64,000 bases of DNA, taken from a virus. Below, one piece after another: positions 1-64,000 of the stretch. A model generated the notes under the pieces. It saw nothing but the letters and a program-made list of their open reading frames with translations, was not told the DNA's origin and did not search any database. The position numbers were made by a program, and so were the translations under genes. The stretch covers positions 80,364 through 144,363 of IMG/VR virus record IMGVR_UViG_3300027741_000025; one strand, 5' to 3'. Positions within the stretch are counted from its first letter, which is position 1. Each line of letters starts with the position of its first letter.

Positions 1-154
1 CCCACAGACAACACGCTTAAAGTAATGTTTTCCATATGATTTCCAGGGTTTTATTAATTTAAAGAGCTGGGCATCCATGCCCAAAATTGATAATCCTAAT
101 CATCTCTACTTATATTTATCCTTCTCGTTTACATAAATTTTTTGTTTGATAAAT

Positions 155-991
155 TTAAAAAAAATTTTTATTATCAAGATAATTTTTTGCAACATCTGCG
201 ATAAAATTTGAACACCTTGTGTGTCTAATTTTAGATAAACACACCATTGGTTTGTCTGGATGCATGGAGAAATCATTTTTGCTGAACCAAACTTTATTGA
301 AACTCGGTTGTATTCCATGATCATAATTTATAATATTTTTAACAACATTTTCTAACATATTGCTTTCAATTGAATACGGTCTGATTTCAATGTTTGATGT
401 TTCTTCATCTTTAAAGAAAAGAGCATCCCAATTTTTCCAAACACTTAAATTTAATGCTGCTGTGTCAATTCCTAAAAATTCTTTTTTATCTAAAAAATAT
501 TTTATATATAACAAAACGTCTTCAAAAAAAGATACAGGCAGATTGTTGAAAGATATTGTGCTTCCAAATTTTATCCAATTGTTTTTAATTTTATCTTCTT
601 CTGAGGCTAGTTCTTCATAGTAATCACTAATTATATTGTGTGTTAAAAAAGAATCTTCACTCGACACTATTTTATGATCACCAATAGAAATATCACTACA
701 AAATACGCTACAGGGATTTAAAACTGTCACAGGAAAGATTTCTTTTTCATCACCCGCAGTCTTCAAAAAAGACTGCCATTTATTGAGGCTTAAATTTGAA
801 TGTGTTTTTTTAAAATAAAATACTTTGACATGCTCGGCTAAATTTCTGCAATCATACATCGACATAGAATCATCAATGCCAACAGTCACATACAGATTAT
901 TTTCTATGCCTTTTTCTTTAAAGCTTTGTATCAAAAGCTCTATCTGCCAACTGTGTTGGTAGCTATTTTCAATTGATACAAAATAATTCAT
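155..991 (-). CDS. Glycosyltransferase-like protein resembling the HPAT/serine O-galactosyltransferase (GT96-like) fold; DxD motif degenerate
   Basis: N-terminus YFVSIENSYQHSWQIELLIQSF resembles the plant SERGT1/HPAT start (FSVEC..YFDWQ...LMHSF); later NK, VTVLNPCSVF and IINYDHG..FNK blocks occur in the expected order. Confidence 0.5.
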   Translation of the reverse strand: MNYFVSIENSYQHSWQIELLIQSFKEKGIENNLYVTVGIDDSMSMYDCRNLAEHVKVFYFKKTHSNLSLNKWQSFLKTAGDEKEIFPVTVLNPCSVFCSDISIGDHKIVSSEDSFLTHNIISDYYEELASEEDKIKNNWIKFGSTISFNNLPVSFFEDVLLYIKYFLDKKEFLGIDTAALNLSVWKNWDALFFKDEETSNIEIRPYSIESNMLENVVKNIINYDHGIQPSFNKVWFSKNDFSMHPDKPMVCLSKIRHTRCSNFIADVAKNYLDNKNFF

Positions 992-1002
992 AGTAGGCTA
1001 AT

Positions 1003-1413
1003 TTACTTTGGGATGCTAAATTTTCCACAAAGCTTCTCAGCTGATGCTGAGGAGCCGACTTTTTCTTTGTATGATTCATTAACAAGCTTCTGATATACTC
1101 TGTAAACTTCACTGTATGCAACACCCCATGTTGCGTCATGTGAAAAATCATCGAACCTATCATCTGCTTCCATTGAATCCAACAGATGATTCCAGGCACG
1201 AGCATGAGCCCATTCATGAATTAATGTCTCTATGGCGAGATTTTCACTAAGATCTTTGTTTATTTTTATAAAGAATTTTTTCTTGTATTTAACACATTCT
1301 CCGTCGAGAGAACGGCTCATGATACACCTTCTGACACTAACAGGATACGCAATTGGTAAGTTTTTCTTTAAAAAACTGACCAATCTTTTGTAGTTTTTGT
1401 ATTTGTTATTCAT
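1003..1413 (-). CDS. Small HExxH zinc metallopeptidase-like protein (ImmA/SprT-like)
   Basis: ETLIHEWAHA motif and downstream H (SHDATW). Confidence 0.65.
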   Translation of the reverse strand: MNNKYKNYKRLVSFLKKNLPIAYPVSVRRCIMSRSLDGECVKYKKKFFIKINKDLSENLAIETLIHEWAHARAWNHLLDSMEADDRFDDFSHDATWGVAYSEVYRVYQKLVNESYKEKVGSSASAEKLCGKFSIPK

Positions 1414-1558
1414 GTTCGCCTCATTGTTAAAGTGTATTCAAAATCAACATTCGAATCAACAATAGTATTTAGTGTTTCTGGATTTTGTTTTTAAGTTATA
1501 TATTTTTTTGATATAAATCATTGAAAACAAAGGACTTACGTCAAGCAGAAAATGGCTA

Positions 1559-1587
1559 TTGACCCAACATTCAATGTGTGTTAGTAT
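1559..1587 (+). promoter_or_regulatory. Sigma70-type promoter with extended -10
   Basis: TTGACC (1559-1564), 17-nt spacer, TG-n-TAGTAT (1582-1587); AAGGA SD before the ATG at 1612. Confidence 0.7.
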
Positions 1588-1611
1588 CCCGCCAACCCAA
1601 AGGATAAACAA

Positions 1612-1893
1612 ATGAAAATTAAAGTTTTAAAGTTAATCACAGGTGAAGAAATCATCACTCAAGTTAAATCTGAGGATGAAAACACTGTTGTTCTTGTTGA
1701 ACCACAGAAATTTATTATGAGCCAAGAGGGTGTCGGATCAATGCCATTGATGCCCATGTCTAAGGATAAAGAGTATTCAATATTAAAAAGTCATGTTTTG
1801 ATAATATCGGAGCCAGATGATGATATTAAAAATGTTTATAATACAAAATTTGGTAGCGGCGTCGTAGTTCCAAGCGGTATCATCACAGGGTGA
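1612..1893 (+). CDS. Sm-like fold phage protein
   Basis: IKVLKLITGEEII...YNTKFGSGVVVP matches a small conserved protein of T4-like/large myophages. Confidence 0.65.
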   Translation: MKIKVLKLITGEEIITQVKSEDENTVVLVEPQKFIMSQEGVGSMPLMPMSKDKEYSILKSHVLIISEPDDDIKNVYNTKFGSGVVVPSGIITG

Positions 1894-1897
1894 ATAA

Positions 1898-2284
1898 ATG
1901 GCTTTTAAAATATGCCCAGAATGCAACGAGAAAAATCCAGCAAGAATAAGAAAATGTAAAAAATGCGAATCTATCTTTGGATTTAAGGCTAAGAAGAAAA
2001 AGCAAAAAAAAGAAACGGTAAGTGATTGGAAGATACTTATTCCTGGCGATCAAATAAAGGTCGCCAGCGGTGGTCCCGTATTTATTGATAAAGATAAAAA
2101 CGAACTACCCATGGGATATCATGGTAATTTTTCCGTCATATCTCTTGATAAAAATGGAATAATTGCCCATGGACTAGATAAGTGCTGTGGCTTTTGTCAC
2201 ATTTGGATGGGAGAAGAAAAAGAAAGCACTGCTGGCGTGTTTAAAAAACCACATAAAATTTACAAACTAGCTGCTAGGGTTTAA
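1898..2284 (+). CDS. Zinc-ribbon protein (L40e-like N-terminal CxxC..CxxC)
   Basis: KICPECNEKNPARIRKCKKC followed by a Lys-rich linker and a small beta domain. Confidence 0.55.
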   Translation: MAFKICPECNEKNPARIRKCKKCESIFGFKAKKKKQKKETVSDWKILIPGDQIKVASGGPVFIDKDKNELPMGYHGNFSVISLDKNGIIAHGLDKCCGFCHIWMGEEKESTAGVFKKPHKIYKLAARV

Positions 2285-2286
2285 AT

Positions 2287-2463
2287 TCACTTTTGATTTA
2301 ACTGGCAGTAATTGTACTTATCTCGACAGTTTTTACCCTCTTCATATCCTGCAATAAAAGCTTGTTCAAGTAGATCAAGGTTTTCTGCTTTAATTTTTTC
2401 GATTTTTAACCACTCGTTAAAAGATTCTGTTTTATTCTCAAAGCAGAAATCATCAACGCTCAT
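2287..2463 (-). CDS. Small hypothetical protein (58 aa, absent from ORF track)
   Basis: Manual translation MSVDDFCFENKTESFNEWLK...QAFIAGYEEG...NQK*; ATGA overlap with the patatin stop; fills the gap. Confidence 0.6.
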   Translation of the reverse strand: MSVDDFCFENKTESFNEWLKIEKIKAENLDLLEQAFIAGYEEGKNCRDKYNYCQLNQK

Positions 2464-3299
2464 ATAATATTCCTTTTTTTGAACAAGCTCTTAATTGCTT
2501 TTTTGTTGTATTTATTGTATTCAGTTTTACCGTACTCAACACCCGATTTACATTTATTAAAGTAAACTGAGTCAAATAAAAGTTCCTTTGGCTCAATAAG
2601 ATAAATATTTATCCCTTTATAATAAGGGTCATCTTCGTTCTTAATAGACTCATTTATATCTCTTGTCATTATTTCATATAAACTTATATCAAGGGCTCTA
2701 AAAGCCATCTCAGCAGGCTTTAAATAGCCTTTAGGCTTATCCCAGAAGCTTAGAGCTAAAGGTCTGCCCATAATAAGATATATTTCATTGCAACCAAAAT
2801 CAATACATTGTTTTAAAGGAGCTAATTGGCGACTACCAGCATCAACCCAGCCATCTACATCTTGAACAAGCCCTGTTATAGCCACACTCCCCAGAACGCT
2901 TTTGACAAACTCTTCTTTTGAAACCTGCATATTGGAGACATATTGCATCTCACCGGTGTGTATATTCATTTTAGATACAACACTCTCACATATTGGATCG
3001 TTTTTAACTGCGTTTTCTACTATTTTTTTCATCGGCTTTTGATTCATAACACCAGTCTTGTTCCAAAAAGTATAATTGATGCTAAAAACATCAAAAACAT
3101 TGGATATATTTGACCACATATCTGCTAATCCTTGTGGACCAAGATAAGAATAACTAGCGGCGCATATACTTCCGCTGGATATCCCTATTGTTAGATCTGG
3201 TTTGATTCCTTTTAAGCTCAAGGAAAGAGCAATCCCAGATTGAATGGAGCCGCGAGCACCCTCACCAGTAAAACAAAATCCTATTTTTTTATTCTTCAT
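2460..3299 (-). CDS. Patatin-like phospholipase
   Basis: GEGARG oxyanion loop, GISSG nucleophile elbow, DAG catalytic Asp. Confidence 0.85.
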   Translation of the reverse strand: MKNKKIGFCFTGEGARGSIQSGIALSLSLKGIKPDLTIGISSGSICAASYSYLGPQGLADMWSNISNVFDVFSINYTFWNKTGVMNQKPMKKIVENAVKNDPICESVVSKMNIHTGEMQYVSNMQVSKEEFVKSVLGSVAITGLVQDVDGWVDAGSRQLAPLKQCIDFGCNEIYLIMGRPLALSFWDKPKGYLKPAEMAFRALDISLYEIMTRDINESIKNEDDPYYKGINIYLIEPKELLFDSVYFNKCKSGVEYGKTEYNKYNKKAIKSLFKKRNII

Positions 3300-3933
3300 T
3301 GTTTCTCTTTATAAATCTCGCTAAGGGTGATGGCTTGCTTATAATTGAACTACCAGTTTTGGGTTTTTCTTCTTGATCTTGATTTGATCCAAATATGTCT
3401 AAGGTTTGTTGATCTTGTTGTTTTTGCTTATCATCCTCTGCCTTAGCACTTGCAAACCAATTTCTCAAAAACTTAACTTGGTCATCATCTATTTGTGGTT
3501 CTTTTGGAACAACAGGAGTTACCTCGGGTTCCTTATATTTTGACTTATACTTAGCATATTGTCTTGGGGTTAATTTGATCCATAAGTTTTTTGCTCCCAT
3601 AGCAGCAAGATCTCGCTCTTCCCGTGGCTTTAGTCTAACGCCTGTCAACTCTTGTTTTTCGTAAAGATGATCAATAGGTATTATGATTCTACTGCCATCA
3701 TTTTTTGACAAATCTAGAGCTTCTACGTGGCTTCTCTTTATTTCTACAACCTTAGCCAGTCTGGTGACGTTAGCCCCTTTAAGCTTAGTTTCAGGTCCTA
3801 GTTCTATAATATCGTTCAAAGACACAGACATTTTTACAGATTTTTTAACACTAATTTCAGGGCGATAAACCACATGCTTGGATTCAAATATTTCTTGCTT
3901 TTTTATCCATTCGAAAAAACTTTTTCGCTTCAT
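3289..3933 (-). CDS. Hypothetical phage protein with N-terminal KSFFEW motif
   Basis: Full ORF, TAATATATA just upstream, overlaps the next gene. Confidence 0.6.
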   Translation of the reverse strand: MKRKSFFEWIKKQEIFESKHVVYRPEISVKKSVKMSVSLNDIIELGPETKLKGANVTRLAKVVEIKRSHVEALDLSKNDGSRIIIPIDHLYEKQELTGVRLKPREERDLAAMGAKNLWIKLTPRQYAKYKSKYKEPEVTPVVPKEPQIDDDQVKFLRNWFASAKAEDDKQKQQDQQTLDIFGSNQDQEEKPKTGSSIISKPSPLARFIKRNNEE

Positions 3934-3980
3934 GATAAATTATATATTAATATTATACAATTTTTATCATAGTTAATAAT

Positions 3981-4340
3981 ATGGAAAAAGACTTTATAGA
4001 TAAAAAAGTAGAAGAGGCTGTCAAACAAACTTTAAAAGAGTACAAAGAATTTGCATTTAAACAAGATTTAGAAAAAGTTTGTTTAGCTGTAATATTAGGT
4101 GGCACTTTCGACAGCCTCATTAGAAATATTTCTGCAAACCTAATTATGCCATTTTTTGACTTTATAATAAACAAAACTCACGGTGGCTGGCGAGATTATA
4201 AATTGGTAATAGCAGACGGACTAGAACTGGGGATAGGCAAAATTGCCGGTGGTTTCTTGGATTTTGCCATAATAAGTGTTGTTTTGTTTATTGTTTTTCA
4301 AAAAATATTCAGAAACAAGATAGAGTCAACTAAAGACTAA
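3981..4340 (+). CDS. mscL: Large-conductance mechanosensitive channel-like protein
   Basis: LKEYKEFAFK..LAVILGGTF...LIMP TM1 and G.FL.F.II..V.F TM2 patterns. Confidence 0.8.
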   Translation: MEKDFIDKKVEEAVKQTLKEYKEFAFKQDLEKVCLAVILGGTFDSLIRNISANLIMPFFDFIINKTHGGWRDYKLVIADGLELGIGKIAGGFLDFAIISVVLFIVFQKIFRNKIESTKD

Positions 4341-4408
4341 GCATTATTCTTATTTTATTGCAAAACTATATCGAAGTGCTTTATGGTTTTGTTGCATATA
4401 TAATTCAT

Positions 4409-6802
4409 ATGCCCACAAATGTAGTACTATATTCATCGGATGGAACAAACTGGAATTATGTTCCCACCAATTTCATAGATAATGCCACATCAGGACAAAA
4501 CATATGGTGTTACGGTGATAATAAATACCTATATCTGGCATCGGATGGTGGAAGCGGAAATAAAATCTACTACTCTAGTGATTTGTCTACATGGACGAGA
4601 ATATCTGCAAACAGTCAAGATAATTCAACCCTTGGTGTCGCAAGTGGAACATTGTGGTCGATCATATATGACGGAAGCAAGTTTATTTGTTTGCTAAGTA
4701 ACCAAACACCAGCAAATTCTTCGGGTAGTCCTAGTGTTTTGTCAACCTCAACAGATGGTCTAAGTTGGACGCCAGTTCCTCCTATTATCGCCGGCAGCTC
4801 AAATGCACCAAATGGCAATCCATACTATGCTAAACATTGTATGAATTTTCGTGGAGTTACCAACATATTGTATAATGGCAGTAGCACCTACATGATAGAT
4901 GGATCTTTGCGAGAACAATATCAATCTGGCTCTAACTATGTTGATGGATCAAACTATTGGAAATGCATAAGTATAGATGGAACTAATTGGACTACCGCTC
5001 CTTATGAAAGAGTAATAGTGGGGGCATCATGCTATGGTGATAATAAGTTCGTAGAAATAGCCTATGACTCAAGTAATGTCTTATCATGTTATATAATAAC
5101 AGTCAATTATGACGCTACAATAAGCTATACTAAGTATTCAAGCCCTTTTTCTTCTTACAATAATACTTGGAACGGCTTCAGCAAACAATACAGCATGGAT
5201 TATGGAAATGGTAAATTTGTAGCAGTAAGACTATCAAACCCAGCAATTATAGCTTATAGTAGTAATGCTATTAATTGGACTGAGGTTAGCATCCCCGTAT
5301 CTGGTAGTAAAATCTGGAATGGTGTTAAGTTTGGTAATGGTATTTTTATTATAAATCAATATGGTGCTGGTGACGACACATATTTATATTCATCGGATGG
5401 TATGAATTGGAATGTTGGTCATCACAGCTCACATTCTTCTTTTTCTCAAGAGGCATCATTTGCCAATGGTCAATTTGTGTTTTTTGCTGAGGACCCCAAT
5501 ACTACTCCTACACCAACGCCGACCAAGACATCTGCACCAACACCAACACCAACACCAACCAAGACATCTACACCAACACCAACCAGGACATCTACACCAA
5601 CACCAACCAGGACATCTACACCAACACCAACCAGGACATCTACACCAACACCAACCAGGACATCTACACCAACACCAACCAAGACATCTACACCAACACC
5701 AACACCAACACCAACACCAACACCAACACCAACACCAACATCAACATCAACATCTACACCAGGACCGACAGCAACTGCAACTCTCACGCTTGGACCAACT
5801 ACCCCAACTCTTACCAAGACACCAACTGCTACCCCAACTCTTACTAAGACACCAACTGCTACCCCAACTCTTACTAAGACACCAACTACAACTCCAGGAC
5901 CAACTACTACTCCAACTGCAACGCTAGGACCAACAGCAACTGCAACTCCTGCTACAACAGAATTTCCTGCAACTAAAATAAGATTTTATACCATGGAGTT
6001 GGTTTTAAAAGTTTTTGTAGACCCAAAAATTACATTTGGAAAGCTAGTTGATTTTAATGATCTTTCTAAAGATGTTGGTTTATATTTTTATAATGGCATA
6101 GGAAATAGAAATGTTGATCCAAGCACTTGTATGCCTATAAGAGCAGTAGGACAATATTTACAATTTGTTCCAAAGGCTGGTCCTGGTAATACTGCGATGT
6201 CTCAGAATGATTACAACCAAATAGTTTTAAAGAGAGAAGAGACAGAAAAAGTTACTGTGTATTTAAACAAGGTAAAACAATTTGAGTTTTATGATTATGA
6301 AAAATACGCAGTAATAGACTCAAATTCTTTATGGTTTTTCAAAGATGATAATATTACAAATAATGAAGAGTTTAAATATAGAGTCTCTAAGATAGTAATA
6401 TACCCTGATCCATTATCTGATGAAGAAATCGAGAGTTTGCCAATATTCCACGGAATTACATCTGATTGTGTGATAGGAACACCAGAACCAACAGCTTCTC
6501 CGCTACCAACACCCACACCAGAAGTTTGCATTGTAGATATTAGCGATGTCCCAGAAAACCTATATACTTTCAAAGATTGCCCAGACCCAGCAGATTATTG
6601 CTATACCACAAGCTTTATTTCTCATTTAACAAATATTTATTCAACAAATTATTCAAGAGAATGCCGCTCCACAAGCACGGGCGTTGGATACAGAACAGAG
6701 TGCTTTTCAACAAGCTTTTCTACAAGCTGCTTTTGCACATCCACATCCACATCCACATCAGCATCTCATGGCTTTATAGATATGGTTGATTTTATTCCAT
6801 GA
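4409..6802 (+). CDS. Fibre/adhesin-like protein: YSSDGxNW-repeat beta-propeller, Pro/Thr stalk, LamG/ConA-like domain, Cys/Ser/Thr tail
   Basis: Repeated YSSDG.NW / YGNGKFV blades; PT repeats; YNQIVLKRE..KVTVYLN; ATG at 4409 preferred over TTG at 4358. Confidence 0.7.
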   Translation: MPTNVVLYSSDGTNWNYVPTNFIDNATSGQNIWCYGDNKYLYLASDGGSGNKIYYSSDLSTWTRISANSQDNSTLGVASGTLWSIIYDGSKFICLLSNQTPANSSGSPSVLSTSTDGLSWTPVPPIIAGSSNAPNGNPYYAKHCMNFRGVTNILYNGSSTYMIDGSLREQYQSGSNYVDGSNYWKCISIDGTNWTTAPYERVIVGASCYGDNKFVEIAYDSSNVLSCYIITVNYDATISYTKYSSPFSSYNNTWNGFSKQYSMDYGNGKFVAVRLSNPAIIAYSSNAINWTEVSIPVSGSKIWNGVKFGNGIFIINQYGAGDDTYLYSSDGMNWNVGHHSSHSSFSQEASFANGQFVFFAEDPNTTPTPTPTKTSAPTPTPTPTKTSTPTPTRTSTPTPTRTSTPTPTRTSTPTPTRTSTPTPTKTSTPTPTPTPTPTPTPTPTSTSTSTPGPTATATLTLGPTTPTLTKTPTATPTLTKTPTATPTLTKTPTTTPGPTTTPTATLGPTATATPATTEFPATKIRFYTMELVLKVFVDPKITFGKLVDFNDLSKDVGLYFYNGIGNRNVDPSTCMPIRAVGQYLQFVPKAGPGNTAMSQNDYNQIVLKREETEKVTVYLNKVKQFEFYDYEKYAVIDSNSLWFFKDDNITNNEEFKYRVSKIVIYPDPLSDEEIESLPIFHGITSDCVIGTPEPTASPLPTPTPEVCIVDISDVPENLYTFKDCPDPADYCYTTSFISHLTNIYSTNYSRECRSTSTGVGYRTECFSTSFSTSCFCTSTSTSTSASHGFIDMVDFIP
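5505..5950. repeat. In-frame tandem repeats (24, 6 and 30 bp) encoding a Pro/Thr stalk
   Basis: Units acaccaacaccaaccaggacatct, acacca and gctaccccaactcttactaagacaccaact. Confidence 0.9.
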
Positions 6803-6803
6803 T

Positions 6804-9146
6804 TCAAGAAGATAAAATTTTATCTATATAAAAGCCAGACACATAATCGATTAGTATGTATAAGTAGTCATTCACATAATTAAATTTTAAGTCTATTATT
6901 TCACCATCACCGTAGTACAATAACGAAGTATTGGTCAAAGAAGAATTTATTTTATATAAACTGTTTCCATGAGAAGTATTCCCTGGGGCTCCACAGATAT
7001 AAACATAACCATTTTGTTCATCGATGTCCATGCTGATATGTTCCACGAAACTATTGGTCGGTTGATTATTCACTAAAGTGATAGAAGATCCAATAGTATT
7101 ATTGGAATTCACCAGAGTTACTTTTAATGTAATGTGTCCTGAAGAACTCCAATCATCATTGACTGTAGCAACATATGTCAAATCGTTAGTTGTGTTAGAC
7201 TTTATAGCTACGATATACTCACCAGAGGGTAGGGTCAATGTTTCTATTGCAGAGTTGTTGGATGTATTTATAATATGCACAACATTTGAATAAAAATTGG
7301 CTACATACAATTTATTAGAATGGGTGTTGATCTCCATAGAACCATTGGGATAAAAATCACCAGATATCGTGGTTAAAATAGAGGTTGTTGTGTAATTTCT
7401 AACTACTAATTGATTAAGACCTTCTGCTGTAAATATTTTATTGTTTACACTATCTAGCGCTGCATTAAATATAGCGTATGTGGGATCACCGTTTATTGTG
7501 GCGACAACAGAATCAGACGCTAAATCAATAATGCTGGCAGTTTTGCTTACATAATTTACAACTATTGCCTTTCTTTGAGTTCTATCCACACTAATAGTTG
7601 AGGGTTGAGCGCCAACAGTGATAACATTGCTGACAGAGTTGGTGTCATTATCAAAAACCCAAACAGTGTTGGTCTCTCCACCAGTACTGCCAGTGTTTAA
7701 TATATAAAGTTTGTTCGAAGTTGTGTCTAGATCCATTGCGTCTGGAAATGTCATTCCCAATAAAGTCAGGGATATTGGCGTGGCTGCTGGTGTAGCAGTT
7801 GGTGTAGGCGTAACAGTTGGTGTTTTAGTAGGTGTAGCACTTGGTGTAAGCGTAGATATTGCTGTTGCTGTTAGTGTAAGCGTAGGTGTTGCTGTTTGTG
7901 TATGTGTAGGTGTTGGTGTTGCTGTTTGTGTAGGTGTTGCTGTTTGTGTAGGTGTTGCTGTTTGTGTAGGTGTTGCTGTTTGTGTAGGTGTGGCAGTTAG
8001 TGTAGGTGTGGCAGTTAGTGTAGGTGTAGGTGTTGGTGTTGGTCTCACATCATCACAATCTCTCCAATCAAAATAATTATCAGAATAATATTTGAAGTTT
8101 GTTACTAATTCTCCTGCTATACAAGCTGATTGATTTTTTAAAACATTAACTCTTTTGCCCAATATGGCCACCACAGATCCCCCAATATTGATCCAGTCGT
8201 ACCCAGATTGCCGCATTACTCCGTCCTTGTAAGCAACTAACTCCAAATCAACATTGCCAGATTGTCTTGTGTTATACCAAAATGCTTTCAAAGAGCCGCA
8301 TATAGAAAAGCTATCACTATTAGAATCTCTTATATTTTTGATATACATAACAACGGATTCATAGCCAGTACCAACATTATCCCCGCCCCACTCATACCAG
8401 GGCAAAGCGGGTGCATCAGGGTATAAACGTTTTTTGCACCAACCAACTTCATGTCCCTGTTCAGAACCATAAGAAATTGATGTTCTTGTGTCTAAATCTA
8501 ATCCATCTAAGAACTTATATCTCACTACTATAAAATCGGCATCTATAAAACCTACATCTACTATTGGTGTGGCTGTTGGTGGTATAATTGTGGGCGATGG
8601 TGTTATCGGGCAGCAAGCACAATTGCATATAGGCTTAAGTTTTGTGCACTCCACCAGACTCTCAATTGCAAGCTTAAGTCCTGTGCCTTTTTCTACTCTT
8701 ATAACAACAGCATTGTTGCCATCTACTATATCGCAAGCATAGTTGTAGTTTTCGTTGTATGGAACAAGATCTTTTGTTCTTTCGTTCCACTCTCTGAGAT
8801 TATTCTGGAAGTAAAATCTGACGTCTTTGGATATCGGGCAAGATAATCCACAAAGATCAAAGTGCCCGAATTTATTTGGAATTTGATCGAGAGAGCCAGC
8901 ACCATAACAATCTTCCCAAGATATAAATATTGTATTAACACTAACGCCTTGTGTTGGCTCTGGTGTCGTGAGTGGACAACAAGACATATACTCCAGATTA
9001 TTCCAGTGTTTAACTCCATCGCCAATTTTCAATTTTCCCGTGTTTATCTCAAACCCAGGTTCACCCAAAGCTAAAATCGGATTAGCATCATACCACTCTT
9101 GAAAAGTTCCATTTCTCAGATGTATTTGCGTGAATGGCGTTGTCAT
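6804..9146 (-). CDS. Fibre protein: Mtd_N domain, shared modules, PT stalk, YVTN-type beta-propeller
   Basis: [40 protein letters not shown] (Mtd_N); NKLYV.N..SN.V.II blades. Confidence 0.75.
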
Positions 9147-9192
9147 AATTATAAATTATATAGTTTTTATCCGATTAATTGTCAAAAAGACT
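8620..9192. repeat. Copy 1 of ~550-bp direct duplication (partner 12524-13096)
   Basis: Long identical runs such as ttgtagttttcgttgtatggaacaagatctttt and tgtgtttatctcaaacccaggttcacccaaagctaaaatcggattagcatcataccactcttga. Confidence 0.95.
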
Positions 9193-9207
9193 AGCCTCTG
9201 CCTGCTA

Positions 9208-10452
9208 TCATGATACATATCCAACAAACTGAAGGCTATTAACTGATGATTTATTGTTTTTAATTTCCATCTTATAGTATCTATAAGATGCCGGGGATGT
9301 TATGTTATATTTATAAATCCCCGAATAGGATGTGTCCGACCCAGATCTATTATCAAGCGAATTCCATGTAGAATTATCATTTGATCCATATAAAGTCCAT
9401 GCTGTGAGTCTGTAGCCCCTGTTGTAGTTATCCGCATATATTCCACTTGTAATGTTGTAATAGCTTAGAGTGACGGCAACTCCGAAATCAAGATATCCAA
9501 CTCCTCCTGTTTCAAAAGGACCCCAAGCAGATCGGGAAAGATCATAATATTTGTTTAGAGAGCTTACGGAGCTACTTTGGTTAGGGAATAATCCAAAATC
9601 ACTACTAATATTTGCGCAATATCTAAACCCGAGATTTGAAAAAACTCTAGCGAAACTTGACCTATGACCTGTCCCAGGTGTTTCAACAAGAACAGAGCCA
9701 AAACCATCAATACATTTGGCTGTTGGAAACAATGTATATCCTCCATGAAGTTCACAAGGAGTACTAGGACTTTCATACCCCAAAATTTGCATTTCCCCAA
9801 TCTGAAAAGCTTGTTCATTACGCAGGTCAGACACACTTCGCCCGCCTTTAGTAACTATTAATCTATAGTTTTTATAAGCCGTAGCACCAGAAACAGAATA
9901 CTCTGAGTAAGAACAATTTCGGGCGAGCTTGCTTGTTGCGTTCGGAAATTTACCTTGAGATGTTCTGGCATCTACAGTTGTCCAAGTAACACCATCGTTT
10001 GTTCCAGACAAATACCAGTCTTGGGGAGTTTGGTCACTCATATCACCATATTGGTTTGTAATATCGTCAAATAGATTTCCAATAACCCCTGCTCCAAAAG
10101 CATTATACATCCTGTATTTTGTAATTACCACAGGAAGACCAAAACTAAAATATGCCTTAGATCTTGATACATAACCAGTTGTTCCTCCTCTCATTGAGTT
10201 TTTATAAAATGAATCATAAATACTTTGGTACGGCAAAATTCCTGTAAATAAATTATTAACATAATTTATACTTTTTGTAGTCCCATCAATTAAACTAGAG
10301 TTATTGTATCTATTTCCAGAATAAATTATTGCTTCTGTATTATTTACATAATTATCACTAACAGAAAATTTATAGTATGACTTATGAGTAGAACTTACGT
10401 GTGTGTTATCATACATTGTTCCTCCTCCTACTAAAATTCTTTCGGTCGGCAT
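9208..10452 (-). CDS. Tandem discoidin (F5/8 type C)-like domain protein
   Basis: Two copies of P.dW.l.GsNDg.tW..lD.R ... Y.yYrl; paralogue of the C-terminal half of 10462-13065. Confidence 0.75.
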   Translation of the reverse strand: MPTERILVGGGTMYDNTHVSSTHKSYYKFSVSDNYVNNTEAIIYSGNRYNNSSLIDGTTKSINYVNNLFTGILPYQSIYDSFYKNSMRGGTTGYVSRSKAYFSFGLPVVITKYRMYNAFGAGVIGNLFDDITNQYGDMSDQTPQDWYLSGTNDGVTWTTVDARTSQGKFPNATSKLARNCSYSEYSVSGATAYKNYRLIVTKGGRSVSDLRNEQAFQIGEMQILGYESPSTPCELHGGYTLFPTAKCIDGFGSVLVETPGTGHRSSFARVFSNLGFRYCANISSDFGLFPNQSSSVSSLNKYYDLSRSAWGPFETGGVGYLDFGVAVTLSYYNITSGIYADNYNRGYRLTAWTLYGSNDNSTWNSLDNRSGSDTSYSGIYKYNITSPASYRYYKMEIKNNKSSVNSLQFVGYVS

Positions 10453-10461
10453 AATTCACCT

Positions 10462-13065
10462 TTATGTTAAATAACCTTGTAATTGAATATCACTAATTTT
10501 TCCTAAGAAAAAAGTAGTAGAATTAACACCATCAGTAACGCCATATCTATTTGAGCTATCTGTAACAGATATCTTATAGTAAAAATAAGAGTCTGGTGAT
10601 GCTATGGCAAAAGTTGCCGAAGAACCAACTTCAACAAGGGTTCTGGTATCGAGCAGCGTCCATGAGTTAAATGTATTGGCTCCATATACTTTGAATGAAT
10701 ACTTTACCGGAGCGCCGGTAATGTTATCAAAATCAGCCCACATTTTATATGATGTTAATATTATTGGATAGTCAAATCCAAGATATCCATCTTTTGTTCT
10801 GTTTGTTGGCACCCCATTGGCACTACTTGCGACTTCAAAACTCCATTGACCTAGCTTAGCTAGATTTCCAGTTAAGCCAAGAATTGTTCCCATATTAAAT
10901 ACAGTACCAAAGGAATCAGAGTTTGTCAAAACACCAGAATTATTAAGATATTTAACTGTTGGTAATAATGTGTTGTATCCATGCAATGCACAAGGTGTTG
11001 TTGTGCTTTCATATCCCCAAAGCTGAATTTCACCAATTTGAGTATCATAATTACAGAGACCGAGTGTTGCTGTTGGTGTTGGAGTTTTGGTTGGTGTTAG
11101 AGTTTTAGTTGGTGTTGAAGTTTTAGTTGGTGTCGGTCCAGGCAATCTAGTTGTTGTTGTTGGTGTTGTTGTTGGTGTTGTTGTTGGTGTTGTTGTTGGT
11201 GTTGGCGCAAGGGTTTCTGTTGGATCGGGTGTTGAATCAGGTGGTGTTGGTCCCAAACATCTATAGCCATTTCTTCCCCCTGTAGAAATAACAAGTTTAT
11301 ATACTTTATAAGCTACAGGCGCCGGTATTGTGAATTCAGAGTAACTACTCAAACTTGGATCTGTTGATGTTGCATATGGCAATCTTGGTTGATTTGATCT
11401 GGTGTCAACTACATTCCAAGATATTTCATCGTTACTACCATGCAGCGTCCAAGCTTGCGGAGTTTGATTACCAATATCTACATATCTGCCTTCAACACCA
11501 TAATTAGCTAAAAATCCATTCCACATTCTATACTTTGTTACTACAGTTGGAATTCTAAAATCAAACAAAAATATTGGGAAAGAATTATTACTAAAGCTAT
11601 ATGAATCGCTTAACACATATTGAAGAGGAAGTTCACCATTAAGAATACAGGCATTGGCGGGATTTACTACAGTATTAAAATACTGTCTGTAGTCAGGATT
11701 TATTAATATTGGTGGATTGTATTTTACTCCACCACCAACCAACGCCCTAGGCGTGCCAGGCGCTGCTGTTAGCGTTGGTGTTGCTGTTGGACCAGGTGTT
11801 TTTGTTACTGTTGGTGTGGGCGTTACTGTTGGTCTGAGTGTTGCAGTCGGTCTAGGTGTTGCTGTTGGACCCGGCGTTTTGGTTGCCGTCACCGTTGGTG
11901 TTGGACCAGGTGTTTTAGTTAATGTTGGTGTTGGACCAGGTGTTTTAGTTAATGTTGGTGTTGGACCAGGTGTTTTAGTTAATGTTGGTGTTGGACCAGG
12001 TGTTTTAGTTAATGTTGGTGTTGCCGTGGGTGTTGCTGTTGGTCCAAGTGTAGCTGTGGGTGTTGCTGTTGGTCCAAGTGTAGCTGTGGGTGTTGCTGTT
12101 GGATAATAACAAACATCTATATTTGCTGTAAATGATCCGCTATTATCACCTCTTACATTATCGTTTGTTGCAAGGTAAAGTCTACCTGCTCCGACAGCAA
12201 AAGATTCAAAAGAAGACCCAGCACAAAACGGTTGACCGCTTAACCCTATTTTGGCAATAATTGCCTCATGTCTACATGGGCTTATAACATTGTCGATATT
12301 GTATAAAGAGTTTGGTAACTGGGCATCCGTTAGTCCATCCGGATCAGAATTATAGTTCGGGCTGTTCATGAACGAATTTACTATTCCGGTTGCATTTATT
12401 TTTAAGTAACCAGAAACATCAATTTCACTATCTTGCCAGGGTATAGTAGGATCAATAATAAACGATTTTTGGCAATAAGGAGTTGATGTTGGTGTTGGTG
12501 ATATTGTGGTAGGACAACAAGAACAATTGCATATAGGCTTGGGTTTTGTACACTCTACCAAACTATCAATTGCAAGCTTGAGCCCTGTACCTTTTTCTAC
12601 TCTTATTACAACAGTATTGTTGCCATCTACTATATCGCAAGCATAGTTGTAGTTTTCGTTGTATGGAACAAGATCTTTTGATCTTTTGTTCCATTCTTCA
12701 AGGTTATTTTGGAAGTAAAATCTGACATCTTTTGATACCGGGCAAGATAATCCACAAAGATCAAAGTGTCCGAATTTGTTTGGAATTTGATCGAGAGAAC
12801 CAGCGCCATAGCAATCTTCCCAAGATATAAATATCGTATTGACACCTGGTGTTGGCTCTGGCGTTGGCTCTGGCGTTGGCTCTGGCGTTGTGAGCGTACA
12901 ACAAGACACGTAATCGAGATCGTTCCAACTTTTAGTTCCATTGCCGATTTTTAATCTTCCTGTGTTTATCTCAAACCCAGGTTCACCCAAAGCTAAAATC
13001 GGATTAGCATCATACCACTCTTGAGAAGTTCCATTTCTTAATTGTATTTGCTTGAATATTGTCAT
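10462..13065 (-). CDS. Fibre protein: Mtd_N, shared module, LecA/PA-IL-like lectin, PT stalk, two discoidin-like domains
   Basis: Mtd_N motif; PWQDSEI...[19 protein letters not shown]...DNSGSF; [14 protein letters not shown]. Confidence 0.75.
11890..12105. repeat. 30-bp in-frame tandem repeats (PT stalk)
   Basis: gttggtgttggaccaggtgttttagttaat x4 plus gtgggtgttgctgttggtccaagtgtagct x2. Confidence 0.9.
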
Positions 13066-13096
13066 TATAAATTGTTTGCTTAATTGTCAAAAGACT
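12524..13096. repeat. Copy 2 of ~550-bp direct duplication (partner 8620-9192)
   Basis: Near-identical DNA; carries extra 12-bp PTPE units. Confidence 0.95.
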
Positions 13097-13766
13097 TAAG
13101 TTTAGCTTCTACTTGTTTGTGGGCTATTTCAATCTGTTTATACCTTGTTAATAATCTATCTTTGGCTATTCTATCGTTGGTGGCATCAATTTGAGTTTTA
13201 AGTAAGTTTAATTCACCCAACTTTTTATTTAAATCCTCCATCACATCGACATATTTTAAATCTCTTTCCGAAAGCCAATTGATGGAGAGTTTATCCTTTA
13301 TTCCATCTTTTAATTCGATGTAAACGAAATCACCTTCTCTTTTTACAAAGAGTCCTTTTTTTTGTTCTGTTCCTTCTTTGTTTGTCCAAACATGATTCTT
13401 TTTTGGCTCAACGTATTTACCTCCACCAAGACTAGATCCGGAATCATCAAAAGAAATCGGACCATTTTTATTTTTTTTCATTGCTTGTTTTAAAACTGCA
13501 GCAGCACCAAGACCCAAATTAGTCAATAGACCAAAAACACTTTCTTCACATTTAAACTCGGGATGCTCAGCTTCTAAATATTCTTTGAATGTTTTTCTTT
13601 TTTTGTTTGGTAGCCCTTTATGCTTAGTAGAAGCAAAATCTTTTGCATCTTTTTTGTTGATATTATCTGCAACTTTTTTAATTTTTGGACTCAAACATTC
13701 GCCTGTTTTTTGACATTTACGAACTAATCCGAAAAATCTTTGTTGAGATTTACTTTTACTGGGCAT
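13080..13766 (-). CDS. DUF3008-like N-terminus fused to an SHD1 (SLA1 homology domain 1)-like domain
   Basis: [13 protein letters not shown]...[13 protein letters not shown]; HVWTNKEG...G.FV...[11 protein letters not shown]....[12 protein letters not shown]. Confidence 0.7.
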
Positions 13767-13835
13767 TTGATATCCTTTTATAAATTTAATTACTTAAATA
13801 TATATAATAACAACACTATTAAATAATGGAACAGC

Positions 13836-14222
13836 ATGAAATCATTCAAATTATTCTCAGAGAAAAAAGACAACGATCTTGCAAAAAATGATATTCATAA
13901 AATAATAGAATATAGCAAAAAATTACAAGAAATCATCAAAACCAACATAGAATTAGAAGATTGGGTTAAAGCTAAATTAACCCATGCCGAAGACTATCTT
14001 AATACAGTATATGATTATTTGATGTTTTATAAGCAAGATAATAAAAACGAAAACTCAAAAATGGCTGTGGGAGACCTAAAAAGTATATTGTATAAGGCTA
14101 TAGAAATAGAAAAGCTTTTAAATAAAAAAGATATAAAAGATTGGGTTAAGGCTAAATTAAACTTGGCTGGTGAGTATATGGATGATATTTTCCACCACTT
14201 AGACTATAATAAAAACAAATGA
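13836..14222 (+). CDS. Conserved large-phage protein with an internal duplicated helical motif
   Basis: DWVKAKLTHAEDYL and DWVKAKLNLAGEYM. Confidence 0.65.
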   Translation: MKSFKLFSEKKDNDLAKNDIHKIIEYSKKLQEIIKTNIELEDWVKAKLTHAEDYLNTVYDYLMFYKQDNKNENSKMAVGDLKSILYKAIEIEKLLNKKDIKDWVKAKLNLAGEYMDDIFHHLDYNKNK

Positions 14223-14671
14223 AACCAGAAAAAGTAGTATTTCTTGATATTGACGGTGTTTTAAACACCGATAAGCATTTAAGAAAATTTGGTCGAGATT
14301 ATATTGACCAAAAATTGACTTCGATACTAAGAACTATAGTGCTTCAAACAAAAGCAGAAATAGTACTTAGTTCAACGTGGAGGTTAGATGAGTATGCAAA
14401 AAATTTAGTTAAAAAAGCTCTGGAGATCAAAGATTTAAAGTTTATATGCTGTACACCGCATATTGAAAGCACAACAAAAAAAAGAACACACAGATCAGAA
14501 GAAATCAAAAAATGGCTTGAAAAACACAAAAGTGTCAAAAAATACGCAGTGCTGGACGACAGAGATGACGCAGGCTATGGAATTGAAAAAAGTTTTTTTC
14601 AAACAGATCCCAGAGTAGGCTTAACTTATTCAATAGCAGAAAAAATAGTGAGTCATTTAAATGATGACTAA
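14219..14671 (+). CDS. HAD-family phosphatase (Swiss-army-knife RNA-repair type)
   Basis: VFLDIDGVLN, IVLSSTWR, R.EEI..WL, YAVLDD. Confidence 0.85.
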   Translation: MKPEKVVFLDIDGVLNTDKHLRKFGRDYIDQKLTSILRTIVLQTKAEIVLSSTWRLDEYAKNLVKKALEIKDLKFICCTPHIESTTKKRTHRSEEIKKWLEKHKSVKKYAVLDDRDDAGYGIEKSFFQTDPRVGLTYSIAEKIVSHLNDD

Positions 14672-15795
14672 AAGCCTATTTTAGGCTTTTCTTCTTTTTT
14701 GGAGTAATTTTCTTCTTCGTTGTATATCTCAGCCAAAGTCATAGGAACATCTGTTTTTCTCTTAGACTTCATGCTTTTAAATATTTTATTGCAATTTTCA
14801 GGAGACAGAACATCAAATTCATGCTCTATTAAAAGCCTGCCTTTTCTCACAAGAGCTGAATCTATTTTTTCTTTGTTTATATTGAACGTTGCGATTATTA
14901 AAATATTTAAACAATCTCCAAGAACACCATCAGTTATGTTTAATATGTTGCTTATCGCATTGTTATCCTGATTCTCTCTGCTCCTTAAAGCTTTTTCGGC
15001 ATCCTCCAACAAAAGTATGGAGTTTCTATAGCCCATTATAAAGCTTAAAAAATCAGGATTAGTCAGTTGATCGGCAGAGCCAGAAGACAAATAGATTACT
15101 TTTCTATCTGTTTTGGTTGTCAAATATTTTATGAAAGTACTTTTACCAGTACCTGGCTTACCCGATAATAAAACCAAGCCATTTTTATTTTTCTTTGTAT
15201 AATCAATTATTTTATCAAACTTATCAGAAGCAGATTTTCCATAATTTAATTCCAGGTCTATTTTTTTATCTGGAAGCTTCACTTCAAACTTTTGTGTTGT
15301 AAGCATTCCATCCAAGCTACAAAGCAAATAGACATTTTTTTTCTTTTTATCTTCTGCCAAGAACTCCATACATTCTTTGACTTTATTTAAGGTTTCTTCT
15401 TTTTGATAAAGTATCTTGCAATTATAATTTTTGAAATCTTTTTTATTTATATTGACGTTTGATTCAACGTCATCAGCCTCCGACCCATCCAGAAAGAAAT
15501 CTATTTTGTTAATTAAATCTTTTTTGCGAAAAAATTGAATTACCAAATCTTCGTATTCATAGCAAGACTCTATATTGTTTATTTTATTTTTTCCATTATC
15601 ACTTTTTTCTAAATCAAAAGTGAACACCTTGACTGCACCTAACTTCTCAAGATTTTTAAAAGTTGCCTCGCCTATATCTGCGATAATTTCAAAAACATAA
15701 GGCTGTGCTTGAAATTTTTCACAATAATTATAAAAGATATTTAAATAAGTTCCATAATCGTGCGGTGGCGATTTTTTACAGTAACTGTTTTTCAT
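14668..15795 (-). CDS. AAA+ ATPase
   Basis: Walker A GKPGTGKS, Walker B LLLEDAE, SRH IDSALVRKGRL, C-terminal KIGF. Confidence 0.9.
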   Translation of the reverse strand: MKNSYCKKSPPHDYGTYLNIFYNYCEKFQAQPYVFEIIADIGEATFKNLEKLGAVKVFTFDLEKSDNGKNKINNIESCYEYEDLVIQFFRKKDLINKIDFFLDGSEADDVESNVNINKKDFKNYNCKILYQKEETLNKVKECMEFLAEDKKKKNVYLLCSLDGMLTTQKFEVKLPDKKIDLELNYGKSASDKFDKIIDYTKKNKNGLVLLSGKPGTGKSTFIKYLTTKTDRKVIYLSSGSADQLTNPDFLSFIMGYRNSILLLEDAEKALRSRENQDNNAISNILNITDGVLGDCLNILIIATFNINKEKIDSALVRKGRLLIEHEFDVLSPENCNKIFKSMKSKRKTDVPMTLAEIYNEEENYSKKEEKPKIGF

Positions 15796-15818
15796 AATAT
15801 CCTCGAAAGTTGATCCGA

Positions 15819-15827
15819 ATTATACCA
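15819..15827 (-). promoter_or_regulatory. Extended -10 promoter for the AAA+ gene
   Basis: TGGTATAAT on the minus strand, GAGGA SD before the ATG. Confidence 0.55.
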
Positions 15828-15861
15828 GAAAAATTATTCAAAATCCACTAATAATCTCATT

Positions 15862-15895
15862 AAAAAAAAAGTCTGCCTCTTTTAAGGAGGCAGAC
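15862..15895 (-). terminator. Intrinsic terminator
   Basis: GTCTGCCTC / 7-nt loop / GAGGCAGAC stem followed by 9 U on the minus strand. Confidence 0.85.
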
Positions 15896-16039
15896 CTATT
15901 CATACACACAAAGAAAGAGGCAGATGTGTTATGAACTGCGGACGTTTAGCTCATGGTTAAAGCCGACTACCTTCCGCTGAGTCACCGTTTCTGCTGGACA
16001 GACGACAGCAGCAGCACATACACGGTAAGTTTTTATCAT
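15862..16039 (-). ncRNA. Candidate structured small RNA or leaderless 36-aa ORF transcript
   Basis: Bounded by its own promoter and terminator, GC-richer than background, two internal stems. Confidence 0.45.
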
Positions 16040-16045
16040 CCAACC

Positions 16046-16073
16046 AACATACCACAGAAAGCATCAATGTCAA
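16046..16073 (-). promoter_or_regulatory. Sigma70-type promoter
   Basis: TTGACA, 16-nt spacer, TG-n-TATGTT on the minus strand. Confidence 0.7.
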
Positions 16074-16106
16074 GTTTCATCTTCGACGCTTGGTACATTT
16101 GTACTA

Positions 16107-18965
16107 TTAAATAAAAAATAAATCAAGGTATTCTTTGAAAGAGACATTTTCATCCATTGCTTTAGCGGCGGCGTTAGCTATAAGCCTGTTGATCTCACTA
16201 TCAATTTCTTGCATTTTCTTTTGTGCATCAATGATCTTTTGTATTGTTTCTTCATCAACCTCTTTTTCTTGATATTCTTTTCTGTATCTTTGAATAAGCT
16301 CGGCTAACTTTCTCTTTTTCTGAACAATTACAAAAAGCTCTGTGTCTAAACCCTTAGCTATTGTGTAGGTTATATTTACTGGGTGCTCTGTGTTTATTCG
16401 GTAGATTCTTCCCTCGCTTTGTTCAGCAGACTCAGGAGTCCAGTCAAAATCGTTTATTATCATGTTTTGACTGGCGTTTGGAAAGCTTATTCCAGTTCCG
16501 CCCATCTTCATACTCATAACCAAAGCTTTGGCATTTGGGTCATTGGTAAAAACTTCTTTGACTTTATTTCTTTCCGCTTTTTTGGTTAAAGATAAATAAG
16601 TAATAACTTTGAATTTTGGATCAAGATCTTGTAATTTTTTAGATAGCTTTTCGAATATTTCACTTCCTGCTTTTACAAAGTTTGTAAAGATAACAACTTT
16701 GCTGGCTGCGTAATTGTTGGCGGGTTTGTCTAAATTTCTTTTTATTGTCTCAAAAGCCTTATTGACTGTGTAATCCACCTTCATATTAGCTAAAACTTCT
16801 CTACTGGCGATTAATTCACTTATAGCCAAATCTGGATCTTTATATCCTTTGAGCTTTTCTTTTAACTTCTTATGAAAATCTTCTTCGTGTATATCAGTTG
16901 AAGCAGCATCTATGCTTAAATTTGGCATCTCTCTTAAATCTTCTTTGGTGCGCCTCACATAAACGCCAGAGAGATTGAGCCACTTGTTTAGTTTTTCTGC
17001 AGCTCTTATTCTGTCCTCAAAACTTCCTTCTGTGTAAGCCCCTCTATAGCCACCAGGAACCATACCCGCAAAATCTCTTTTGAACTTGCCGTCTTGTATG
17101 TCTCCAAGAGGATGTCCGACAATCTTCAATTGATTTTTTACGTCAGAAGGTCTGTTTGCACTTATTGTTGCGCTTGCGCCCCATTTATACGGAATATTTT
17201 TTGTTGCTTCTTCAATGTTTTGACTTCTTTTTGCTGTTTGGTGTTTTAGCTTGTGTAGTTCATCAAATATAACTATTGAATAGTTAGCGTTCTTGGTTGA
17301 ATTGATTACATTTTGAAGATTCTTGCCACTTGAGAAATTGTCGTAATATAAAACAGTCCAGCGTTTTGGATTTGTGCCATCCTTGGATACGTCAGCGTTT
17401 TCTCCAACAACATCTTTGATTTCTTCTACCCATTGATTTTGAACTGCCTTTAAAGTTATCACAAGTGTTTTTGAATTAGATCCAACATCTTGCATCCTCA
17501 ACTCGGCAGCAGAAATCATCTGCACCGTTTTGCCCACCCCAGTGGCATCACCAAGTATTGCATGATTTCTTCCATACAAAAAGGCTATGCCATCTTTTTG
17601 CTCTTTATAAAGCTCGAATTTAGATTCAGGCAATCTTGAGTCTATCTTTTCTTTAAAGTCTGCGTCTACTTTTCCTTCTTGATCAGCTCTCTTGACTCCA
17701 CCATTTTTCAGCTTATTGTCTAATATTGCTCTAAGATCTTCAACATGATAGCCAAACCTTTTTAATATTTGCCCAAACGTAGCATACTGTTTGAAATTAC
17801 CAGAAACTACATAAGAAAAGTTTTTATCATCCCATCTATAAGATGGAAATGTGTATTGAATCAACTCCTTTAGAAATGCTTTTTGATCCTGAGAAGCTTC
17901 TCTGTATGGAACGCTTATTGTCATAACATCATCAACGCCGCCTCTTCTATCTGCGAAAGATATTATCGGTTTACTGGTTTTTATTTGCTCTGATTTCTTT
18001 TCAAAAGAAATTTCTTTTTGACTCTCCCCAGAGAATAATTCATTTTCATCTACAAATTTATCTAAATCGGTAACATCTATTCCGCCACCTACTAATTTAC
18101 TTTTAACAGCATCGTATAAATCTTTGCTATCTGCTGCTATCAAAAACTTAGGAGGTCTTGTTGAACCATCAAAACTATACCCTCTTGGAACAAGGCTGGC
18201 GCTTCTTGCAGAATCTAATATTGACTTGCTTTGATCAAAAGAAACATTTAGTTGTATTGCTATTTTTTTACCAAACCTGGTGTCTTGTATTCCGACAACA
18301 ACCAGCTGTTTCTTTTCAGAAATAGGAGTTTTTTCTTCAGAGCCAACAGGAGATCCCGAGACCTTGGTTGATATACTCATTTCTCCCGAAATCAGCTTTA
18401 CAACATCGTCTATCACCTCTGGGTGAATGTAATATGTATTTAATTGATTTCTATCTGTGTTAAAAAACTTAAACACAGGATACTTCATCGCACCATAGTT
18501 ATCCCTCACCTTGACCAGCTTTTTCTTTTCAACAATAAGATCAGAAATTTTTGTCATTAGCTTTTTACTAATTCCACCTGGAACATAAACTTTAATTTTA
18601 CCCCAGACTCTTTCTGCATCTGTGTGGATTACTATTTCTTGATGATCATCCATTTTTAAACTAGATTTGATATCATTTTCCACAGCCTTCTTTATATCTT
18701 CATAATTTGAAATTTGTGTATTTTTATAACGAGAAAGAATGGTAAGCATTCTGCTAGCTGTAGCCAATGGTATTGAATCATTGTGAAAATTAGGATCACC
18801 GACAATTGCTTTGTATGCTCCAAAATCTATTTTGTTGAACCCAGTGAAATCATCTACAACAGGAGCGCCTCTTTCAAACATATCGTGAAACGTAGTTTTT
18901 AGTAGATCTATTCCCGGACCCGACACAAGGTTTTCTTTATTTTCTAAGAATGATGTAAATTTCAT
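16107..18965 (-). CDS. SNF2/SWI2-family helicase-like ATPase with long N-terminal extension
   Basis: ILGDATGVGKT, IFDELHKLK, SAT, GGTGISF, FDWTPESAEQSEGRIYRI. Confidence 0.9.
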   Translation of the reverse strand: MKFTSFLENKENLVSGPGIDLLKTTFHDMFERGAPVVDDFTGFNKIDFGAYKAIVGDPNFHNDSIPLATASRMLTILSRYKNTQISNYEDIKKAVENDIKSSLKMDDHQEIVIHTDAERVWGKIKVYVPGGISKKLMTKISDLIVEKKKLVKVRDNYGAMKYPVFKFFNTDRNQLNTYYIHPEVIDDVVKLISGEMSISTKVSGSPVGSEEKTPISEKKQLVVVGIQDTRFGKKIAIQLNVSFDQSKSILDSARSASLVPRGYSFDGSTRPPKFLIAADSKDLYDAVKSKLVGGGIDVTDLDKFVDENELFSGESQKEISFEKKSEQIKTSKPIISFADRRGGVDDVMTISVPYREASQDQKAFLKELIQYTFPSYRWDDKNFSYVVSGNFKQYATFGQILKRFGYHVEDLRAILDNKLKNGGVKRADQEGKVDADFKEKIDSRLPESKFELYKEQKDGIAFLYGRNHAILGDATGVGKTVQMISAAELRMQDVGSNSKTLVITLKAVQNQWVEEIKDVVGENADVSKDGTNPKRWTVLYYDNFSSGKNLQNVINSTKNANYSIVIFDELHKLKHQTAKRSQNIEEATKNIPYKWGASATISANRPSDVKNQLKIVGHPLGDIQDGKFKRDFAGMVPGGYRGAYTEGSFEDRIRAAEKLNKWLNLSGVYVRRTKEDLREMPNLSIDAASTDIHEEDFHKKLKEKLKGYKDPDLAISELIASREVLANMKVDYTVNKAFETIKRNLDKPANNYAASKVVIFTNFVKAGSEIFEKLSKKLQDLDPKFKVITYLSLTKKAERNKVKEVFTNDPNAKALVMSMKMGGTGISFPNASQNMIINDFDWTPESAEQSEGRIYRINTEHPVNITYTIAKGLDTELFVIVQKKRKLAELIQRYRKEYQEKEVDEETIQKIIDAQKKMQEIDSEINRLIANAAAKAMDENVSFKEYLDLFFI

Positions 18966-19011
18966 AAAATTATCTAGTTGAATATAGCTAATATTTTGTT
19001 AAAATATATCA

Positions 19012-19602
19012 ATGAACTTAAAAGATACAAAGATTGAAAAAATACTGATAAACGGTGTTTTTAAGAAGTTTTATCACATTTTGATAAGAAAAGATGAGTA
19101 TAAAATCTGTGTGGATTGCGCCTGCAACATGTGGGCAAATGAAAAGGATGGATCAAAACTAAACAGAGGTCTGCTGAATTCAGCAAAAGACCCATATCGA
19201 ACCGAAAGAATTGGTAGGCTTTGTGAAATGGGCTTTGGAAAGCTATTTGATATGTCGATAGACACAGAATACAAAAAATTCGGAGATACTATGGATTTTT
19301 TGTATAAAGAAAATAAAATAAATGTAAAAGGGGCGGCAAGATACCCCGATTGGGAAGCAGGTTTGGTCTTAGCTCGGGACAATAAAGGCAGAAAGTCTGA
19401 GTTGAAGCAGGACATCTATGTTTTCGGATACATGAAAAATGAAAACAAAGAACAAGAACAAGCAAATATGGTCTTAGTCGGATACCAGACCAGAGAGTTT
19501 ATACTCAATCTGTTGCCAGTGCCAGCCAGAAGAGAAGATCACTACAACTACGAAGTTCCTTACCATGATTTGCTTTCCATAGAAGCTCTAGAATCGATTT
19601 AG
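19012..19602 (+). CDS. Hypothetical protein, possible PD-(D/E)xK nuclease fold
   Basis: G..CE.GF...DTMDF.....INVKG spacing. Confidence 0.45.
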   Translation: MNLKDTKIEKILINGVFKKFYHILIRKDEYKICVDCACNMWANEKDGSKLNRGLLNSAKDPYRTERIGRLCEMGFGKLFDMSIDTEYKKFGDTMDFLYKENKINVKGAARYPDWEAGLVLARDNKGRKSELKQDIYVFGYMKNENKEQEQANMVLVGYQTREFILNLLPVPARREDHYNYEVPYHDLLSIEALESI

Positions 19603-19925
19603 AAGTATGGATTTTTCGTAAAGCTCTTGAACATACTTTTAAATTCTTTTGCACATTCGCTTTTAACTCGTTCAAAGTCTTTTACGCATTCACTTTTAAT
19701 TTTTTTGATATCTACGTCAAGATAACCAAGAATACCAAGCTTAACATCTGGGAATTCTTCTTCTGATTGATTCTCTTCTTCCCTAAGCCGAGCATAGTAT
19801 TGCTTGCTTCCGTTTGGATAGTTTCTATACAAGGGATAGAGTTTCTTTTCCTCGATCTTGAACTCTGAGAGAGCGCTGTTATCTCCCGCAAGAGCTTCAA
19901 GAACACCATCGAATTCAAAATCCAT
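19599..19925 (-). CDS. Hypothetical protein
   Basis: GAGGAG SD and TATACT upstream of the ATG (MDFEF...). Confidence 0.6.
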   Translation of the reverse strand: MDFEFDGVLEALAGDNSALSEFKIEEKKLYPLYRNYPNGSKQYYARLREEENQSEEEFPDVKLGILGYLDVDIKKIKSECVKDFERVKSECAKEFKSMFKSFTKNPYF

Positions 19926-20046
19926 GATTTTTCTCCTCAAGGAATACAGTATACGCTTTGCCTGACTTCAAAGAAATAGCGTACCACAAAGAAACTTCTT
20001 TCAATAAGTCTACATATAGTGGACACATATGTTGCAAGGAGCCGGG

Positions 20047-20502
20047 ATGAAAAACTTTCTATTCTTTTTATTGTCTGCTTCAATACTTGGATGTTCTGTA
20101 AGAGTCGATCAAAAACAAACATTCCCAAAACAAAATATGGAGAAAAAAGAAGGTGAATTCTCTTTGATTCTTTTAAATCTTCATAACAAAACAAGAGAAG
20201 AAAGGGGTTTAAAGACACTTTCGATAGATGAGGGTTTGATGGTATACGCTCAAAATCACGCAGACAAAATGCTATCCAAAGACAGTTTGACGCACTCTAA
20301 TATCTCATCCCTACTCTCCAACTATGATGGTTACGTTGGAGAAAATATAGCCTATGGTCAAAAAGACGAAGAGTCTGTTTTAAAAGCCTGGATGAACTCC
20401 TACACACATAGAGGCAACATATTGGGTTCTTATACTAAGGTAGGTTTTGGTGTTGCCAAAAAAGAAGATAAAGTATATTGGTGCGCCGTCTTTGCTAACT
20501 AG
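20047..20502 (+). CDS. CAP/SCP-domain lipoprotein
   Basis: Lipobox ILGC; LHN..R, AQ.HA..M, GENIAYGQ, WMNS..HRGNIL, YWCAVF; AGGAG SD. Confidence 0.9.
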   Translation: MKNFLFFLLSASILGCSVRVDQKQTFPKQNMEKKEGEFSLILLNLHNKTREERGLKTLSIDEGLMVYAQNHADKMLSKDSLTHSNISSLLSNYDGYVGENIAYGQKDEESVLKAWMNSYTHRGNILGSYTKVGFGVAKKEDKVYWCAVFAN

Positions 20503-21221
20503 ATACCATACTCAGTTAGTTTTATATTCACGGCATAATCACCGGGCTCTGTTATTGAAACATTCTTGTTAAACACTATGAAACCAGTTTGAGTTATTGT
20601 TATATTAAAAGAAAACGGAAGATTTAGCGTAGGATTAATTCTAGGATCTAGTCCGGTGTTCACAACACCCTTTGTCGATTTGAATCCCGACAAAGAAACG
20701 TCAAACAAACTTCCGCTTGCGTTTTCTGTTCCCCACTTTTCTTCTGTAATCTCAAATTTTGGATCAATAATAGTATAAGAATTTGGGTTTGAATTAATCA
20801 TATTGAACGTGAAAGTTGTAGATAAAGATTCATATCTATTCAATATTATCTTTGGATAAACTTCTACCGCTTCACCAGTAGAAACAGTCAGAGGTGTATC
20901 AAAAACTTTGAACCATAAAAGCTTACCTGAAGAATCTTTCACATAATATCCCACAATAATCTCTGATAATGGTGGTTCGTTATTATTATTCCAAATTACC
21001 GGTTCTTTGTATTCTATTATTGCGTAGTCACTTTCAGCCAAAGATGGTCCCCAATTGTATTTTGACAAAGATATAGGCGCATAGCCTACAAACAAAGGAT
21101 TTGTAAAAACGGGATTCTCGGTATTTTCACTAATATTATTTGTGAAAAGCTCAGCAGAACTATCAAACCCAATCAGTTCGTCTAGTAGTTTCGGATTGTT
21201 TATTATATTAGCTGTTGGCAT
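20499..21221 (-). CDS. Putative virion structural/tail-associated protein
   Basis: Beta-rich; IVGYYV.DSSGKLLW...F..PL pattern resembles tail-associated proteins; late-type upstream motif. Confidence 0.45.
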   Translation of the reverse strand: MPTANIINNPKLLDELIGFDSSAELFTNNISENTENPVFTNPLFVGYAPISLSKYNWGPSLAESDYAIIEYKEPVIWNNNNEPPLSEIIVGYYVKDSSGKLLWFKVFDTPLTVSTGEAVEVYPKIILNRYESLSTTFTFNMINSNPNSYTIIDPKFEITEEKWGTENASGSLFDVSLSGFKSTKGVVNTGLDPRINPTLNLPFSFNITITQTGFIVFNKNVSITEPGDYAVNIKLTEYGI

Positions 21222-21298
21222 ATTAAATATATATAAAATAAATACAAAAAACCAAACACAAATTTGAATCTGTTTAAAATATGACTACAATATTCTAT

Positions 21299-21739
21299 AT
21301 GGTAGAAAAACTTTTTTATTCTTGGCAAGAATACGATAAAGACATACTTTTAATAAACTCAAGAATTCACATGAGTTCTTGGTACCCAGAACACATAGTT
21401 GGAGTCAAAAGAGGTGGTCTTATCCCGGCAGTCTCCCTGAGTCATTTATTCAAAATTCCATTAAGCATAATAAGTTATCAATCGAGAGATGGCGAAGATA
21501 GGGACTTGGGAGGATTATTAAGTTTATCAAAAGATTCAAAAATATTGCTAATTGATGATATATGTGACACTGGGGATACATTCGAAGCAATTAAGAAAGA
21601 AATAAAACAAAATTATTTAAATATAAAATTTTGTTCAATGTTTTATAATATAAGGCAAAATATAACAGTTGATTATTTTGCAAGAAAGATAGACAGGGAA
21701 AAAGATGCCAGTTGGATAGTTTTTCCTTGGGAGTTTTAA
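21299..21739 (+). CDS. Purine phosphoribosyltransferase (Gpt-like)
   Basis: VGVKRGGLIPA, ILLIDDICDTGDT PRPP loop, WIVFPWE. Confidence 0.85.
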   Translation: MVEKLFYSWQEYDKDILLINSRIHMSSWYPEHIVGVKRGGLIPAVSLSHLFKIPLSIISYQSRDGEDRDLGGLLSLSKDSKILLIDDICDTGDTFEAIKKEIKQNYLNIKFCSMFYNIRQNITVDYFARKIDREKDASWIVFPWEF

Positions 21740-21740
21740 A

Positions 21741-23879
21741 ATGCAAAAAGTTTACAAAATAAATGAAAAGAATTACACCCTTCCTCAAGACTTTTGTTGG
21801 GAAGACTATATAGAAATTTATGATGATTTGAGAATAGCAGGTATCACCACAGAAAGACAAGCAATATATCATTATTTAATTTATGGAATCAATGAACAAA
21901 GAAAATACAAGATAGATGGAATCAAAGAAATAAAAACCACAAACAATATTATTCAAATAAATAAAACAGCAGAAAAATTCTTTGATACAAAAAATTTAAT
22001 GTATTTTTCTCCGGAGGCACCGGACTTCGATAGAAGCAGTGGAGGGAACAGACTCTTCCAAATACTAAGAATTTTAGTCCTTGATTTGAAATACAACACA
22101 TACTTTTTGTGCAACAATCCTCTTGATAAAAAATATTTTGATGCCTTGAATTCTATGGGTGTTAAATGTTATACAATAAATCCAGAAAAAAACATTTACT
22201 TAAACAAACATATTCAAGACTTTAAATCTTCAAAAATTAATTTTGATTATTGCATATTTTCTTGGTTTGATATAGCTCGACAATATTTTGATATTATAAA
22301 ATCTTATTATCCCCAAATTAAAACAATAACAGACTCTGTTGATGTACATTGGATTAGAGAAGAAAGAGGTGTGAAAGAAGGTTTGTTCCACAAAACAGAA
22401 AAGCAATTGATCGCCAGCAAAGAAGCAGAAAAAAATATTTATGAAAAATCAGATGTTGTCTTTGCTGTCACAAAAAACGATGCTCAAGAAATTCAAAAAG
22501 AGCTTCCAAATAAAAACGTTAAGATTTTATCAAATATTCATGAGCCTCAAAAAAATAGAAATAAACTGGGTAATGATATAGTTTTTGTAGGAAGTTATCT
22601 TCATCTCCCCAATCAACAAGCAGCAATAGATTGTGTCGAAATTTATAATAAATTTATTTCACAATATGAATTTAATAAAAAAAATAAACCAAATCTTTTA
22701 ATAGTTGGATCTCACCCTAACGAACAAATCAAATCCCTGGATAATGGCAAAAATATTAAAGTTCTGGGGCAAGTTGAAGACTTGGAACCAATATATGAAC
22801 AAGCAAGAGTTCTACTGGCTCCGCTTAGATGGGGAGCTGGAATAAAAGGCAAGATATGCGAAGCCGCTATGCATAAAGTTCCCATAGTTACAACCAGAAT
22901 TGGTAGTGAGGGTTTGTCGTTAACAGATAGAAGAGACGTTTATTTAGGAGAATCAAACGATGACTTCGTAGAGTGTTTGTTCAAGATATATGGAAGTAAA
23001 GACTTAAATCTATTAGACATGTCTGATAGGGCTCAGAAAAAGATATTATCTTTAACAAGTAAGCAAGCTGCAATATCTGTTTTAAAACACACACTTGGTT
23101 TCAAGAAAGTTATAATAAGCATAGTCACATACAATAACTTTAAAACATTGACCAAATGCGTAGAATCTATATTGAATAATACGGATTATTTAACCTATGA
23201 GATAGTTATTACCAACAACTTTCCAGAGCATAATAAAAAAATAACAGACTATTCAAACAAAATAAATAAAAAATATAAAAACAATAAAGTTTCTTGCATA
23301 AACAACGGAAAAAATGAGTTCTTCATAATTCCCAACAACAGAGTAATAGAATCGCACCCAGACAGCGACATAGTTTTAGTGAACGACGATATAGAGATTG
23401 TATCCAAGTGTTGGCTGAGTAATTTGTATTCCGCTGCTTATTCTGAAGGAAGTGTAGCCTGTGCAGGTGGCAAGACAATATTTCCAAATGGTTTGTTGGC
23501 AGAAGCAGGGGCAGAGCTTTACAACGACGGTTTTGGACGGAATATCGGCAGAAACGATAATCCAAACAAAGATATTTATAATCTACGACGGTATGTGGGA
23601 TATGTAAGTGGATGTTTAATGTATATTCGTAGAGACGCAATAGAGGAAGTCGGTCTATTGGACCAAAATTTGTTTCCGATGTACTACGAGGATAGTGATT
23701 GGCAATATAGGGCTCACATAAAAGGCTTGAAAAGCATATATGAGCCAAGTTGCTTGGCTGTTCACTCAGAAGGCACAACAGTACGCAGGTCTAAATTCAA
23801 TAAAATAAAAATTGTTGAAACAAATAGAGAGAAGTTCATAAATAAATATAAAGACGAAAATATAGAACAATATAACTAG
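21741..23879 (+). CDS. Bifunctional glycosyltransferase (GT4 + GT2)
   Basis: APLRWGAGIKGKICEA (GT4) and VLVNDD..YVSGCLMYIRR..YYEDSDW (GT2). Confidence 0.9.
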   Translation: MQKVYKINEKNYTLPQDFCWEDYIEIYDDLRIAGITTERQAIYHYLIYGINEQRKYKIDGIKEIKTTNNIIQINKTAEKFFDTKNLMYFSPEAPDFDRSSGGNRLFQILRILVLDLKYNTYFLCNNPLDKKYFDALNSMGVKCYTINPEKNIYLNKHIQDFKSSKINFDYCIFSWFDIARQYFDIIKSYYPQIKTITDSVDVHWIREERGVKEGLFHKTEKQLIASKEAEKNIYEKSDVVFAVTKNDAQEIQKELPNKNVKILSNIHEPQKNRNKLGNDIVFVGSYLHLPNQQAAIDCVEIYNKFISQYEFNKKNKPNLLIVGSHPNEQIKSLDNGKNIKVLGQVEDLEPIYEQARVLLAPLRWGAGIKGKICEAAMHKVPIVTTRIGSEGLSLTDRRDVYLGESNDDFVECLFKIYGSKDLNLLDMSDRAQKKILSLTSKQAAISVLKHTLGFKKVIISIVTYNNFKTLTKCVESILNNTDYLTYEIVITNNFPEHNKKITDYSNKINKKYKNNKVSCINNGKNEFFIIPNNRVIESHPDSDIVLVNDDIEIVSKCWLSNLYSAAYSEGSVACAGGKTIFPNGLLAEAGAELYNDGFGRNIGRNDNPNKDIYNLRRYVGYVSGCLMYIRRDAIEEVGLLDQNLFPMYYEDSDWQYRAHIKGLKSIYEPSCLAVHSEGTTVRRSKFNKIKIVETNREKFINKYKDENIEQYN

Positions 23880-23890
23880 AAGGATCACCG

Positions 23891-24076
23891 ATGTTAGATA
23901 TTATCTTGTTAACAAGCCTCTTAATTTCAACAATAGCATATTTCTTTATAAGACAAAAACAGAAAAACAAGTCTTTTATTATAACAACTGGGTGCTTGGG
24001 TGTTGTTATAACTGTGGTTTTAGTTGTGTCGGCTATATGCACAATACTTAATTTTATTTTTAGGTATCTAATTTAG
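23891..24076 (+). CDS. Small two-TM membrane protein
   Basis: Two hydrophobic stretches; GAAGGA SD. Confidence 0.6.
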   Translation: MLDIILLTSLLISTIAYFFIRQKQKNKSFIITTGCLGVVITVVLVVSAICTILNFIFRYLI

Positions 24077-24332
24077 TTACTTTAACGACTAAATTTCCAT
24101 CACCTTTTATAACTCGGTGATATGTTTCTTTTGGCACAAAGAGCTTTTCTTTTAAAAGCTTAGGTAATTCATTGTCCATTTGGAACATCCAATTATTATT
24201 TTGAAGAACTTCTACAATCCTGTCTTCTTTATCTTTGTGCCAAATAAGCTCACCAGAATCTACACTGCTGCTAAATTCTCTTATTGAGATATTGTTCTGT
24301 GTCTTTTTTTCTTTAAATGGGAATTCTGTCAC
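24060..24332 (-). CDS. Cupin-like conserved large-phage protein
   Basis: ELIWHKDKEDR..WMFQMDNELP..YHRVIKG. Confidence 0.65.
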   Translation of the reverse strand: MTEFPFKEKKTQNNISIREFSSSVDSGELIWHKDKEDRIVEVLQNNNWMFQMDNELPKLLKEKLFVPKETYHRVIKGDGNLVVKVTKLDT

Positions 24333-24913
24333 CAGTATTTACCTTTATCATGCGTTCCAAGAGATTTCATTCTGTGTGATCTGCAGCTCCAATAACCAGG
24401 AGTTGTTCTGTCTGTCTTTTCTGAGCATTTGTGTCTTGCAGCAAAGCTTTTTCTTCTTGCGGTATTGCTGGCTCTTATCTTCATATTAGGATCACCAAAA
24501 CGAACTTTCTTAACTTTGCCTGAAGATGATTTTACGTAAACAGCAAACTTTTTCTTTTCTCCTGGTGTTCTGAACGGCTTTCCTGTTGTTACATTTTTGC
24601 CTTGATACTCAGCCTCGTTTATTTCTTCTTTCTCTAAAAATGGAGCATCTAAATAAACTGTTTGACCCTCGTATTCTGCTGTTTCTCCCAAATCACTTTC
24701 GAGCAGGTCTGCGTCTTCATCACAAACTTCAAGAAGATTATTTTTATACAAGAGTCTGGATTCTTTTATTAGCAAAAAATAAGACTCACTGTAAGTTCTA
24801 AAGACATTATCAGAAAGTCTAATGTCATTGTCTATGTGATACTTTAGATTTTCACTAATTTTTTGATTACCCAATACAACCAAATTGGCTTTATAATAAT
24901 TTTTGAAGTGCAT
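24329..24913 (-). CDS. Conserved large-virus basic-domain protein
   Basis: KKFAVYV...VRFGDPNM...RRKSF.ARHKC...PGYWSC. Confidence 0.7.
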   Translation of the reverse strand: MHFKNYYKANLVVLGNQKISENLKYHIDNDIRLSDNVFRTYSESYFLLIKESRLLYKNNLLEVCDEDADLLESDLGETAEYEGQTVYLDAPFLEKEEINEAEYQGKNVTTGKPFRTPGEKKKFAVYVKSSSGKVKKVRFGDPNMKIRASNTARRKSFAARHKCSEKTDRTTPGYWSCRSHRMKSLGTHDKGKYW

Positions 24914-24945
24914 GATAATTATTTATGCCTATGATATATAAAAAT

Positions 24946-25788
24946 ATGGATAATTTTAAGAATTTCATACTTAGCGAAATGCCTATTTCCAAGTTTCAAC
25001 TACTAGGGCAATGGGGACCGGACGCAAAAAGAAAGTATGGATATAGTGCTCAAGACACAGGAATATTAGAAAATCCCAAAGCTGTGGAGAAGATCCATAA
25101 GCATTGGAGCAACAGTAAGAATAATTTCGACTTGTATTTTTTAAGAAATTATGCCGGAACGAAACATAGGGAAAAAGGTGAGGTTAAGTCATTATGGGTT
25201 TTAAATAATTTAGGAATAGATATTAAACCAAATGAAGATGCAATAACGGTAATTTTTACCACCAATACTGGTGATGAAAAAATTCCTATGACATCCTGGG
25301 CGATTGGTCACAGGTTGGGACACGCCATCAGAATGGATCATGTTTTTGAAAATTACTTTAGAAAAGAAATAAACAAAGACTTTGAAGAAATATTAAAGTA
25401 TGTGTATGGTCTTGATATTAACAATAGAGATTTTTATTATCAGAACGATTATTTTTCTAAATATGAAAAAAATATGAAAGCTATTTTTCTCGCAGTTGGA
25501 AAGATGAAAAGTGCAAGAGAAAATATTCTTAGGAATAGCAACGAATTCATATATGAGTTGGTGGCTCAATATATCATAACAGGAAAAATAACATTTAATG
25601 ATCTGCCTAGGTCTTTAATCTTGTCGAGACAAGTTGCTTGGGGTAGACCTAACTATAGAACAAAAAATTATACCGACGAGACAGCATTTAGGGAATATAA
25701 CGAAATGCTGCATAACAATGCTTTGAAATACGAGGATTATCTTGACACTGTATTCAACGGATTAGAAGGTAAGATATTTGTTATGTAA
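24946..25788 (+). CDS. Hypothetical phage protein (FKNFILSE N-terminus, HRLGH motif)
   Basis: Full ORF; GATATATA just upstream of the ATG at 24946. Confidence 0.6.
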   Translation: MDNFKNFILSEMPISKFQLLGQWGPDAKRKYGYSAQDTGILENPKAVEKIHKHWSNSKNNFDLYFLRNYAGTKHREKGEVKSLWVLNNLGIDIKPNEDAITVIFTTNTGDEKIPMTSWAIGHRLGHAIRMDHVFENYFRKEINKDFEEILKYVYGLDINNRDFYYQNDYFSKYEKNMKAIFLAVGKMKSARENILRNSNEFIYELVAQYIITGKITFNDLPRSLILSRQVAWGRPNYRTKNYTDETAFREYNEMLHNNALKYEDYLDTVFNGLEGKIFVM

Positions 25789-25835
25789 AATGATACATAA
25801 TATAGAAGAACAATCACTTAATTCAAGGAGGATTT

Positions 25836-26054
25836 GTGAAAAAAAAAGCAAAAAAAATAATAGAAAATAGATTTTTTTTAATCTTAGCAAGAACAATAGA
25901 TCACAGAATTGGAAAAACAGATGAAGATCATCCTTCAATTCCAATTCTTACTGTAAAAGAAGCGTTGATTAGCTTCTTCATAAGATTCATAATATTATTT
26001 GTAAACTTTGTAACTTGTGCTTTTGTAATAGCAAATATAATCCATCACTGGTAG
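25836..26054 (+). CDS. Small membrane protein
   Basis: AAGGAGG SD; C-terminal TM ending NIIHHW. Confidence 0.6.
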   Translation: MKKKAKKIIENRFFLILARTIDHRIGKTDEDHPSIPILTVKEALISFFIRFIILFVNFVTCAFVIANIIHHW

Positions 26055-26468
26055 TTAGTATTTGTAACCCCTTACAACTTCTTCTTTTTTAATATTTGCT
26101 TTTTTAAAGAATTTTAAACTGGATTTTGTGTGAGGACATACTTTAATGCCTTCGCAGTTCATTTTTTTTGAAATATCCCTAGCCTTATTTAGTATTTTTG
26201 TTCCGTAGCCTTTTCTTCTAAATTTAGTCTTAACGTAAATGTAAGTTCTTATATTTTTACTATTCTTAGAAAGAAAATAATCGAGCATTGCCCATCCTAT
26301 TAATTCTTTTTCATCGAAAAGAGCTACTGCAATATAATTGTCTTCTTTTCTTTTTTTGCTTAAAATAACAGCCTCCCTCATATAATCTTCGCCCAAAGGG
26401 GTTGCTGCTACGAATATTCTTCTTAGTTTGGGCGAGCACTTTTTAACATCTCGAATTATCCATTTCAT
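26055..26468 (-). CDS. GNAT-family acetyltransferase
   Basis: IYVKTKFRRKGYGTKIL motif A. Confidence 0.8.
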   Translation of the reverse strand: MKWIIRDVKKCSPKLRRIFVAATPLGEDYMREAVILSKKRKEDNYIAVALFDEKELIGWAMLDYFLSKNSKNIRTYIYVKTKFRRKGYGTKILNKARDISKKMNCEGIKVCPHTKSSLKFFKKANIKKEEVVRGYKY

Positions 26469-26875
26469 TTTATATTCCTTTTTTCAAGATGTCTTTTTAT
26501 TTTTATCCTATCTTTCTTTTCAAGCAAGTCTCTGTCCATCTCCCAATGATGATTTTTACAAAGTGCAATTAAATTTTTAATATCATTTATTTCACTTATT
26601 AAAATATCACCAGTGAATGAACATATGTCTTTTATGTGACAAACATCAAAGTGCTTAAAATAACCGCAAACAACGCAATCCTTAGAAAGACCGCTTGCCA
26701 AGTATTTTCGCCTGGCGTCTTCTCTGATTCTGTTTCCCCTGCTCTCTGATCTTTTTTTATTCTGAGTTGCTTCTGTTTTTTGTTTTATTCTAAAACACAT
26801 TTTGCAATATGTGTATTTTGAAGCAATTGGATCAGAGCAAGTTTTACAGACTTTTTTTGATTTTATTTTCGGCAT
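26465..26875 (-). CDS. HNH endonuclease with N-terminal zinc finger
   Basis: CVVCGY..DVCHIK...NLIALCKNHHWEMD. Confidence 0.85.
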   Translation of the reverse strand: MPKIKSKKVCKTCSDPIASKYTYCKMCFRIKQKTEATQNKKRSESRGNRIREDARRKYLASGLSKDCVVCGYFKHFDVCHIKDICSFTGDILISEINDIKNLIALCKNHHWEMDRDLLEKKDRIKIKRHLEKRNIK

Positions 26876-26943
26876 AAAGATAGTTTATTCGAAAACAATT
26901 TTTGATTCAATATATATTATAGGTTCTCAAGGAGGAGAAAATT

Positions 26944-27027
26944 ATGAAAAAAACTAAGAATGTTTTTGCAAAATTTATTTATATAAGCAACAAAAAAACT
27001 AAAAAGAAAAAGAAACCGAATAGTTGA
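26944..27027 (+). CDS. 27-aa Lys-rich peptide (absent from ORF track)
   Basis: AAGGAGG SD then MKKTKNVFAKFIYISNKKTKKKKKPNS*. Confidence 0.45.
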   Translation: MKKTKNVFAKFIYISNKKTKKKKKPNS

Positions 27028-27048
27028 TGTTTTGGCTATATATTCTGT

Positions 27049-30000
27049 ATGACATCAACAACTCCAATATCCGGTAATTTATTCGTTTGTGGGTATAATC
27101 GTACCCACCAACTTGGATTGCCCGATATTTGGAGCTCCTACTTTAGTTTATTAAAAACCAGTTCTGATCGATGGATAGATGCTGCTGCAGGCGGAACATA
27201 TTCGATTGCAATCCAAGAAGATGGCACTCTATGGGGAACCGGTGGTCTCCCAGGATACTCTGGGACGATTGGATTGGGAAGAACAACAACTGAAAGCTTT
27301 ACCTTAATCAACACAAAAAAATGGGTTAGTGTGGCTGCCGGTGTAAACCACACTATTGCTATACATGATGATGGAACACTGTGGGGCACCGGCACTAATG
27401 TTAACGGTCAACTTGGCTTGGGAAACACTAATAATGTTGATGAATTTACAAAAATAAGTAGCGACTCATGGATAGGTGCTGCTTGTGGCGCCACACACAC
27501 ACTTGCTATACGCAGTGACGGAACATTGTGGGTAGCAGGAGTGGGTTTTGACGGTCAGCTTGGGCTTGGTAACAGTGTTTCTACAACCTTTGGATCATTT
27601 GTGCAAATAGGAACAAGCAAGTGGAAAAGTGTGACTGCAAATTATATGAGGACAGTTGCAATACGCAGTGATGGTACTTTGTGGATCACCGGAGCCGGAT
27701 TCTCATCAAGGTCATATGACTTTATACAAATCAGTGAAAATACATGGGATAAAGTTCGTTGTAGCCTAGCTGTAAATCGTGTCGGGTGCGTTTTTGCAAT
27801 TCGTACCGATGGAACATTGTGGTGTTTTGGAGAAGGCGGAACTCTAGGTCTGGGTGATTACAACCGCCGCGACTCATTGACGCAAGTTGGTAATAACACA
27901 TGGAAAGATGTTAGTTGCCACAACAGTCACACCATGGCAATCAGAAGCGATGGAACACTATGGGCTACAGGAAATAGTTCGAACGGCAAGCTTGGTGCCG
28001 GGAGCGTATCTTTAAACCAATATTTAACTTTTATACAAGTGGGAACTTATCTTGATAATTATTGGTCAAAAGTAGTTACTGGTCCAAATCACACATTGGC
28101 GATTTCTCAACTGCCGCCGGCTCCAACACCTCCACCAACACCTGAGCCTGATACAGGAACTCCAAAAAATGGTTATTTATTTTCTGTGGGTTTTAGCCGC
28201 ACAAGCAAATCAATAACTAGTCCGTTTTCAGGACTAGGTAAAGATACAAACCAGTCTTATCTTTCGCAAATTGGAGCGGATGAGTGGGTAAGCATTTCTA
28301 GCGGTTTTGGACACACAGCAGCTATAAAAGCAGACCGAACACTTTGGACAACTGGTTATAATGAATTTGGACAATTGGGTCTTGGAGATAAAATAAACAG
28401 ATCTTCTTTTGTTCAAGTTAGCGCAGAATCTTGGTTGAAAGTGGCGACAGGAAACGCAGCAACATTTGCAATAAGGAATGATGGGACGCTTTGGGCAACT
28501 GGCGACAACCGAAATTTTCAACTTGGACTTGGCGATAATGAAAATAGGAAGAGTCTTACACAAGTCGGAACAGATTCTTGGGTTGATGTTTCATCTGGCG
28601 ATGGTCATACAATTGCTATTAAAAGTGATGGAACGCTTTGGGGGGCAGGATGGAACCAAATGGGGGAATTAAGTCTCACCGACGCAGATGGCAATCCAAA
28701 ATTATTTTTTCACGCAAGAGTTATGACTAAAATTGGCAATCAAACATGGAATTATATTTCAGCTGGTGGTAGGTTCATCATAGCAATCAGAAGCGATGGA
28801 ACATTGTGGGGATCAGGAGCCAATTCTTCAGGACAGCTTGGGCTTGGATTTAAAGATTTTAGTAAGACGACTTTAACTCAAATCGACAACGGAGTTTGGT
28901 CGAAGGTAGCTGCGGGTTTTTACAACACCTTTGCTATAAAAAACGATGGAACTCTATGGTGTGCTGGGGGTAATACATTTGGGCAACTCGGACTTGGCGA
29001 TAAAACAGATCGTGCTCGTTTAACTAAAATTGGAGTTGATTATTGGAGAGAAGTATATAATTACTGGGTAAACACCTTCGCCATCAAAGCAAATAAAACT
29101 CTTTGGATTTCCGGAGACAATAGGCTGGATGCTGACGGCGACCCTTACGGACTAATTCTAAATGGTGTAGATCGATCTTCTTTCAACCAAGTTGGAGTTG
29201 GCTGGACGAAGGTTTCTGGGAACAATAGGTGCATGTTGGCATTAAAAGAAAACATACCAACACCAACTCCAACTAATACACCGGGACCAACAGCCACACC
29301 AACTGCAACAAAATTTAAGATAACACCTACACCAACAACTACGCCCACCAAGACACCCGGACCAACAGCTACACCGACCGCTACAGCTACACCAACAAAG
29401 ACACTTGGACCAACAGCTACACCAACAAAGACACTTGGACCAACAGCAACACCAACAAAGACACTTGGACCAACAGCTACACCAACAAAGACACTTGGAC
29501 CAACTCCAACTCCTACTGTTAAAAATATTTCAAAAACTGCTCCTCCAACAAGAATTATATTTAAAAATTACACACAATTAGAATGGTATGATTCCAATCC
29601 CATATTAGCTGTTGGAGAAGCTGGTTATGAAAATGATGCTGGCGGTTTGAAATTTGGCGATGGAGCTAATCGTTGGAGAGAACTTCCTTACAGTTGCCAA
29701 AGAGGTGGATGTGTGGTTTCGACGCCAACTAACACTGCTACACCAACAGCTACACCAACAATAACAGCTACACCAACAATAACAGCTACACCAACAATAA
29801 CAGCTACACCAACAATAACAGCTACACCAACAATAACAGCTACACCAACAATAACAGCTACACCAACACTAACTGCTACACCAACACTAACTGCTACACC
29901 AACACTAACACCAACACCAACACTAACTGCTACACCAACACTAACTGCTACACCAACACTAACTGCTACAGCCGCAAACGAATACTACTGTGTTAGGTTT

Positions 30001-30927
30001 AGAACAACACAAACACCTACACTAACCAATACGGCTACTCCTACACCAACTAATACGGCTATAATAACTTCTACGCCTGCAATAACTTCTACGCCTGCAA
30101 TAACTTCTACGCCTGCAATAACTTCTACTCCAGCACCAACTCCTGGACCACATGCTGCTGATTTTATAGTAATAAATTATAATTATCCATCTGAGCTAGA
30201 TTTAAAAACTGATACAATTATCGATTATCCTGATGAAATTGGAAGAATAACTGCAGGTTCTTGTCGTATTATATTTGGAGAACCGGATATTAAAAGAGGG
30301 CAAATGATCTGGGGTGGGGCACCTGATGATGGAATTGATTCTTATCTTATAAATGTTAATAGCATATTTGTCCCCAGTTATACTACATTTACTTTATGTG
30401 TTTTCGCTAGGGCATTTTGGTACGCTAATCCGGATCCCGAAGGATCTTTGATCAGAATAGAACTAACTGCTTATAAGGGTGGAGAAATGAGTAAAGAAGG
30501 AACTCATTGGATAAATACTGGCGGAGAAATAATTTCAAGTGAAGATAAGACATATAAAGTTGACGGACCAGAACAACCCACATGTGATGGTGATTTCCAA
30601 AACTTAGTGCATATTAAATATCACGATAATGGTTTTGGTGCAGGTGCTGGCGTTGCTGACTGGATGGATCCAAAGGATCCACTTAAAACTTGCTATCCTC
30701 CTTGTTCCGGGACTTGTACTTATCACTGCGACACAGATAATGGAGGAACTTGGCGTCTTTTAAATAGTAATTGTTCTCCTATCAGCTATTGTGATTGTCA
30801 TCCAACATTAGTGCCTGAATGGGTAACAGAATGCGATAATGGATATTGCGAAGCAGGGTACCATGATCTTTGTTATATACCATGTAGTGATGAGTTTGGT
30901 GGGCATAGTCCTTGGACAAAACCATAA
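27049..30927 (+). CDS. Fibre/adhesin-like protein: two RCC1 propellers, PT stalks, internal Mtd_N, ADFIV module, Cys-rich tail
   Basis: About 12 AI.sDGTLW.tG.N..GQLG repeats; [17 protein letters not shown]. Confidence 0.8.
29380..30130. repeat. In-frame 30-bp and 18-bp tandem repeats (PT stalks)
   Basis: acaccaacaaagacacttggaccaacagct x4; acaccaacaataacagct x6; ataacttctacgcctgca x3. Confidence 0.9.
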
Positions 30928-31025
30928 TTATTATCACTGACGCCAGACACTGTGTCTAGGGATGAACATTACTTATTATTTTATTCTACACGAGTATATA
31001 ATCTTTAGCTAAACATAGAGGGAAA

Positions 31026-32975
31026 ATGATGTCAGAAAGTTTTTGCATACCATCAAATGATTTTGATCCCAACATACACGAATTGATCGCCAAGCATTCA
31101 AATTCTCAAGATTGCAATGCAGGTTGCGGAGCCACACCAACACCAACTGCAACAGCTGTACCTACTAATACTACCACACCAACTAATACTGCCACACCAA
31201 CTAATACTGCCACACCAACTAATACTGCCACACCAACTAATACTGCCACACCAACTAATACTGCCACACCAACACCAACTAATACTGCTACACCAACAGC
31301 TACACCAACTAATACTGCCACAACAACACTAACTGCTACACCAACACCAACTAATACTGCTACGCCAACAGCTACACCAACTAATACTGCCACAACAACA
31401 CTAACTGCTACACCAACACCAACTAATACTGCTACGCCAACAGCTACACCAACTAATACTGCCACAACAACACTAACTGCTACACCAACAGCTACACCAA
31501 CACCAACTAATACTGCTACGCCAACAGCTACACCAACACCAACTAATACTGCTACGCCAACAGCTACACCAACCAATACTGCCACAACAACACTAACTGC
31601 TACACCTACTAAGACACCTGGATCAACAGCCACACCAAACTGTCCAGGCAGTAATTTGATACTAAATGGAGATTTTGAATTTGATGTCCCTCAATCTGAT
31701 GGTGGTACCGCCCAACATTGGAATGTGCACAATGTGGACGTAACATCAATAGAGCTAACGGGACCTAATAAAAATGTATGGATAGATTTAAATTCTTGCT
31801 CTCTAGGTTATATCGAACAGTCTTTTTCTACTATAATTGGAGAGAGCTATGTAGTAAATTTTAATATGGCGGCTAATAATCGATGCACCCCTTCTAATCC
31901 TTGCGAAGAAGGAAGGCAAGATAATACACAATACAGAAAAGAATTTTTTGTTAATTTTGCAAATACCTACTGGGTCCTGGTGTTTGATATGACCGATACA
32001 CCAAATTTAATTCCAGGTAGACAATACGATTATGCTGGGATGGGATGGATTCCACAATCCATGGTATTTACCGCAATAGATAATATTACAACTTTAAGAT
32101 TTGTAAGCAATTGCACAAATTGTGGCTGCTTTGGTCCAGCAGTAGATTGCATTCAAGTTTGTGGTATTCCAGGACCAACCATGACACCAACACCTACTAA
32201 TACATCAACTCCTACCGCCACACCCACTAAGACACCAACGCCCACACCAACTCAATGCCCATGCCCAGGATTTCCAGCATTTGATGGATCTTCATCTACA
32301 AGTGGAACATATTACAAAACATGCACCATAGTTGACAATGATACTTGTTCGCCAAATGGTAATAGAGTAGTAAGTTTTGTATGCGAACAAGGACAATCTG
32401 GAGTAGTAACTGCTGGCACAGGAAGCTATGTTGGTGATGTGGGACAAATTATATCTGTTCCCTCTTCTTGGTTGCAATCAAATCCTCTAAATACTGCGAC
32501 ATGGAATTCTGCAACATATGATGGTAATTGCGGAAATTCACTTGGAGATAAAATTTATTACGAACTTAGTGATTCTGTAATTGGTGTTTGCCCAACAGCT
32601 ACGCCAACACCCACCAAGACACCAACAGCAACACCAACACCAACACCTACACCAACTAAGACAGCAACACCCACACCAACTAAGACACCTACAGCTACAC
32701 CGACAGCCACACCAACAGCTACACCGACAGCTACGCCGCCGCGAACAGCCACACCAACAGCAACACCAACAGCTACACCAACAGCTACACCACCGCCAAC
32801 AGCCACACTAATGACAAGTACAGTTTGCTATGATGACGAGTGCAGGTCGGCGTGCGAAGTTAATTACTATGATGGTTCTTGTTACCATGAAGGCTTCTGT
32901 GGACCATCCGGTGCCACCAAGGTAACATTTACACTTGGCGGACTTCTAACAGATTGTTGCTGCGCCACCACTTAA
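31026..32975 (+). CDS. PT-rich protein with DUF642/galactose-binding-like domain and two Cys-rich modules
   Basis: NLILNGDFE...IDLN...IEQSFST..G..Y.V.F...FTA....TTLRF.S...GPAVD. Confidence 0.7.
31130..31640. repeat. In-frame 18-bp and 72-bp tandem repeats (TPTNTA stalk)
   Basis: ccacaccaactaatactg units and larger nested units. Confidence 0.9.
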
Positions 32976-33224
32976 ATTATTATCAAATTCAATACTATAT
33001 AAATTGTTAATGGATCCCATTTTTTTTATGTTTTTTAATATGTGGCGCAGCAACAATCTGTTAGAAGTCCTCCAAGTGTAAATGTTACTTTAATAACGCC
33101 GGAGCCGCTGCAGGAGACTTCATGGTAACAAGAACCATCATAGTAATTAACTTCGCACGCCGACTTGCACTCGTCATCATAGCAAACTGTACTTGTCATT
33201 AGTGTGGCTGTTGGCGGTGGTGTA
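32786..33224. repeat. 183-bp inverted repeat formed by the 3' ends of two convergent genes
   Basis: Arms 32786-32968 and 33042-33224, 16 mismatches by manual count; a more diverged second pair lies at ~32255-32600 and ~33500-33845. Confidence 0.95.
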
Positions 33225-36200
33225 TTAGTCGGTATAGCAGTTGGTGTAGCAGTTGGTGTCTTAGCAGGCGTGGCAGCAGGAGTCTTAGTTAGCGTTGGTG
33301 TTGGTGTTGGAGTAAATGTTGGTGTTGGAGTAAATGTTGGTGTTGGTGTTGGTGTTGGTGTTGGTGTCTTAGTTAGTGTGGATGTTGGCGTGGATGTTGG
33401 TGTGGATGTTGGTGTGGATGTAGCTGTTGGTGTTGGTGTTTTGGTAAGTGTTGGAGTTGGTGTCTTGGTAGGTGTGGCTGTTGGTCCTGGTGTAGCTGTT
33501 GGGCAAGGCCCACCAACTACCGGATTGCTGAGCGACCAATAAACTTTATCTCCAAGTGCATTTCCACAACTACCGTCATATGTTGCAGAATTCCACGTTG
33601 CAGTATTTAGTGGGTTTGATGTTACCCAGGAAGAAGGAACAGATATTGTTTGACCTACAAGTCCGTTATAGCTTCCTGTGCCAGCAGTGACTGATCCCAA
33701 TTGTCCTTGTCCACACACATAACTTATTGTAATGGTGCCATTCGGCGTACAAAGATCATTATCAATTATAGTGCATGTCTTGTAGTATGTTCCACTTGTA
33801 GATGAAGATCCATCAAATGCCGAAAATCCTGGGCATACACATCCAGTAGCTGTTGGTGTTGGAGTTTCTGGTCCTGGTGTGGCTGTTGGAGTAGCTGTTG
33901 GCGGGGGCGTAACTGTTGGTGTTGGTGTTATTGCACCTCCACAGCAAAAAGTTATTCCGTCTATTTCATTTGCCAAATTTCCTCTTCCTAAGCAGACATT
34001 GGTATCTGAGAGGACTATGTATTCAGTCACATCTGTGTGGCAGCGACTTATTGGAGGACCAATTAAACACTTTAATTTAGATGCCATTGTCACACAATTT
34101 TGCTCAGACGGTATTAAATTAAGCCCAGCTATAGTTTCTTCTGGTATTGTCACCACTTGTACAGACAAAATTGCGCCGCAGTCCGGAACACAACAATAAT
34201 CGGCTTCACAAGAATATGGAGATGTTGCAACAATGTTAGGCGCATCTCCAAAAGAATTTAGATTTATTTCTTCTACAAAAATTTCTTTAGATTCATCCCA
34301 TGTGCCACCAACTAAGCCTCCAACATAAAAATCATATTTTGCCAAATCACATGCATGACAAGCAGAAAAAACAAACTTCAAATTACTAATGCATCCTGGT
34401 GTGGACGTTGGTCCAGGTGTTAGTGTTGGAGTAGCTGTTGGTTCAAGTGTTTCCGTAGGGGTGGCTGTTAGTGTTGGGGTAGCTGTTGGTCCAGGTGTTT
34501 CCGTAGGGGTGACTGTTAGTGTTGGAGTTGGAGTTGGTCCAAGTGTAACTGTGGCTGTTGGAGTTGGAGTTGGAGTTGGAGTCTTGGTTGGTGTAGCTGT
34601 TGGCGTCTTAGTTGGTGTGGGTGTAGATGTAGGTGTTGCTGTTGGTGTAGCAGTTAGTGTTGGTGTTGGTGTAGCAGTTAGTGTTGGTGTTGGTGTAGCT
34701 GTTAGTGTTGGTGTAGCTGTTAGTGTTGGTGTAGGCGTTGGAGTTGGGGTGGCTGGATTTGGCTCACACCAAACTTGACAAGTACAACTGCTTGTGCAGT
34801 GCTTAGATGAGTCATAAGATAGATTAGGACATCTGCATCCTGGATTGCAGCCATCTTTATCTACTGTATACACATCATCTATATCCCAATAATAATCACA
34901 CACTCCACACGGACCTGTGGTTGGTGTAGGCGTTGGTGTTGGAGTAACATAATATCCCATACAAAACTCATTGCTGTAGCACAAATATTTTGGCAAAATT
35001 GTGGCAGTTGGAGCTGGGGTGGTGGTGGGAGTAGCAGTTGGGGTTGGTGTTGGCAGTAATGGACAATAGGTAATAGAAGAATAATAATAACCGCTATTAT
35101 CTAGTACATATATGTCATTTGGTCTTAAATAAAGTCTGCCTGCGCCTGGACTTCCTGTGTAACTTGAACCTACTGAAAAAGGAGATCCAGATCCTATTCT
35201 TCCAATAAGTTTCATATGACACTCAGAAGGCATTGGAGAAACACCGCCAAAGTTAAAACATCTAAGACCTATAGGGGTAGTATCTCTATCTATTCCATCT
35301 GGATCTGCTATATCTCCGGCTTCGTCCCAAACTGCTGTTCCTGTAGAAGATATTGCTATCGTACATTCGGGGAGTACATCCACACCAGTATCTTGCCAAT
35401 CTCTGGCACAATCCACAGTGAAGTTTGTTGTTATTGTCCCAATATCCATTTTTTCAAAATTAATATAAGAAACAGGGGGAATAATGCTCGAAGAAAGTTT
35501 ATTTTCAATGTTTTCACATACCAATTCAGATTCGGAAACTGACAAAGAAGCCGGATTAGGAACTATCAATTGTGTCTCAGAGTCAAGATCTACAGATATA
35601 ATTTTACAACTACCATTTGCCCATTTCCACATATCATAACCCTTGGTTGGATCCATACCAAATCTTTTACTTGGTGGAAAAGTAGCATTCAATCCAGGCT
35701 CCCACTCCTTGGTCATGTCATCTAAAATTGTGTGAATTCCATCTGCTTTTAGCCCTGTGTTTATACCTACGGTATAGTATTTATTCCATATCAGAGCAGG
35801 ACCTATTACATCCAGAACAACTGTGCCCGTAAAGTTTTTTCCAGAATAAATAGTGAGTCTTGAACCAGAATATATGGCAATTGAGTCAAATGTTGTGTTG
35901 GCAGCATGATTAAAAGCTAAATTATTATCAGGATATTCTCCTATAGAAACATAATCATCTGCATCCAATTTACAATTTGTAGTATGATCATCAGCAAATT
36001 GAGGTCTTTCGTACCAGGTGCATAAAATATGATCGTTAAACAATGCCCCAGTAAAGTGAACATCTCTTGCCCCCAATTCAGGCTTAGGTGTCGGAGGTAT
36101 TACTATGCACTTTTGAGGACAAGCCATTCTAAAACAAACTTGACAATTAACATCAGATGTTACAGAAGGTGTGGATGTTGGCGTTGAGGTAGATGTTGGC

Positions 36201-37576
36201 GTTGAGGTAGATGTTGGCGTTGAGGTAGATGTTGGCGTTGAGGTAGATGTTGGCGTTGAGGTAGATGTTGGCGTTGAGGTAGATGTTGGCGTTGAGGTAG
36301 ATGTTGGCGTTGAGGTAGATGTTGGCGTTGAGGTAGATGTTGGCGTTGAGGTAGATGTTGGCGTTGAGGTAGATGTTGGCGTTGGTATTGGCGTTGAGAC
36401 GGGTATTAAAGATTTTATCGCCATTGTAAAAGCAGAACCAGGACCCACTAAAACCCATGTATCAGATCCTATCTGAACTGGGTCATATCGATCAGAGGTT
36501 GTATTGTCTCCAACTTGTCCGCTGGAGTTATATCCCCATGCCCATAGTGTACCATCACTCTTTATGGCAGTTCCGTGGTTCCAACCTACTCTTGCTGATA
36601 TCCAAGCATCGGATCCTATTTGTACAGGATGATCAACATAATAAGGGCTACTTATTCCATTTCCTAGCTGCCCTGATATATTAACTCCCCACACCCACAT
36701 TGTGCCATTATTTTTTAACGCCACACTATGTTCACCAACATGAGCATAAGCCGATTGCCAGTCGGAATCAGATCCTATTTGAACAGGCGAATACCTATCT
36801 ATGTTTGTTCCATCTCCAAGAGCCCGGGAACTATTTTTACCCCAAGCCCAGAGTGTACCATCACTTTTTATTGCAACGGTATAATTTCCCCCTGCACTCA
36901 CCAAATTCCAAGCATCAGATCCTATTTGAACAGGTGAGTGTTTTCCAACAGTAGTTCCATCTCCAAGTTGTCCGTATGTGTTATCTCCCCAAGCCCATAG
37001 TGTACCATCAGTCTTTACTGCAAGAGTGTGTTTAGCTCCAGTGGTCACAAAATTCCAAGCATCAGATCCTATTTTAATAGGCACAAGACTACCGGTGACT
37101 GTTCCATTTCCAAGATTTCCATGTGTATTATCTCCCCAAGCCCATAATGTTCCGTCATTTTTTATAGCAAGAGTGTGATTGTTTAGAAATTCACCTTTTC
37201 CAGTACTTGCCAATTTCCAAGTGTCAGATCCTATTTGAATAGGCACAAGACTATCAGTGACTGTTCCATTTCCAAGCTTTCCATGTGTATTATCTCCCCA
37301 AGCCCATAATGTTCCGTCATTTTTTATAGCAACGGTATAGCCATATCCTCCACTAACTGATGTCCAATGATATGATCCTATCTGAACAGGCGAATATCTT
37401 TCAGTAGTAGTTCCATCTCCAAGTTGTCCGTATGTGTTATCTCCCCAAGCCCACAACACTCCGGACGAATTGGTTTGTATTGATAAATCATTTTCAAGAT
37501 TAATAAAAGGCTTAGGTGTTGATTTTGCAACACTTTGATTTTTAGAAACTCTATGTATTTTCTTTATCTCAAACAT
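33035..37576 (-). CDS. Large fibre/adhesin-like protein: RCC1 propeller, PT stalks, LecA-like domain, several Cys-rich modules
   Basis: 7 [13 protein letters not shown] repeats; DWQDTGVDV...LIGRIG..PF.VG...[13 protein letters not shown]. Confidence 0.8.
36174..36384. repeat. Perfect 18-bp tandem repeat x11
   Basis: gatgttggcgttgaggta repeated with no mismatch (TSTPTS). Confidence 0.95.
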
Positions 37577-37606
37577 ACTTTATATATCAGTTATTAAACA
37601 AATAAA

Positions 37607-38251
37607 TCAAGGAGATATAACTCTAATTAAACTTCCATAAATAATTGCATAACCTGTATGAGAGTCAGCAGTGCTAGGTTTTGACACACTAAAACTAACT
37701 ATAGTTCCCTCATAAATTGCATTTTGTGGAATTTCCAAAACATGCCTTGCTCCCGAACTGTTACTCTGAAGTATGGAGTCTTGGTAATAAGCCTGATAAT
37801 CTTGATGATTTCCAAACCTTATCACAGGACTATCTCCAGGAGATTGTATTGTTTTGGTCACAATCTCCATGGAATCTATTAAAAACATAAAATCAGGGGG
37901 AACTTCAAATATATCCGTCTCTACGATAGTTTTAAAATCTATTACCGAAGATCTGACTGAGGTCTTTTGAACAAAATCAGCATTATCACCTAAAATTAAA
38001 GGACTTGACGCTTGATTTGCATAGTTTAATTGTGACCAATAGTGTATTCCGTCGCCTATTTTGTACAAACCTGTGTCTATTTCAAAACCAGGCTCACCAG
38101 AATCCAACAAAGGATCTTTATTAATCCACTCTTGGGCGGTTCCTCTTCTGAATTGAATTAATGCTTTTAATTCTCTTTGATAACTCACCTCGCGTGGCGT
38201 GATAGAATTTGATACTCTTGGTCTTAATTCGCTCATTTTTTGCTCCATCAA
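37607..38251 (-). CDS. Mtd_N-domain protein with beta-sandwich C-terminus
   Basis: IQFRRGTAQEWINKDPLLDSGEPGFEIDTGLYKIGDG..W..LNY. Confidence 0.8.
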   Translation of the reverse strand: MMEQKMSELRPRVSNSITPREVSYQRELKALIQFRRGTAQEWINKDPLLDSGEPGFEIDTGLYKIGDGIHYWSQLNYANQASSPLILGDNADFVQKTSVRSSVIDFKTIVETDIFEVPPDFMFLIDSMEIVTKTIQSPGDSPVIRFGNHQDYQAYYQDSILQSNSSGARHVLEIPQNAIYEGTIVSFSVSKPSTADSHTGYAIIYGSLIRVISP

Positions 38252-38294
38252 TTTTGATGTTTAATTTATATATGAAAAATTAATATATAAATAT

Positions 38295-38816
38295 ATGGAC
38301 TATACATTTGTTGGTAATGGAAAATTAAGATTTTTTGGTTGTCCCATAATAAATGTTGAAAAACTTTACCCATCAAAGTTTTCAATAGGAGAAATTCTGT
38401 ACCCAATAAGAAAAGCCAGATTGGGAATATTAGAAAAAGTGGCAATCAAAAAGGTCCTTTTGAATTTCAAAGACAGCCAACCAATTTTTATTTATAAAGA
38501 CACATTCAATAGTCTTCATGAAGAAGAAGAGCTTTGTAGATACTTAGAAGCCCAACAAGAAGTCGAAAGCTTTAATTCTTATGTAGAAGCACTATTAATG
38601 AACAGTGGTGGATGTGGAGTAACAGAATACTTCACAAATGTTACTGCTTCCTCAAGAACAACAATGGGAACAACAAGAACTTTAAGAAAGCTTAAGGCAC
38701 TTATCAATAATCTACGCTCAGATAACTTTAAAACAGGATATATTGATAATGATGTAAAGGCATCAGAAATAATTAAGGAAATAGACTCGCTACTGTTAGA
38801 TGGAGGCTCACCCTGA
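38295..38816 (+). CDS. Hypothetical protein ending DGGSP
   Basis: Full ORF with TAATATATA upstream. Confidence 0.6.
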   Translation: MDYTFVGNGKLRFFGCPIINVEKLYPSKFSIGEILYPIRKARLGILEKVAIKKVLLNFKDSQPIFIYKDTFNSLHEEEELCRYLEAQQEVESFNSYVEALLMNSGGCGVTEYFTNVTASSRTTMGTTRTLRKLKALINNLRSDNFKTGYIDNDVKASEIIKEIDSLLLDGGSP

Positions 38817-38834
38817 TATAGAAAGGATTCTATT

Positions 38835-39014
38835 GTGCGCAATTTACCAAAAAAAATAAAAGATTTAAATAATAATAAACAAGAAATAAAAAACGTTACA
38901 ACCTATTGCACAAACAATAAAAACTGCAAGTATAAACTATCTTCGCCAGTTGCATTAAGGGGTATAGAAGAAAAATATAGAAGAAACATCAAATTTGATG
39001 GTGGATCACCATAA
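38835..39014 (+). CDS. 59-aa hypothetical protein ending DGGSP (absent from ORF track)
   Basis: AAGGA SD, GTG start, ends IKFDGGSP*. Confidence 0.55.
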   Translation: MRNLPKKIKDLNNNKQEIKNVTTYCTNNKNCKYKLSSPVALRGIEEKYRRNIKFDGGSP

Positions 39015-39539
39015 TTATTCAGAAATGATTTCTATATCGCCAGAAGGATTTTCTGTCAGAAGCTTTTCTTCTTGAACTTGAGTTTCTTCAGTCTCGATTT
39101 GCTCCAGTTTTCCAGCCTCGGTAACTACATCTGGCTGATCTAGGATTAATTTTTCTTTCATTTTAGTTTTAGATCCTTTTTTTGCTTTTTTCTTTTTAGC
39201 TCTCTTAGCCTTTTTTTTATCTTTATTATTTATTAAACCATCCTCTTTTTTTTCATGATTTATTTTAATTTCTTCAACAATTTCTTCTGTTTTGGCTTCT
39301 TCTTTGACTTCTTCAATCAATTTTAGTAAACATATTGGTGTTTTAACCAGTGTCATAAAATAGCTATCGCCCTTAAACCTTCTTCTTGGTCCAACCCTGG
39401 TAAATCCTTCAATCGAAGGCTTTGGAAGAGACAAGTCTGCGTCGGTATTGTTTTCATAAATAAAAACACCTTCTCCAGCCATCAACCTTGTCATTTTTTC
39501 TTTTTTCTTTTCAGCAGATAATTTTTTACCGTATTTCAT
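39015..39539 (-). CDS. Hypothetical charged protein
   Basis: GAGGA SD; Lys- and Glu-rich tracts. Confidence 0.6.
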   Translation of the reverse strand: MKYGKKLSAEKKKEKMTRLMAGEGVFIYENNTDADLSLPKPSIEGFTRVGPRRRFKGDSYFMTLVKTPICLLKLIEEVKEEAKTEEIVEEIKINHEKKEDGLINNKDKKKAKRAKKKKAKKGSKTKMKEKLILDQPDVVTEAGKLEQIETEETQVQEEKLLTENPSGDIEIISE

Positions 39540-39578
39540 TTTTTTCCTCTATGTCTTTAGATGAGTATAAAATACTAA

Positions 39579-40007
39579 TTAATCTTGAATTTTAAATATT
39601 CCAGATCTTATTCTTTTGATTTCTTTTCCATCTTTTTTATATAACTTTTTAATATTATTCAAATAATTATATAAATTTGCTGTTGTTACATCATAATCTT
39701 TAAATTTGTTTTTAAGATTATTGAAATTCAAAAAACTATCTTTTTCAAAAGACTTCATAATATATGATTTTATATCATTGGAAAGATTGTCGTTTTTCTT
39801 TGAAATTTTCTTATCATTAAAAGTGTGATCAGATATAGCAGCTGATAAATTCTTTAAAGAAAGCGTTTTCTGTCCTTTAAAAACAACTTTTGCAATTTCT
39901 TTAAAAAGAATCTTTTTAAATTTTGAAATTTTTGAGTAATTATTAAAATTCAAATAAAGATTTCTTTCATCAAACGTTTTTATTCTTAAGCAATATTTTT
40001 TGTTCAT
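39579..40007 (-). CDS. Hypothetical basic protein, possible C-terminal winged helix
   Basis: Full ORF; helix-helix-wing-like ending RIRSGIFKI. Confidence 0.5.
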   Translation of the reverse strand: MNKKYCLRIKTFDERNLYLNFNNYSKISKFKKILFKEIAKVVFKGQKTLSLKNLSAAISDHTFNDKKISKKNDNLSNDIKSYIMKSFEKDSFLNFNNLKNKFKDYDVTTANLYNYLNNIKKLYKKDGKEIKRIRSGIFKIQD

Positions 40008-40056
40008 TGAATTTTCCTAATTTAGGATTATAATATATATAAATTCCGAAATCAAG

Positions 40057-40524
40057 ATGGATAAATATAGTATGGCTAATAAAGTTGAAGAAGCAATCAG
40101 TAGAATGAAAAAAATAGCACAAATGCTAATTCCAAAAACATTCCCAAATGTTTCTATGGACTATGATCAAGATCTGCTTGTATTAAAATCTTCTGAGCTA
40201 GTTGTTGATGGGTATACCGTTGTTTTATTTCATTCGATTTCTGATTTTACAGATCATAAAATAAAATCATTACAAATACATTCAAAAAATCATCAATTTT
40301 TACCTTTCAATGTTGCTTGTAAAATAGCAAAAAAGTTTCTTGGAAATAAATACATATCCTTAATAGAAATTTTTTCAAATAACAGAAAAATTTATTGCTG
40401 GACCCAGGTTTGTGATGAAAAAGAAAATCCAATAATGAATCCATATAGTGGAGAATATGAACATAAAGAGTTTGGGGACTTTGATTACTATTTATTAGAA
40501 CCAAACAATGTAAATTTCTATTAG
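40057..40524 (+). CDS. Hypothetical protein
   Basis: Full ORF. Confidence 0.55.
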   Translation: MDKYSMANKVEEAISRMKKIAQMLIPKTFPNVSMDYDQDLLVLKSSELVVDGYTVVLFHSISDFTDHKIKSLQIHSKNHQFLPFNVACKIAKKFLGNKYISLIEIFSNNRKIYCWTQVCDEKENPIMNPYSGEYEHKEFGDFDYYLLEPNNVNFY

Positions 40525-40603
40525 TCTATTGAACAAATAAAATAACTTTGCTAAACTACATTTGAGTGTTCTTTTTTTGTTTGTTACTTTTTAAGGAAAA
40601 TTT

Positions 40604-40861
40604 ATGAAGAATCCAGATAATTTTATAAAAGAATATGTTATTAATTTAAATGAAGAAGATATAAAATTCTTATATTTGAGACTATCCGAAAGACTCTTGG
40701 GTGATATAAGCGAAGCTGTAAATTTTTTAGACAAAAATAATGATTTTTCGAAGTGGTTTTATGGTGCTAAATCTTCTAACGACCTATACGATATGGTTGA
40801 CAAAGTGTTCAAGTTTGTAGAAAAAGAACATAATAAAAGATTCCAGTTAATCAAAAATTGA
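40604..40861 (+). CDS. Hypothetical protein
   Basis: AAGGA SD; full ORF. Confidence 0.55.
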   Translation: MKNPDNFIKEYVINLNEEDIKFLYLRLSERLLGDISEAVNFLDKNNDFSKWFYGAKSSNDLYDMVDKVFKFVEKEHNKRFQLIKN

Positions 40862-40911
40862 TTTGTCCAACTGTTGTTTGTTGGACTGTTACTCTTATTG
40901 GAATCTTGAAA

Positions 40912-42954
40912 ATGGGCGAATTAATAGAAATTTCAGACAGTGATACTATCTACCCAACCAAAAAGTATCCTCACGCAACTTGGGATTTTGAAAACTTTAA
41001 TTGTGTCCAATCAAGACTATTAGAATATTATGAAAAAGATATAAATGGAATTGTCGCAGCAAATACAAGTGCAGGCAAAACTGTTTGTTCTGAACTCTTT
41101 TTAGCTGATGAGATCAGGAGAAGAGGTGGCAAAGGAATGATGCTGGTGCCTATCAAGGCGCTGGCTCAAGAGCGATATGACGATTGGACAAGCAAAGAGC
41201 ATCATTTTTCTGATTTAAAAACAGCAATATGTACAGGAGACTATAAGCTAGGAAAGGAAGATTCGTTAGATGATGCAGATCTAATCATAATGACTTCTGA
41301 GATGCTTAATAGCAAAAGCAGAAATAAAAATAATGAATTCATTAAATCTGTCAAGACATTGATAATTGATGAAAGTCATTTGATTACAACTCCAGGCAGA
41401 GGAGACCACATAGAAGTTGGTTTGATAAACTTCTCAGAATTAAATCCAGACGCAAGAATTATTCTGCTATCTGCGACAATGCCAAATGTAAATGAAATAG
41501 CAAATTGGCTTCGTCAACTGATGCCGAATAAAGATTGTTTTATATTGAATTCAAAATATCGTCCTTGTCCACTAAACGTTCATTATGAAATATATGATGA
41601 CGACAATAAAACCTATGATCGGAATGAACAAGAAAAAGTATTTAAAGCAATCGAGATAGTAAAATACTATCCAGAAGATAAATTCATTATATTTGTACAC
41701 ACAAAGAAAACAGGCGAAAGCATAAAAAACAATCTGTTGAAAGATAAAATTGAAACAGAATTCCATAATGCAAATCTCGAAAAAGCTAAACGAGTTGCAC
41801 TAGAAGATAAATTCAAAAACGATCCAAAATTCAGAGTAATAATTGCAACATCTACACTTGCATGTGGTCTTAATCTTCCTGCTAGGCGGGTGGTCATAGC
41901 TGGTGTTCATAGGGGATTGGAAGAGGTGGAGACCTACAATATCATTCAAATGTGTGGTAGAGCAGGGCGACCAAGATTCGACAAAGCAGGTGATGCTTAC
42001 ATACTACTTCCAGAATCTACTTTTGATAAACACAAAGAAAGACTGCGTAGAAAAGAAAAAATTGAATCTCAGTTGCTTAAAAACGACTTTGGACACTACA
42101 AAGTATTAGCGTTTCATCTGGTGAATGAAATCAACAACAAATCTATCAAAACAACTGAAGACATACATGCTTGGTATGAAAAGACACTGTGTAACTTTCA
42201 ATCAAAAAGTCTAAACACATCTATTTTAGATAAAACAATAGAATCTCTCGTCAAAAGAGGAATCATATACAAATATGAAGATCAGTGGAAAACAACAATA
42301 GTTGGAAAAATATCCAGCATGTACTATTATGCTCCGTTTGATGTTGCCGATTTAAAATCTAATTTACAAACAATAACACAATACAACCTTTTTAATAATG
42401 ACTATCTACTTTCATTTTTCTTAGGAAATATAGATTCAAATAAATCTGGCATCTTGTCTAGGGCGGAGAAAGATGAAATTTCTCTTTATAACTCAAGATT
42501 AGAAGGACACTTAAAACAGCTTGGGATAAAAGTATTTAAAACAGACAGTAGCATAAAATATGCTGCGTGTTATTATAATTTATTGATGGGTTTGCCCAGT
42601 CCAAACATGAGCAATGTTTTAAGAGGACTTCAAATGGACTTCCCCAGAACTCTTGAAGTATTAAAACAAATCAACAACATGGATCTTAAAGAAAATATAA
42701 GAGAAGATCTTGAAGTTGTTGGATTAAGAATTCAAAATGGAGTTCCAAGACATCTTGTGAATCTTTGTAGAATTAAGAATATTGGCAAGCAAAGAGCCAA
42801 AAAGCTTTATGAATCAAACATTAAAGATATAGCAGGAATTATAGAAGCCCCTGTTGCTAAGCTGAAGACGTTATTGAATATGAAGGAAGATAAAATCAAA
42901 GAAATAATAGAAGATGCCAAAAAACTATCCGCATCCACAGCTATTTTTGCCTAA
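40912..42954 (+). CDS. Ski2-like/Hel308-type DExH helicase with C-terminal HhH
   Basis: ANTSAGKT, IIDESH, LSATMPN, ATSTLACGLNLPA, QMCGRAGRP, IKNIGKQRAKKL. Confidence 0.9.
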   Translation: MGELIEISDSDTIYPTKKYPHATWDFENFNCVQSRLLEYYEKDINGIVAANTSAGKTVCSELFLADEIRRRGGKGMMLVPIKALAQERYDDWTSKEHHFSDLKTAICTGDYKLGKEDSLDDADLIIMTSEMLNSKSRNKNNEFIKSVKTLIIDESHLITTPGRGDHIEVGLINFSELNPDARIILLSATMPNVNEIANWLRQLMPNKDCFILNSKYRPCPLNVHYEIYDDDNKTYDRNEQEKVFKAIEIVKYYPEDKFIIFVHTKKTGESIKNNLLKDKIETEFHNANLEKAKRVALEDKFKNDPKFRVIIATSTLACGLNLPARRVVIAGVHRGLEEVETYNIIQMCGRAGRPRFDKAGDAYILLPESTFDKHKERLRRKEKIESQLLKNDFGHYKVLAFHLVNEINNKSIKTTEDIHAWYEKTLCNFQSKSLNTSILDKTIESLVKRGIIYKYEDQWKTTIVGKISSMYYYAPFDVADLKSNLQTITQYNLFNNDYLLSFFLGNIDSNKSGILSRAEKDEISLYNSRLEGHLKQLGIKVFKTDSSIKYAACYYNLLMGLPSPNMSNVLRGLQMDFPRTLEVLKQINNMDLKENIREDLEVVGLRIQNGVPRHLVNLCRIKNIGKQRAKKLYESNIKDIAGIIEAPVAKLKTLLNMKEDKIKEIIEDAKKLSASTAIFA

Positions 42955-44202
42955 ATTAGGATTTATTTCTATTTGATAAACACCTGTTTCGATATTTTTT
43001 AATAGTCTATAAGGTTGTAGGAAACCTTTGTAACATGGTCCTGGTTGAAATCCTCCGGGGGTAGTGTTTGTTTTGGTACATTTACATTTCCCTTGTGGAT
43101 AAATGATTAAATATTCTCCATCTGAAACGAAAGCTGTGCTTACCTGATTATTTATAACCAAGGCAAAGCTGCTACAAGAACTACAGAATCCACTTATAAC
43201 ACCTGCGAATATAACACCATCGCCTACGGCATACATTCTTCCAGTTGATGACTCAAATTCTAAGCAGCAGCCTGTGGTCCTAATTTGTGCAGTTATATTA
43301 CAACTTGTTGCTTGAGTAGATAAAATAGGCTCTGATTGTATTTTAGTATTTTCTGTCGCCAAGATTGATTTATAAGAATCTGTTTGTATAAAACTTTTGC
43401 TCAAACACGGAAGTGTTTTAAGTACCCAACTACCTCCAACTTCTCCACCATATCCATTATCTTTTCCGCCAAAAGTTACAGAATTTCCAGGCTGCAAAAG
43501 TTTTTCATAGCTATATCCGTGGCTACCGTTGTCTCCATCTACACTACCACAAACGCCATAGCCGCTCCAATTAAATGGAAACTCGCCAGGTTGATATATA
43601 TCGCCATTAATTATAACTTCATCATTAGCCCCACCAAAAACCGTCAATAAAGCAGGGACTCTAAAGTTATTAGTTACAACATACACATTATCAATACGCT
43701 GACAATCTGCTAATCCTGCACTAAAAGATCCGCTCTCGGTTAAACAATCACCTGGGCAGTTATTATCAGGCACTGGGCAGGATATTGAGTAATCCCATCG
43801 AGTTCCTCCATCAGGATTAGCTTTAACGCTAACGCTAATTGCTGTTACTCCTGCTTCTTTACAAAACCTGATCTCTTTACCACCAGATACTGGTCCTGTG
43901 TCTACGTATACTTTTCCGTTACTACCTTGTACTTTAAAACTGTCTGGCACCGCATATGCATTATAGATAAAAGTAACAATACCGGCATATGATGGGAATG
44001 TATAGATGTCAAATGCATCTTTGTTTTCACCAGATGATGTGGATGTTCCGCATGGCTTTTGATCTTGAGTAACACAATTAAAATCAAAATTTATATAATC
44101 ATAACAATCTTGTTTTAATACACCAGGAAATTCGCACTTATCCCAATGCCCAGTTACACCTCTTGCATATGGTGGATTACACGTCATCATTCTCCTTGCC
44201 AA
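42925..44202 (-). CDS. Cys-rich putative virion/surface protein
   Basis: More than 20 Cys; YNAYAVPD.F.V...VDTG.VSG beta-sandwich pattern. Confidence 0.55.
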   Translation of the reverse strand: MARRMMTCNPPYARGVTGHWDKCEFPGVLKQDCYDYINFDFNCVTQDQKPCGTSTSSGENKDAFDIYTFPSYAGIVTFIYNAYAVPDSFKVQGSNGKVYVDTGPVSGGKEIRFCKEAGVTAISVSVKANPDGGTRWDYSISCPVPDNNCPGDCLTESGSFSAGLADCQRIDNVYVVTNNFRVPALLTVFGGANDEVIINGDIYQPGEFPFNWSGYGVCGSVDGDNGSHGYSYEKLLQPGNSVTFGGKDNGYGGEVGGSWVLKTLPCLSKSFIQTDSYKSILATENTKIQSEPILSTQATSCNITAQIRTTGCCLEFESSTGRMYAVGDGVIFAGVISGFCSSCSSFALVINNQVSTAFVSDGEYLIIYPQGKCKCTKTNTTPGGFQPGPCYKGFLQPYRLLKNIETGVYQIEINPNLGKNSCGCG

Positions 44203-44446
44203 AGAAACCTTCTGGGTATTCTATTTTGACTTTATTTTTATCTTCTTTATCTTCAAACCATCTAACTTGATCTACTTGTATTTGCAACTCCTCTAGATGG
44301 CAATTATCTTCGGGAAACACAGGTAAATTTCTATGCGTCCCATCAATTAATATAGCTACTTTACACTCCATTTTTTTTCTGTTAAAAAGAAAACAGTTTT
44401 TACATTTGTGTTCCATAATGCTTTTTGCTAAAATAGCCCCTCGCAC
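44177..44446 (-). CDS. Small Cys-containing hypothetical protein
   Basis: CKNC..C..C; start uncertain. Confidence 0.5.
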   Translation of the reverse strand: MRGAILAKSIMEHKCKNCFLFNRKKMECKVAILIDGTHRNLPVFPEDNCHLEELQIQVDQVRWFEDKEDKNKVKIEYPEGFFGKENDDV

Positions 44447-44464
44447 ACTTAATAGAGTAAAAAC

Positions 44465-45427
44465 ATGATAATATCCATCTCTGGGCGTAAGCTGAGCGGG
44501 AAAACAACACTTGCAAATGAAGCTATTAAAAAAGGCTTCATAAAAATCAGTTTTGCAGACAAATTAAAAAGAATAACATCAGAATTGATAAAATGCCCAG
44601 TAGAAGATCTTAGCGATCCCATCAAAAAAGAAGAAAAATTCAAGACACCATTACATTGGTTAGATTTAAAAGATAAATTGGAAAAAATTCTAAATTTATC
44701 TTTGACTAATGGTATTAAAAACGAATTGCTTGAAAGTAAAAGAGATGTATTGCAATTTGTTGGAACAGAAGTTCTTAGAAGAGTAGATTCAGAGTATCAT
44801 GTAAATTCTTTAAGAGAGCAAATAGAACCAAATAAAAATTACGTGACTGATGACTGCCGTTTCTTAAACGAATTTCAACTTTTATCAAGTCTTGGCGCTG
44901 TTAGCATATTAGTGATTCGTCCATCTCATATGGTTTATAGTAATCATGAAAGTGAAACGGCATTAAACAGAAAATATTTCAAAAAAATAATCAAAAACAA
45001 TCAATCAAAAGAAAAATTTGTGGAGATGTTTAATAGATTTCTTGACAACAAAACTGACCTTGAAGGAACTATTTCGAGCCGAACAGGCGGACCACTTGAT
45101 GAATTTTTCTTAAATGAAACGCAAGAGTCTTGCTATGCAAGTGGTGTTCTTTACTCATGTAGCAGCTTGATCGCTCAGAATGGGAGTAATTTAATTGCAT
45201 TTAATACAAAAATAAATATTCCAAAACCAATAGATCTGTTTAGTTTTGACGGAGATCAAAAAATCATTGATCATGAAATATATTTAGATGATTTTAAGAG
45301 ATGGAATATATTAAAAGAAAATAAGGATATGAACTTGTATCCAGAAATACTTGAAAATAAAGAAAAATTAAAAGAATACTGGCGGAAGGGAATTCAAGAT
45401 GGCTTAGCTTCTAAAACAAGTCGTTAA
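44465..45427 (+). CDS. Deoxynucleoside monophosphate kinase (T4 gp1-like) with C-terminal extension
   Basis: ISGRKLSGKTT, SFADKLK, RDVLQFVGTEVLR, DCRFLNE, H.SE. Confidence 0.85.
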   Translation: MIISISGRKLSGKTTLANEAIKKGFIKISFADKLKRITSELIKCPVEDLSDPIKKEEKFKTPLHWLDLKDKLEKILNLSLTNGIKNELLESKRDVLQFVGTEVLRRVDSEYHVNSLREQIEPNKNYVTDDCRFLNEFQLLSSLGAVSILVIRPSHMVYSNHESETALNRKYFKKIIKNNQSKEKFVEMFNRFLDNKTDLEGTISSRTGGPLDEFFLNETQESCYASGVLYSCSSLIAQNGSNLIAFNTKINIPKPIDLFSFDGDQKIIDHEIYLDDFKRWNILKENKDMNLYPEILENKEKLKEYWRKGIQDGLASKTSR

Positions 45428-46091
45428 AGCTGCCTTTATTTCTTGCTGCTTGCTTTAGTTTGCCAATACCTTTTTCTGTCATTACGACAAACTTCCATCC
45501 TCTATTTTTACAAAAAACATCACAGCTATTCCATTTAGCGTGATTTTTGGGTAGATCTGTTTGGTTGCTTGGCTTTATCTCCCAAACCTCTGTGTGACCG
45601 TCTGTGAAGTTTACAACAAGGTCTGGGTTGTAGTCGTGCTTTTCTCCTTCAAATAAATAAGGAACCTTAAAAGGCTCTACATCATAAGACAAAACTTCTT
45701 CTATATGTTCAAGGGCTTCATATACTTCGCACTCATACCCACTTCTATAGTGCATTTCTCGCCCATCATTTTTTAGGCTAACCATATAGCCTTCTCTAAA
45801 ATTGGGTCTTCTAGTTTTCTTTTCTCCCTTGCCATTAAAGTCTCTCCAAATAGTAGCCTTGGTTTGCATAACCTTTGGCATAACTTCATTTGGGTGATGA
45901 ACCTTAAAATGAGTTCTCACACATCTAACTGGAAAGCTGCATCTCTGAAGTGGGCAAACAACATAATCTCTGCCCATTTCATGCTTGTCTATTATATGTG
46001 TTCTATACTCTTGCATATCTTCTGTGGATACTCCACAAACGAAACACACATATTTTCTCAGACTGTTATTCTTTGGAAAATCGAAAGTCAT
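45411..46091 (-). CDS. TnsA-like/T4 gp4-type head-completion nuclease with N-terminal C2H2 fingers
   Basis: YRSGYE..YDVEPFKVPY...YNPDLVV....EVWEIKP..K; CFVC..H..H and CPLQRC..H...HH. Confidence 0.8.
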   Translation of the reverse strand: MTFDFPKNNSLRKYVCFVCGVSTEDMQEYRTHIIDKHEMGRDYVVCPLQRCSFPVRCVRTHFKVHHPNEVMPKVMQTKATIWRDFNGKGEKKTRRPNFREGYMVSLKNDGREMHYRSGYECEVYEALEHIEEVLSYDVEPFKVPYLFEGEKHDYNPDLVVNFTDGHTEVWEIKPSNQTDLPKNHAKWNSCDVFCKNRGWKFVVMTEKGIGKLKQAARNKGSFNDLF

Positions 46092-46443
46092 TGTAATTCT
46101 TGTCTTTTATTATTTTTTTAATAATTTCATCTCTGTCCACAAAACTTATATCCTTTAAATCTTTGTGTGAGAATAAGTGAGTAGAATTTTGTCCTTTTAA
46201 AGAAGGAATTAATTTAACAGCCATAAACTTGATATCTTCCTTCCAATTTTTTGGAAGATCTTCATCAGAATTTTTAATTTTGGCAAAGACTACTCTGCTA
46301 TCTTCATCAGAAGCATATAATTCTTTTTTATACTCAAAAAAAAGAGTATATTTATTCTCATCTAAGTATGAACTTACCTTAGTTTGCTTTTCTTGATCTT
46401 CAAGAAAAAAAGAAAAACTCATATTATTAGTATTGTTTGGCAT
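46066..46443 (-). CDS. Hypothetical protein
   Basis: Full ORF; start either 46443 or 46422 (MSFSFFLE). Confidence 0.55.
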   Translation of the reverse strand: MPNNTNNMSFSFFLEDQEKQTKVSSYLDENKYTLFFEYKKELYASDEDSRVVFAKIKNSDEDLPKNWKEDIKFMAVKLIPSLKGQNSTHLFSHKDLKDISFVDRDEIIKKIIKDKNYNDFRFSKE

Positions 46444-46454
46444 ATATATTATAA

Positions 46455-46820
46455 ATGTATTTATCAAACTTTAAAAACTTTTTTGAAGAAAATAAACCTG
46501 ATTATCTCCAAACTGGCTTAGGTACAGAATTGGAAATGGATTGGGATGACATAGTTAAAGCTCTGGAGAAAGAGAATTGGTTCACAGCGAATATGCCACT
46601 AGGTGATCTAAACTACAAACTTGGTAAATGGAAAATAGTAAAAGGCACCTTGTCTCCAGAAGGATGCAACATAGTGGCAAAAAACAACAAAAGATCTTAT
46701 GTAGATGGAAGACTGAACAAATCCAAAGAACAAGATGGAGAAATATACCACCTCAACAGAGAACAACTAATTAGTTTTCTTACCCAAGGTTGGAGTGGTG
46801 CAGCACCAGCGCCATCTTGA
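46455..46820 (+). CDS. Hypothetical protein (FKNFFEE N-terminus)
   Basis: Full ORF. Confidence 0.6.
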   Translation: MYLSNFKNFFEENKPDYLQTGLGTELEMDWDDIVKALEKENWFTANMPLGDLNYKLGKWKIVKGTLSPEGCNIVAKNNKRSYVDGRLNKSKEQDGEIYHLNREQLISFLTQGWSGAAPAPS

Positions 46821-46840
46821 CATCCCTGAAAGGGGGCAAA

Positions 46841-47419
46841 ATGAGCAATTTTTACGAGGAATCCGATGATCAATTTGTGGATGACATATTATCAAACAGA
46901 CAAACTAAAAAAATCAATTCAAAGAAAAAAGGAAATAGAAACGAATTGGAATTTGCAAAAATACTAACTAAACGTTTTAACAAAGGCTTCTCAAGAAGCG
47001 TAGGCAGCGGCAACAGATGGTCGCAAACAGCATTTCTACCGAAGCACGCACAAAAAGTGTTTTCTTCTGACCTAGTAGTGCCTAAGAATTTCAAGTTCGC
47101 CCTTGAAGTAAAAGGCGGATATAACGGAATAGATTTAAATTCAATATTTATAAGAGGAAATAGTGATTTAGATAAATTTCTTGTACAGGCATTCAAGGAT
47201 GCAAAAAGAGCTGGGAAGAAGCCTTTATTGGCTTGGAAAAAGGATAGAAAACCTTGGTTGGTTTTTATCTTAAGCAAAGACGCTCAAAACCTAGATTTCA
47301 AATACATGCTCACATACAACAAGTGGACAGCAGTAGCTCTTGATGAATTTTTGAAATTAAATGACAGTTTTTTCTTTAATTCTACGGAGAAAAAAGAAGA
47401 GAAGAAATCAGACGAATAA
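46841..47419 (+). CDS. Holliday-junction-resolvase-like PD-(D/E)xK nuclease
   Basis: NSKKKGNRNELE...SDLV......LEVK...PLLAWK.DR..W. Confidence 0.75.
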   Translation: MSNFYEESDDQFVDDILSNRQTKKINSKKKGNRNELEFAKILTKRFNKGFSRSVGSGNRWSQTAFLPKHAQKVFSSDLVVPKNFKFALEVKGGYNGIDLNSIFIRGNSDLDKFLVQAFKDAKRAGKKPLLAWKKDRKPWLVFILSKDAQNLDFKYMLTYNKWTAVALDEFLKLNDSFFFNSTEKKEEKKSDE

Positions 47420-47941
47420 TTTTTCTTCCAATCTCTTCAAAGAATCTGCTTTTCTACCCTTTTCAGAAACAATCAAAAGATTGTCTTCTATTCCCCAATT
47501 TATGTTTATCTCAGGAGAGCTATAAATTAGAGACGGTTCTATTGATGGGTCATAAAAAGCATCCTGCATATAAACAACACTAGTGTTTTCTTCCAAACTC
47601 AAAAAGGCGTGCCCACAAAATTCAGGAATTAATAATTGAGTGTTGCTATTATCAAGAATTATCTTATAATGCTTTAAATAAGTTGGAGAATTTCTTCTTA
47701 AGTCTACACAGACATCTAAGATTTTGCCGGAAACGCATGTTACAAGCTTTTTAAAGGGAGCAACATGTATTCCTCTCAGAGAATATTTTTTATTGAAAGA
47801 GTAATTAACCTGAATTGGTTTAAAACTAACTCCTTTAAATACATTGGCATGAAATATTTCTTGGAAAAACCCTCTGTCGTCAAAATATTGCTTGTGCTCT
47901 AACACTTTGCAACCACTAATTTCTGTAGATTTCAAAAACAT
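47408..47941 (-). CDS. rmlC: dTDP-4-dehydrorhamnose 3,5-epimerase
   Basis: DDRGFFQE, LRGIH, KLVTCVSG.ILDV.VDLR..SPT, IPEFCGHAF.SL. Confidence 0.9.
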   Translation of the reverse strand: MFLKSTEISGCKVLEHKQYFDDRGFFQEIFHANVFKGVSFKPIQVNYSFNKKYSLRGIHVAPFKKLVTCVSGKILDVCVDLRRNSPTYLKHYKIILDNSNTQLLIPEFCGHAFLSLEENTSVVYMQDAFYDPSIEPSLIYSSPEININWGIEDNLLIVSEKGRKADSLKRLEEKLFV

Positions 47942-48497
47942 GGAAGAATTAATTTTAGTTTTAAATAAAAACTTTCAACCTGTGGACATCGCACACTATA
48001 GAAGAGCTATAATTTTAATTTTTTTGGAAAAAGCCAAAATTGTAGAGTCAAAATCTTACAACATATATGAATGGAATGAATGGAAAAACCTAGATTTGCC
48101 GGGATACAAAACAATAAAAACGGTAAATAAAGATTTTCCTATACCTGAAATAATTATTCTCTCAAAGTATGAAAAAATACAAAAAAGAAGATTTAATGCA
48201 AATAAAAAAAACATATACAAAAGAGACAATGCAGAATGTCAGTATTGCCTAGAGCCGTTGACCTATGCGCAATCCACGCTAGATCATATATACCCAAAAA
48301 GCAAAAATGGAAAGCTTAGCTGGGAGAACTGTGTTTTATCCTGTAGGAGATGCAATCATAAAAAAGCAAACTTGTCCTTGCAAGAAGCAGGAATGGTGCT
48401 TAAAAAACCTCCAAAATCCCCAAACTCAGATCTTTTCTATTTATATTCAAAAAATATGCCAGAATCTTGGAAAGTATTTGTAAAGAAATCTATATAA
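47940..48497 (+). CDS. HNH endonuclease (McrA-like)
   Basis: LVLNKNFQP, RDNAECQYC, TLDHIYPKSKNG..SWEN.V.SC..CN..K. Confidence 0.9.
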   Translation: MEELILVLNKNFQPVDIAHYRRAIILIFLEKAKIVESKSYNIYEWNEWKNLDLPGYKTIKTVNKDFPIPEIIILSKYEKIQKRRFNANKKNIYKRDNAECQYCLEPLTYAQSTLDHIYPKSKNGKLSWENCVLSCRRCNHKKANLSLQEAGMVLKKPPKSPNSDLFYLYSKNMPESWKVFVKKSI

Positions 48498-48501
48498 TTA
48501 T

Positions 48502-48639
48502 GTGAAGAATAAAAAAAGCTTTATAGACGTATCGATTGTTTGCTATTATGCTTTGACAGGCACAATAACCGGATTGTTTAGCTTTTTTACAAATTTTTTC
48601 CTAAATAAGATTGTAAACAAACCAACCAAAAAAGAATAG
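48502..48639 (+). CDS. 45-aa membrane peptide (absent from ORF track)
   Basis: GTG start after CTATATA; one hydrophobic segment; fills the gap. Confidence 0.45.
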   Translation: MKNKKSFIDVSIVCYYALTGTITGLFSFFTNFFLNKIVNKPTKKE

Positions 48640-48646
48640 GCTAAAT

Positions 48647-48928
48647 ATGAATTTTTACAAAATGATGAAAGTTTTGGAGGTAAACACTGTTGGAACAACA
48701 GGAGTGGCTCCTGGGCAGCAAGCAGCAAACACACAGCAAGCCCAACAATCAAACACACAGCAAGCCCAACCAACAAACACACAGCAAGCCCAACCAACAA
48801 ACACACAGCAAGCAAATAATGCTAAGACGGCAAATCCTACGAATCAAAAGCAATTAAGCCCTCAGCAACAACAAGCTGTGGTAGCTCAGATAAAAAAGCT
48901 TTTTGCAAATATTGGAATCAATTTATAA
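48647..48928 (+). CDS. Gln-rich low-complexity protein
   Basis: NTQQAQ repeats. Confidence 0.6.
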   Translation: MNFYKMMKVLEVNTVGTTGVAPGQQAANTQQAQQSNTQQAQPTNTQQAQPTNTQQANNAKTANPTNQKQLSPQQQQAVVAQIKKLFANIGINL

Positions 48929-48934
48929 GCTAAG

Positions 48935-49129
48935 CTAAAACAATCTCTTGGAATAAACCCAACAATTTTTTTTATCACTCCAAATTACTGGGTATTTCTT
49001 TGGGAAAGAATCCAATATATCAAATAATTCCACATCTGTTTTAGATTGTTCTACGGATCTTTGGAAAATCAAAGGATGAAGATCTTTATATCTTTCTTTT
49101 AGTTTAGCAACAGTGTCTTTATTTAGCAT
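48935..49129 (-). CDS. Hypothetical protein
   Basis: Full ORF coupled to its neighbour. Confidence 0.55.
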   Translation of the reverse strand: MLNKDTVAKLKERYKDLHPLIFQRSVEQSKTDVELFDILDSFPKKYPVIWSDKKNCWVYSKRLF

Positions 49130-49376
49130 TTTTCAAATATACTCGCCACAAAGAAAGAGATATTATTCCACCTAAAATAGAAAATAATAATCCAGCAGGA
49201 CGATAAGCATCAGCATCAAACCAAATAAAACAATACAAAAAGCCACCAAGATAAGAGCCTGCGACTCCTACCAATAATGTTGGAATCCAACCAATTGGAT
49301 CTTTTCCAGGATGAATAAACTTAGATATAGAACCAACCATTAATCCAAAGAACAACCAACTCAATATAATAAACAT
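49119..49376 (-). CDS. GlsB/YeaQ/YmgE (transglycosylase-associated) membrane protein
   Basis: W..FGL.VG.I.K...PG.D..G...TLLVGVAGS.LGG. Confidence 0.85.
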   Translation of the reverse strand: MFIILSWLFFGLMVGSISKFIHPGKDPIGWIPTLLVGVAGSYLGGFLYCFIWFDADAYRPAGLLFSILGGIISLSLWRVYLKNAK

Positions 49377-49378
49377 TT

Positions 49379-50242
49379 TTACCTCTTTTCAACTTGCAAG
49401 TAAAAATCTGGGACCTTATTGTCCTTAATTTCACTTGCTAAATCCTTACAGTATCTAGTATATGATTTAGCAAAAGACTCAGAATCAAAATTATAAATCA
49501 GTCCCAAAGAGTCATTTACATTTTCATTGCTGAACAAAAATCTTAAAAATCTACTTTCACCAAACTCTTTTCTTAGCATTAAAGATGCAATTAAGGCTTT
49601 TGAATCAAAATTCTTTGAATCTTCTGCTGACATCTTTTTATATTTGATGTTATCTACGGCGAAAGCATTTGCAACATCTTTTCCATCAACACTTGTTGCT
49701 ATTCTAATATTATCTTTTATCTCAACTAAAGATCTATTAAGCTCTGCCATACCTTTTGTCAAAAAAATATTAGATTTAGTGTTAAACTTTTGATCTATCT
49801 CCAGAACCGAACAAATAGTAACAAAATAAGGAACTGTATCTACCAAATCTTCATCAGTATCCAAGGAAAGCCACAAAGCAATAATCTCAAGCTTTCCATC
49901 AACCATTCTGGCTTCATATCTTGGTTCACTTATATTAAAAAGCTTTTTTAGAAGATCTTTATTAGGAACCACCATTATTCTGCATTCTTTTTCGAATTTA
50001 ATATTTGGCAAACCCCATCTTTTAAGACACCAACTTTTAATATTTTCTATATTGTAGTGGAGCCATCTTCCTTGTTTATTTTCTATACTTAGAATTGTAA
50101 AATTCTCAGTAGTATACCTGTTCCAAACCAGATCTTCGTTCTGTGCAACCTGTTTACCAGCAGGCATTAAAATATTTAAATCTTGAGCAAAAACAACACA
50201 ATTTGATAGAGTCAACACTAACGCTAGTACGGTTTTAAACAT
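49379..50242 (-). CDS. Secreted protein, possible degenerate peptidase MA-like fold
   Basis: Signal peptide; TENFTI, FLTKGMAEL and C-terminal helices; no intact HExxH. Confidence 0.45.
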   Translation of the reverse strand: MFKTVLALVLTLSNCVVFAQDLNILMPAGKQVAQNEDLVWNRYTTENFTILSIENKQGRWLHYNIENIKSWCLKRWGLPNIKFEKECRIMVVPNKDLLKKLFNISEPRYEARMVDGKLEIIALWLSLDTDEDLVDTVPYFVTICSVLEIDQKFNTKSNIFLTKGMAELNRSLVEIKDNIRIATSVDGKDVANAFAVDNIKYKKMSAEDSKNFDSKALIASLMLRKEFGESRFLRFLFSNENVNDSLGLIYNFDSESFAKSYTRYCKDLASEIKDNKVPDFYLQVEKR

Positions 50243-50284
50243 TTTTTACCTCATTTTGATCTAGTCTATTATAGCAAAAAACTT

Positions 50285-51526
50285 TTAGTAATCTATTGTC
50301 TTTCTTGCAATAGCATCTATTATTTGTTCTTCTCTTATACTAATAATTAGTTTAGGATTATTATACCAATACTTTGAATTGAATAATCCTATTTTATCAT
50401 AAAATATAAAATCATCTCCAAAATAATTAATATTTGTAAATAAATATTTATTTATAACATCGAAATTAAACTTAAATTCAAACTTAGTGCTGTATGCACA
50501 AACAAACTCGCTTGGTATTTGAATTATGAGCTTCGAATCAGATTCGACTCCAGAATAAATCCTTTTAAATGTCATTGCAAATCTCCAGTAATATGCAGCT
50601 AGACTCACGTTAACACAGGCAAGATCAAAAGATAAAAACCACTTCTCAGAAGAAGATTCATAATATAACTTCTTGTTCCAGGAATCACTTAGTTTACTAT
50701 GAGCTAATTCAAAATTAGAATTAAACTCTTTGTTATTCAAATAAATAAAATTTCCAAAATAATTCAAATTAGTTAAATTGTTCTGAAAGTAGAGCTTAGA
50801 TGATATTTGATTACATCCCGGACATTGAGAATTAACATATGGTATAGGAACTACAAGATTATTTACAGAGGTAACGTCAGCAGGTGGAACTTCTACAGGC
50901 GTAGGAGTTGGAGTGAGGGTAGGAGTGGGTGTTGGCGTTCCTGTGGGTGTAGGATCAATATCATTTTTTGTGAAAACAATATCAACGTTATCTGAAATGA
51001 AAGATGAGGCGCATCCAACGCACCTATATGTTGTAAGGTTATTAATAAATGAAATTGATCCAGACCCCGCTATACCCGAGTAGGAATTAAACTTAAAATT
51101 AAAATAAACATCATTGCTTATTAAGCTAGAACACTCTGGAACGTCTTTAAAAGAAACTTCTTGAAGAATATTACAATCATCATTTTGATCAACATATAAA
51201 TTTTCTGCAGGTCTAGACCACTTCTTCACACTGCACAGTTGCCAATTCCAATTAGTACTTGTGAGTTCTTGGCAAATCTCGCTAACACTGTTGGATAATA
51301 TAGTTTGAAAATAAGTGGTGGGAACACTATCGCATTTAGCATCATCGGTTTTGATCGGTGGACAGCCTGAACCTGGGAGGTTCTGATACGTGCTTTTGCA
51401 GCAACCTCTTACTTGGTACCAATAAGATGATAAATTACCAGTCTTCCATGTAAATTCTTTACTGAAAGAAGTGCTAAATGTATAATTATATGAAAAAGAT
51501 TTATTAAACGATAAAGAAGATCCCAT
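50285..51526 (-). CDS. Cys-containing putative structural protein with short PT linker
   Basis: [17 protein letters not shown]; CTAAATA upstream. Confidence 0.55.
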   Translation of the reverse strand: MGSSLSFNKSFSYNYTFSTSFSKEFTWKTGNLSSYWYQVRGCCKSTYQNLPGSGCPPIKTDDAKCDSVPTTYFQTILSNSVSEICQELTSTNWNWQLCSVKKWSRPAENLYVDQNDDCNILQEVSFKDVPECSSLISNDVYFNFKFNSYSGIAGSGSISFINNLTTYRCVGCASSFISDNVDIVFTKNDIDPTPTGTPTPTPTLTPTPTPVEVPPADVTSVNNLVVPIPYVNSQCPGCNQISSKLYFQNNLTNLNYFGNFIYLNNKEFNSNFELAHSKLSDSWNKKLYYESSSEKWFLSFDLACVNVSLAAYYWRFAMTFKRIYSGVESDSKLIIQIPSEFVCAYSTKFEFKFNFDVINKYLFTNINYFGDDFIFYDKIGLFNSKYWYNNPKLIISIREEQIIDAIARKTIDY

Positions 51527-51543
51527 ATAAGTATATTTAGGGA

Positions 51544-52296
51544 CTATTCGCCAATCTTACTTAGAATTCTGGAGATTACTGGATTTCTTATTATATCTGT
51601 ATTTTGAAGCTTGTATGTTCCCACAGACTCTATATCTTGAAGTTTCTCATGCCAATATATTAAACCAGACTTGCCTGAGGGTAAATCTGACTGCTTGTCG
51701 TCTCCCACTAAAACAGCCTTACTATTAAATCCAACTCTAGTTATAAACAGCTTTATTTCTTGATAAGAGCAATTTTGAGCCTCATCAAGTATCATGTAAG
51801 CATCATGATAATTCATTCCACGCATATAAGCCAGCGGAGCTATTATTATTTCTTCGGTTCCCCTGTGATTTATTCCATTATTAATAAGAGTCTGGAGTTG
51901 TTGTTTGCTTATATATTGTAATAATTCATAGTAAATTGGCTGTAAATAAGGGTCTAATTTTTCAGCATAGCCTCCTGGAAGGAAGCCCATAGAAGAACCA
52001 ACCTCGACTACCGGTCTGGTTACTATTAGCCTCTTATAATCACCCATTAAAAGCTTTTCAATACCATATGCAACAGAGAGTTTCGTTTTTCCTGAGCCTG
52101 GTGGACCCATGGCTATCGTAACTGTGTTCTCTGCTATAGTCCTTATTAGCTGCGCCTGATTCTCTGTTTTAGGTTTCAACTTTGGCTTGAAATCTTTTAC
52201 AGGTGAATAATAATCGGGCTTGGAAGAATTCTGAGGAACCTCTTTTTTCCTTTGGTCAGAAGGCTTAGCCTTCTTGTTTTTTCTTCGTGATTTCAT
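51544..52296 (-). CDS. phoH: PhoH-family ATPase
   Basis: PKTENQ, GPPGSGKT, TRP.VE, GFLPG, PLAYMRG, ILDEAQN, GD..Q.D, DIIRNP. Confidence 0.95.
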   Translation of the reverse strand: MKSRRKNKKAKPSDQRKKEVPQNSSKPDYYSPVKDFKPKLKPKTENQAQLIRTIAENTVTIAMGPPGSGKTKLSVAYGIEKLLMGDYKRLIVTRPVVEVGSSMGFLPGGYAEKLDPYLQPIYYELLQYISKQQLQTLINNGINHRGTEEIIIAPLAYMRGMNYHDAYMILDEAQNCSYQEIKLFITRVGFNSKAVLVGDDKQSDLPSGKSGLIYWHEKLQDIESVGTYKLQNTDIIRNPVISRILSKIGE

Positions 52297-52318
52297 GTTG
52301 TTAATAGTATATATTAAT

Positions 52319-52777
52319 ATGTTAAAAATAAATTTCAAATATTTTCTTGAATCAGAAGAAAAATCAAACTTAGAAAAAACAATTTCAAGATTGCCCAAGA
52401 AACATAGAGAGCTTATCCATAACTACAAATTCAAATATAAAGACAAAACAACATTGGACAAAAAAAATGTAGGGTTGTTGTGTGGAGATAAAATTGAGAT
52501 AGCCGGAGGCTGGAACTACAGCAAAGAATTCGTAACTCTACACGAGATAGGACACGTTGTTTGGGAGAAATTATCTTCTTCAGAAAAACACAAGTGGAAA
52601 GATCTGTTGTCTAAAACAATAGATGATCAAAAAAAGAAAGCGGATAAAGTTAGCAAATCATCTTTAGATCAAAATCCCGAAGAAATATTTGCAATGACAT
52701 ATGCGTGTGCATATTCAAAACACCCATCGCATTATTTTTATAACAAAAAATGGATTAAATTTGTGAAGTCGATTTAA
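52319..52777 (+). CDS. HExxH zinc metallopeptidase-like protein
   Basis: TLHEIGHVVW and NPEEIFA third-ligand motif. Confidence 0.7.
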   Translation: MLKINFKYFLESEEKSNLEKTISRLPKKHRELIHNYKFKYKDKTTLDKKNVGLLCGDKIEIAGGWNYSKEFVTLHEIGHVVWEKLSSSEKHKWKDLLSKTIDDQKKKADKVSKSSLDQNPEEIFAMTYACAYSKHPSHYFYNKKWIKFVKSI

Positions 52778-52797
52778 ACATGTAAACTACCCAGCCC

Positions 52798-53571
52798 CTA
52801 AAGGTCTGAATTTTCTAGTTCCGGAATGTATAAATCAGAATTAAAATCAAAATAAGATTCAACAAAACCTTCGCATTTATTTGCTGTGCTATATCCTTGC
52901 TTATGATTAATTCCAATTCTCTTGCATCTAGATATCATCGGGCATATTGAATAATATTTATTATCTCTTATTAATTGTCCAAACTTTACATCACCATTAT
53001 ATTTATCGCCTCTTATATACGCATATTTATCCCAAATAGACTTAGTAATAGCAAAATCTGTTGATGAGATCCAATCTATTTTATGAATATTGTTTAAATA
53101 TTTATTTGCATTTTCTTTATTTATAATTGGATTTTTGAATATTGAAGAGGCACAATAAGCAAAACATTCTGGATATTCTGACCGGGCTTTTTCATAAAAA
53201 TTTAGTGCATCTTTACATAATAATATATCATCTTCTAAGTAGATACCAAAATTTGTTTTGGTAAAAACATAGTCCATAAGAAACTTACAACTGCCTTCGG
53301 GACCAAGATTAAAATCAGGACTAATAATCTCAAAACTTTTATATAAATTTTTATTTTTATATGCATACAAAAAATCTAATACAGATCTATTACATTTACT
53401 ATATTCTGTATGGTCTACTTCGTATAATATTTTTTCAATGCTATCTACACATATTACTACTGAGTAATTGTTAATATTATAACAATTTTCTATTGATGAA
53501 ATTGTTTTTTTGAGCGTATCTAATTTATTAAATGTTAAAATTCCAATATACTTATCATACATTATATTCAA
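52798..53571 (-). CDS. GT-A fold glycosyltransferase
   Basis: ILTFNK, ICVD, NLG, IYLEDDI. Confidence 0.75.
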   Translation of the reverse strand: MNIMYDKYIGILTFNKLDTLKKTISSIENCYNINNYSVVICVDSIEKILYEVDHTEYSKCNRSVLDFLYAYKNKNLYKSFEIISPDFNLGPEGSCKFLMDYVFTKTNFGIYLEDDILLCKDALNFYEKARSEYPECFAYCASSIFKNPIINKENANKYLNNIHKIDWISSTDFAITKSIWDKYAYIRGDKYNGDVKFGQLIRDNKYYSICPMISRCKRIGINHKQGYSTANKCEGFVESYFDFNSDLYIPELENSDL

Positions 53572-54373
53572 TCTTACTAAACTCTATATCTGGGTTAAAG
53601 TTCCAAAAGTAACTGGGGTTGGTGTTGTTGTTTAGCTTTAACAACTTAGATTTACTTAAACAACTTTTCTTTAAAATATTATATAATTTTTCATGAGATA
53701 TTTTAGATTCAAAGATACTATGCTGCCCTCTGTCATCTCCGTGAATACCATTGCTACTCCATCCATAAACACCAAAATGCCCGTGCCTGTTTCTTATGGG
53801 AGCAATAGAGGTAAGATTATTGGTATTTAATATATCTTGTAAATCTAAATCGAAACCTCTAATCTCAGAGTTTTCTTCATAGAAACTATTAATATATTTA
53901 AAAAATTTATCTCTGCCGATAAGAGCAGATCTTAGTGAAGCAGAGGATCTGACTATTGTATTTTTATTACCTTTTGGTTTTTCCCAAGCACCAATATGAA
54001 AATACAAAACATTGTCATGCTTTTCTAAGACTGAATCTTCAATTATTTTATAACACATTCTTAAATAATCTTTGCTTATGATTATATCATCTTCTATTGA
54101 GATAATATGATCATAATTATGATTATCAAAAATATGCTTTACAGCAGTATACCAAGAAAGCTTTCCCACATTGTTGTCAAAGTTTATTCTTTTAAAATCG
54201 TCTGTTATTACAGAATTATAATCTTCTGTGTATCCATTCACTGGGTGTGGGTCAACAAACACAAAAGTATCTATTGTGTCAGAAAGATCTGCAAGCTTTT
54301 GATACTCTAAAGAGAGTTGTAAAAAGGCAGAACGATCATGAAAAGTATTGCGTACTATTGCAGTTTTCATCAA
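53555..54373 (-). CDS. GT-A fold glycosyltransferase
   Basis: DR..FL, VFVD, ISIEDDIIIS.DYL, HFG.YG. Confidence 0.7.
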   Translation of the reverse strand: MMKTAIVRNTFHDRSAFLQLSLEYQKLADLSDTIDTFVFVDPHPVNGYTEDYNSVITDDFKRINFDNNVGKLSWYTAVKHIFDNHNYDHIISIEDDIIISKDYLRMCYKIIEDSVLEKHDNVLYFHIGAWEKPKGNKNTIVRSSASLRSALIGRDKFFKYINSFYEENSEIRGFDLDLQDILNTNNLTSIAPIRNRHGHFGVYGWSSNGIHGDDRGQHSIFESKISHEKLYNILKKSCLSKSKLLKLNNNTNPSYFWNFNPDIEFSKIEYNV

Positions 54374-55101
54374 ATTGGTCTGCTTTGAATTTCCGTGAGC
54401 AATTTGGGAAGAGTTGACATAGCTTCTTCTGTAATTCGCTCATATTCATTTATATCAAGAGCGAATATCTGGTAGTGGTGACAAATTGGGTTCTTCATAA
54501 CCTGTGGGTTGTATCCCTTACTTTGAGTCTTCAAAGTCATGAAAAAGCTCATCCCAACCTGAGGTAGAGTCTCATTCCAAGGACCGCAATCATTCCAACA
54601 CTCCCTTGTCATGAGACACATATATTCCTGCAGAAACTCAACCTTTTGTTCACCCATCACATAGCTTGAAAAATCTACACCGATCATTCCAGACTTATTA
54701 TTATCTGCGACATTAATCAATAAGTCTAACCATGCTGGGTTTAATACCACAACATCGCAATGCATGAAAACAATATACTTGGAATTCTTGTCTGCTGCTT
54801 TTACGCCTTTATTGGCAGCACTAGACCAATACTCATTCTTTGGAAGTCTTACCAACTTAACTTCATTTTTAATATCTTCTAGAAAAGACTGAGATTCTTC
54901 ATCGCTTCCATTGTCAACAACAATAATCTCGTAGTTATTGTTAAAGCTAGTTACAGCTATGCTCTGAAGGCATATGTTCAGATACTCTGGGCGGTCTTTA
55001 TGAACCACTACAATGCTTATCTGATCTTCAACGCTTTCATGTGTTGGTATGACTAATTCGGGCTTCTTGCCCCCTTCAAGGGGATTGTGTGGCTTGTTCA
55101 T
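54370..55101 (-). CDS. GT2-family glycosyltransferase
   Basis: ISIVVV, YEIIVVDNGS, AANKG, VFMHCD. Confidence 0.9.
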   Translation of the reverse strand: MNKPHNPLEGGKKPELVIPTHESVEDQISIVVVHKDRPEYLNICLQSIAVTSFNNNYEIIVVDNGSDEESQSFLEDIKNEVKLVRLPKNEYWSSAANKGVKAADKNSKYIVFMHCDVVVLNPAWLDLLINVADNNKSGMIGVDFSSYVMGEQKVEFLQEYMCLMTRECWNDCGPWNETLPQVGMSFFMTLKTQSKGYNPQVMKNPICHHYQIFALDINEYERITEEAMSTLPKLLTEIQSRPI

Positions 55102-55132
55102 GTTTTGTTCCTTTGAACCTATTTTAATTGTT

Positions 55133-55345
55133 TTAGTCTTCTATTTCAACATCAAAAATGCCGCGAGAACACATGCATTCAACACTGAATCCGCTTGAAT
55201 TCTGCACAACGTCTTTGTAAGTTTTTTCGACAGAATTAAGATAGTCTTCAGATTTCTTTAAATCTTTAAAAGCTTTTTCCACTCTGACGAAGATAAATTC
55301 ACCATTAATTTGTCTAGCGACATTCACTATTATGAAAGTTTTCAC
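55133..55345 (-). CDS. Hypothetical protein
   Basis: Translationally coupled ORF. Confidence 0.55.
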   Translation of the reverse strand: MKTFIIVNVARQINGEFIFVRVEKAFKDLKKSEDYLNSVEKTYKDVVQNSSGFSVECMCSRGIFDVEIED

Positions 55346-55611
55346 TCTGGGAACTCCAATTCTTCTTTTTCAATTTTAAATTTATTTTTACTGTTTTCTT
55401 TTGCTATGTACTTATCTAGATTTAAAATGAAGCTATTCAGGGCTTGAAAAGGATAGTTAGCAGCAGCCTTCTTCAAAGATTGTTTTAAATTTTCATCTAT
55501 AAACTTTTCATCAATTGCATCATAAACGTTTTTTAGTGTTATTTTAATGAAAGACCTAGGTCCTCCACCTGCCCCTGAAATATTAAATCTGACATTTTCA
55601 GCTTCTTGCAT
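55342..55611 (-). CDS. Hypothetical protein
   Basis: Translationally coupled ORF. Confidence 0.55.
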   Translation of the reverse strand: MQEAENVRFNISGAGGGPRSFIKITLKNVYDAIDEKFIDENLKQSLKKAAANYPFQALNSFILNLDKYIAKENSKNKFKIEKEELEFPE

Positions 55612-55925
55612 TAATCTTCCTCTTTGCTTTCTTCTTCATTTGATTGATCTTCTTGTGTTGTCTCAGGAATATACTTCTTTCTTAATTTTTCATAATCCAA
55701 GTCTTTCAAAACATCGCCAACATTTGAACTGCCACTAACCACATCAACAACAGCAGATGTGTCAACTTTTCTCAAAACCTGCATTTCGATGGCTCTTTTT
55801 TTATCCTCGTCTATTGATTCATCAAGAAAATAGACTCTACCCCCAGAATAATCCACCATGCAAAAGCATTTTTTTTGATCAAAAACAACAAGCATGGGCA
55901 CTAAATATTTAATGGACATTTCCAT
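55611..55925 (-). CDS. Hypothetical protein
   Basis: Translationally coupled ORF. Confidence 0.55.
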   Translation of the reverse strand: MEMSIKYLVPMLVVFDQKKCFCMVDYSGGRVYFLDESIDEDKKRAIEMQVLRKVDTSAVVDVVSGSSNVGDVLKDLDYEKLRKKYIPETTQEDQSNEEESKEED

Positions 55926-55942
55926 ACAACTAACTGAGTAAA

Positions 55943-56209
55943 ATGAATTTTAAAAATTTTTTAGAATTACCTGAAGAAGATATAGAAGGAACAATAGAAG
56001 AAATACAAGACAAAAGAAATCCAATTATAATAAAAATTGATAACGGTACTCCTGCGGGAAGAGCCATAGCTTTAACTCCGGCGGAGTACAGAAGATATAA
56101 AAATATTTACAACATAGATGCTCAAACGGATGGACGTTATAACAAAAAAATCAAAGCTCGTATTCAAAAATTTGAACCTTATAAAGTTTCACAAATAATA
56201 ATTCAATGA
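55943..56209 (+). CDS. Hypothetical protein (MNFKNFLE N-terminus)
   Basis: Full ORF. Confidence 0.55.
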   Translation: MNFKNFLELPEEDIEGTIEEIQDKRNPIIIKIDNGTPAGRAIALTPAEYRRYKNIYNIDAQTDGRYNKKIKARIQKFEPYKVSQIIIQ

Positions 56210-56943
56210 TTAAATTCTTATTAATTTCTCTGTGTTTGGTTGGGACCGCTTTTGCGGGCACTCGGGATCCCAACACACCAGATGAAAAGTATATAGAATA
56301 TGGCAAAAATTACAAATGTGTTTTAAAATTATGTACAAAAACAAAAGATGAAAAAACAGCATATGCTTCTGCTGTTGCTATAGGCTCAAATTGGCTTTTG
56401 ACTGCTGCTCATGTGCTGGACGATACTCATGATCCTTATGTTTTTATTGAAGGTAAAAAATATGAAATAGACAGTTTCATTATTCCAAAAGAATTCAATG
56501 ATAGCTTTGGATATTATGACATAGCTATCTGTCATACAAAAGAAGATATGAAACTAGATTTTTATCCAGAGTTATATAAAAATGATGATGAAGTAGGCAA
56601 AATATCTGGAATAGCTGGTTGGGGTGTGACGGGAACCTTCGATAAAGGAAGAAACGAAGAGGGGGGCGAGTTTATAAGAAGAGCCGGCTCAAATAAAATT
56701 GATGAAATAGATAGGCATCTGTTGGTTTGTTCGCCCAGTTTAACCAACAAAACAGAGTTAGAGTTTCTGATCTCACACGGAGATAGTGGAGGTGGTTTAT
56801 TTATAGACCAAAAATTAGCAGGAATAAACTCTTGTGTTATGGCAAAAGATAAAAAGCCAAACTCAAATTATGGGGATGAAGCTGGGCACACAAGAGTGTC
56901 GCTTCACAGAAAATGGATATTAGATACAATAAAGAATCACTGA
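56206..56943 (+). CDS. Secreted trypsin-like (S1) serine protease
   Basis: Signal peptide; LTAAHV, DIAI, GDSGG catalytic triad motifs. Confidence 0.92.
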   Translation: MIKFLLISLCLVGTAFAGTRDPNTPDEKYIEYGKNYKCVLKLCTKTKDEKTAYASAVAIGSNWLLTAAHVLDDTHDPYVFIEGKKYEIDSFIIPKEFNDSFGYYDIAICHTKEDMKLDFYPELYKNDDEVGKISGIAGWGVTGTFDKGRNEEGGEFIRRAGSNKIDEIDRHLLVCSPSLTNKTELEFLISHGDSGGGLFIDQKLAGINSCVMAKDKKPNSNYGDEAGHTRVSLHRKWILDTIKNH

Positions 56944-57224
56944 TCTTTGGATCTATATTCGCCCCAAGCTTGCTCCCACTCTGTATTTTTTGGCTTGAGC
57001 ATAGCTTCGGTGTCTATCTTATCTGGGTCTATACCTGGTCCGTATGGGCTTGGAGAGTATTCTTTCTGTAGCTTCTTCACAACGGCATCTGCTATTTGAT
57101 CATAGTGTTTTTCAATGGTATAGTTTACAATTTTATTTGAAAACAAAACAGTAAAAATCATCAAAAAACAAAGCATCAAAAACACCCAGAACAGATTCTT
57201 GTCTAGAATTTCTTTTAATTTCAT
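56937..57224 (-). CDS. Single-TM hypothetical protein
   Basis: N-terminal hydrophobic helix; AAGGA SD. Confidence 0.6.
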   Translation of the reverse strand: MKLKEILDKNLFWVFLMLCFLMIFTVLFSNKIVNYTIEKHYDQIADAVVKKLQKEYSPSPYGPGIDPDKIDTEAMLKPKNTEWEQAWGEYRSKDQ

Positions 57225-57252
57225 TTTATTTTCCTTTAAGTTAAAGTAGTCT

Positions 57253-57822
57253 TTATTTTTCAGTTTTAGGATTTATTTTACAAATAATCTGATTGCCAGC
57301 CATAAAAGAACTCTTTTCTACTGTGTAGAAGTCTTCACCTACACAAGATAGAAATTTTTTCATAAGCTCAAAACCATTTTCTTTATGAGATAACTCTCTG
57401 TTGTTTTTAAATCTCAAGGTTATTTGTACCTTTTTCCCATCTTCCAAAAAAGTCTTAGCTTGATTTGCTTTAGTATTTAAATCATGGTCTTCTATACATG
57501 ATTTGAATCTAATTTCTTTTAATTCATTAGCCTTAGAATTCTTCTTCTTGTCTTTTTCTTTTATCTTTTCTTTATAAAGATATTTTTGATAATTTAATAT
57601 ATGGCAAACAGGCGGTTTTGTATTTGGAATTAATTCAACAAGATCCAAGCTCTTTTCGCCTGCAATCTTCATTGCGGCGTCAACAGACATTATGCCAAGC
57701 TGTGTTCCTTCAAATATAACTCTTATAGAAGGAGATCTAATTGCATAGTTAATTCTATGCTTATGTTGGGGTTGATGGTTTTGATAACCAAAACCAAACT
57801 TATTGCCGTATCTGTAGCTCAT
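57253..57822 (-). CDS. infC: Translation initiation factor IF-3
   Basis: RIN..IR...IRV...G.QLG, LDLVE..P..KPPVC.I, KEIRF...I..HDL.TK......FL..G.KV. Confidence 0.93.
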   Translation of the reverse strand: MSYRYGNKFGFGYQNHQPQHKHRINYAIRSPSIRVIFEGTQLGIMSVDAAMKIAGEKSLDLVELIPNTKPPVCHILNYQKYLYKEKIKEKDKKKNSKANELKEIRFKSCIEDHDLNTKANQAKTFLEDGKKVQITLRFKNNRELSHKENGFELMKKFLSCVGEDFYTVEKSSFMAGNQIICKINPKTEK

Positions 57823-57864
57823 TTATAAAAATATTTACCTTAACCAATAATTATACAGAATTTT

Positions 57865-58497
57865 TCAGTAAATTTCAAGGTTATTATCCAAAATATTTAG
57901 ATAAATTCCTTCCTTCTCGGAAGGATACTTTCTGCTTGAGATTATTTCATCCTGAGCATTTCTCTCTATCACCTTAAATTCGAGGTAATATTCACCAGGA
58001 ACTCTGGTGTCGTCTACAAACCAGTTGTAAACAAGATAGCTTTCAACCAGAACATTCAGTTCTTTTGTGCCATCTAATTTCATAACATCTTCCTTTACAA
58101 GATCGTATGTTGCGCCGGAGTTCATTATTTTTATTATTTTGATTGAAGTTCCCTTTTTCCAACTTGTAGAAGTTGTTTCAAAATAACCCCTAGTGACCAT
58201 TACCGCATTATTTACAATAGAAGCCACCTGAACAAGTTCGTGTGTCCCAGTATTTTTAAGTAAAATCACATCCCCTGGAACCACTGCGCTTAATCCTACA
58301 TTATTTGCTAATAATATCTCAAAGTCACTGTCATTTATATCTTTTTTTAGTTTTGCATTAGCCCACATGCTGGCTGTGATTTCAAATTTACTTAGGTCTA
58401 TGGGGCTCCAATCACAGTCGTACACCTTCAACCTCAAAGAAGGTTGAGTACTGTTTCTCTTTATAATAAAGTCATATTTGCTATCTGCACATGCCAT
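57865..58497 (-). CDS. BppU-like baseplate/structural protein with insertion
   Basis: FIIKRN.TQP, PIDLS, LVYNW...DT..PGEYYLEFKV. Confidence 0.65.
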   Translation of the reverse strand: MACADSKYDFIIKRNSTQPSLRLKVYDCDWSPIDLSKFEITASMWANAKLKKDINDSDFEILLANNVGLSAVVPGDVILLKNTGTHELVQVASIVNNAVMVTRGYFETTSTSWKKGTSIKIIKIMNSGATYDLVKEDVMKLDGTKELNVLVESYLVYNWFVDDTRVPGEYYLEFKVIERNAQDEIISSRKYPSEKEGIYLNILDNNLEIY

Positions 58498-58557
58498 AGT
58501 TTAAAAAATAATTTAACGTACAAGCGACTAATGTATATATAATTATCATTCATATAT

Positions 58558-58881
58558 TTAGCATTTGTATTTTTTAATATTATTTTTTAATAGTATATTG
58601 CCAGACTCTATCTCGGCTAATAACTCCAGGTCCATATTGGTTTTTGCATAACCATGGATATAAATCAAATCTCTGTATTTAGACTCAAGCTGCTTAAGCC
58701 ATCTCAAAGAACAATATAGACCTGTGTGATCTACGAAGTTCTTATAATCACCAAAGAAAACAACATATTTTAAAAAATATCTTTGAAGTTTACCTTTAAA
58801 GTATTTTAAAAGGAATTTTTTTTCTTTAGGGAACTCCAGAGTCAAAAATCTCATTCCTATGAATAAACAATCACGCTCCAA
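58558..58881 (-). CDS. Hypothetical protein
   Basis: Coupled ORF with GAGGGG SD. Confidence 0.55.
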   Translation of the reverse strand: MERDCLFIGMRFLTLEFPKEKKFLLKYFKGKLQRYFLKYVVFFGDYKNFVDHTGLYCSLRWLKQLESKYRDLIYIHGYAKTNMDLELLAEIESGNILLKNNIKKYKC

Positions 58882-59380
58882 AACTTACCCCCTCACAAAA
58901 TTCTAAGTATAATATCATCATTCCTCCTGCAAACTGCTGCGGAACGCCTGCTTTATGTAAACTCTTTAAAGTTTCATTAACAAGCTTTATTTCCTGGGTC
59001 ACATCCCCATTTTTCTTCGCTTTGTTCATATCTTCTTGTGTAACTATAATATAGTTATTAAGAGCTTTATATGCTCTTTGAACACCAGATATTATACTTG
59101 TATTTACAACTGTCGATAGATTGTGTGAGCACTTCATAAGATCTTTGGTTGTATTACCATTTTTAAATTTTTTATTATTAAAAAAGACATTTATATAATA
59201 TTTCGCCAAATCTTCAGTATCTTTTTTAAAATCAGAAACGGTTTGAACACCCATATCACTCAAAATGTTTATTGCTTGAATTTCTTCTGGTATGTCCTGG
59301 TCATCTGAGTCTTCATAATCATCATAATCATTATTATTTAAATAAGCATCTTCATAATTTTCTAACATTTTATCTTTCAT
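58871..59380 (-). CDS. Hypothetical protein with acidic N-terminus
   Basis: AAGGA SD; full ORF. Confidence 0.55.
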   Translation of the reverse strand: MKDKMLENYEDAYLNNNDYDDYEDSDDQDIPEEIQAINILSDMGVQTVSDFKKDTEDLAKYYINVFFNNKKFKNGNTTKDLMKCSHNLSTVVNTSIISGVQRAYKALNNYIIVTQEDMNKAKKNGDVTQEIKLVNETLKSLHKAGVPQQFAGGMMILYLEFCEGVSFGA

Positions 59381-59408
59381 TTTTAAATCCTTTTGAGTAC
59401 ATAACTAT

Positions 59409-59879
59409 ATGAGAAACGCCATTTTAATTACACTTGTTATTTTGTCAATATCAGGTTGTGCCAGCATAAGCCCAAGAAACAAACAAAATATCAATAATGA
59501 AAAAGGGGAAATTGGCGACATAAGAAACAACCAACAGGGCTTCATGTTGGAGTTGGGCAAAATGAAGCAAGATGTCCAAATGATAGGAAGCAAGCTAAAA
59601 GAAGTCCAAGAAGGACTGGTGAATCTAAATGCTTGTGTATCAAGAAATGACAACACAGGGGTGCAAATTCTTCAAGGAGATGGGGCTTTGTTTTTGGTTT
59701 TTAGTTGTGCAGTATTAGCATTTATTTTCTACTACAAGAACAGAAAAAATGAAGAAACGCTGAAAACACTGACCAATAAGATTGTTGAAATAAATGATGA
59801 AAATCTCACCAATAAAGTTATTGACGGAATAGTGGAAAAAGATCAAGCAAAAAAGATACTCAAAATGCTAAAGTCTTAA
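59409..59879 (+). CDS. Lipoprotein with coiled coil and a second TM helix
   Basis: Lipobox ISGC; heptad region; ALFLVFSCAVLAFIFYY. Confidence 0.6.
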   Translation: MRNAILITLVILSISGCASISPRNKQNINNEKGEIGDIRNNQQGFMLELGKMKQDVQMIGSKLKEVQEGLVNLNACVSRNDNTGVQILQGDGALFLVFSCAVLAFIFYYKNRKNEETLKTLTNKIVEINDENLTNKVIDGIVEKDQAKKILKMLKS

Positions 59880-60118
59880 TCAATAGGAAGTCCATCGCAA
59901 TTATCTGCTATTGGCAGGTAGAAGCTGCCAGAATCAATTTTCTTTTTATTACAAAAAGCCAAAAACTCTGCAACTTCTAAGTCTACCACCGCTTTTTTAG
60001 AAGATTTTTTTAAACAATAATAGTGAGCATTTTTTCTTTCATCTTCGCAAAGATACCTGCAGCACTTGGCTTCCTTGCCGATTAAACAAACATCTTCGAG
60101 TTGTTTTTTGCTTAACAT
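59876..60118 (-). CDS. Small Cys-containing hypothetical protein
   Basis: C..CCRYL..CLK...DNC.G. Confidence 0.55.
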   Translation of the reverse strand: MLSKKQLEDVCLIGKEAKCCRYLCEDERKNAHYYCLKKSSKKAVVDLEVAEFLAFCNKKKIDSGSFYLPIADNCDGLPID

Positions 60119-60144
60119 TTAGATTGCTTCCTTATATGATTATA

Positions 60145-60172
60145 AGCATAGCAAACTAGAAGAACCAGTCAA
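60145..60172 (-). promoter_or_regulatory. Sigma70-type promoter
   Basis: TTGACT, 16-nt spacer, TG-n-TATGCT; AAGGA SD downstream. Confidence 0.6.
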
Positions 60173-60178
60173 CAGCAA

Positions 60179-60415
60179 TCAAAGATATTTATCATTATTT
60201 TTATTTGACTTTTTTCTAATTAAATTACTCTCTTTTTTCTTTCTTCGTCTCTTCTCACTCGGGCTTTCATAATATTCTCTCTTCTTTGCTTCCTGAAGAA
60301 TTCCTGTGTCCGATACCACCTTCTTAAAAATATTCAAACCTCTTCTGAACACATCTTCTCTTTCTCTCTGAGACATGTTGTGGTGATCCCCATCTTTAAT
60401 AATCTTTATTTTCAT
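60179..60415 (-). CDS. rpsU: Ribosomal protein bS21
   Basis: L..FKK.V...GILQE.KKREYYE.PSEKRRRKK. Confidence 0.9.
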   Translation of the reverse strand: MKIKIIKDGDHHNMSQREREDVFRRGLNIFKKVVSDTGILQEAKKREYYESPSEKRRRKKKESNLIRKKSNKNNDKYL

Positions 60416-60438
60416 AATTTCTCCTTAAACTAATATAG

Positions 60439-61584
60439 TCATTCTTTTGGAATTTTAATAAACCTGGTACCAAATTTTCTGTTATGTATTTTTCTTATAG
60501 TGCGAATTGATGTAATCTTGTTGAATTCTGACGTTGTTGTCCAGGTGTCTCGATCTAAGTAAGGTATAAAGTTTATGATATCGTTTTTGATACTTTTAAA
60601 AATATCATTATACCAAGAATCTTTGTTTCCATTTGCAATAGAATTAACAAAACTAAATATAATCTTGGAAGGGGTTTCCATTTTTGAAATGTCAACTAAT
60701 TCATATTCTTTAGTGTTAAAATGTTTATTCCTTTCATCAAAAGCAACGCAAGGCGTTCTTGCTAAATTAGCAAACCAAGAAACTCCACTAAACAAATCTA
60801 GTACGCAACCTGTGAGTCGCATAGCAGATAAAACTCTGGGTATATCATATTCATTTAAAAATAAACAATCTGTGCCATCTTTAAAATCTTCCGTTAAATC
60901 GAAGCCCAATTGGTGATTCCAGATAACAGGAAATACACCTTCATTTTTTAAATAGTTTATTAATTCAACATAGAATTCTCTTTTTGCATTGAGTTTTGTG
61001 ACTCTTCCAGAGCTCCATGAATTTAAATATAAAGAAGGAAAAATAAAAACCTTATAGCCAGAATGTTCATTGATCAATCTGAGAAAGTCTTTTCCTAATA
61101 CAGCAGAACTTGGAACCATAGGATAATATGAATTTAATTCTGTGTATTGTTTCCAAAAATCTTCTTTAAATCCATTTTTATAATAGCTACCGAACTCATC
61201 TGAACTCACTACATTTCTAAAATTTTCATTTAAACTTCTTATTATATTTGTTTGAAACACCGAAGTATTTTCAAAACCATTTGAATTTTCAAAAACATTC
61301 TTGAAATATTGAAAATCCGTAAAGCTCCAAAATTCATTTGACTTCTTAAACAAATGAGAAAATCCAGGATATGAACAGGTTATTAAATATTTTGAGCCTT
61401 TTATTTTATTCTTAAAACCATCTAATAGAAGAGTGGATAATAAAAAAGAATATTTAAAATCTACAAACACTGGGGCTATTATTAGATTATCGAGATCTGT
61501 CGGAACATCAGCATCATTATATACTTCTCTTTTAAAACCAATTTTATTAGAAGTTCTATTTAAAAAATCAATAACAGAATTCAT
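60439..61584 (-). CDS. Putative GT-B glycosyltransferase (GT9-like), divergent
   Basis: Two-domain layout; VFIFP...FY.ELI..L...G..PV; LSAM......SGVS..ANL..TP. Confidence 0.5.
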   Translation of the reverse strand: MNSVIDFLNRTSNKIGFKREVYNDADVPTDLDNLIIAPVFVDFKYSFLLSTLLLDGFKNKIKGSKYLITCSYPGFSHLFKKSNEFWSFTDFQYFKNVFENSNGFENTSVFQTNIIRSLNENFRNVVSSDEFGSYYKNGFKEDFWKQYTELNSYYPMVPSSAVLGKDFLRLINEHSGYKVFIFPSLYLNSWSSGRVTKLNAKREFYVELINYLKNEGVFPVIWNHQLGFDLTEDFKDGTDCLFLNEYDIPRVLSAMRLTGCVLDLFSGVSWFANLARTPCVAFDERNKHFNTKEYELVDISKMETPSKIIFSFVNSIANGNKDSWYNDIFKSIKNDIINFIPYLDRDTWTTTSEFNKITSIRTIRKIHNRKFGTRFIKIPKE

Positions 61585-61588
61585 ATTT

Positions 61589-62701
61589 TCACCAAGAAAG
61601 AAGTCCCTTTTGATCTAAAAGAGAATAAATCATTTTTTTATCTCCTGTTAAATCAGCAACATAATTCCAATCATCTAATTCCACTTCATTTATTGCGGTT
61701 CCAACAGCACCCAATCCAGATTCAAGATTTTCTAAAAAATTAAGATAGTTACAAAGAATTATTTTCTTTTTATTAAAATTAGAAACAGCGGCTATTCTTA
61801 AGCCCTCTTGTCCTCTAAGTGCTATTTGATCAAAAGATTCGACTAATATAAAAGGAGTATCTACAATAGAACTGAGTCTGGTCGATGCTGTCCAGAATTG
61901 GATACTGAATTTTACACAGCTAAGAACGGCTAGTGTGAATGAAAGATCCTGAACCATAGGCATAGAAGAAAAATCTACGCAGCCTTCCATGTTTAAACTA
62001 CTACTGTTTTCACCTAAGTATATTGGGGTGTAGCCCTTATATTTTATTAAATTATTCAAATCATAATAAAAACTTTTAGGTAAATTTCTTCCATATGTTT
62101 TTCTGTTTCTGGCGAAAATAGCAACAGAATTATCCGGAACATGTTTTCTTACGCTGTCAATGGTTTCTTTTTTAGGCTTAGGAATACTTCTTAAAAACTT
62201 TTTGTTTTCCACTCTGTCGAAAAGGGGACATGTTATTTCTCTGGCTCCACATTTTCCGCAAATCAAGTTTTCACCCCTCCAAGAGTTAAAACATTTTTTA
62301 CACACATTTGACACTAGAAAATTGCCAAGATAATGACCTTTGAATAATGTTCCAATCTTTTTAAGTTCGTTCTCTAGCCGGTCTAGATTCTCTGAATTAT
62401 GGTAAAAAGCATTGCATGAGTCTTTGAGCCAGTAATTTTCTGACTTTAATTCCCAGAATTCGTCAACAAGATGTCTATAGAAATAGTCTCTGCCTGACCA
62501 TCCAACCAATATCACATAATAACTATTGAATATTTCAAGCAATTTGGGAATTGAATACATGCAAGCAAGAGTTTCAACGCCAAGCTCGCAGAAGTTTGTT
62601 ATCACAAGAACTTTAGATGATTTTTGTCTTTTTGTGAACTTAAACACATTAAAACGAAAGTAATCTATCTTTTGTTCTTTTGATTTTTTTTTTAAAATCA
62701 T
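61589..62701 (-). CDS. Putative GT-B glycosyltransferase (GT9-like) with zinc-ribbon insert
   Basis: VAIFAR.R..YGRNLP..FY..L...I...GY.PIYLG; TLAVLS....TASTRLSSIVDTP; CKKC..CGKC. Confidence 0.55.
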   Translation of the reverse strand: MILKKKSKEQKIDYFRFNVFKFTKRQKSSKVLVITNFCELGVETLACMYSIPKLLEIFNSYYVILVGWSGRDYFYRHLVDEFWELKSENYWLKDSCNAFYHNSENLDRLENELKKIGTLFKGHYLGNFLVSNVCKKCFNSWRGENLICGKCGAREITCPLFDRVENKKFLRSIPKPKKETIDSVRKHVPDNSVAIFARNRKTYGRNLPKSFYYDLNNLIKYKGYTPIYLGENSSSLNMEGCVDFSSMPMVQDLSFTLAVLSCVKFSIQFWTASTRLSSIVDTPFILVESFDQIALRGQEGLRIAAVSNFNKKKIILCNYLNFLENLESGLGAVGTAINEVELDDWNYVADLTGDKKMIYSLLDQKGLLSW

Positions 62702-62713
62702 TTATAGTCTGAA

Positions 62714-63274
62714 TTACTTGGGTTCAGAAGAAAGTCTGAGTGAAGCCATTTTATCGCTGATGTCATCGATCATCTTGGCAACATCTTCCATTTCTTTTTT
62801 GACACCATCAACTTCTTTTTCATTGTTTCCGATAGCGTGCTTAGAAAGGAATTTAACTTCAAGGTCAAAAAGCTTCTTCTTTAATTCAGTTAATTTATTA
62901 ATATTTTCACCAGAACCCCAATCTTCAGTTGGAACGTTTTTGGCGTCTTTGCCTAAATTCTTATAATCAACTGGGTTGCTACTATTTGCAATTTTTTTTG
63001 CTTTTTCAGCAACATCTTTATCGACAACCTTCTTTTTCTTTGCTTCAGTCAATAACTCATAAGATTCTGATTCTGAGTAATGGGCAATGTCATTCCAGTA
63101 AGAAACCTCTTTGTCTTCTGGGTCTAATTTGGAGTCATCTACTTGAGTTTGTCCAAAAAAGTTAGACTTACCAACTGGTTCTGCTGGCTTTGCTGGTGGA
63201 AAAACTCCATCCTTTAAAGCTTTGTCCCACTGTTGAGTCCATTTGTCGAATTGATCTTCTATATTGTTTTCCAT
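62714..63274 (-). CDS. Hypothetical coiled-coil protein
   Basis: Full ORF; CTATATA upstream. Confidence 0.6.
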   Translation of the reverse strand: MENNIEDQFDKWTQQWDKALKDGVFPPAKPAEPVGKSNFFGQTQVDDSKLDPEDKEVSYWNDIAHYSESESYELLTEAKKKKVVDKDVAEKAKKIANSSNPVDYKNLGKDAKNVPTEDWGSGENINKLTELKKKLFDLEVKFLSKHAIGNNEKEVDGVKKEMEDVAKMIDDISDKMASLRLSSEPK

Positions 63275-63306
63275 GATATTATATAGTCACCAATCAATAA
63301 AAATTA

Positions 63307-64000
63307 TTATATACAGGGGACATTGCAAGAAAAACAATCTGCTGCATCAGAACATCCTCCACCGCTTTGGGCAGTTGTGTTCACAAAATTATCTGATGGA
63401 CAGTTGCATTGGGGATCGCAGTTATTAGATGAAAATTGCCATTCATGGAAGGTTCTACTATAGCCATAGGTGCAATAGCCGCATGGATTTTCAACACAAC
63501 TATAATTTTCGCAATGATAGTTTGGTTGGGTGCATCCACAAGTTCCTCCGCAACCGTCTGGCAATCCGCAATATCCATCGCCATTAGAATTACCGCAATC
63601 TTTTTGGCAACATGATGAATAAGGTCCAGGATTTCCGGCACAATCCGGACAATCAAATGTGTAGGTTGCAGTAGCACCTAATGTTGAGCAACATCCCCAA
63701 TAACCAAGACCAGGAATATTTGGAGCTTTATTAGCACAAAATACATTTTGAGGACAACGAGAAGAACTTGCGCTAGCTGCACCCCAAACTAACCGAGCTC
63801 CACTATTTATACATGTTAAGACAACTGAGCACTGTGGGCATCCCGTGTCGGGTGTCGTCTCTGGTGTACCCGGTGTTGTACCCGGTGTTGTATCTGGTGG
63901 TGTACCCGGTGTTGTACCCGGTGTTGTACCCGGTGTTGTACCCGGTGTTGTACCCGGTGTTGTATCTGGTGGTGTACCCGGTGTTGTACCCGGTGTTGTA
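63307..64000 (-). CDS. Partial (5' end outside window) Cys-rich protein with TTPG repeats, same fibre family
   Basis: The reading frame appears to continue upstream of the tracked ORF through 12/15-bp repeats; very Cys-rich C-terminus. Confidence 0.65.
   Translation of the reverse strand, partial: TTPGTTPGTPPDTTPGTTPGTTPGTTPGTTPGTPPDTTPGTTPGTPETTPDTGCPQCSVVLTCINSGARLVWGAASASSSRCPQNVFCANKAPNIPGLGYWGCCSTLGATATYTFDCPDCAGNPGPYSSCCQKDCGNSNGDGYCGLPDGCGGTCGCTQPNYHCENYSCVENPCGYCTYGYSRTFHEWQFSSNNCDPQCNCPSDNFVNTTAQSGGGCSDAADCFSCNVPCI
63862..64000. repeat. 12/15-bp in-frame tandem repeat
   Basis: gtacccggtgtt units interspersed with gtatctggtggt. Confidence 0.9.

Follow-up and report, generated by a model that had tools for sequence, protein, structure and literature searches.

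Modular putative adhesin genes with re-assorted modules and Pro/Thr-coding linkers in a fragment of a very large contractile-tailed phage

The DNA analyzed here (hereafter the window) is a stretch of 64,000 nucleotides that forms the 3' end of a 144-kb phage fragment in IMG/VR (record IMGVR_UViG_3300027741_000025, positions 80,364 to 144,363). The CheckV completeness of this fragment is 29%, and the record contains contractile-tail baseplate genes and a T4-like capsid gene that is 72.6% identical to that of the 595-kb uncultured phage LR756511.1. These data agree with the huge-phage context proposed in the initial annotation, and the source is regarded as a very large, contractile-tailed phage with a genome estimated at near 0.5 Mb. 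Searches of LR756511.1 with Mtd_N, g37607 and the SNF2 helicase gave no match. The window encodes glycosyltransferases; no tRNAs were detected in it, and the search for close bacterial relatives of the MscL-like gene returned none.

Eight fibre-like genes are located between positions 4409 and 38251, and each product appears to consist of small beta-rich or Cys-rich binding modules strung on extended Pro/Thr (PT) linkers, the modules comprising RCC1 and YVTN propellers, discoidin-like, DUF642 and PA-IL-like domains and several unnamed Cys domains. Three of the genes lie on the plus strand. g4358 (4409..6802) encodes an N-terminal repeat module (aa 18-379), a PT tract (~5495-5956) and a conserved C-terminal domain (5960-6802), which is weakly LamG-like and has a Cys- and Ser/Thr-rich tail. 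g27049 (27049..30927) begins with two RCC1 propellers (27049-28113 and 28168-29253), followed by a PT tract, an internal Mtd_N (29554-29667), a second PT tract (29722-30150), a module designated ADFIV (30157-30678) and a Cys-rich C-terminus (30679-30927) that is joined without a PT linker. g31026 (31026..32975) contains a long PT tract (31161-31619), DUF642 (~31638-32168), a further PT tract, Cys module X (32277-32585), PT (32592-32807) and Cys module Y (32808-32975).

The other five genes lie on the minus strand. g6804 (6804..9146) encodes Mtd_N with Cys domain A (8592-9146), ADFIV (8049-8540), a PT linker (7776-8042) and a beta-propeller (6804-7775), while g10462 (10462..13065) encodes Mtd_N with Cys domain A (12508-13065), a PA-IL-like module (12109-12462), PT (11755-12102), a first discoidin-like module (11272-11727), PT (11065-11253) and a second discoidin-like module (10462-11040). 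The neighbouring g9208 (9208..10452) is a stand-alone discoidin-like pair that has no PT linker and is homologous to aa 501-598 and 676-836 of g10462; read from the sequence, its start corresponds to the end of the first PT linker of g10462. g33035 (33035..37576) comprises RCC1 (36407-37504), PT, module A (35441-36142), a PA-IL-like module (35063-35422), PT, a Cys module (34760-34990), PT, module M (33941-34390), PT, Cys X (33512-33820), PT and Cys Y (33035-33202), and g37607 (37607..38251) encodes a small Mtd_N protein. Members of the module set also occur outside this region, in g42925 (42925..44202, minus strand) and in five or more PT-linked genes located upstream in the record. In the Cys-rich product of g42925, the ends (aa 1-43 and 277-425) are conserved and the middle module is swapped, with no PT tract at either junction of that module in the window copy.

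Module sharing was measured by all-vs-all BLASTP of the window genes with SEG masking, and domains were assigned by Pfam search. At least eight genes had been said to reuse modules, and significant E-values outside the linkers were obtained for seven of the eight named genes; g4358 has no non-PT module in common with other window genes, so that seven genes share modules rather than eight. The common modules are Mtd_N (four genes), Mtd_N plus Cys domain, ADFIV, the weakly PA-IL-like module, the discoidin-like pair, the RCC1 propellers and two Cys modules. Mtd_N (PF18454) scored above the Pfam cut-off in g6804 (aa 8-45), g10462 (aa 7-44) and g37607 (aa 32-68, E 5.9e-12), and the internal copy of g27049 (aa 836-873) reached 25.7 bits, just under the cut-off of 26.3, and 31.5 bits in a separate profile search of genomes, so all four proposed occurrences were recovered by profile scores. 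Mtd_N plus Cys domain A of g6804 (aa 3-171) is 83% identical to that of g10462 (aa 2-176; E 6e-91). The other pairings proposed earlier were recovered as well, including ADFIV in g6804 (aa 203-366) and g27049 (aa 1037-1210; 33%, E 1e-12), RCC1-like blades above cut-off in g27049 and g33035 (WD40_RLD 311 and 255 bits, RCC1 177 and 192 bits), and two Cys modules in g31026 and g33035, namely X (aa 418-520 versus aa 1253-1355, 77%) and the C-terminal Y (87%).

Some domain names stood less firmly than the sharing itself. The module called LecA-like is indeed common to g10462 (aa 202-319) and g33035 (aa 719-838; 34%, E 1e-10), but PA-IL (PF07828) scored 12.6 bits (cut-off 22.5, E 0.15), so that the name LecA reflects a sub-threshold match. 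For this module, an Atlas cluster at rank 8 scored 0.93, with PA-IL on 17% of the cluster members; profile search gave no match among PDB sequences, and the predicted structure was unusable (pLDDT 29.6). Likewise, the discoidin pair is shared by g9208 and g10462 (E 2e-23 and 2e-15), but F5/8C stayed below cut-off on g9208 (23.3 versus 28.2 bits, E 7.6e-5) and was detected in g10462 only through homology to g9208. As for the other glycan-binding folds that had been named, DUF642 in g31026 (aa 244-378) passed marginally (28.7 bits, cut-off 27), and LamG was a sub-threshold match (Laminin_G_3, E 0.095). ADFIV matches phrog_24956; profile search of PDB sequences gave nothing meaningful for it, and its model (pLDDT 53.5) had TerD (Z 6.3) and cohesins and pilin-type beta-sandwiches (Z 4-5) as best VIA matches, which is below the level at which such matches would mean more than a common beta-sandwich. 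Since the fold predictions for the PA-IL-like and ADFIV modules are of low confidence, binding functions are suggested here by weak or generic matches, and the modules may bind glycans. Few homologues were found. A word-based search gave one match for ADFIV (P0001) and none for module M, a metagenome scan with the module M alignment returned just one already-known contig and one short contig, viral-contig scans with the Cys X/Y region gave matches confined to PT low complexity, and a viral-contig scan with the g4358 C-terminal domain gave no match.

The N-termini of the window fibre genes are Mtd_N, RCC1 or carry no assigned domain, and no match to a gp27-like Tal or Dit domain was found on them in Pfam or PHROGs. 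Many tail-fibre, tail-spike and structural families in PHROGs have N-termini that match Mtd_N, and the discoidin-like modules correspond to phrog_17517 'tail protein'; the products are probably adhesins displayed on the virion. Alternatively, the proteins might act in the infected cell or after release, in lectin-like surface remodelling or binding, in cell aggregation or as decoys, with RCC1 proteins acting intracellularly. An N-terminal Mtd_N is missing from four of the eight genes (g4358, g27049, g31026 and g33035), the surrounding genes belong to replication and nucleotide metabolism (SNF2 and DEAD helicases, AAA ATPase and dNMP kinase), the baseplate block is 18-50 kb away, and PHROGs places phage RCC1 proteins under nucleotide metabolism, though by name only. 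Against such a role, no hydrophobic signal-like segment was read in any of the eight N-termini, long linkers with Cys-rich and lectin-type modules are a usual feature of extracellular display, and the Mtd_N and discoidin-like modules match the tail-protein families mentioned above. Structural genes are commonly scattered in huge phages, and other PT-linked proteins are encoded within the baseplate gene block itself. We therefore regard a role off the virion as unlikely.

A total of 45 PT tracts were found in 12 genes of the 144-kb record. They constitute a dispersed repeat family present in both orientations in at least 12 genes, and each tract is its own tandem array, with units of 12-72 nt. 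In the tract at 5495..5956 (plus strand), a 24-nt unit (94% matches over 7.6 copies) is followed by 30-nt units, and the array at 36174..36384 (minus strand) has 11.7 perfect copies of an 18-nt unit (100% matches), as expected after a recent local expansion; units that are 96-100% identical within an array indicate slippage. Tracts of different genes are 60-75% identical over ~200 nt and have exact runs of up to 34 nt in common, which exceeds what synonymous resampling yields; most pairs have fewer than 20 identical bases in common, and the longest exact match, an (ACACCA)n run of 34 nt, lies between the 5495..5956 tract and a tract of g33035. Most module boundaries had been placed in PT repeats, which agrees with inspection by eye (roughly 28 of ~35 junctions near PT). 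In an automated count, 26 of 61 clusters of HSP ends fell within 10 aa of a strict PT tract, compared with 15.5 expected at random positions (P about 0.001). Junctions are thus enriched near PT tracts, but those of the g42925 family, g27049 at aa 1210, g33035 at aa 712-719 and g9208 have no PT tract. Selection for folded chimeras would by itself place junctions in linkers, and the causal role that we infer for PT homology is therefore unproven.

Comparison with species-level relatives, whose core genes are 80-88% identical at the nucleotide and 85-95% at the amino acid level, showed that syntenic genes differ in their N-terminal, middle or C-terminal modules and in module order. These differing orders are new here, and architectures are accordingly not fixed across relatives. 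At most junctions, nucleotide homology to the relatives begins or ends within or beside Pro/Thr-coding DNA. For example, the C-terminal domain of g4358 is 86-88% identical in the relatives L018 and L023, which have a different N-terminal module before their PT tract; homology to L018 starts inside the PT tract at window position 5666, and the conserved block of 5666-7835 is flanked on both sides by PT tracts. At the g6804 locus, L018 keeps both ends of the gene around a middle of PT, module M, PT, PA14 and PT, and at the position of g27049, L012 has a 247-aa protein of Mtd_N, PT and Cys domain A with a PT tract at its end. The g33035 orthologues of L028 and L033 keep the N-terminal start peptide of g33035, but in them RCC1 is replaced by an N-terminal FGE-sulfatase and the PA-IL-like module by a YVTN propeller, and the last roughly 570 aa are missing. 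The middle of g42925 is module M with PT and a Cys module in L028, module M with others in L030, and module N in L033 and L029, and a contig of an unrelated high-GC phage (L037) encodes the middle module of the window copy at 50% identity. g37607 is present in all relatives seen (80% identity in L028, 66% in L033 and 43% in L029/L030).

Metagenome assembly could in principle have produced such differences as chimeras joined at repetitive PT DNA, and since the arrays are up to ~450 nt long, tract lengths may be mis-assembled. We rejected assembly chimeras as a source of the differing module orders, which we consider extremely improbable, because the exact runs shared between genes are at most 34 nt, shorter than usual assembly k-mers, and independent assemblies agree: two relatives' proteins recur unchanged in ENA, JGI and Logan assemblies (P0003 on 6 contigs, P0002 on 9), and L028 and L033 independently give the same g33035-orthologue architecture. 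The identity of proteins on 6 and 9 independent contigs also means that architectures are stable within a lineage.

Modules have also been duplicated within the genome. A direct repeat of g6804 and g10462, 82.8% identical over 622 nt, begins 46 nt before the start codon and extends into the PT linker, and the C-terminal 865 nt of g31026 are duplicated in inverted orientation at the 3' end of g33035 (overall identity 73.6%, arms 79% and 88%). At the convergent 3' ends of these two genes (32751..33259), the 226-nt arms are 88% complementary and 57 nt apart. At 17-26% nucleotide divergence, the internal duplications are old. A dedicated diversifier, either a DGR reverse transcriptase (RT) or a site-specific invertase encoded in the unsequenced 71% of the genome, might act on some of these genes, shuffling then being only part of the variation. 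This would fit with Mtd_N being the N-terminal domain of a DGR target protein, with the g33035 orthologues of L028 and L033 having an FGE-sulfatase domain, whose C-type-lectin fold is the one usually targeted by DGRs, and with the inverted repeat described above. However, no window gene matched PF03781 (FGE-sulfatase) at E <= 0.01, and the arms of the inverted repeat, at 12-21% divergence, are unlike active inversion sites. No RT (RVT_1), RecA, resolvase/invertase or tyrosine recombinase was found in the 144-kb record, which covers ~29% of the genome; no short inverted crossover sites of the shufflon type were detected, and the long inverted repeats are only diverged gene duplicates (79-88%) and degenerate PT DNA (~70-75%). 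A diversifier acting on these genes therefore appears very unlikely, and for the sequenced 144 kb a shufflon-like or DGR mechanism was rejected.

The initial annotation had gone further and interpreted the PT-coding DNA as universal in-frame joints of a recombinase-free and RT-free shuffling system. The re-assortment of modules and the breakpoints at PT DNA held, but the remainder was not supported. In its stronger form, this interpretation takes the PT DNA to be selected as genome-wide recombination joints that actively and frequently shuffle modules without a dedicated enzyme. The dispersal of the repeat family and the breakpoints inside tracts favour it, as do exact matches of at least 24 nt in six gene pairs against 0.5-2.8 expected by synonymous resampling, and a codon use that is more uniform inside tracts than outside (CCA 0.71 versus 0.48, ACA 0.60 versus 0.51). 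Tandem copying of units, however, accounts for the uniform codons; the units differ among tracts, only those six pairs reach 24 bases, and some junctions are PT-free, so the joints can hardly be called universal. Nor do they look active, since the duplicated modules are well diverged, the relatives with other architectures are themselves 12-20% diverged in core genes, and the proteins of two relatives are identical on 6 and 9 contigs. As to enzymes, the search that found no such genes covered just 29% of the genome, and homologous exchange requires a general recombinase in any case. Selection of PT DNA as shuffling joints is accordingly considered improbable.

Ordinary mosaic evolution of host-recognition proteins fits better than a dedicated shuffling machine. 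We consider it probable that these are modular host-adhesion proteins that evolve as mosaics through general recombination, with PT linkers as permissive, microhomologous joints that preserve the frame and no dedicated diversity device. Over evolutionary time, the repertoire would change by partial gene duplication inside the genome, by whole modules being replaced, inserted or lost from one related phage to another, and by lengthening or shortening of PT arrays through slippage. A crossover anywhere in PT-coding DNA would yield a functional linker, and because the frame of PT DNA is ACN-CCN in all of the genes, two tracts that pair by homology would stay in frame. Exchange could rely on a general recombination system of the phage or the host, or on illegitimate joining with subsequent selection, and the linkers may be O-glycosylated by the many glycosyltransferases of the phage. 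A more far-reaching combination of these ideas seems doubtful, namely that microsatellite-like PT DNA is maintained in this huge-phage clade as a genome-wide, frame-locked recombination scaffold that gives at least a dozen adhesin loci access to a single module pool, with stalks O-glycosylated by phage glycosyltransferases into mucin-like fibres and host range evolving by linker-guided domain exchange rather than by point mutation or DGRs.

The locus parallels systems of Streptococcus thermophilus phages. The Tal and antireceptor extensions of S. thermophilus and lactococcal siphophages are described as carbohydrate-binding modules separated by collagen-like linkers, with phage types defined by module combination and variable regions flanked by repeat-coding DNA (PMC13207995; PMC5601072, citing Duplessis and Moineau 2001). 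Both have several small binding modules on low-complexity repeat linkers of variable length, with different module combinations in close relatives. In the window, in contrast, linkers are Pro/Thr rather than Gly-X-Y, the host phage is a huge myovirus with a T4-like capsid, a dozen genes, and not one or two tail-tip proteins, carry the modules, the N-terminal anchor is Mtd_N or lacking rather than gp27-like, and many modules are Cys-rich. A literature search for phage fibres with PT linkers found no paper.

Further parallels are found in other phages. In the T-even gp37/gp38 adhesins, as reportedly described by Tetart, Desplats and Krisch in 1998, conserved short motifs flank swapped specificity segments; such short conserved coding motifs between variable segments, thought to be small recombination sites that swap host specificity, resemble the present linkers, but they are Gly-rich or His-box motifs inside one adhesin domain, whereas whole folded domains are exchanged here at long low-complexity linkers. 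Branched sets of several receptor-binding proteins with a conserved N-terminal anchor occur in Escherichia phage CBA120 (TSP1-4) and Klebsiella phage K64-1, where paralogous fibre or spike genes have a common N-terminal part and differing distal parts. Their counterpart here is Mtd_N in four genes, together with Cys domain A in two, but no beta-helix depolymerase domains were detected in the window genes, and virion attachment is putative. With the Mtd/DGR system of Bordetella phage BPP-1, the locus has in common the Mtd_N domain and a presumed purpose, varied receptor binding; unlike BPP-1, the window genes are without a C-terminal C-type-lectin variable region, neither an RT nor a template repeat was found in the 144 kb, and variation is by whole-module exchange instead of targeted mutagenesis. 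Outside phages, bacterial glycoside hydrolases and cellulosomal proteins have extended, often O-glycosylated PT linkers that join evolutionarily shuffled catalytic and binding modules, but these are secreted cellular enzymes, whereas the window proteins are encoded by a phage and have no signal peptides.

Very little is known about how huge phages recognize their hosts, and this clade shows unusually clearly how a putative adhesin repertoire is assembled and re-assorted, with the same small domains in other genes and other orders in phages that are otherwise ~15% different in sequence. If PT DNA truly guides exchange, it would provide a simple, enzyme-independent rule for frame-safe domain swaps, one that could help to engineer the receptor-binding proteins of phages and to predict from sequence how plastic a host range is. 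Otherwise, the locus remains a good natural collection of portable binding modules and of several unnamed Cys-rich domains.

The genes of the window were compared with one another by SEG-masked all-vs-all BLASTP, and domains were assigned with Pfam. The initial annotation had proposed that at least eight fibre genes reuse the same modules, and reuse was recovered among the named genes except g4358 (4409-6802, plus strand), which has only Pro/Thr (PT) linkers in common with the others. As claimed, Mtd_N was found in g6804 (6804-9146, minus), g10462 (10462-13065, minus) and g37607 (37607-38251, minus) and internally in g27049 (27049-30927, plus; aa 836-873), and RCC1 propellers gave strong matches in g27049 and g33035 (33035-37576, minus); DUF642 in g31026 (31026-32975, plus) scored barely over the cut-off. 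The Mtd_N plus Cys-rich domain was 83% identical between g6804 (aa 3-171) and g10462 (aa 2-176). Also confirmed were the ADFIV module (phrog_24956, a PHROG without known function) in g6804 (203-366) and g27049 (1037-1210; 33%, E 1e-12), and two Cys modules common to g31026 and g33035 (77% and 87%). Homology is real for the LecA-like module of g10462 (202-319) and g33035 (719-838; 34%, E 1e-10) and for the discoidin-like pair of g9208 (9208-10452, minus) and g10462, but the names LecA, discoidin and LamG all come from sub-threshold matches; PA-IL identity of the LecA-like module has one weak concordant Atlas lead. Structure prediction of the ADFIV and PA-IL-like modules gave no usable fold. A further domain, module M (g33035 aa 1066-1212), carries 10 invariant Cys. 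The family is wider than first described, since PT linkage or module swapping is also seen in g42925 (42925-44202, minus) and in no fewer than five genes farther upstream in the record.

The window covers bases 80364-144363 of a linear IMG/VR virus record (144,363 bp) that is 29% complete by CheckV, which implies a genome of about 0.5 Mb. A contractile-tail baseplate block, including a wedge subunit (phrog_219), Tail_P2_I, a Phage_base_V spike and a 1623-aa protein, lies 5' of the window, and the T4-like major capsid gene is 72.6% identical to that of LR756511.1, a 595-kb uncultured phage. Within the window are genes for SNF2 and DEAD helicases, an AAA ATPase, PhoH, a dNMP kinase and several glycosyltransferases as well as a patatin-like gene, and no tRNA genes were found in it. 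On all these features "jumbo phage", as originally given, is a fair label. LR756511.1 gave no match to the window SNF2 helicase, g37607 or Mtd_N, for which real divergence, another genetic code and search sensitivity are candidate reasons. Many PHROG families of tail-fibre, tail-spike, hyaluronidase or structural type matched the Mtd_N segments at their N-termini, a "tail protein" PHROG family matched the discoidin-like modules, the baseplate block holds other PT-linked proteins, signal-peptide-like N-termini were found in none of the eight genes, and the modules are of lectin/adhesin type or Cys-rich. Together these features favour the reading that the proteins are probably virion-displayed adhesins with predicted glycan binding.

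Relatives, of which databases hold few, were found by scans with flanking core genes and by protein look-ups; core-gene identity is 85-95% at the protein and 80-88% at the DNA level. Module orders differed at syntenic fibre-like loci, so that architectures are not fixed across relatives. Three window genes (g10462, g9208 and g6804) occupy the locus after g13080, where contigs L018/L019 have one, ordered Mtd_N, Cys domain A, PT, module M, PT, PA14, PT and g6804-type propeller; L022/L023 read Mtd_N, Cys domain A, PT, M, PT and another domain. The C-terminal domain of g4358 is 86-88% conserved, and the N-terminal module before its PT tract differs in L018 and L023. Two g33035 orthologues (L028:6282-9338 and L033:10001-13504) have the same first peptide, with FGE-sulfatase in place of RCC1 and a YVTN propeller in place of the PA-IL-like module, and are without the final ~570 aa. 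These FGE-sulfatase orthologues, with a C-type-lectin fold, the usual target of diversity-generating retroelements, adjoin a conserved small Mtd_N gene. The Cys-rich g42925 (425 aa) has conserved ends and a cassette-like middle, which differs in each of four relatives; two middles contain module M, one is a module also found in a 920-aa PT protein of L028, and that of the window is 50% identical to part of an unrelated high-GC phage contig (L037:2788-3822). At the position of g27049, L012 encodes a 247-aa protein (Mtd_N, PT, Cys domain A) that ends inside a PT tract.

Further differences were observed around these loci. A gene of the L018 lineage with the ends of g6804 is split at a six-T run followed by TGA (GTT TTT TGA T; L018:11730-11764, also L019, L020 and L021); the propeller frame is regained if one T is skipped, and the 587-aa product is identical on six contigs of different assemblies. 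A frameshift mutation that has become fixed would explain this, as would +1 slippage at the stop codon of the kind seen in prfB. Compared with the window, two further genes, one LAGLIDADG-like and the other for an N6/N4 DNA methyltransferase, are inserted near the fibre locus of L018 (L018:8035-8859, 14428-15225), and mobile nuclease genes may be one source of local recombination. In more distant relatives (L029:6800-10000, L030:500-1650) a g4358-like gene directly adjoins g37607-like genes; the 31-kb block at 6804-37576 of the window, which holds most fibre genes as well as helicase, ATPase and glycosyltransferase genes, is thus missing or lies elsewhere in them, pointing to a large rearrangement or insertion with fibre genes at its bounds. 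In a further small gene family (window 20499-21221; L022:950-2269; L033:16430-17140; L028:5501-5959) the N-terminal domain is conserved, and some relatives have C-terminal extensions attached via PT tracts; one extension includes a BP74_N-like module also present in a baseplate-block protein of the record.

Most module boundaries had been placed in PT repeats. Enrichment was found, as 26 of 61 clusters of HSP ends were no more than 10 aa away from a strict PT tract, where 15.5 would be expected (P ~0.001, automated count), but both swap ends of g42925, g27049 aa 1210, g33035 aa 712-719 and the g9208 junction are without one. One DNA block conserved between the window and L018 (window 5666-7835) begins within the PT tract of g4358 and ends within that of g6804, and the N-terminal block common to g6804, g10462, L018 and L022 runs from 46 nt 5' of the start codon to about aa 185, within a mixed PT linker. 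The inverted duplication of g31026/g33035 begins in the PT tract preceding Cys module X. At the convergent 3' ends of these genes (32751-32976 and 33034-33259) there is a 226-nt inverted repeat, 88% complementary with a 57-nt spacer, and a second arm pair farther out (355 nt, 79%); it looks like an inverted partial duplication and might fold into a large cruciform or favour inversion.

The strict caller gave 45 PT tracts, 4,560 nt in all, spread over 12 genes of the record, although tract lengths are perhaps inexact in short-read assemblies. The tracts are tandem arrays whose repeat unit (12-72 nt) differs from tract to tract, and perfect arrays at 36174-36384 (18 nt, 11.7 copies) and 11894-12023 (30 nt, 4.3 copies) point to recent local slippage. 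Between genes the tracts form a degenerate dispersed repeat (60-75% identity over ~200 nt, either orientation). Exact runs of at least 24 nt were shared by six gene pairs, against 0.5 expected from genome-wide and 2.8 from in-tract codon usage, and the longest was 34 nt. Codons are partly homogenised (CCA 0.71 inside vs 0.48 outside; ACA 0.60 vs 0.51), which tandem copying of units would account for. The discoidin-like modules separated by a ~60-aa PT linker in g10462 (11065-11253) are fused directly in g9208, so that PT tracts come and go independently of module exchange. The short motif PGFTYP is found again and again within PT linkers of several unrelated genes and genomes (G000:C1:47114-51516, equal to L003:9114-13516; L023:2880-4547; L033:16430-17140) and hints that linker pieces themselves are perhaps common property.

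Several points stand against a dedicated or fast module-shuffling device. Selection for folded chimeras would leave just this pattern of junctions at linkers as well, two internal duplications have diverged by 17% and 26% in DNA, and the differing architectures belong to separate species-level lineages. The relatives' proteins P0003 and P0002 are letter-for-letter identical on six and nine contigs, respectively, of independent assemblies; an architecture thus persists within a lineage, which makes assembly chimeras an unlikely source of the module orders. Reverse transcriptase, RecA, resolvase and tyrosine recombinase were not found in the 144 kb, but because this is 29% of the genome, the terms "recombinase-free" and "RT-free" of the initial annotation are not warranted as descriptions of the phage; a general recombinase would be required for homologous exchange in any case.

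The nearest described case is the adhesion apparatus of Streptococcus thermophilus phages, in which collagen-like linkers that vary in length lie between carbohydrate-binding modules, the combination of modules defines types among related phages, and repeat-coding DNA flanks the variable regions (PMC13207995; PMC5601072, citing Duplessis and Moineau 2001). The PT chemistry of the joints, the dozen loci across a huge myovirus, the unnamed Cys-rich modules and the Mtd_N anchors set the present family apart from it and from two further parallels. These are the swaps guided by motifs in T-even gp37/gp38 and the sets of multiple RBPs that share a conserved N-terminal anchor. Our search of the literature turned up no publication on phage fibres with PT linkers.

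Because each tract has a separate unit and the longest common run is so short, universal in-frame joints are not supported for PT DNA, but a weaker role, as a permissive domain-joining site and an aid to recombination, is plausible. Pairing of two tracts would keep the reading frame, because PT DNA is read as ACN-CCN everywhere, and the tracts could supply tens of near-identical bases for general or microhomology-mediated recombination.

Follow-up and report, generated by a model that had tools for sequence, protein, structure and literature searches.

Between an SNF2-type helicase gene and an AAA+ ATPase gene of an uncultivated huge phage lies a 264-base cassette that carries its own promoter and its own intrinsic terminator and that is absent from the nearest relative compared. 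This cassette is likely a real transcription unit, and we tentatively favor an orphan, stand-alone, non-coding phage small RNA (sRNA) as its product—a reading that we place somewhat short of probable.

The window (i.e., the whole stretch of DNA analyzed, 64,000 bases) comprises bases 80364–144363 of a 144,363-base IMG/VR virus record, which CheckV estimates to be 29% complete and which thus represents a fragment of a huge phage. The record has a G+C of 35% and, by a simple greedy ORF call, is ~94.7% coding and 5.3% non-coding, with only 13 non-coding gaps of at least 150 nt in its 144 kb. The cassette sits in a 311-nt non-coding gap (window 15796–16106) between the helicase and AAA+ genes that has the highest G+C (0.40) of these 13. 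The cassette body itself reaches 0.46, against ~0.30 in its flanks and 0.35 genome-wide, though this value is only the 92nd percentile among all windows. The features of this region, apart from the hairpins given further on, are as follows.

16107–18965, minus strand: SNF2-type helicase gene, 952 aa (Pfam SNF2-rel_dom and Helicase_C; PHROG 62)
15852–16115, minus strand: whole cassette, 264 bases, with no counterpart in the relative L044 (blastn, junctions read)
16046–16073, minus strand: sigma-70-type promoter of the cassette, read from the sequence
15862–16039, minus strand: predicted transcript of ~175–178 nt, inferred from promoter and terminator geometry
15929–16039, minus strand: ORF36, 36 codons, starting at the predicted +1 (leaderless) and lacking a Shine-Dalgarno sequence
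15862–15897, minus strand: intrinsic terminator (11-pair stem, 7-nt loop, nine T)
15819–15827, minus strand: extended -10 promoter TGgTATAAT of the AAA gene, beyond the terminator and not part of the cassette
14668–15795, minus strand: AAA+ ATPase gene, 375 aa (Pfam AAA)

Over 1,300 metagenome relatives of the AAA protein exist, a number of them on contigs as long as 363 kb; the two nearest are P0001 (90% identity) and P0002 (86%), and distant relatives occur in jumbo phages, e.g., PA5oct. Adjoining the AAA gene is a gene with a HAD_SAK_2 domain (“Swiss Army Knife” RNA-repair HAD domain; window 14219–14671, plus strand). Elsewhere in the window, RCC1-like repeat propellers build two very large proteins (27049–30927, plus strand, 1292 aa; 33035–37576, minus strand, 1513 aa), the first of which contains an internal Mtd_N (major tropism determinant N-terminal) domain that is also found in an 867-aa fibre-like protein (window 10462–13065). 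Other unusually long non-coding gaps occur at window 47420–47891 (472 nt) and 52399–52797 (399 nt), both without an Rfam match, and at G000:C1:9418–10066 (649 nt).

The boundaries of the cassette emerge from comparison with L044, a 45.8-kb metagenome contig that was the closest relative compared (blastn, query window 13000–20000). Homology to L044 runs over window 19361–16116 at 85% DNA identity and resumes over 15851–14655 at 81%, with nothing between. At the position of the cassette, L044 instead holds an unrelated 696-nt insert with a 174-aa ORF, in which we found neither a Pfam match nor a terminator. As L044 lacks the cassette and carries another insert at the same site, the cassette represents a discrete, moron-like unit, and the presence of that different insert points to replacement rather than pure addition. 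The slot downstream of the helicase gene in fact differs in every relative examined: the 174-aa ORF in L044, a 138-aa ORF in L002 and a tRNA-Thr gene in L005. The last of these, a tRNA-Thr(UGU) gene (L005:6832–6903), lies directly downstream of a helicase gene whose product is 54% identical, so this variable slot can carry RNA genes. A second swapped cassette is apparent nearby, where L044 has a LAGLIDADG homing-endonuclease gene (L044:5122–5946, minus strand) at the position of the HAD_SAK_2 gene.

No sequence or structure conservation of the cassette was found in the relatives compared. Searches with blastn in distant mode gave no match in phage and plasmid collections; synteny via the helicase led to four loci, with the cassette in none, and synteny via the AAA protein to 38 viral loci, of which the closest 18 (L006–L023) were inspected and held nothing similar to it. 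The whole records of four relatives and 313 kb of related loci (nhmmer and blastn) were likewise without a match, and a metagenome scan for relatives returned L044 only, which lacks the cassette. When exact and gapped DNA patterns of the cassette were sought in viral and prokaryotic contig collections, two matches appeared and both were chance: CTGCTG-rich coding sequence within a 593-aa ORF of a Chitinophagales MAG (L045) and a TCTGCC simple repeat (L047).

A slot whose content changes from relative to relative, a cassette that the nearest of them lacks, conservation found nowhere among the searches made, and a differing G+C that suggests foreign DNA would all suit a functionless relic. The cassette would then be a recombination leftover, in which the terminator ends the helicase transcript, the promoter is orphan or spurious and the short transcript is inert. 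We consider this possible, on the unlikely side. Useless DNA is rare in a record that is 94.7% coding, and L044, which has no terminator after its helicase gene, indicates that this gene needs none. The promoter, described next, also argues against decay, being the best of its class in the record.

On the minus strand, the cassette promoter comprises a -35 box TTGACA (16073–16068), a 16-nt spacer and an extended -10 box TGgTATGTT (16054–16046), exactly as an initial annotation of this DNA had read it. The A of the ATG at 16039, which that annotation had taken as the transcription start, falls on the seventh base past the -10 box and is the predicted +1. In 144 kb there are five matches to TTGACN-N12-15-TGNTANNNT, where Markov shuffles predict 1.9; four of the five fall in the non-coding 5.3% of the record, and the three intergenic ones besides the cassette promoter lie 25–38 nt upstream of small genes with Shine-Dalgarno sequences. 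Enriched, intergenic and placed ahead of three small genes, this appears to be a working promoter class in the phage, and the cassette promoter is its best match—the only one with the full TTGACA plus the TG extension. A perfect palindrome, GTACAAATGTAC, lies at window 16093–16104, past the helicase stop codon and ahead of the -35 box, and may be either an operator or a chance occurrence.

The terminator that closes the unit, proposed earlier as a 9-bp stem, is present and measures 11 pairs (six of them G–C) at 15897–15869, followed immediately by nine T to 15862. Strict intrinsic terminators number only four in the 144-kb record, three of them intergenic, and this is one of the four. Promoter and terminator together predict a transcript whose 3′ end falls in the U-tract (~15864). 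We estimate roughly a 0.02 chance that any of the five promoters would lie no more than 250 nt upstream of any of the four terminators on the same strand. The pattern of the promoter class, the rarity of strict terminators and the discreteness of the cassette lead us to infer that a real transcription unit is likely. A second autonomous promoter–gene–terminator module of like design occurs at G000:C1:26807–27228 (window coordinates -53556 to -53135), where a TTGACT...TGgTAAATT promoter precedes a 100-aa ORF by 38 nt and another of the four strict terminators (GCCCCT...AGGGGC, then T6) closes the module.

In the minimum-free-energy (MFE) fold of the predicted transcript, three hairpins precede the terminator hairpin.

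15982–16028, minus strand: hairpin 1, with outer helix UUACCGU/ACGGUGA and inner helix GCUGC/CAGCAG
15938–15977, minus strand: hairpin 2, with outer helix GCGGA/UCCGC and a weak inner helix
15898–15936, minus strand: hairpin 3, with a 14-nt apical loop

This fold reproduces the stems drawn in the initial annotation (UUACCGU/ACGGUGA with CUGCUG/CAGCAG inside it, and GCGGA/UCCGC), leaves the first 11 nt of the transcript unpaired, and exposes in hairpin 3 a CU-rich apical loop of 14 unpaired nucleotides (15924–15911, UCUGCCUCUUUCUU). That loop contains the upstream copy of the motif TCTGCCTC, which occurs only once more in the 144-kb record. The description of the unit as structured, however, fails for the RNA body: the whole transcript is more stable than its shuffles (z = -3.36) because of the terminator, whereas the 142-nt body without it (z = -1.14; 27 of 200 shuffles equally or more stable) folds no better than shuffled sequence, a point in favor of the relic. 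The suggested Infernal/Rfam search did not place the RNA in a family either: no Rfam 15 family reached its gathering threshold anywhere in the window, and with the limit relaxed to E = 10 the top match scored 20.8 bits against thresholds of at least 43. Two further candidates were set aside, namely a tRNA-like reading of hairpin 2, whose loop lacks U33 and for which ARAGORN found no tRNA or tmRNA in the cassette, and a CRISPR repeat or toxin–antitoxin repeat, given that only an 8-nt motif is present twice, without an array.

The initial annotation had offered two readings of this unit, of which one was a leader-peptide attenuator that controls read-through into the AAA+ gene. In such an attenuator, translation of ORF36 would switch the RNA between two folds and thereby set the read-through. 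The arrangement invites it, with an ORF ahead of a terminator just upstream of a same-strand gene, an 11-nt segment complementary to the 3′ side of the terminator, and a weak Rfam alignment to Thr_leader (19.6 bits vs. a gathering score of 55; E = 0.31). The complementarity itself stands, as 15924–15914 (TCTGCCTCTTT) pairs perfectly with 15882–15872, but the competition with the terminator that had been read into it does not. The segment is a near-copy of the terminator 5′ arm, sharing with it the motif TCTGCCTC, and the three T that follow this motif pair with three A of the terminator loop. Because it copies the 5′ arm, its partner is again the 3′ arm, and the RNA would still end in a hairpin and a U-tract; we therefore rejected it as an antiterminator. 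Forcing the alternative helix also costs 8.4 kcal/mol (-47.0 vs. -55.4 kcal/mol for the unforced fold), its ensemble pair probability is ~0 while the terminator pairs stand at 0.94–1.0, and no upstream segment pairs with the terminator 5′ arm.

The genomic context argues in the same direction. Past the terminator, the AAA gene has a promoter of its own (TGgTATAAT, 15827–15819), followed by a GAGGA Shine-Dalgarno sequence and then by its ATG at 15795. This promoter region is conserved, lying within the homology block common with L044, which lacks the cassette and has the version TGgTAGGAT. Among the 18 AAA loci inspected from more distant relatives, 16 (including L006–L017 and L020–L022) have the AAA gene behind a divergent gene of ~600 aa, with its start in a divergent intergenic region that lacks the cassette. 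In ORF36, moreover, AAA-VV is the only run of one codon type and no regulatory codon forms a run; the gene that would be regulated encodes an ATPase rather than being biosynthetic. Given the separate promoter and Shine-Dalgarno sequence of the AAA gene, and given that L044 and the distant loci do without the cassette, the latter is not an AAA leader or attenuator. As far as sequence can decide, the AAA gene does not depend on the cassette, and the attenuator reading is largely refuted, such that we now think it very improbable. The other option of the initial annotation, a novel phage sRNA, survives as the best reading on the logic of the sequence.

A more serious rival to the sRNA concerns ORF36. 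The open frame 16039–15929 encodes the 36 amino acids that the initial annotation had quoted, and the 36-aa peptide might be the product of a leaderless micro-protein gene, whose RNA might also act as an sRNA (i.e., have a dual function). An ATG placed 7 nt after the -10 box and followed by 36 open codons has a rough joint chance of ~1%, a figure calculated post hoc, and the unpaired first 11 nt of the transcript would suit leaderless initiation. The phage at large also gives some reason to entertain it. Several of its genes have a TATATAAT-like box 0–8 nt upstream of the start and no Shine-Dalgarno sequence, and a Shine-Dalgarno-like motif precedes only 56 of 156 phage genes, so this phage may normally use very short leaders or none. 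TATATA(A/T)T-like boxes at this distance from starts without Shine-Dalgarno sequences are seen in many short, often divergent, intergenic regions (window 3934–3980, 9147–9207, 13767–13835, 20219–20260, 37577–37606, 38252–38294, 40008–40056 and 63275–63380), and they may represent a promoter specific to the phage whose transcripts have a very short leader or none.

The properties of ORF36 itself nonetheless speak against a protein. Its codon score (-0.254 per codon) falls below all 3000 in-frame windows sampled from the genes of the phage and also under the worst whole gene, and its GC3 is 0.43 vs. 0.27 in phage genes—though odd codons would also be explicable if the cassette is foreign DNA. 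A phmmer search of 1.84 billion protein representatives gave no match, weak evidence in that the library omits uncalled small ORFs, even ORF36, and six-frame tblastn against phages and related loci was equally negative. The peptide scores 1252 in a protein language-model atlas in which 91% of known-family proteins reach 2300, a value typical of shuffled sequences, and it has no transmembrane segment or recognizable motif. Furthermore, the other three promoters of the class have normal leaders with Shine-Dalgarno sequences, whereas the cassette contains no ORF led by one. In view of the caveats on foreign DNA, the library and short leaders, we keep the leaderless micro-protein as a live rival and judge it improbable.

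What sets the sRNA ahead as a reading is the combination of an autonomous unit, a gene-type promoter class, a rare strong terminator, no ORF led by a Shine-Dalgarno sequence, and atypical codons. Promoter and terminator are both present and correctly ordered; against it stand the lack of any homologue in the searches made, the nearest relative compared without the cassette, the z-score of -1.14 for the RNA body and the absence of an Rfam match. Should the sRNA reading be correct, host-type RNA polymerase would start at ~16039, at the TTGACA/extended -10 promoter of an autonomous moron-like unit in the variable slot between the SNF2 helicase and AAA+ ATPase genes, and would stop ~175 nt on, in the U-tract (~15864) of the strong intrinsic terminator. 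The resulting ~175-nt RNA would consist of three hairpins plus a terminator hairpin with a long U-tail, and the terminator and tail would give it stability. If such an sRNA acts, it would most likely do so by base-pairing in trans. As candidate seed, the CU-rich 14-nt single-stranded loop of hairpin 3 (UCUGCCUCUUUCUU) would bind purine-rich stretches resembling Shine-Dalgarno sequences in mRNAs of the host or the phage, and the likeliest action would be translational repression of these mRNAs at their ribosome-binding sites. A duplex scan against 156 phage translation-initiation regions, run without a shuffle control, yielded loose, loopy, low-specificity pairings only.

A bolder version of the sRNA model may be built on the two copies of UCUGCCUC, one in the 14-nt loop and one in the terminator stem, whose arm reads CCUCCUUA. 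The RNA would then act as a mimic of the 16S rRNA anti-Shine-Dalgarno end, blocking or titrating ribosome-binding sites early in infection and possibly doubling as a leaderless mRNA for the 36-aa peptide. We regard it as a long shot.

The position of the cassette between two replication-type ATPase genes, one encoding an SNF2 helicase and the other an AAA+ ATPase that some sources call DnaC-like, raises a last alternative, that the transcript is a primer or R-loop RNA of a replication origin. The cumulative GC skew, however, shows no turn at the cassette, and we found no iterons or AT-rich unwinding element there, the G+C being above that of the flanks. The transcript is also predicted to be efficiently terminated, and the nearest relative compared (L044) lacks the cassette, all of which leaves an origin transcript highly improbable.

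If the cassette is transcribed as an sRNA gene, its product would join the small number of sRNAs known from huge phages as a further orphan, and it would show that the variable, moron-type slots of such phages can harbor genes for RNA alongside those for protein. For now, the cassette is a lone, unconserved candidate that opens no long-standing question.

Bacterial trans-acting sRNAs, e.g., RNAIII and RsaE/RoxS, pair C/U-rich loops with Shine-Dalgarno regions. The predicted cassette RNA resembles these in having a C/U-rich apical loop with CCUC and a terminator hairpin with a long U-tail, a resemblance of design only, with no homology and no Rfam match. Leader-peptide attenuators (trp, thr and his leaders; Rfam RF00506 and similar) have in common with the cassette a small ORF, a terminator and a same-strand gene downstream. 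Unlike them, the cassette has no antiterminator or regulatory codon run, its downstream gene has its own promoter, and its Rfam score against these families is far below threshold.

The marks of a phage moron are a dedicated promoter and terminator, an unusual base composition and the lack of a counterpart in a relative (PMC3594210). Like the gene 15 element of HK97, one of the morons of tailed phages, the cassette is extra DNA between conserved genes that is absent in a close relative, with a promoter and terminator of its own (in silico in the case of the cassette) and a G+C unlike that of its neighbors. Classic morons, in contrast, carry a protein gene that is expressed from a repressed prophage and benefits the host, whereas the cassette has no convincing protein gene and belongs to a huge, probably lytic phage, and L044 has a different insert at the site rather than nothing. 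Lacking a convincing protein gene, the cassette is “moron-like” rather than a moron in the strict sense.

The closest parallels are the sRNAs of giant and jumbo phages (201phi2-1, phiKZ, PA5oct; PMC11512511, PMC8244752, PMC7318152), which, like the cassette, are short start-to-terminator units in intergenic gaps of densely coding large genomes. Their 5′ and 3′ ends were measured and one of them is conserved across genera, whereas the cassette RNA is predicted only and has no detectable relative; a search of the phage collection found no sequence similarity between it and these sRNAs. In the transcriptome of the giant phage 201phi2-1, sRNAs were defined as a transcription start and a termination site within 250 bp, which gave 11 sRNAs, three of them intergenic (PMC11512511). 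As sRNAs of the same architecture are thus already known from 201phi2-1, the candidate described here is not new in principle.

Follow-up and report, generated by a model that had tools for sequence, protein, structure and literature searches.

Two convergent genes with a common C-terminal cassette

The window (the whole stretch of viral DNA analysed, 64,000 nt) belongs to a 144-kb record which represents about 29% of the genome, the other 71% being missing. It contains two convergent, tail-to-tail genes whose stop codons are 59 nt apart. Gene A (31026–32975, plus strand) is an ORF of 649 aa with a match to Pfam DUF642 (E = 1.3e-6), and is built of a short N-terminus, a long Thr/Pro linker, the DUF642-like domain, a linker, a Cys-rich module (module 1), another linker and a terminal module with eight cysteines. 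Gene B (33035–37576, minus strand), an ORF of 1513 aa, starts with an RCC1 propeller (RCC1-like domain, E = 2.4e-75), which is followed by a Ser/Thr/Pro linker, several further domains together with Cys-rich ones, module 1, a linker and the terminal eight-Cys module. That the two genes end in the same two Cys-rich modules, as a preliminary description of this locus had proposed, can be read in both ORFs.

The cassette common to A and B consists of module 1 (six Cys), a Pro/Thr linker and a terminal module of ~57 aa with eight Cys, which in gene A are spaced as C-x4-C-x3-C-x8-C-x5-C-x18-CCC-ATT. Module 1 has 113 aa in gene A (32256–32594, plus strand) and 114 aa in gene B (33500–33841, minus strand). 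The linker between the two modules of gene A occupies 32595–32786 (plus strand), and linker lengths are unequal among A, B and a relative, L014, described below. A repeat search returned two inverted repeat pairs over this region, one at 32232–32586 and 33511–33865 (355 nt, 79%) and one at 32751–32976 and 33034–33259 (226 nt, 88%, 57 nt apart). The terminal arm of gene A (32787–32972, plus strand) comprises 62 codons, which encode the linker end and the eight-Cys module, and has its mirror in the terminal arm of gene B (33038–33223, minus strand). Each arm contains a patch of ten codons, patch A at 32892–32921 (plus strand), with the fifth Cys inside it, and patch B at 33089–33118 (minus strand). 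The 59-nt spacer between the stop codons (32976–33034) is AT-rich; RNA folding places in it a small hairpin (33009–33021, 5-bp stem) followed by a run of T, and no consensus terminator was reported there.

Both genes had been described as fibre genes, a putative label that comes from their context: neighbouring genes at 6804–9146, 10462–13065 and 37607–38251 carry Mtd_N-type fibre N-domains according to Pfam and PHROGs, but the matches of A and B themselves in these databases are limited to DUF642, RCC1 and one family of low-complexity linkers. We read A and B as two modular surface proteins of different build, each with Pro/Thr linkers, encoded in the tail-fibre block of a tailed, very large phage from fresh water; they are probably adhesins.

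No homologue of either module was found in Pfam, PHROGs, the PDB sequences, the ESM Atlas or a set of 1.84 billion representative proteins. The PDB sequence searches gave nothing below E = 0.2, and the ESM Atlas had no usable match to either module. HMMER returned two hits from the 1.84 billion representatives, both of which were rejected as spurious, being long proteins of tandem repeats in which 10 and 20 stretches matched. When gene A residues 205–649 were used as query, 1004 hits were obtained, mostly to Pro/Thr linkers, and the module motifs were absent from the 122 proteins screened (120 listed among these 1004, plus the two HMMER hits). Relatives of module 1 were sought and none was found, and the DUF642 part had none in IMG/VR. 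IMG/VR protein-pattern scans, a GTDB genome scan and a homologue search allowing longer proteins revealed no relative of the terminal module; the 18 stretches which a degenerate DNA motif for TDCCCAT picked out in IMG/VR were all judged to be chance matches. A metagenome scan for the terminal module gave five loci, three of which (L015–L017) were discarded, as they contain only the common word VCYDDEC in an unrelated 400-aa protein. An AlphaFold2 model built on a three-row alignment was unusable (mean pLDDT 43.5, pTM 0.24); it sets the patch at a turn between two strands, which at such a pLDDT does not constitute evidence. A full-text literature search returned retroelement work only, although the case may still have been published.

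Clustering of the differences between the terminal arms

The two arms were compared gap-free, starting from the stop codons. Over the 182-nt tract 32787–32968, A and B differ at 16 bases, 14 of them at 32893–32921 and the other two at 32845 and 32939, and the last sense codon (ACT versus TAT) contributes three further differences. The patch has 105 nt on one side and 47 nt on the other, each of these flanks with a single difference. Random placement of the 19 coding differences in 186 nt never put 14 into a 30-nt window in 20,000 trials (maximum 12, mean 6.2), and Fisher's test of the patch against the flanks gave p = 2.6e-11. The near-identical tract has its left limit at the 3' end of the linker (~32786/32787), A–B differences resuming at 32785 and upstream. 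Our count agrees with the 16 arm differences, 14 of them clustered, that had been given before, and the two ten-residue patch peptides are also the same.

The flanks had furthermore been described as almost identical even at silent sites. This was confirmed, since their 52 codons contain two silent and three replacement changes between A and B, corresponding to a dS of 0.057 (2 on 36 silent sites). For module 1, A and B have a nucleotide identity of 78.7%, with a dS of 0.55 and a dN of 0.16, and if the flanks dated from the same time as this module (pS 0.39), the probability of observing two or fewer silent changes in them would be 4.8e-6. Between patches A and B, 14 of 30 nucleotides, nine of ten codons and seven of ten third positions differ (pS 0.83), while only three of the 52 third positions do so in the flanks (Fisher p = 2.5e-5). 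The excess of patch pS over module 1 is weak (p about 0.01–0.05), as the patch has only ~8 silent sites. Because seven of its ten third positions differ, the divergence of the patch points to loop alleles which are old or imported, and not to fresh point mutation under selection.

Folded as single-stranded DNA, the region 32780–33230 reaches -205 kcal/mol (z = -33), and this very stable near-palindrome means that a substrate for intramolecular strand switching exists. The identity of the arms might also be held by selection on nucleic-acid structure as such, for example on a two-way transcription stop or an RNase III site, an explanation which we consider improbable. It would agree with the DNA fold, with the fold of the 91-nt centre as RNA (-20.6 kcal/mol, z = -3.9) and with the presence of convergent genes around a spacer for which no consensus terminator was reported. 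However, the 29-nt patch in the middle of the stem matches at only 15 of 29 positions, which pairing would not tolerate, and each mRNA carries its own arm only, unless there is read-through. Selection on structure would also leave unexplained that the arms resemble each other more than they resemble the orthologue, and relatives manage without a partner arm.

Relatives and populations

L013, an independent metagenome contig of 1800 nt that is 99.72% identical to the window, is collinear with it (gene A, patch A, spacer, patch B), and in two of the four runs (X1 and X3) a 285-nt contig covers 32863–33147 without a difference. The arrangement is therefore not a misassembly, a concern that had been raised earlier. 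Three extra differences (33050, 33130 and 33140) occur in the B arm of L013, all no more than 115 nt from where the contig ends, and one of them removes a conserved Cys; as they may be errors and are absent in L014, they give no clear support for conversion.

L014 has gene A with no gene B beside it, and its synteny with the window stops near 33008. Its module 1 is 98.9% identical to that of A at the nucleotide level, with zero silent and three replacement changes in 93 codons, whereas its terminal flanks have a dS of about 0.9 versus A and about 1.3 versus B. It matches A again in the last 27 nt before and through the stop codon and then over ~33 nt of spacer. Since module 1 and the 3' end match A and the terminal flanks do not, the linker and ...TDCCCATT mark the two limits of the exchanged unit. 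The pattern is that expected of concerted evolution: the flank dS of 0.057 between A and B compares with ~0.9 between A and L014, and the module 1 dS of 0.55 between A and B with 0 between A and L014. The loop of L014 is unrelated to those of A and B and is longer, with 18 residues from the fourth Cys to KVTFT instead of 12, and all eight Cys are kept, so that the variation of the patch among relatives about which the preliminary description had asked does exist. As the loop changes in both sequence and length among relatives, the mini-domain may be regarded as a constant disulfide frame presenting one exchangeable loop.

A further relative, L041, is syntenic over ~8 kb at 80–93% amino acid identity, with gene B ending before module 1 and without gene A. 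Its gene B orthologue carries other domains, and a search of its record for the cassette gave linker-like matches only. Because two relatives, L041 and L014, lack it, the convergent arrangement is young. L014 is the sole informative relative of the terminal module, and the polarity and number of copying events therefore cannot be fixed.

The run data are Logan contigs (k=31), which drop rare variants and give no phasing across the 105-nt flank, so that minority loop alleles or orientations would go unseen. No change in patch A or patch B is seen in L013 or in the covering contigs of X1, X2 and X3, which argues against running hypermutation. Indeed, the account to which we give the least credence is one in which a diversity-generating retroelement, or some comparable mechanism, targets the loop for hypermutation. 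It would suit a variability limited to a short C-terminal stretch of surface proteins and the Mtd_N-type domains of the neighbouring genes, and with ~29% of the genome covered the element could lie elsewhere, but within the 144 kb there was no match to the reverse transcriptase family RVT_1 (PF00078), nor a third, template-like copy of the arm at the DNA or protein level, only the two arms matching. Mutagenesis by retroelements falls on the first two positions of AAY-type codons, unlike the seven of ten third positions and the runs of up to four adjacent bases that differ here. The usual variable regions of these elements are longer than the 29-nt patch, and adenine-templated mutagenesis yields no change of length such as that seen in the loop of L014.

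Site 32845 is a G in gene A, and gene B holds the mirror of base A; X2 and X3 also read base A there, on contigs of 130 nt which reach 24 nt into gene A's own linker. This polymorphism in the state of the paralogue hints at further exchange, although for a single site ordinary mutation is possible. The mosaic could also have arisen by one-off events, that is, by a single recent copy of the terminal module via homology in the linker and the 3' end, then one replacement of the loop, with no continuing process. The source of the loop would in that case be a third allele not seen here, a co-infecting relative or the 71% of the genome that is missing. We regard this as possible, if clearly less probable than the reading we favour below. 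The same mosaic data fit it, L014 provides an example of exchange of the whole terminal module between close relatives (module 1 dS 0, terminal ~0.9), the arrangement is young, and neither patch varies among the near-identical populations seen. Nevertheless, it would take two separate events whose breakpoints lie just 29 nt apart, and the polymorphism at 32845 hints that exchange went on. The data fit one recent segmental copy with one short replacement of the patch no less well than they fit recurrent conversion, and tempo is the only difference between the two explanations.

Reciprocal homologous recombination between the 105-nt 5' flanks, the invertase-free route suggested in the preliminary description, would invert the segment from patch A through the spacer to patch B, swapping the ten-codon loop and the last residue between A and B, and the population would then hold both pairings. 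The substrate for such a flip-flop is present (flanks of 105 and 47 nt with one difference each, on arms 59 nt apart), both reading frames would be intact after the swap, and an invertase is not required; none was found in the 144 kb, where PF00239 (Resolvase) and PF00589 (Phage_integrase) had no match, with controls positive in 13 and 14 of 14 genomes. We nevertheless consider it unlikely. The two assemblies that span the junction, the window and L013, are in the same orientation, the k=31 contigs being unable to phase the flank. X2 and X3 have the B state at 32845 with no reciprocal change listed at 33165, which looks non-reciprocal, although an unlisted row is no proof. Contig joints of the 'opposite strand' type (32656/33434 and 32686/33901) lie in the Pro/Thr linker repeats, outside the arms, and were dismissed as artefacts. 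Moreover, no RecA/UvsX-type recombinase was found in the 144 kb, or ~29% of the genome.

Unitigs break near 32892, 32922 and 32951, as expected from identical flanks and differing patches. In X5, a 108-nt contig matches 32919–32976 with six differences while its first 30 letters do not fit; it may represent another loop allele. Next to patch A, inspection by eye showed a 7-nt inverted match (TGTTACC / GGTAACA), which was put down to chance; it is weaker in B, and L014 lacks it.

Probable copying of the frame and exchange of the loop

The explanation that we favour, with a probability of slightly below 0.6, is that copying between the tips of A and B is non-reciprocal and that the loop, being old or imported, is exchangeable on a constant disulfide frame. 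The cassette would first have come to be common to A and B, and the terminal scaffold would have been copied between the two genes long afterwards, by a non-reciprocal homologous exchange, for which gene conversion and strand-switching during replication within the near-palindrome are the two candidates. The tract so copied would begin where the Pro/Thr linker ends (~32787) and finish two codons short of the stop (~32968), the ten middle codons around the fifth Cys having either stayed outside the copying or been replaced later, and the conserved flanks would provide the homology for exchanging loops as well as whole tips. The ongoing gene conversion put forward in the preliminary description is thus supported by the dS contrasts as far as copying between the C-termini is concerned; this copying may have recurred instead of happening once, 32845 being the sole shared site. 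The loop would be kept apart by selection or by dense mismatch, and may set binding specificity. The cassette could equally be a common virion anchor instead of a receptor-binding end. It is doubtful that the near-palindrome acts as an enzyme-free switch, re-pairing the loop with two adhesin bodies through general recombination or strand switching at the flanks and drawing alleles from co-infecting relatives. Were this the case, one lineage would hold a small, shuffled repertoire of tip specificities with no invertase or retroelement.

Exchange at conserved motifs is a known way in which the host-range parts of phages evolve, but clean cases are few in uncultured giant phages and the known ones involve other folds. 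The case reported here would be a variant of known phage adhesin mosaicism, in which the scaffold is kept and the probable binding loop is varied. The tip is compact and framed by Cys, with one loop singled out and no detectable homologue in 1.84 billion representative proteins, and the presence of two copies within a single genome bears witness to the copied frame as well as to the retention of different loops. If the loop binds the host, the frame could help to read or engineer specificity in this group of phages, and the inverted pair would be a natural system in which to measure conversion versus inversion between close repeats; if it does not, these are ordinary mosaic fibre genes.

In the invertible segments of Mu (G/Gin), P1 (C/Cin) and e14 (P/Pin), a serine invertase is encoded beside the segment and acts at short crossover sites, one constant 5' gene part lies outside the segment and alternative 3' parts lie inside. 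The present locus is similar in that inverted repeats are found at the 3' parts of putative fibre genes, and recombination between them would exchange C-terminal host-range parts. It differs in that no Resolvase or Phage_integrase domain was found in the 144 kb, or ~29% of the genome; genes for such enzymes, serine invertases or Rci-type tyrosine recombinases, normally adjoin the segment. It also differs in consisting of two complete genes with unrelated bodies (RCC1 versus DUF642) and coding arms of 182–226 nt, and an inversion would turn over just the 59-nt spacer, both patches and the 3' flanks.

Inverted paralogues can evolve in concert by gene conversion or by quasi-palindrome template switching. 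The likeness to our case includes paralogues which are closer than orthologues, sharp tract limits, closely spaced inverted arms and a site polymorphic in one copy (32845) that bears the state of the other. The difference is that here a saturated island is kept in the middle of the tract, which needs selection, a block by mismatch density or a later replacement. As in the retroelement system of Bordetella phage BPP-1 Mtd (PMC6182149), a short C-terminal stretch of a phage surface protein is the sole strongly variable part of a gene that is constant elsewhere. The locus differs in that no reverse transcriptase or template repeat was found in the 144 kb, that substitutions go beyond the codon positions expected from adenine mutagenesis and that alleles differ in length.

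The gp38 adhesins of T2/T6-type phages have, according to a paper that cites Tetart et al. (PMC3157838), short hypervariable loops between highly conserved glycine-rich motifs in a C-terminal specificity domain, and recombination in or near these motifs generates chimeric adhesins. The gp38 family was not among the Pfam and PHROGs matches of A and B. Compared with gp38 as portrayed there, the frame here is built on eight Cys instead of being rich in glycine, a single loop is seen where gp38 has four, and the domain is fused to large multidomain proteins, whereas gp38 is a separate small adhesin; here, moreover, exchange takes place with another copy, inverted, of the same genome. The two have in common a small C-terminal domain with a variable loop between conserved motifs, the loop varying here among A, B and L014. 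In keeping with a gp38-type design, the exchange breakpoints lie in or beside the conserved flanks, and the loop varies in sequence and in length.

A convergent gene pair among Thr/Pro-linked proteins

The window is the final 64 kb of a 144,363-nt IMG/VR virus record, which belongs to a large tailed phage: the record encodes a major head protein (phrog_138, E=2.8e-85), a head maturation protease, a large terminase, baseplate wedge proteins, a tape measure and a primase, and the window additionally encodes PhoH, a dNMP kinase and helicases. A transposase-like ORF (phrog_506, E=1.8e-58; G000:C1:32966-34123, minus strand), located outside the window, adjoins the primase gene. Pieces of the stretch occur in 12 runs, every one an environmental metagenome: nine are labelled freshwater, one wastewater and two simply 'metagenome'. 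The four best-matching runs, in which 0.73-0.87 of sampled words were present, are all freshwater.

Large Thr/Pro-linked proteins are encoded as a block between 4 and 38 kb of the window, and three of these (6804-9146, 10462-13065 and 37607-38251) have an Mtd_N-type tail-fibre N-domain at their start. A 1292-aa protein (27049-30927) combines two RCC1 propellers, extended Thr/Pro tandem arrays and a Cys-rich C-terminus of another kind with a mid-protein Mtd_N-like fibre domain (aa 836-873, E=1.1e-5, slightly below the Pfam cut-off). Just upstream of the fibre block are two ORFs, one GNAT acetyltransferase-like (26055-26468) and one HNH endonuclease-like (26465-26875).

Gene A (31026-32975, plus strand, 649 aa) and gene B (33035-37576, minus strand, 1513 aa) converge, with stop codons 59 nt apart, and share a C-terminus made of module 1 (113/114 aa, six Cys), a Pro/Thr linker and a terminal module of ~57 aa with eight Cys (C-x4-C-x3-C-x8-C-x5-C-x18-CCC). 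A repeat search returned two inverted arm pairs, one of 355 nt at 79% and one of 226 nt at 88%, the latter 57 nt apart. This convergent structure is not an assembly artefact, given that L013, a near-identical contig from another metagenome (99.72% identity over 1800 nt), runs from gene A through its loop and the spacer to the loop of gene B, and that 285-nt contigs of two metagenome runs, X1 and X3, span 32863-33147 with zero differences.

Divergence along the terminal arms

The sequence of the two tips suggests that their frame has been homogenised between genes A and B, with one loop kept apart. Between 32787 and 32968, 16 positions distinguish the two arms; 14 of these fall within 32893-32921, and the other two are 32845 and 32939. 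Three further differences lie in the last sense codon. None of 20,000 random placements matched this clustering, and the ten-codon patch around the fifth Cys (32892-32921 in A, 33089-33118 in B) differed from its flanks by Fisher's test (p = 2.6e-11). The counts, coordinates and peptides of the preliminary description were all right on recount.

By Nei-Gojobori counts, module 1 of A and B has diverged with a dS of 0.55 and a dN of 0.16, and the terminal flanks with a dS of 0.057 (2 silent changes at 36 silent sites). With flanks of the same age as module 1, so few silent changes (at most two) would have a probability of P = 4.8e-6; this indicates that copying of the terminal frame from one gene to the other is much more recent than the split of the module 1 copies. 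The patch has a pS of 0.83, with 7 of its 10 third positions differing versus 3 of 52 in the flanks. This silent divergence rules out fresh, selected point mutations as the origin of the patch, which is either old or imported sequence.

One relative was informative for the terminal module: L014, the first part of a metagenome contig of 44.9 kb, which includes the 3' portion of an orthologue of gene A. In module 1 this orthologue shows no silent and three replacement differences to A over 93 codons, and its terminal flanks have a dS of ~0.9 to A and ~1.3 to B. All eight Cys are kept despite an unrelated loop that is six residues longer (18 residues from the fourth Cys to KVTFT, versus 12 in A and B). 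L014 matches A again over the last 27 nt including the stop, plus ~33 nt of spacer, beyond which it carries unrelated plus-strand genes. This pattern indicates that terminal modules are exchanged in their entirety between close relatives, with the linker and the conserved 3' end as the exchange points. In the genome of the window, the A tip resembles the B tip rather than that of its orthologue, as is characteristic of non-reciprocal copying from one paralogue to the other. The proposal of gene conversion between the tips is therefore supported, both by this likeness and by the low dS of the flanks (0.057 against 0.55 in module 1).

Population data gave a further hint, from a single site. At 32845, where A has G, the state of B was found in runs X2 and X3, in contigs of 130 nt that reach into gene A's own linker, and no reciprocal change was listed at 33165; this is what conversion would give. 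Three extra differences in the B arm of L013, one of which removes a conserved Cys, were given no weight because they lie near the contig end and are not shared by L014. Both patches were unchanged in L013 and in X1-X3, a constancy that speaks against running hypermutation, with the reservation that contigs drop rare variants. The Pro/Thr linker DNA (32570-32656 and 33266-33526) recruits contigs of many other organisms, so that summed depth there reaches thousands in all four runs and neither depth nor joints can be interpreted. In run X5 (a 2022 metagenome), a 108-nt contig matches the 3' flank of the gene A tip (32919-32976) with six differences and has no fit over the 30 letters at the expected patch position; it may represent a fourth loop allele.

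Possible routes of the proposed copying

The terminal frame could have been copied by classical conversion or by strand switching during replication. The latter is plausible because the arms constitute a near-palindrome that folds very stably as single-stranded DNA (-205 kcal/mol, z = -33). Selection on the hairpin itself might maintain the likeness of the arms, but would leave unexplained both the paralogue-orthologue contrast and the mismatched centre. Homologous inversion between the arms, also raised in the preliminary description, is physically possible, given a 5' flank of 105 nt with one difference, and would exchange nothing beyond the loop and the final residue. Site-specific inversion of the tips is less readily reconciled with the data, since no Resolvase or Phage_integrase domain was found in the 144 kb of the record (29% complete according to CheckV, which estimates the whole genome at about 500 kb) and the architecture of G/C/P invertible segments is unlike that of this inverted pair. 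Retroelement-driven diversification of the loop would not account for loop alleles of varying length or for substitutions on the wrong codon positions, and the 144-kb record has neither an RVT_1 match nor a third copy.

Function and age of the cassette

Both modules are orphans: neither had a Pfam or PHROGs family, a PDB sequence match, a lead in the ESM Atlas or a real match among 1.84 billion representative proteins, and the AlphaFold model was unusable. The gp38 adhesins have hypervariable segments between conserved motifs where recombination occurs (PMC3157838). By analogy with this design, and because its sequence and length both vary while the Cys frame stays fixed, the ten-residue loop may plausibly be a binding or specificity loop. 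Alternatively, the cassette could be a virion anchor common to A and B. Mosaicism of adhesins is known; the present case extends it to an orphan tip with a disulfide frame that occurs twice, as an inverted pair, in one genome.

The convergent arrangement is probably young. The IMG/VR contig L041 is syntenic with window positions 45900-37568 (80-93% amino acid identity), and its gene B orthologue (L041:8876-11932, compared with 33035-37576) shares with gene B the first seven residues and a single central domain, the other domains being different. It stops after an internal Cys-rich module, without module 1 or the terminal module, and gene A is absent beside it, so that only the window's record and L013 are known to carry the inverted pair. 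By sequence reading, with no family scan, the L041 protein has a sulfatase-modifying-factor-like domain in place of the RCC1 propeller, and the beta-propeller in its middle is a different one. These domain differences suggest that whole domains have been swapped at Pro/Thr linkers.
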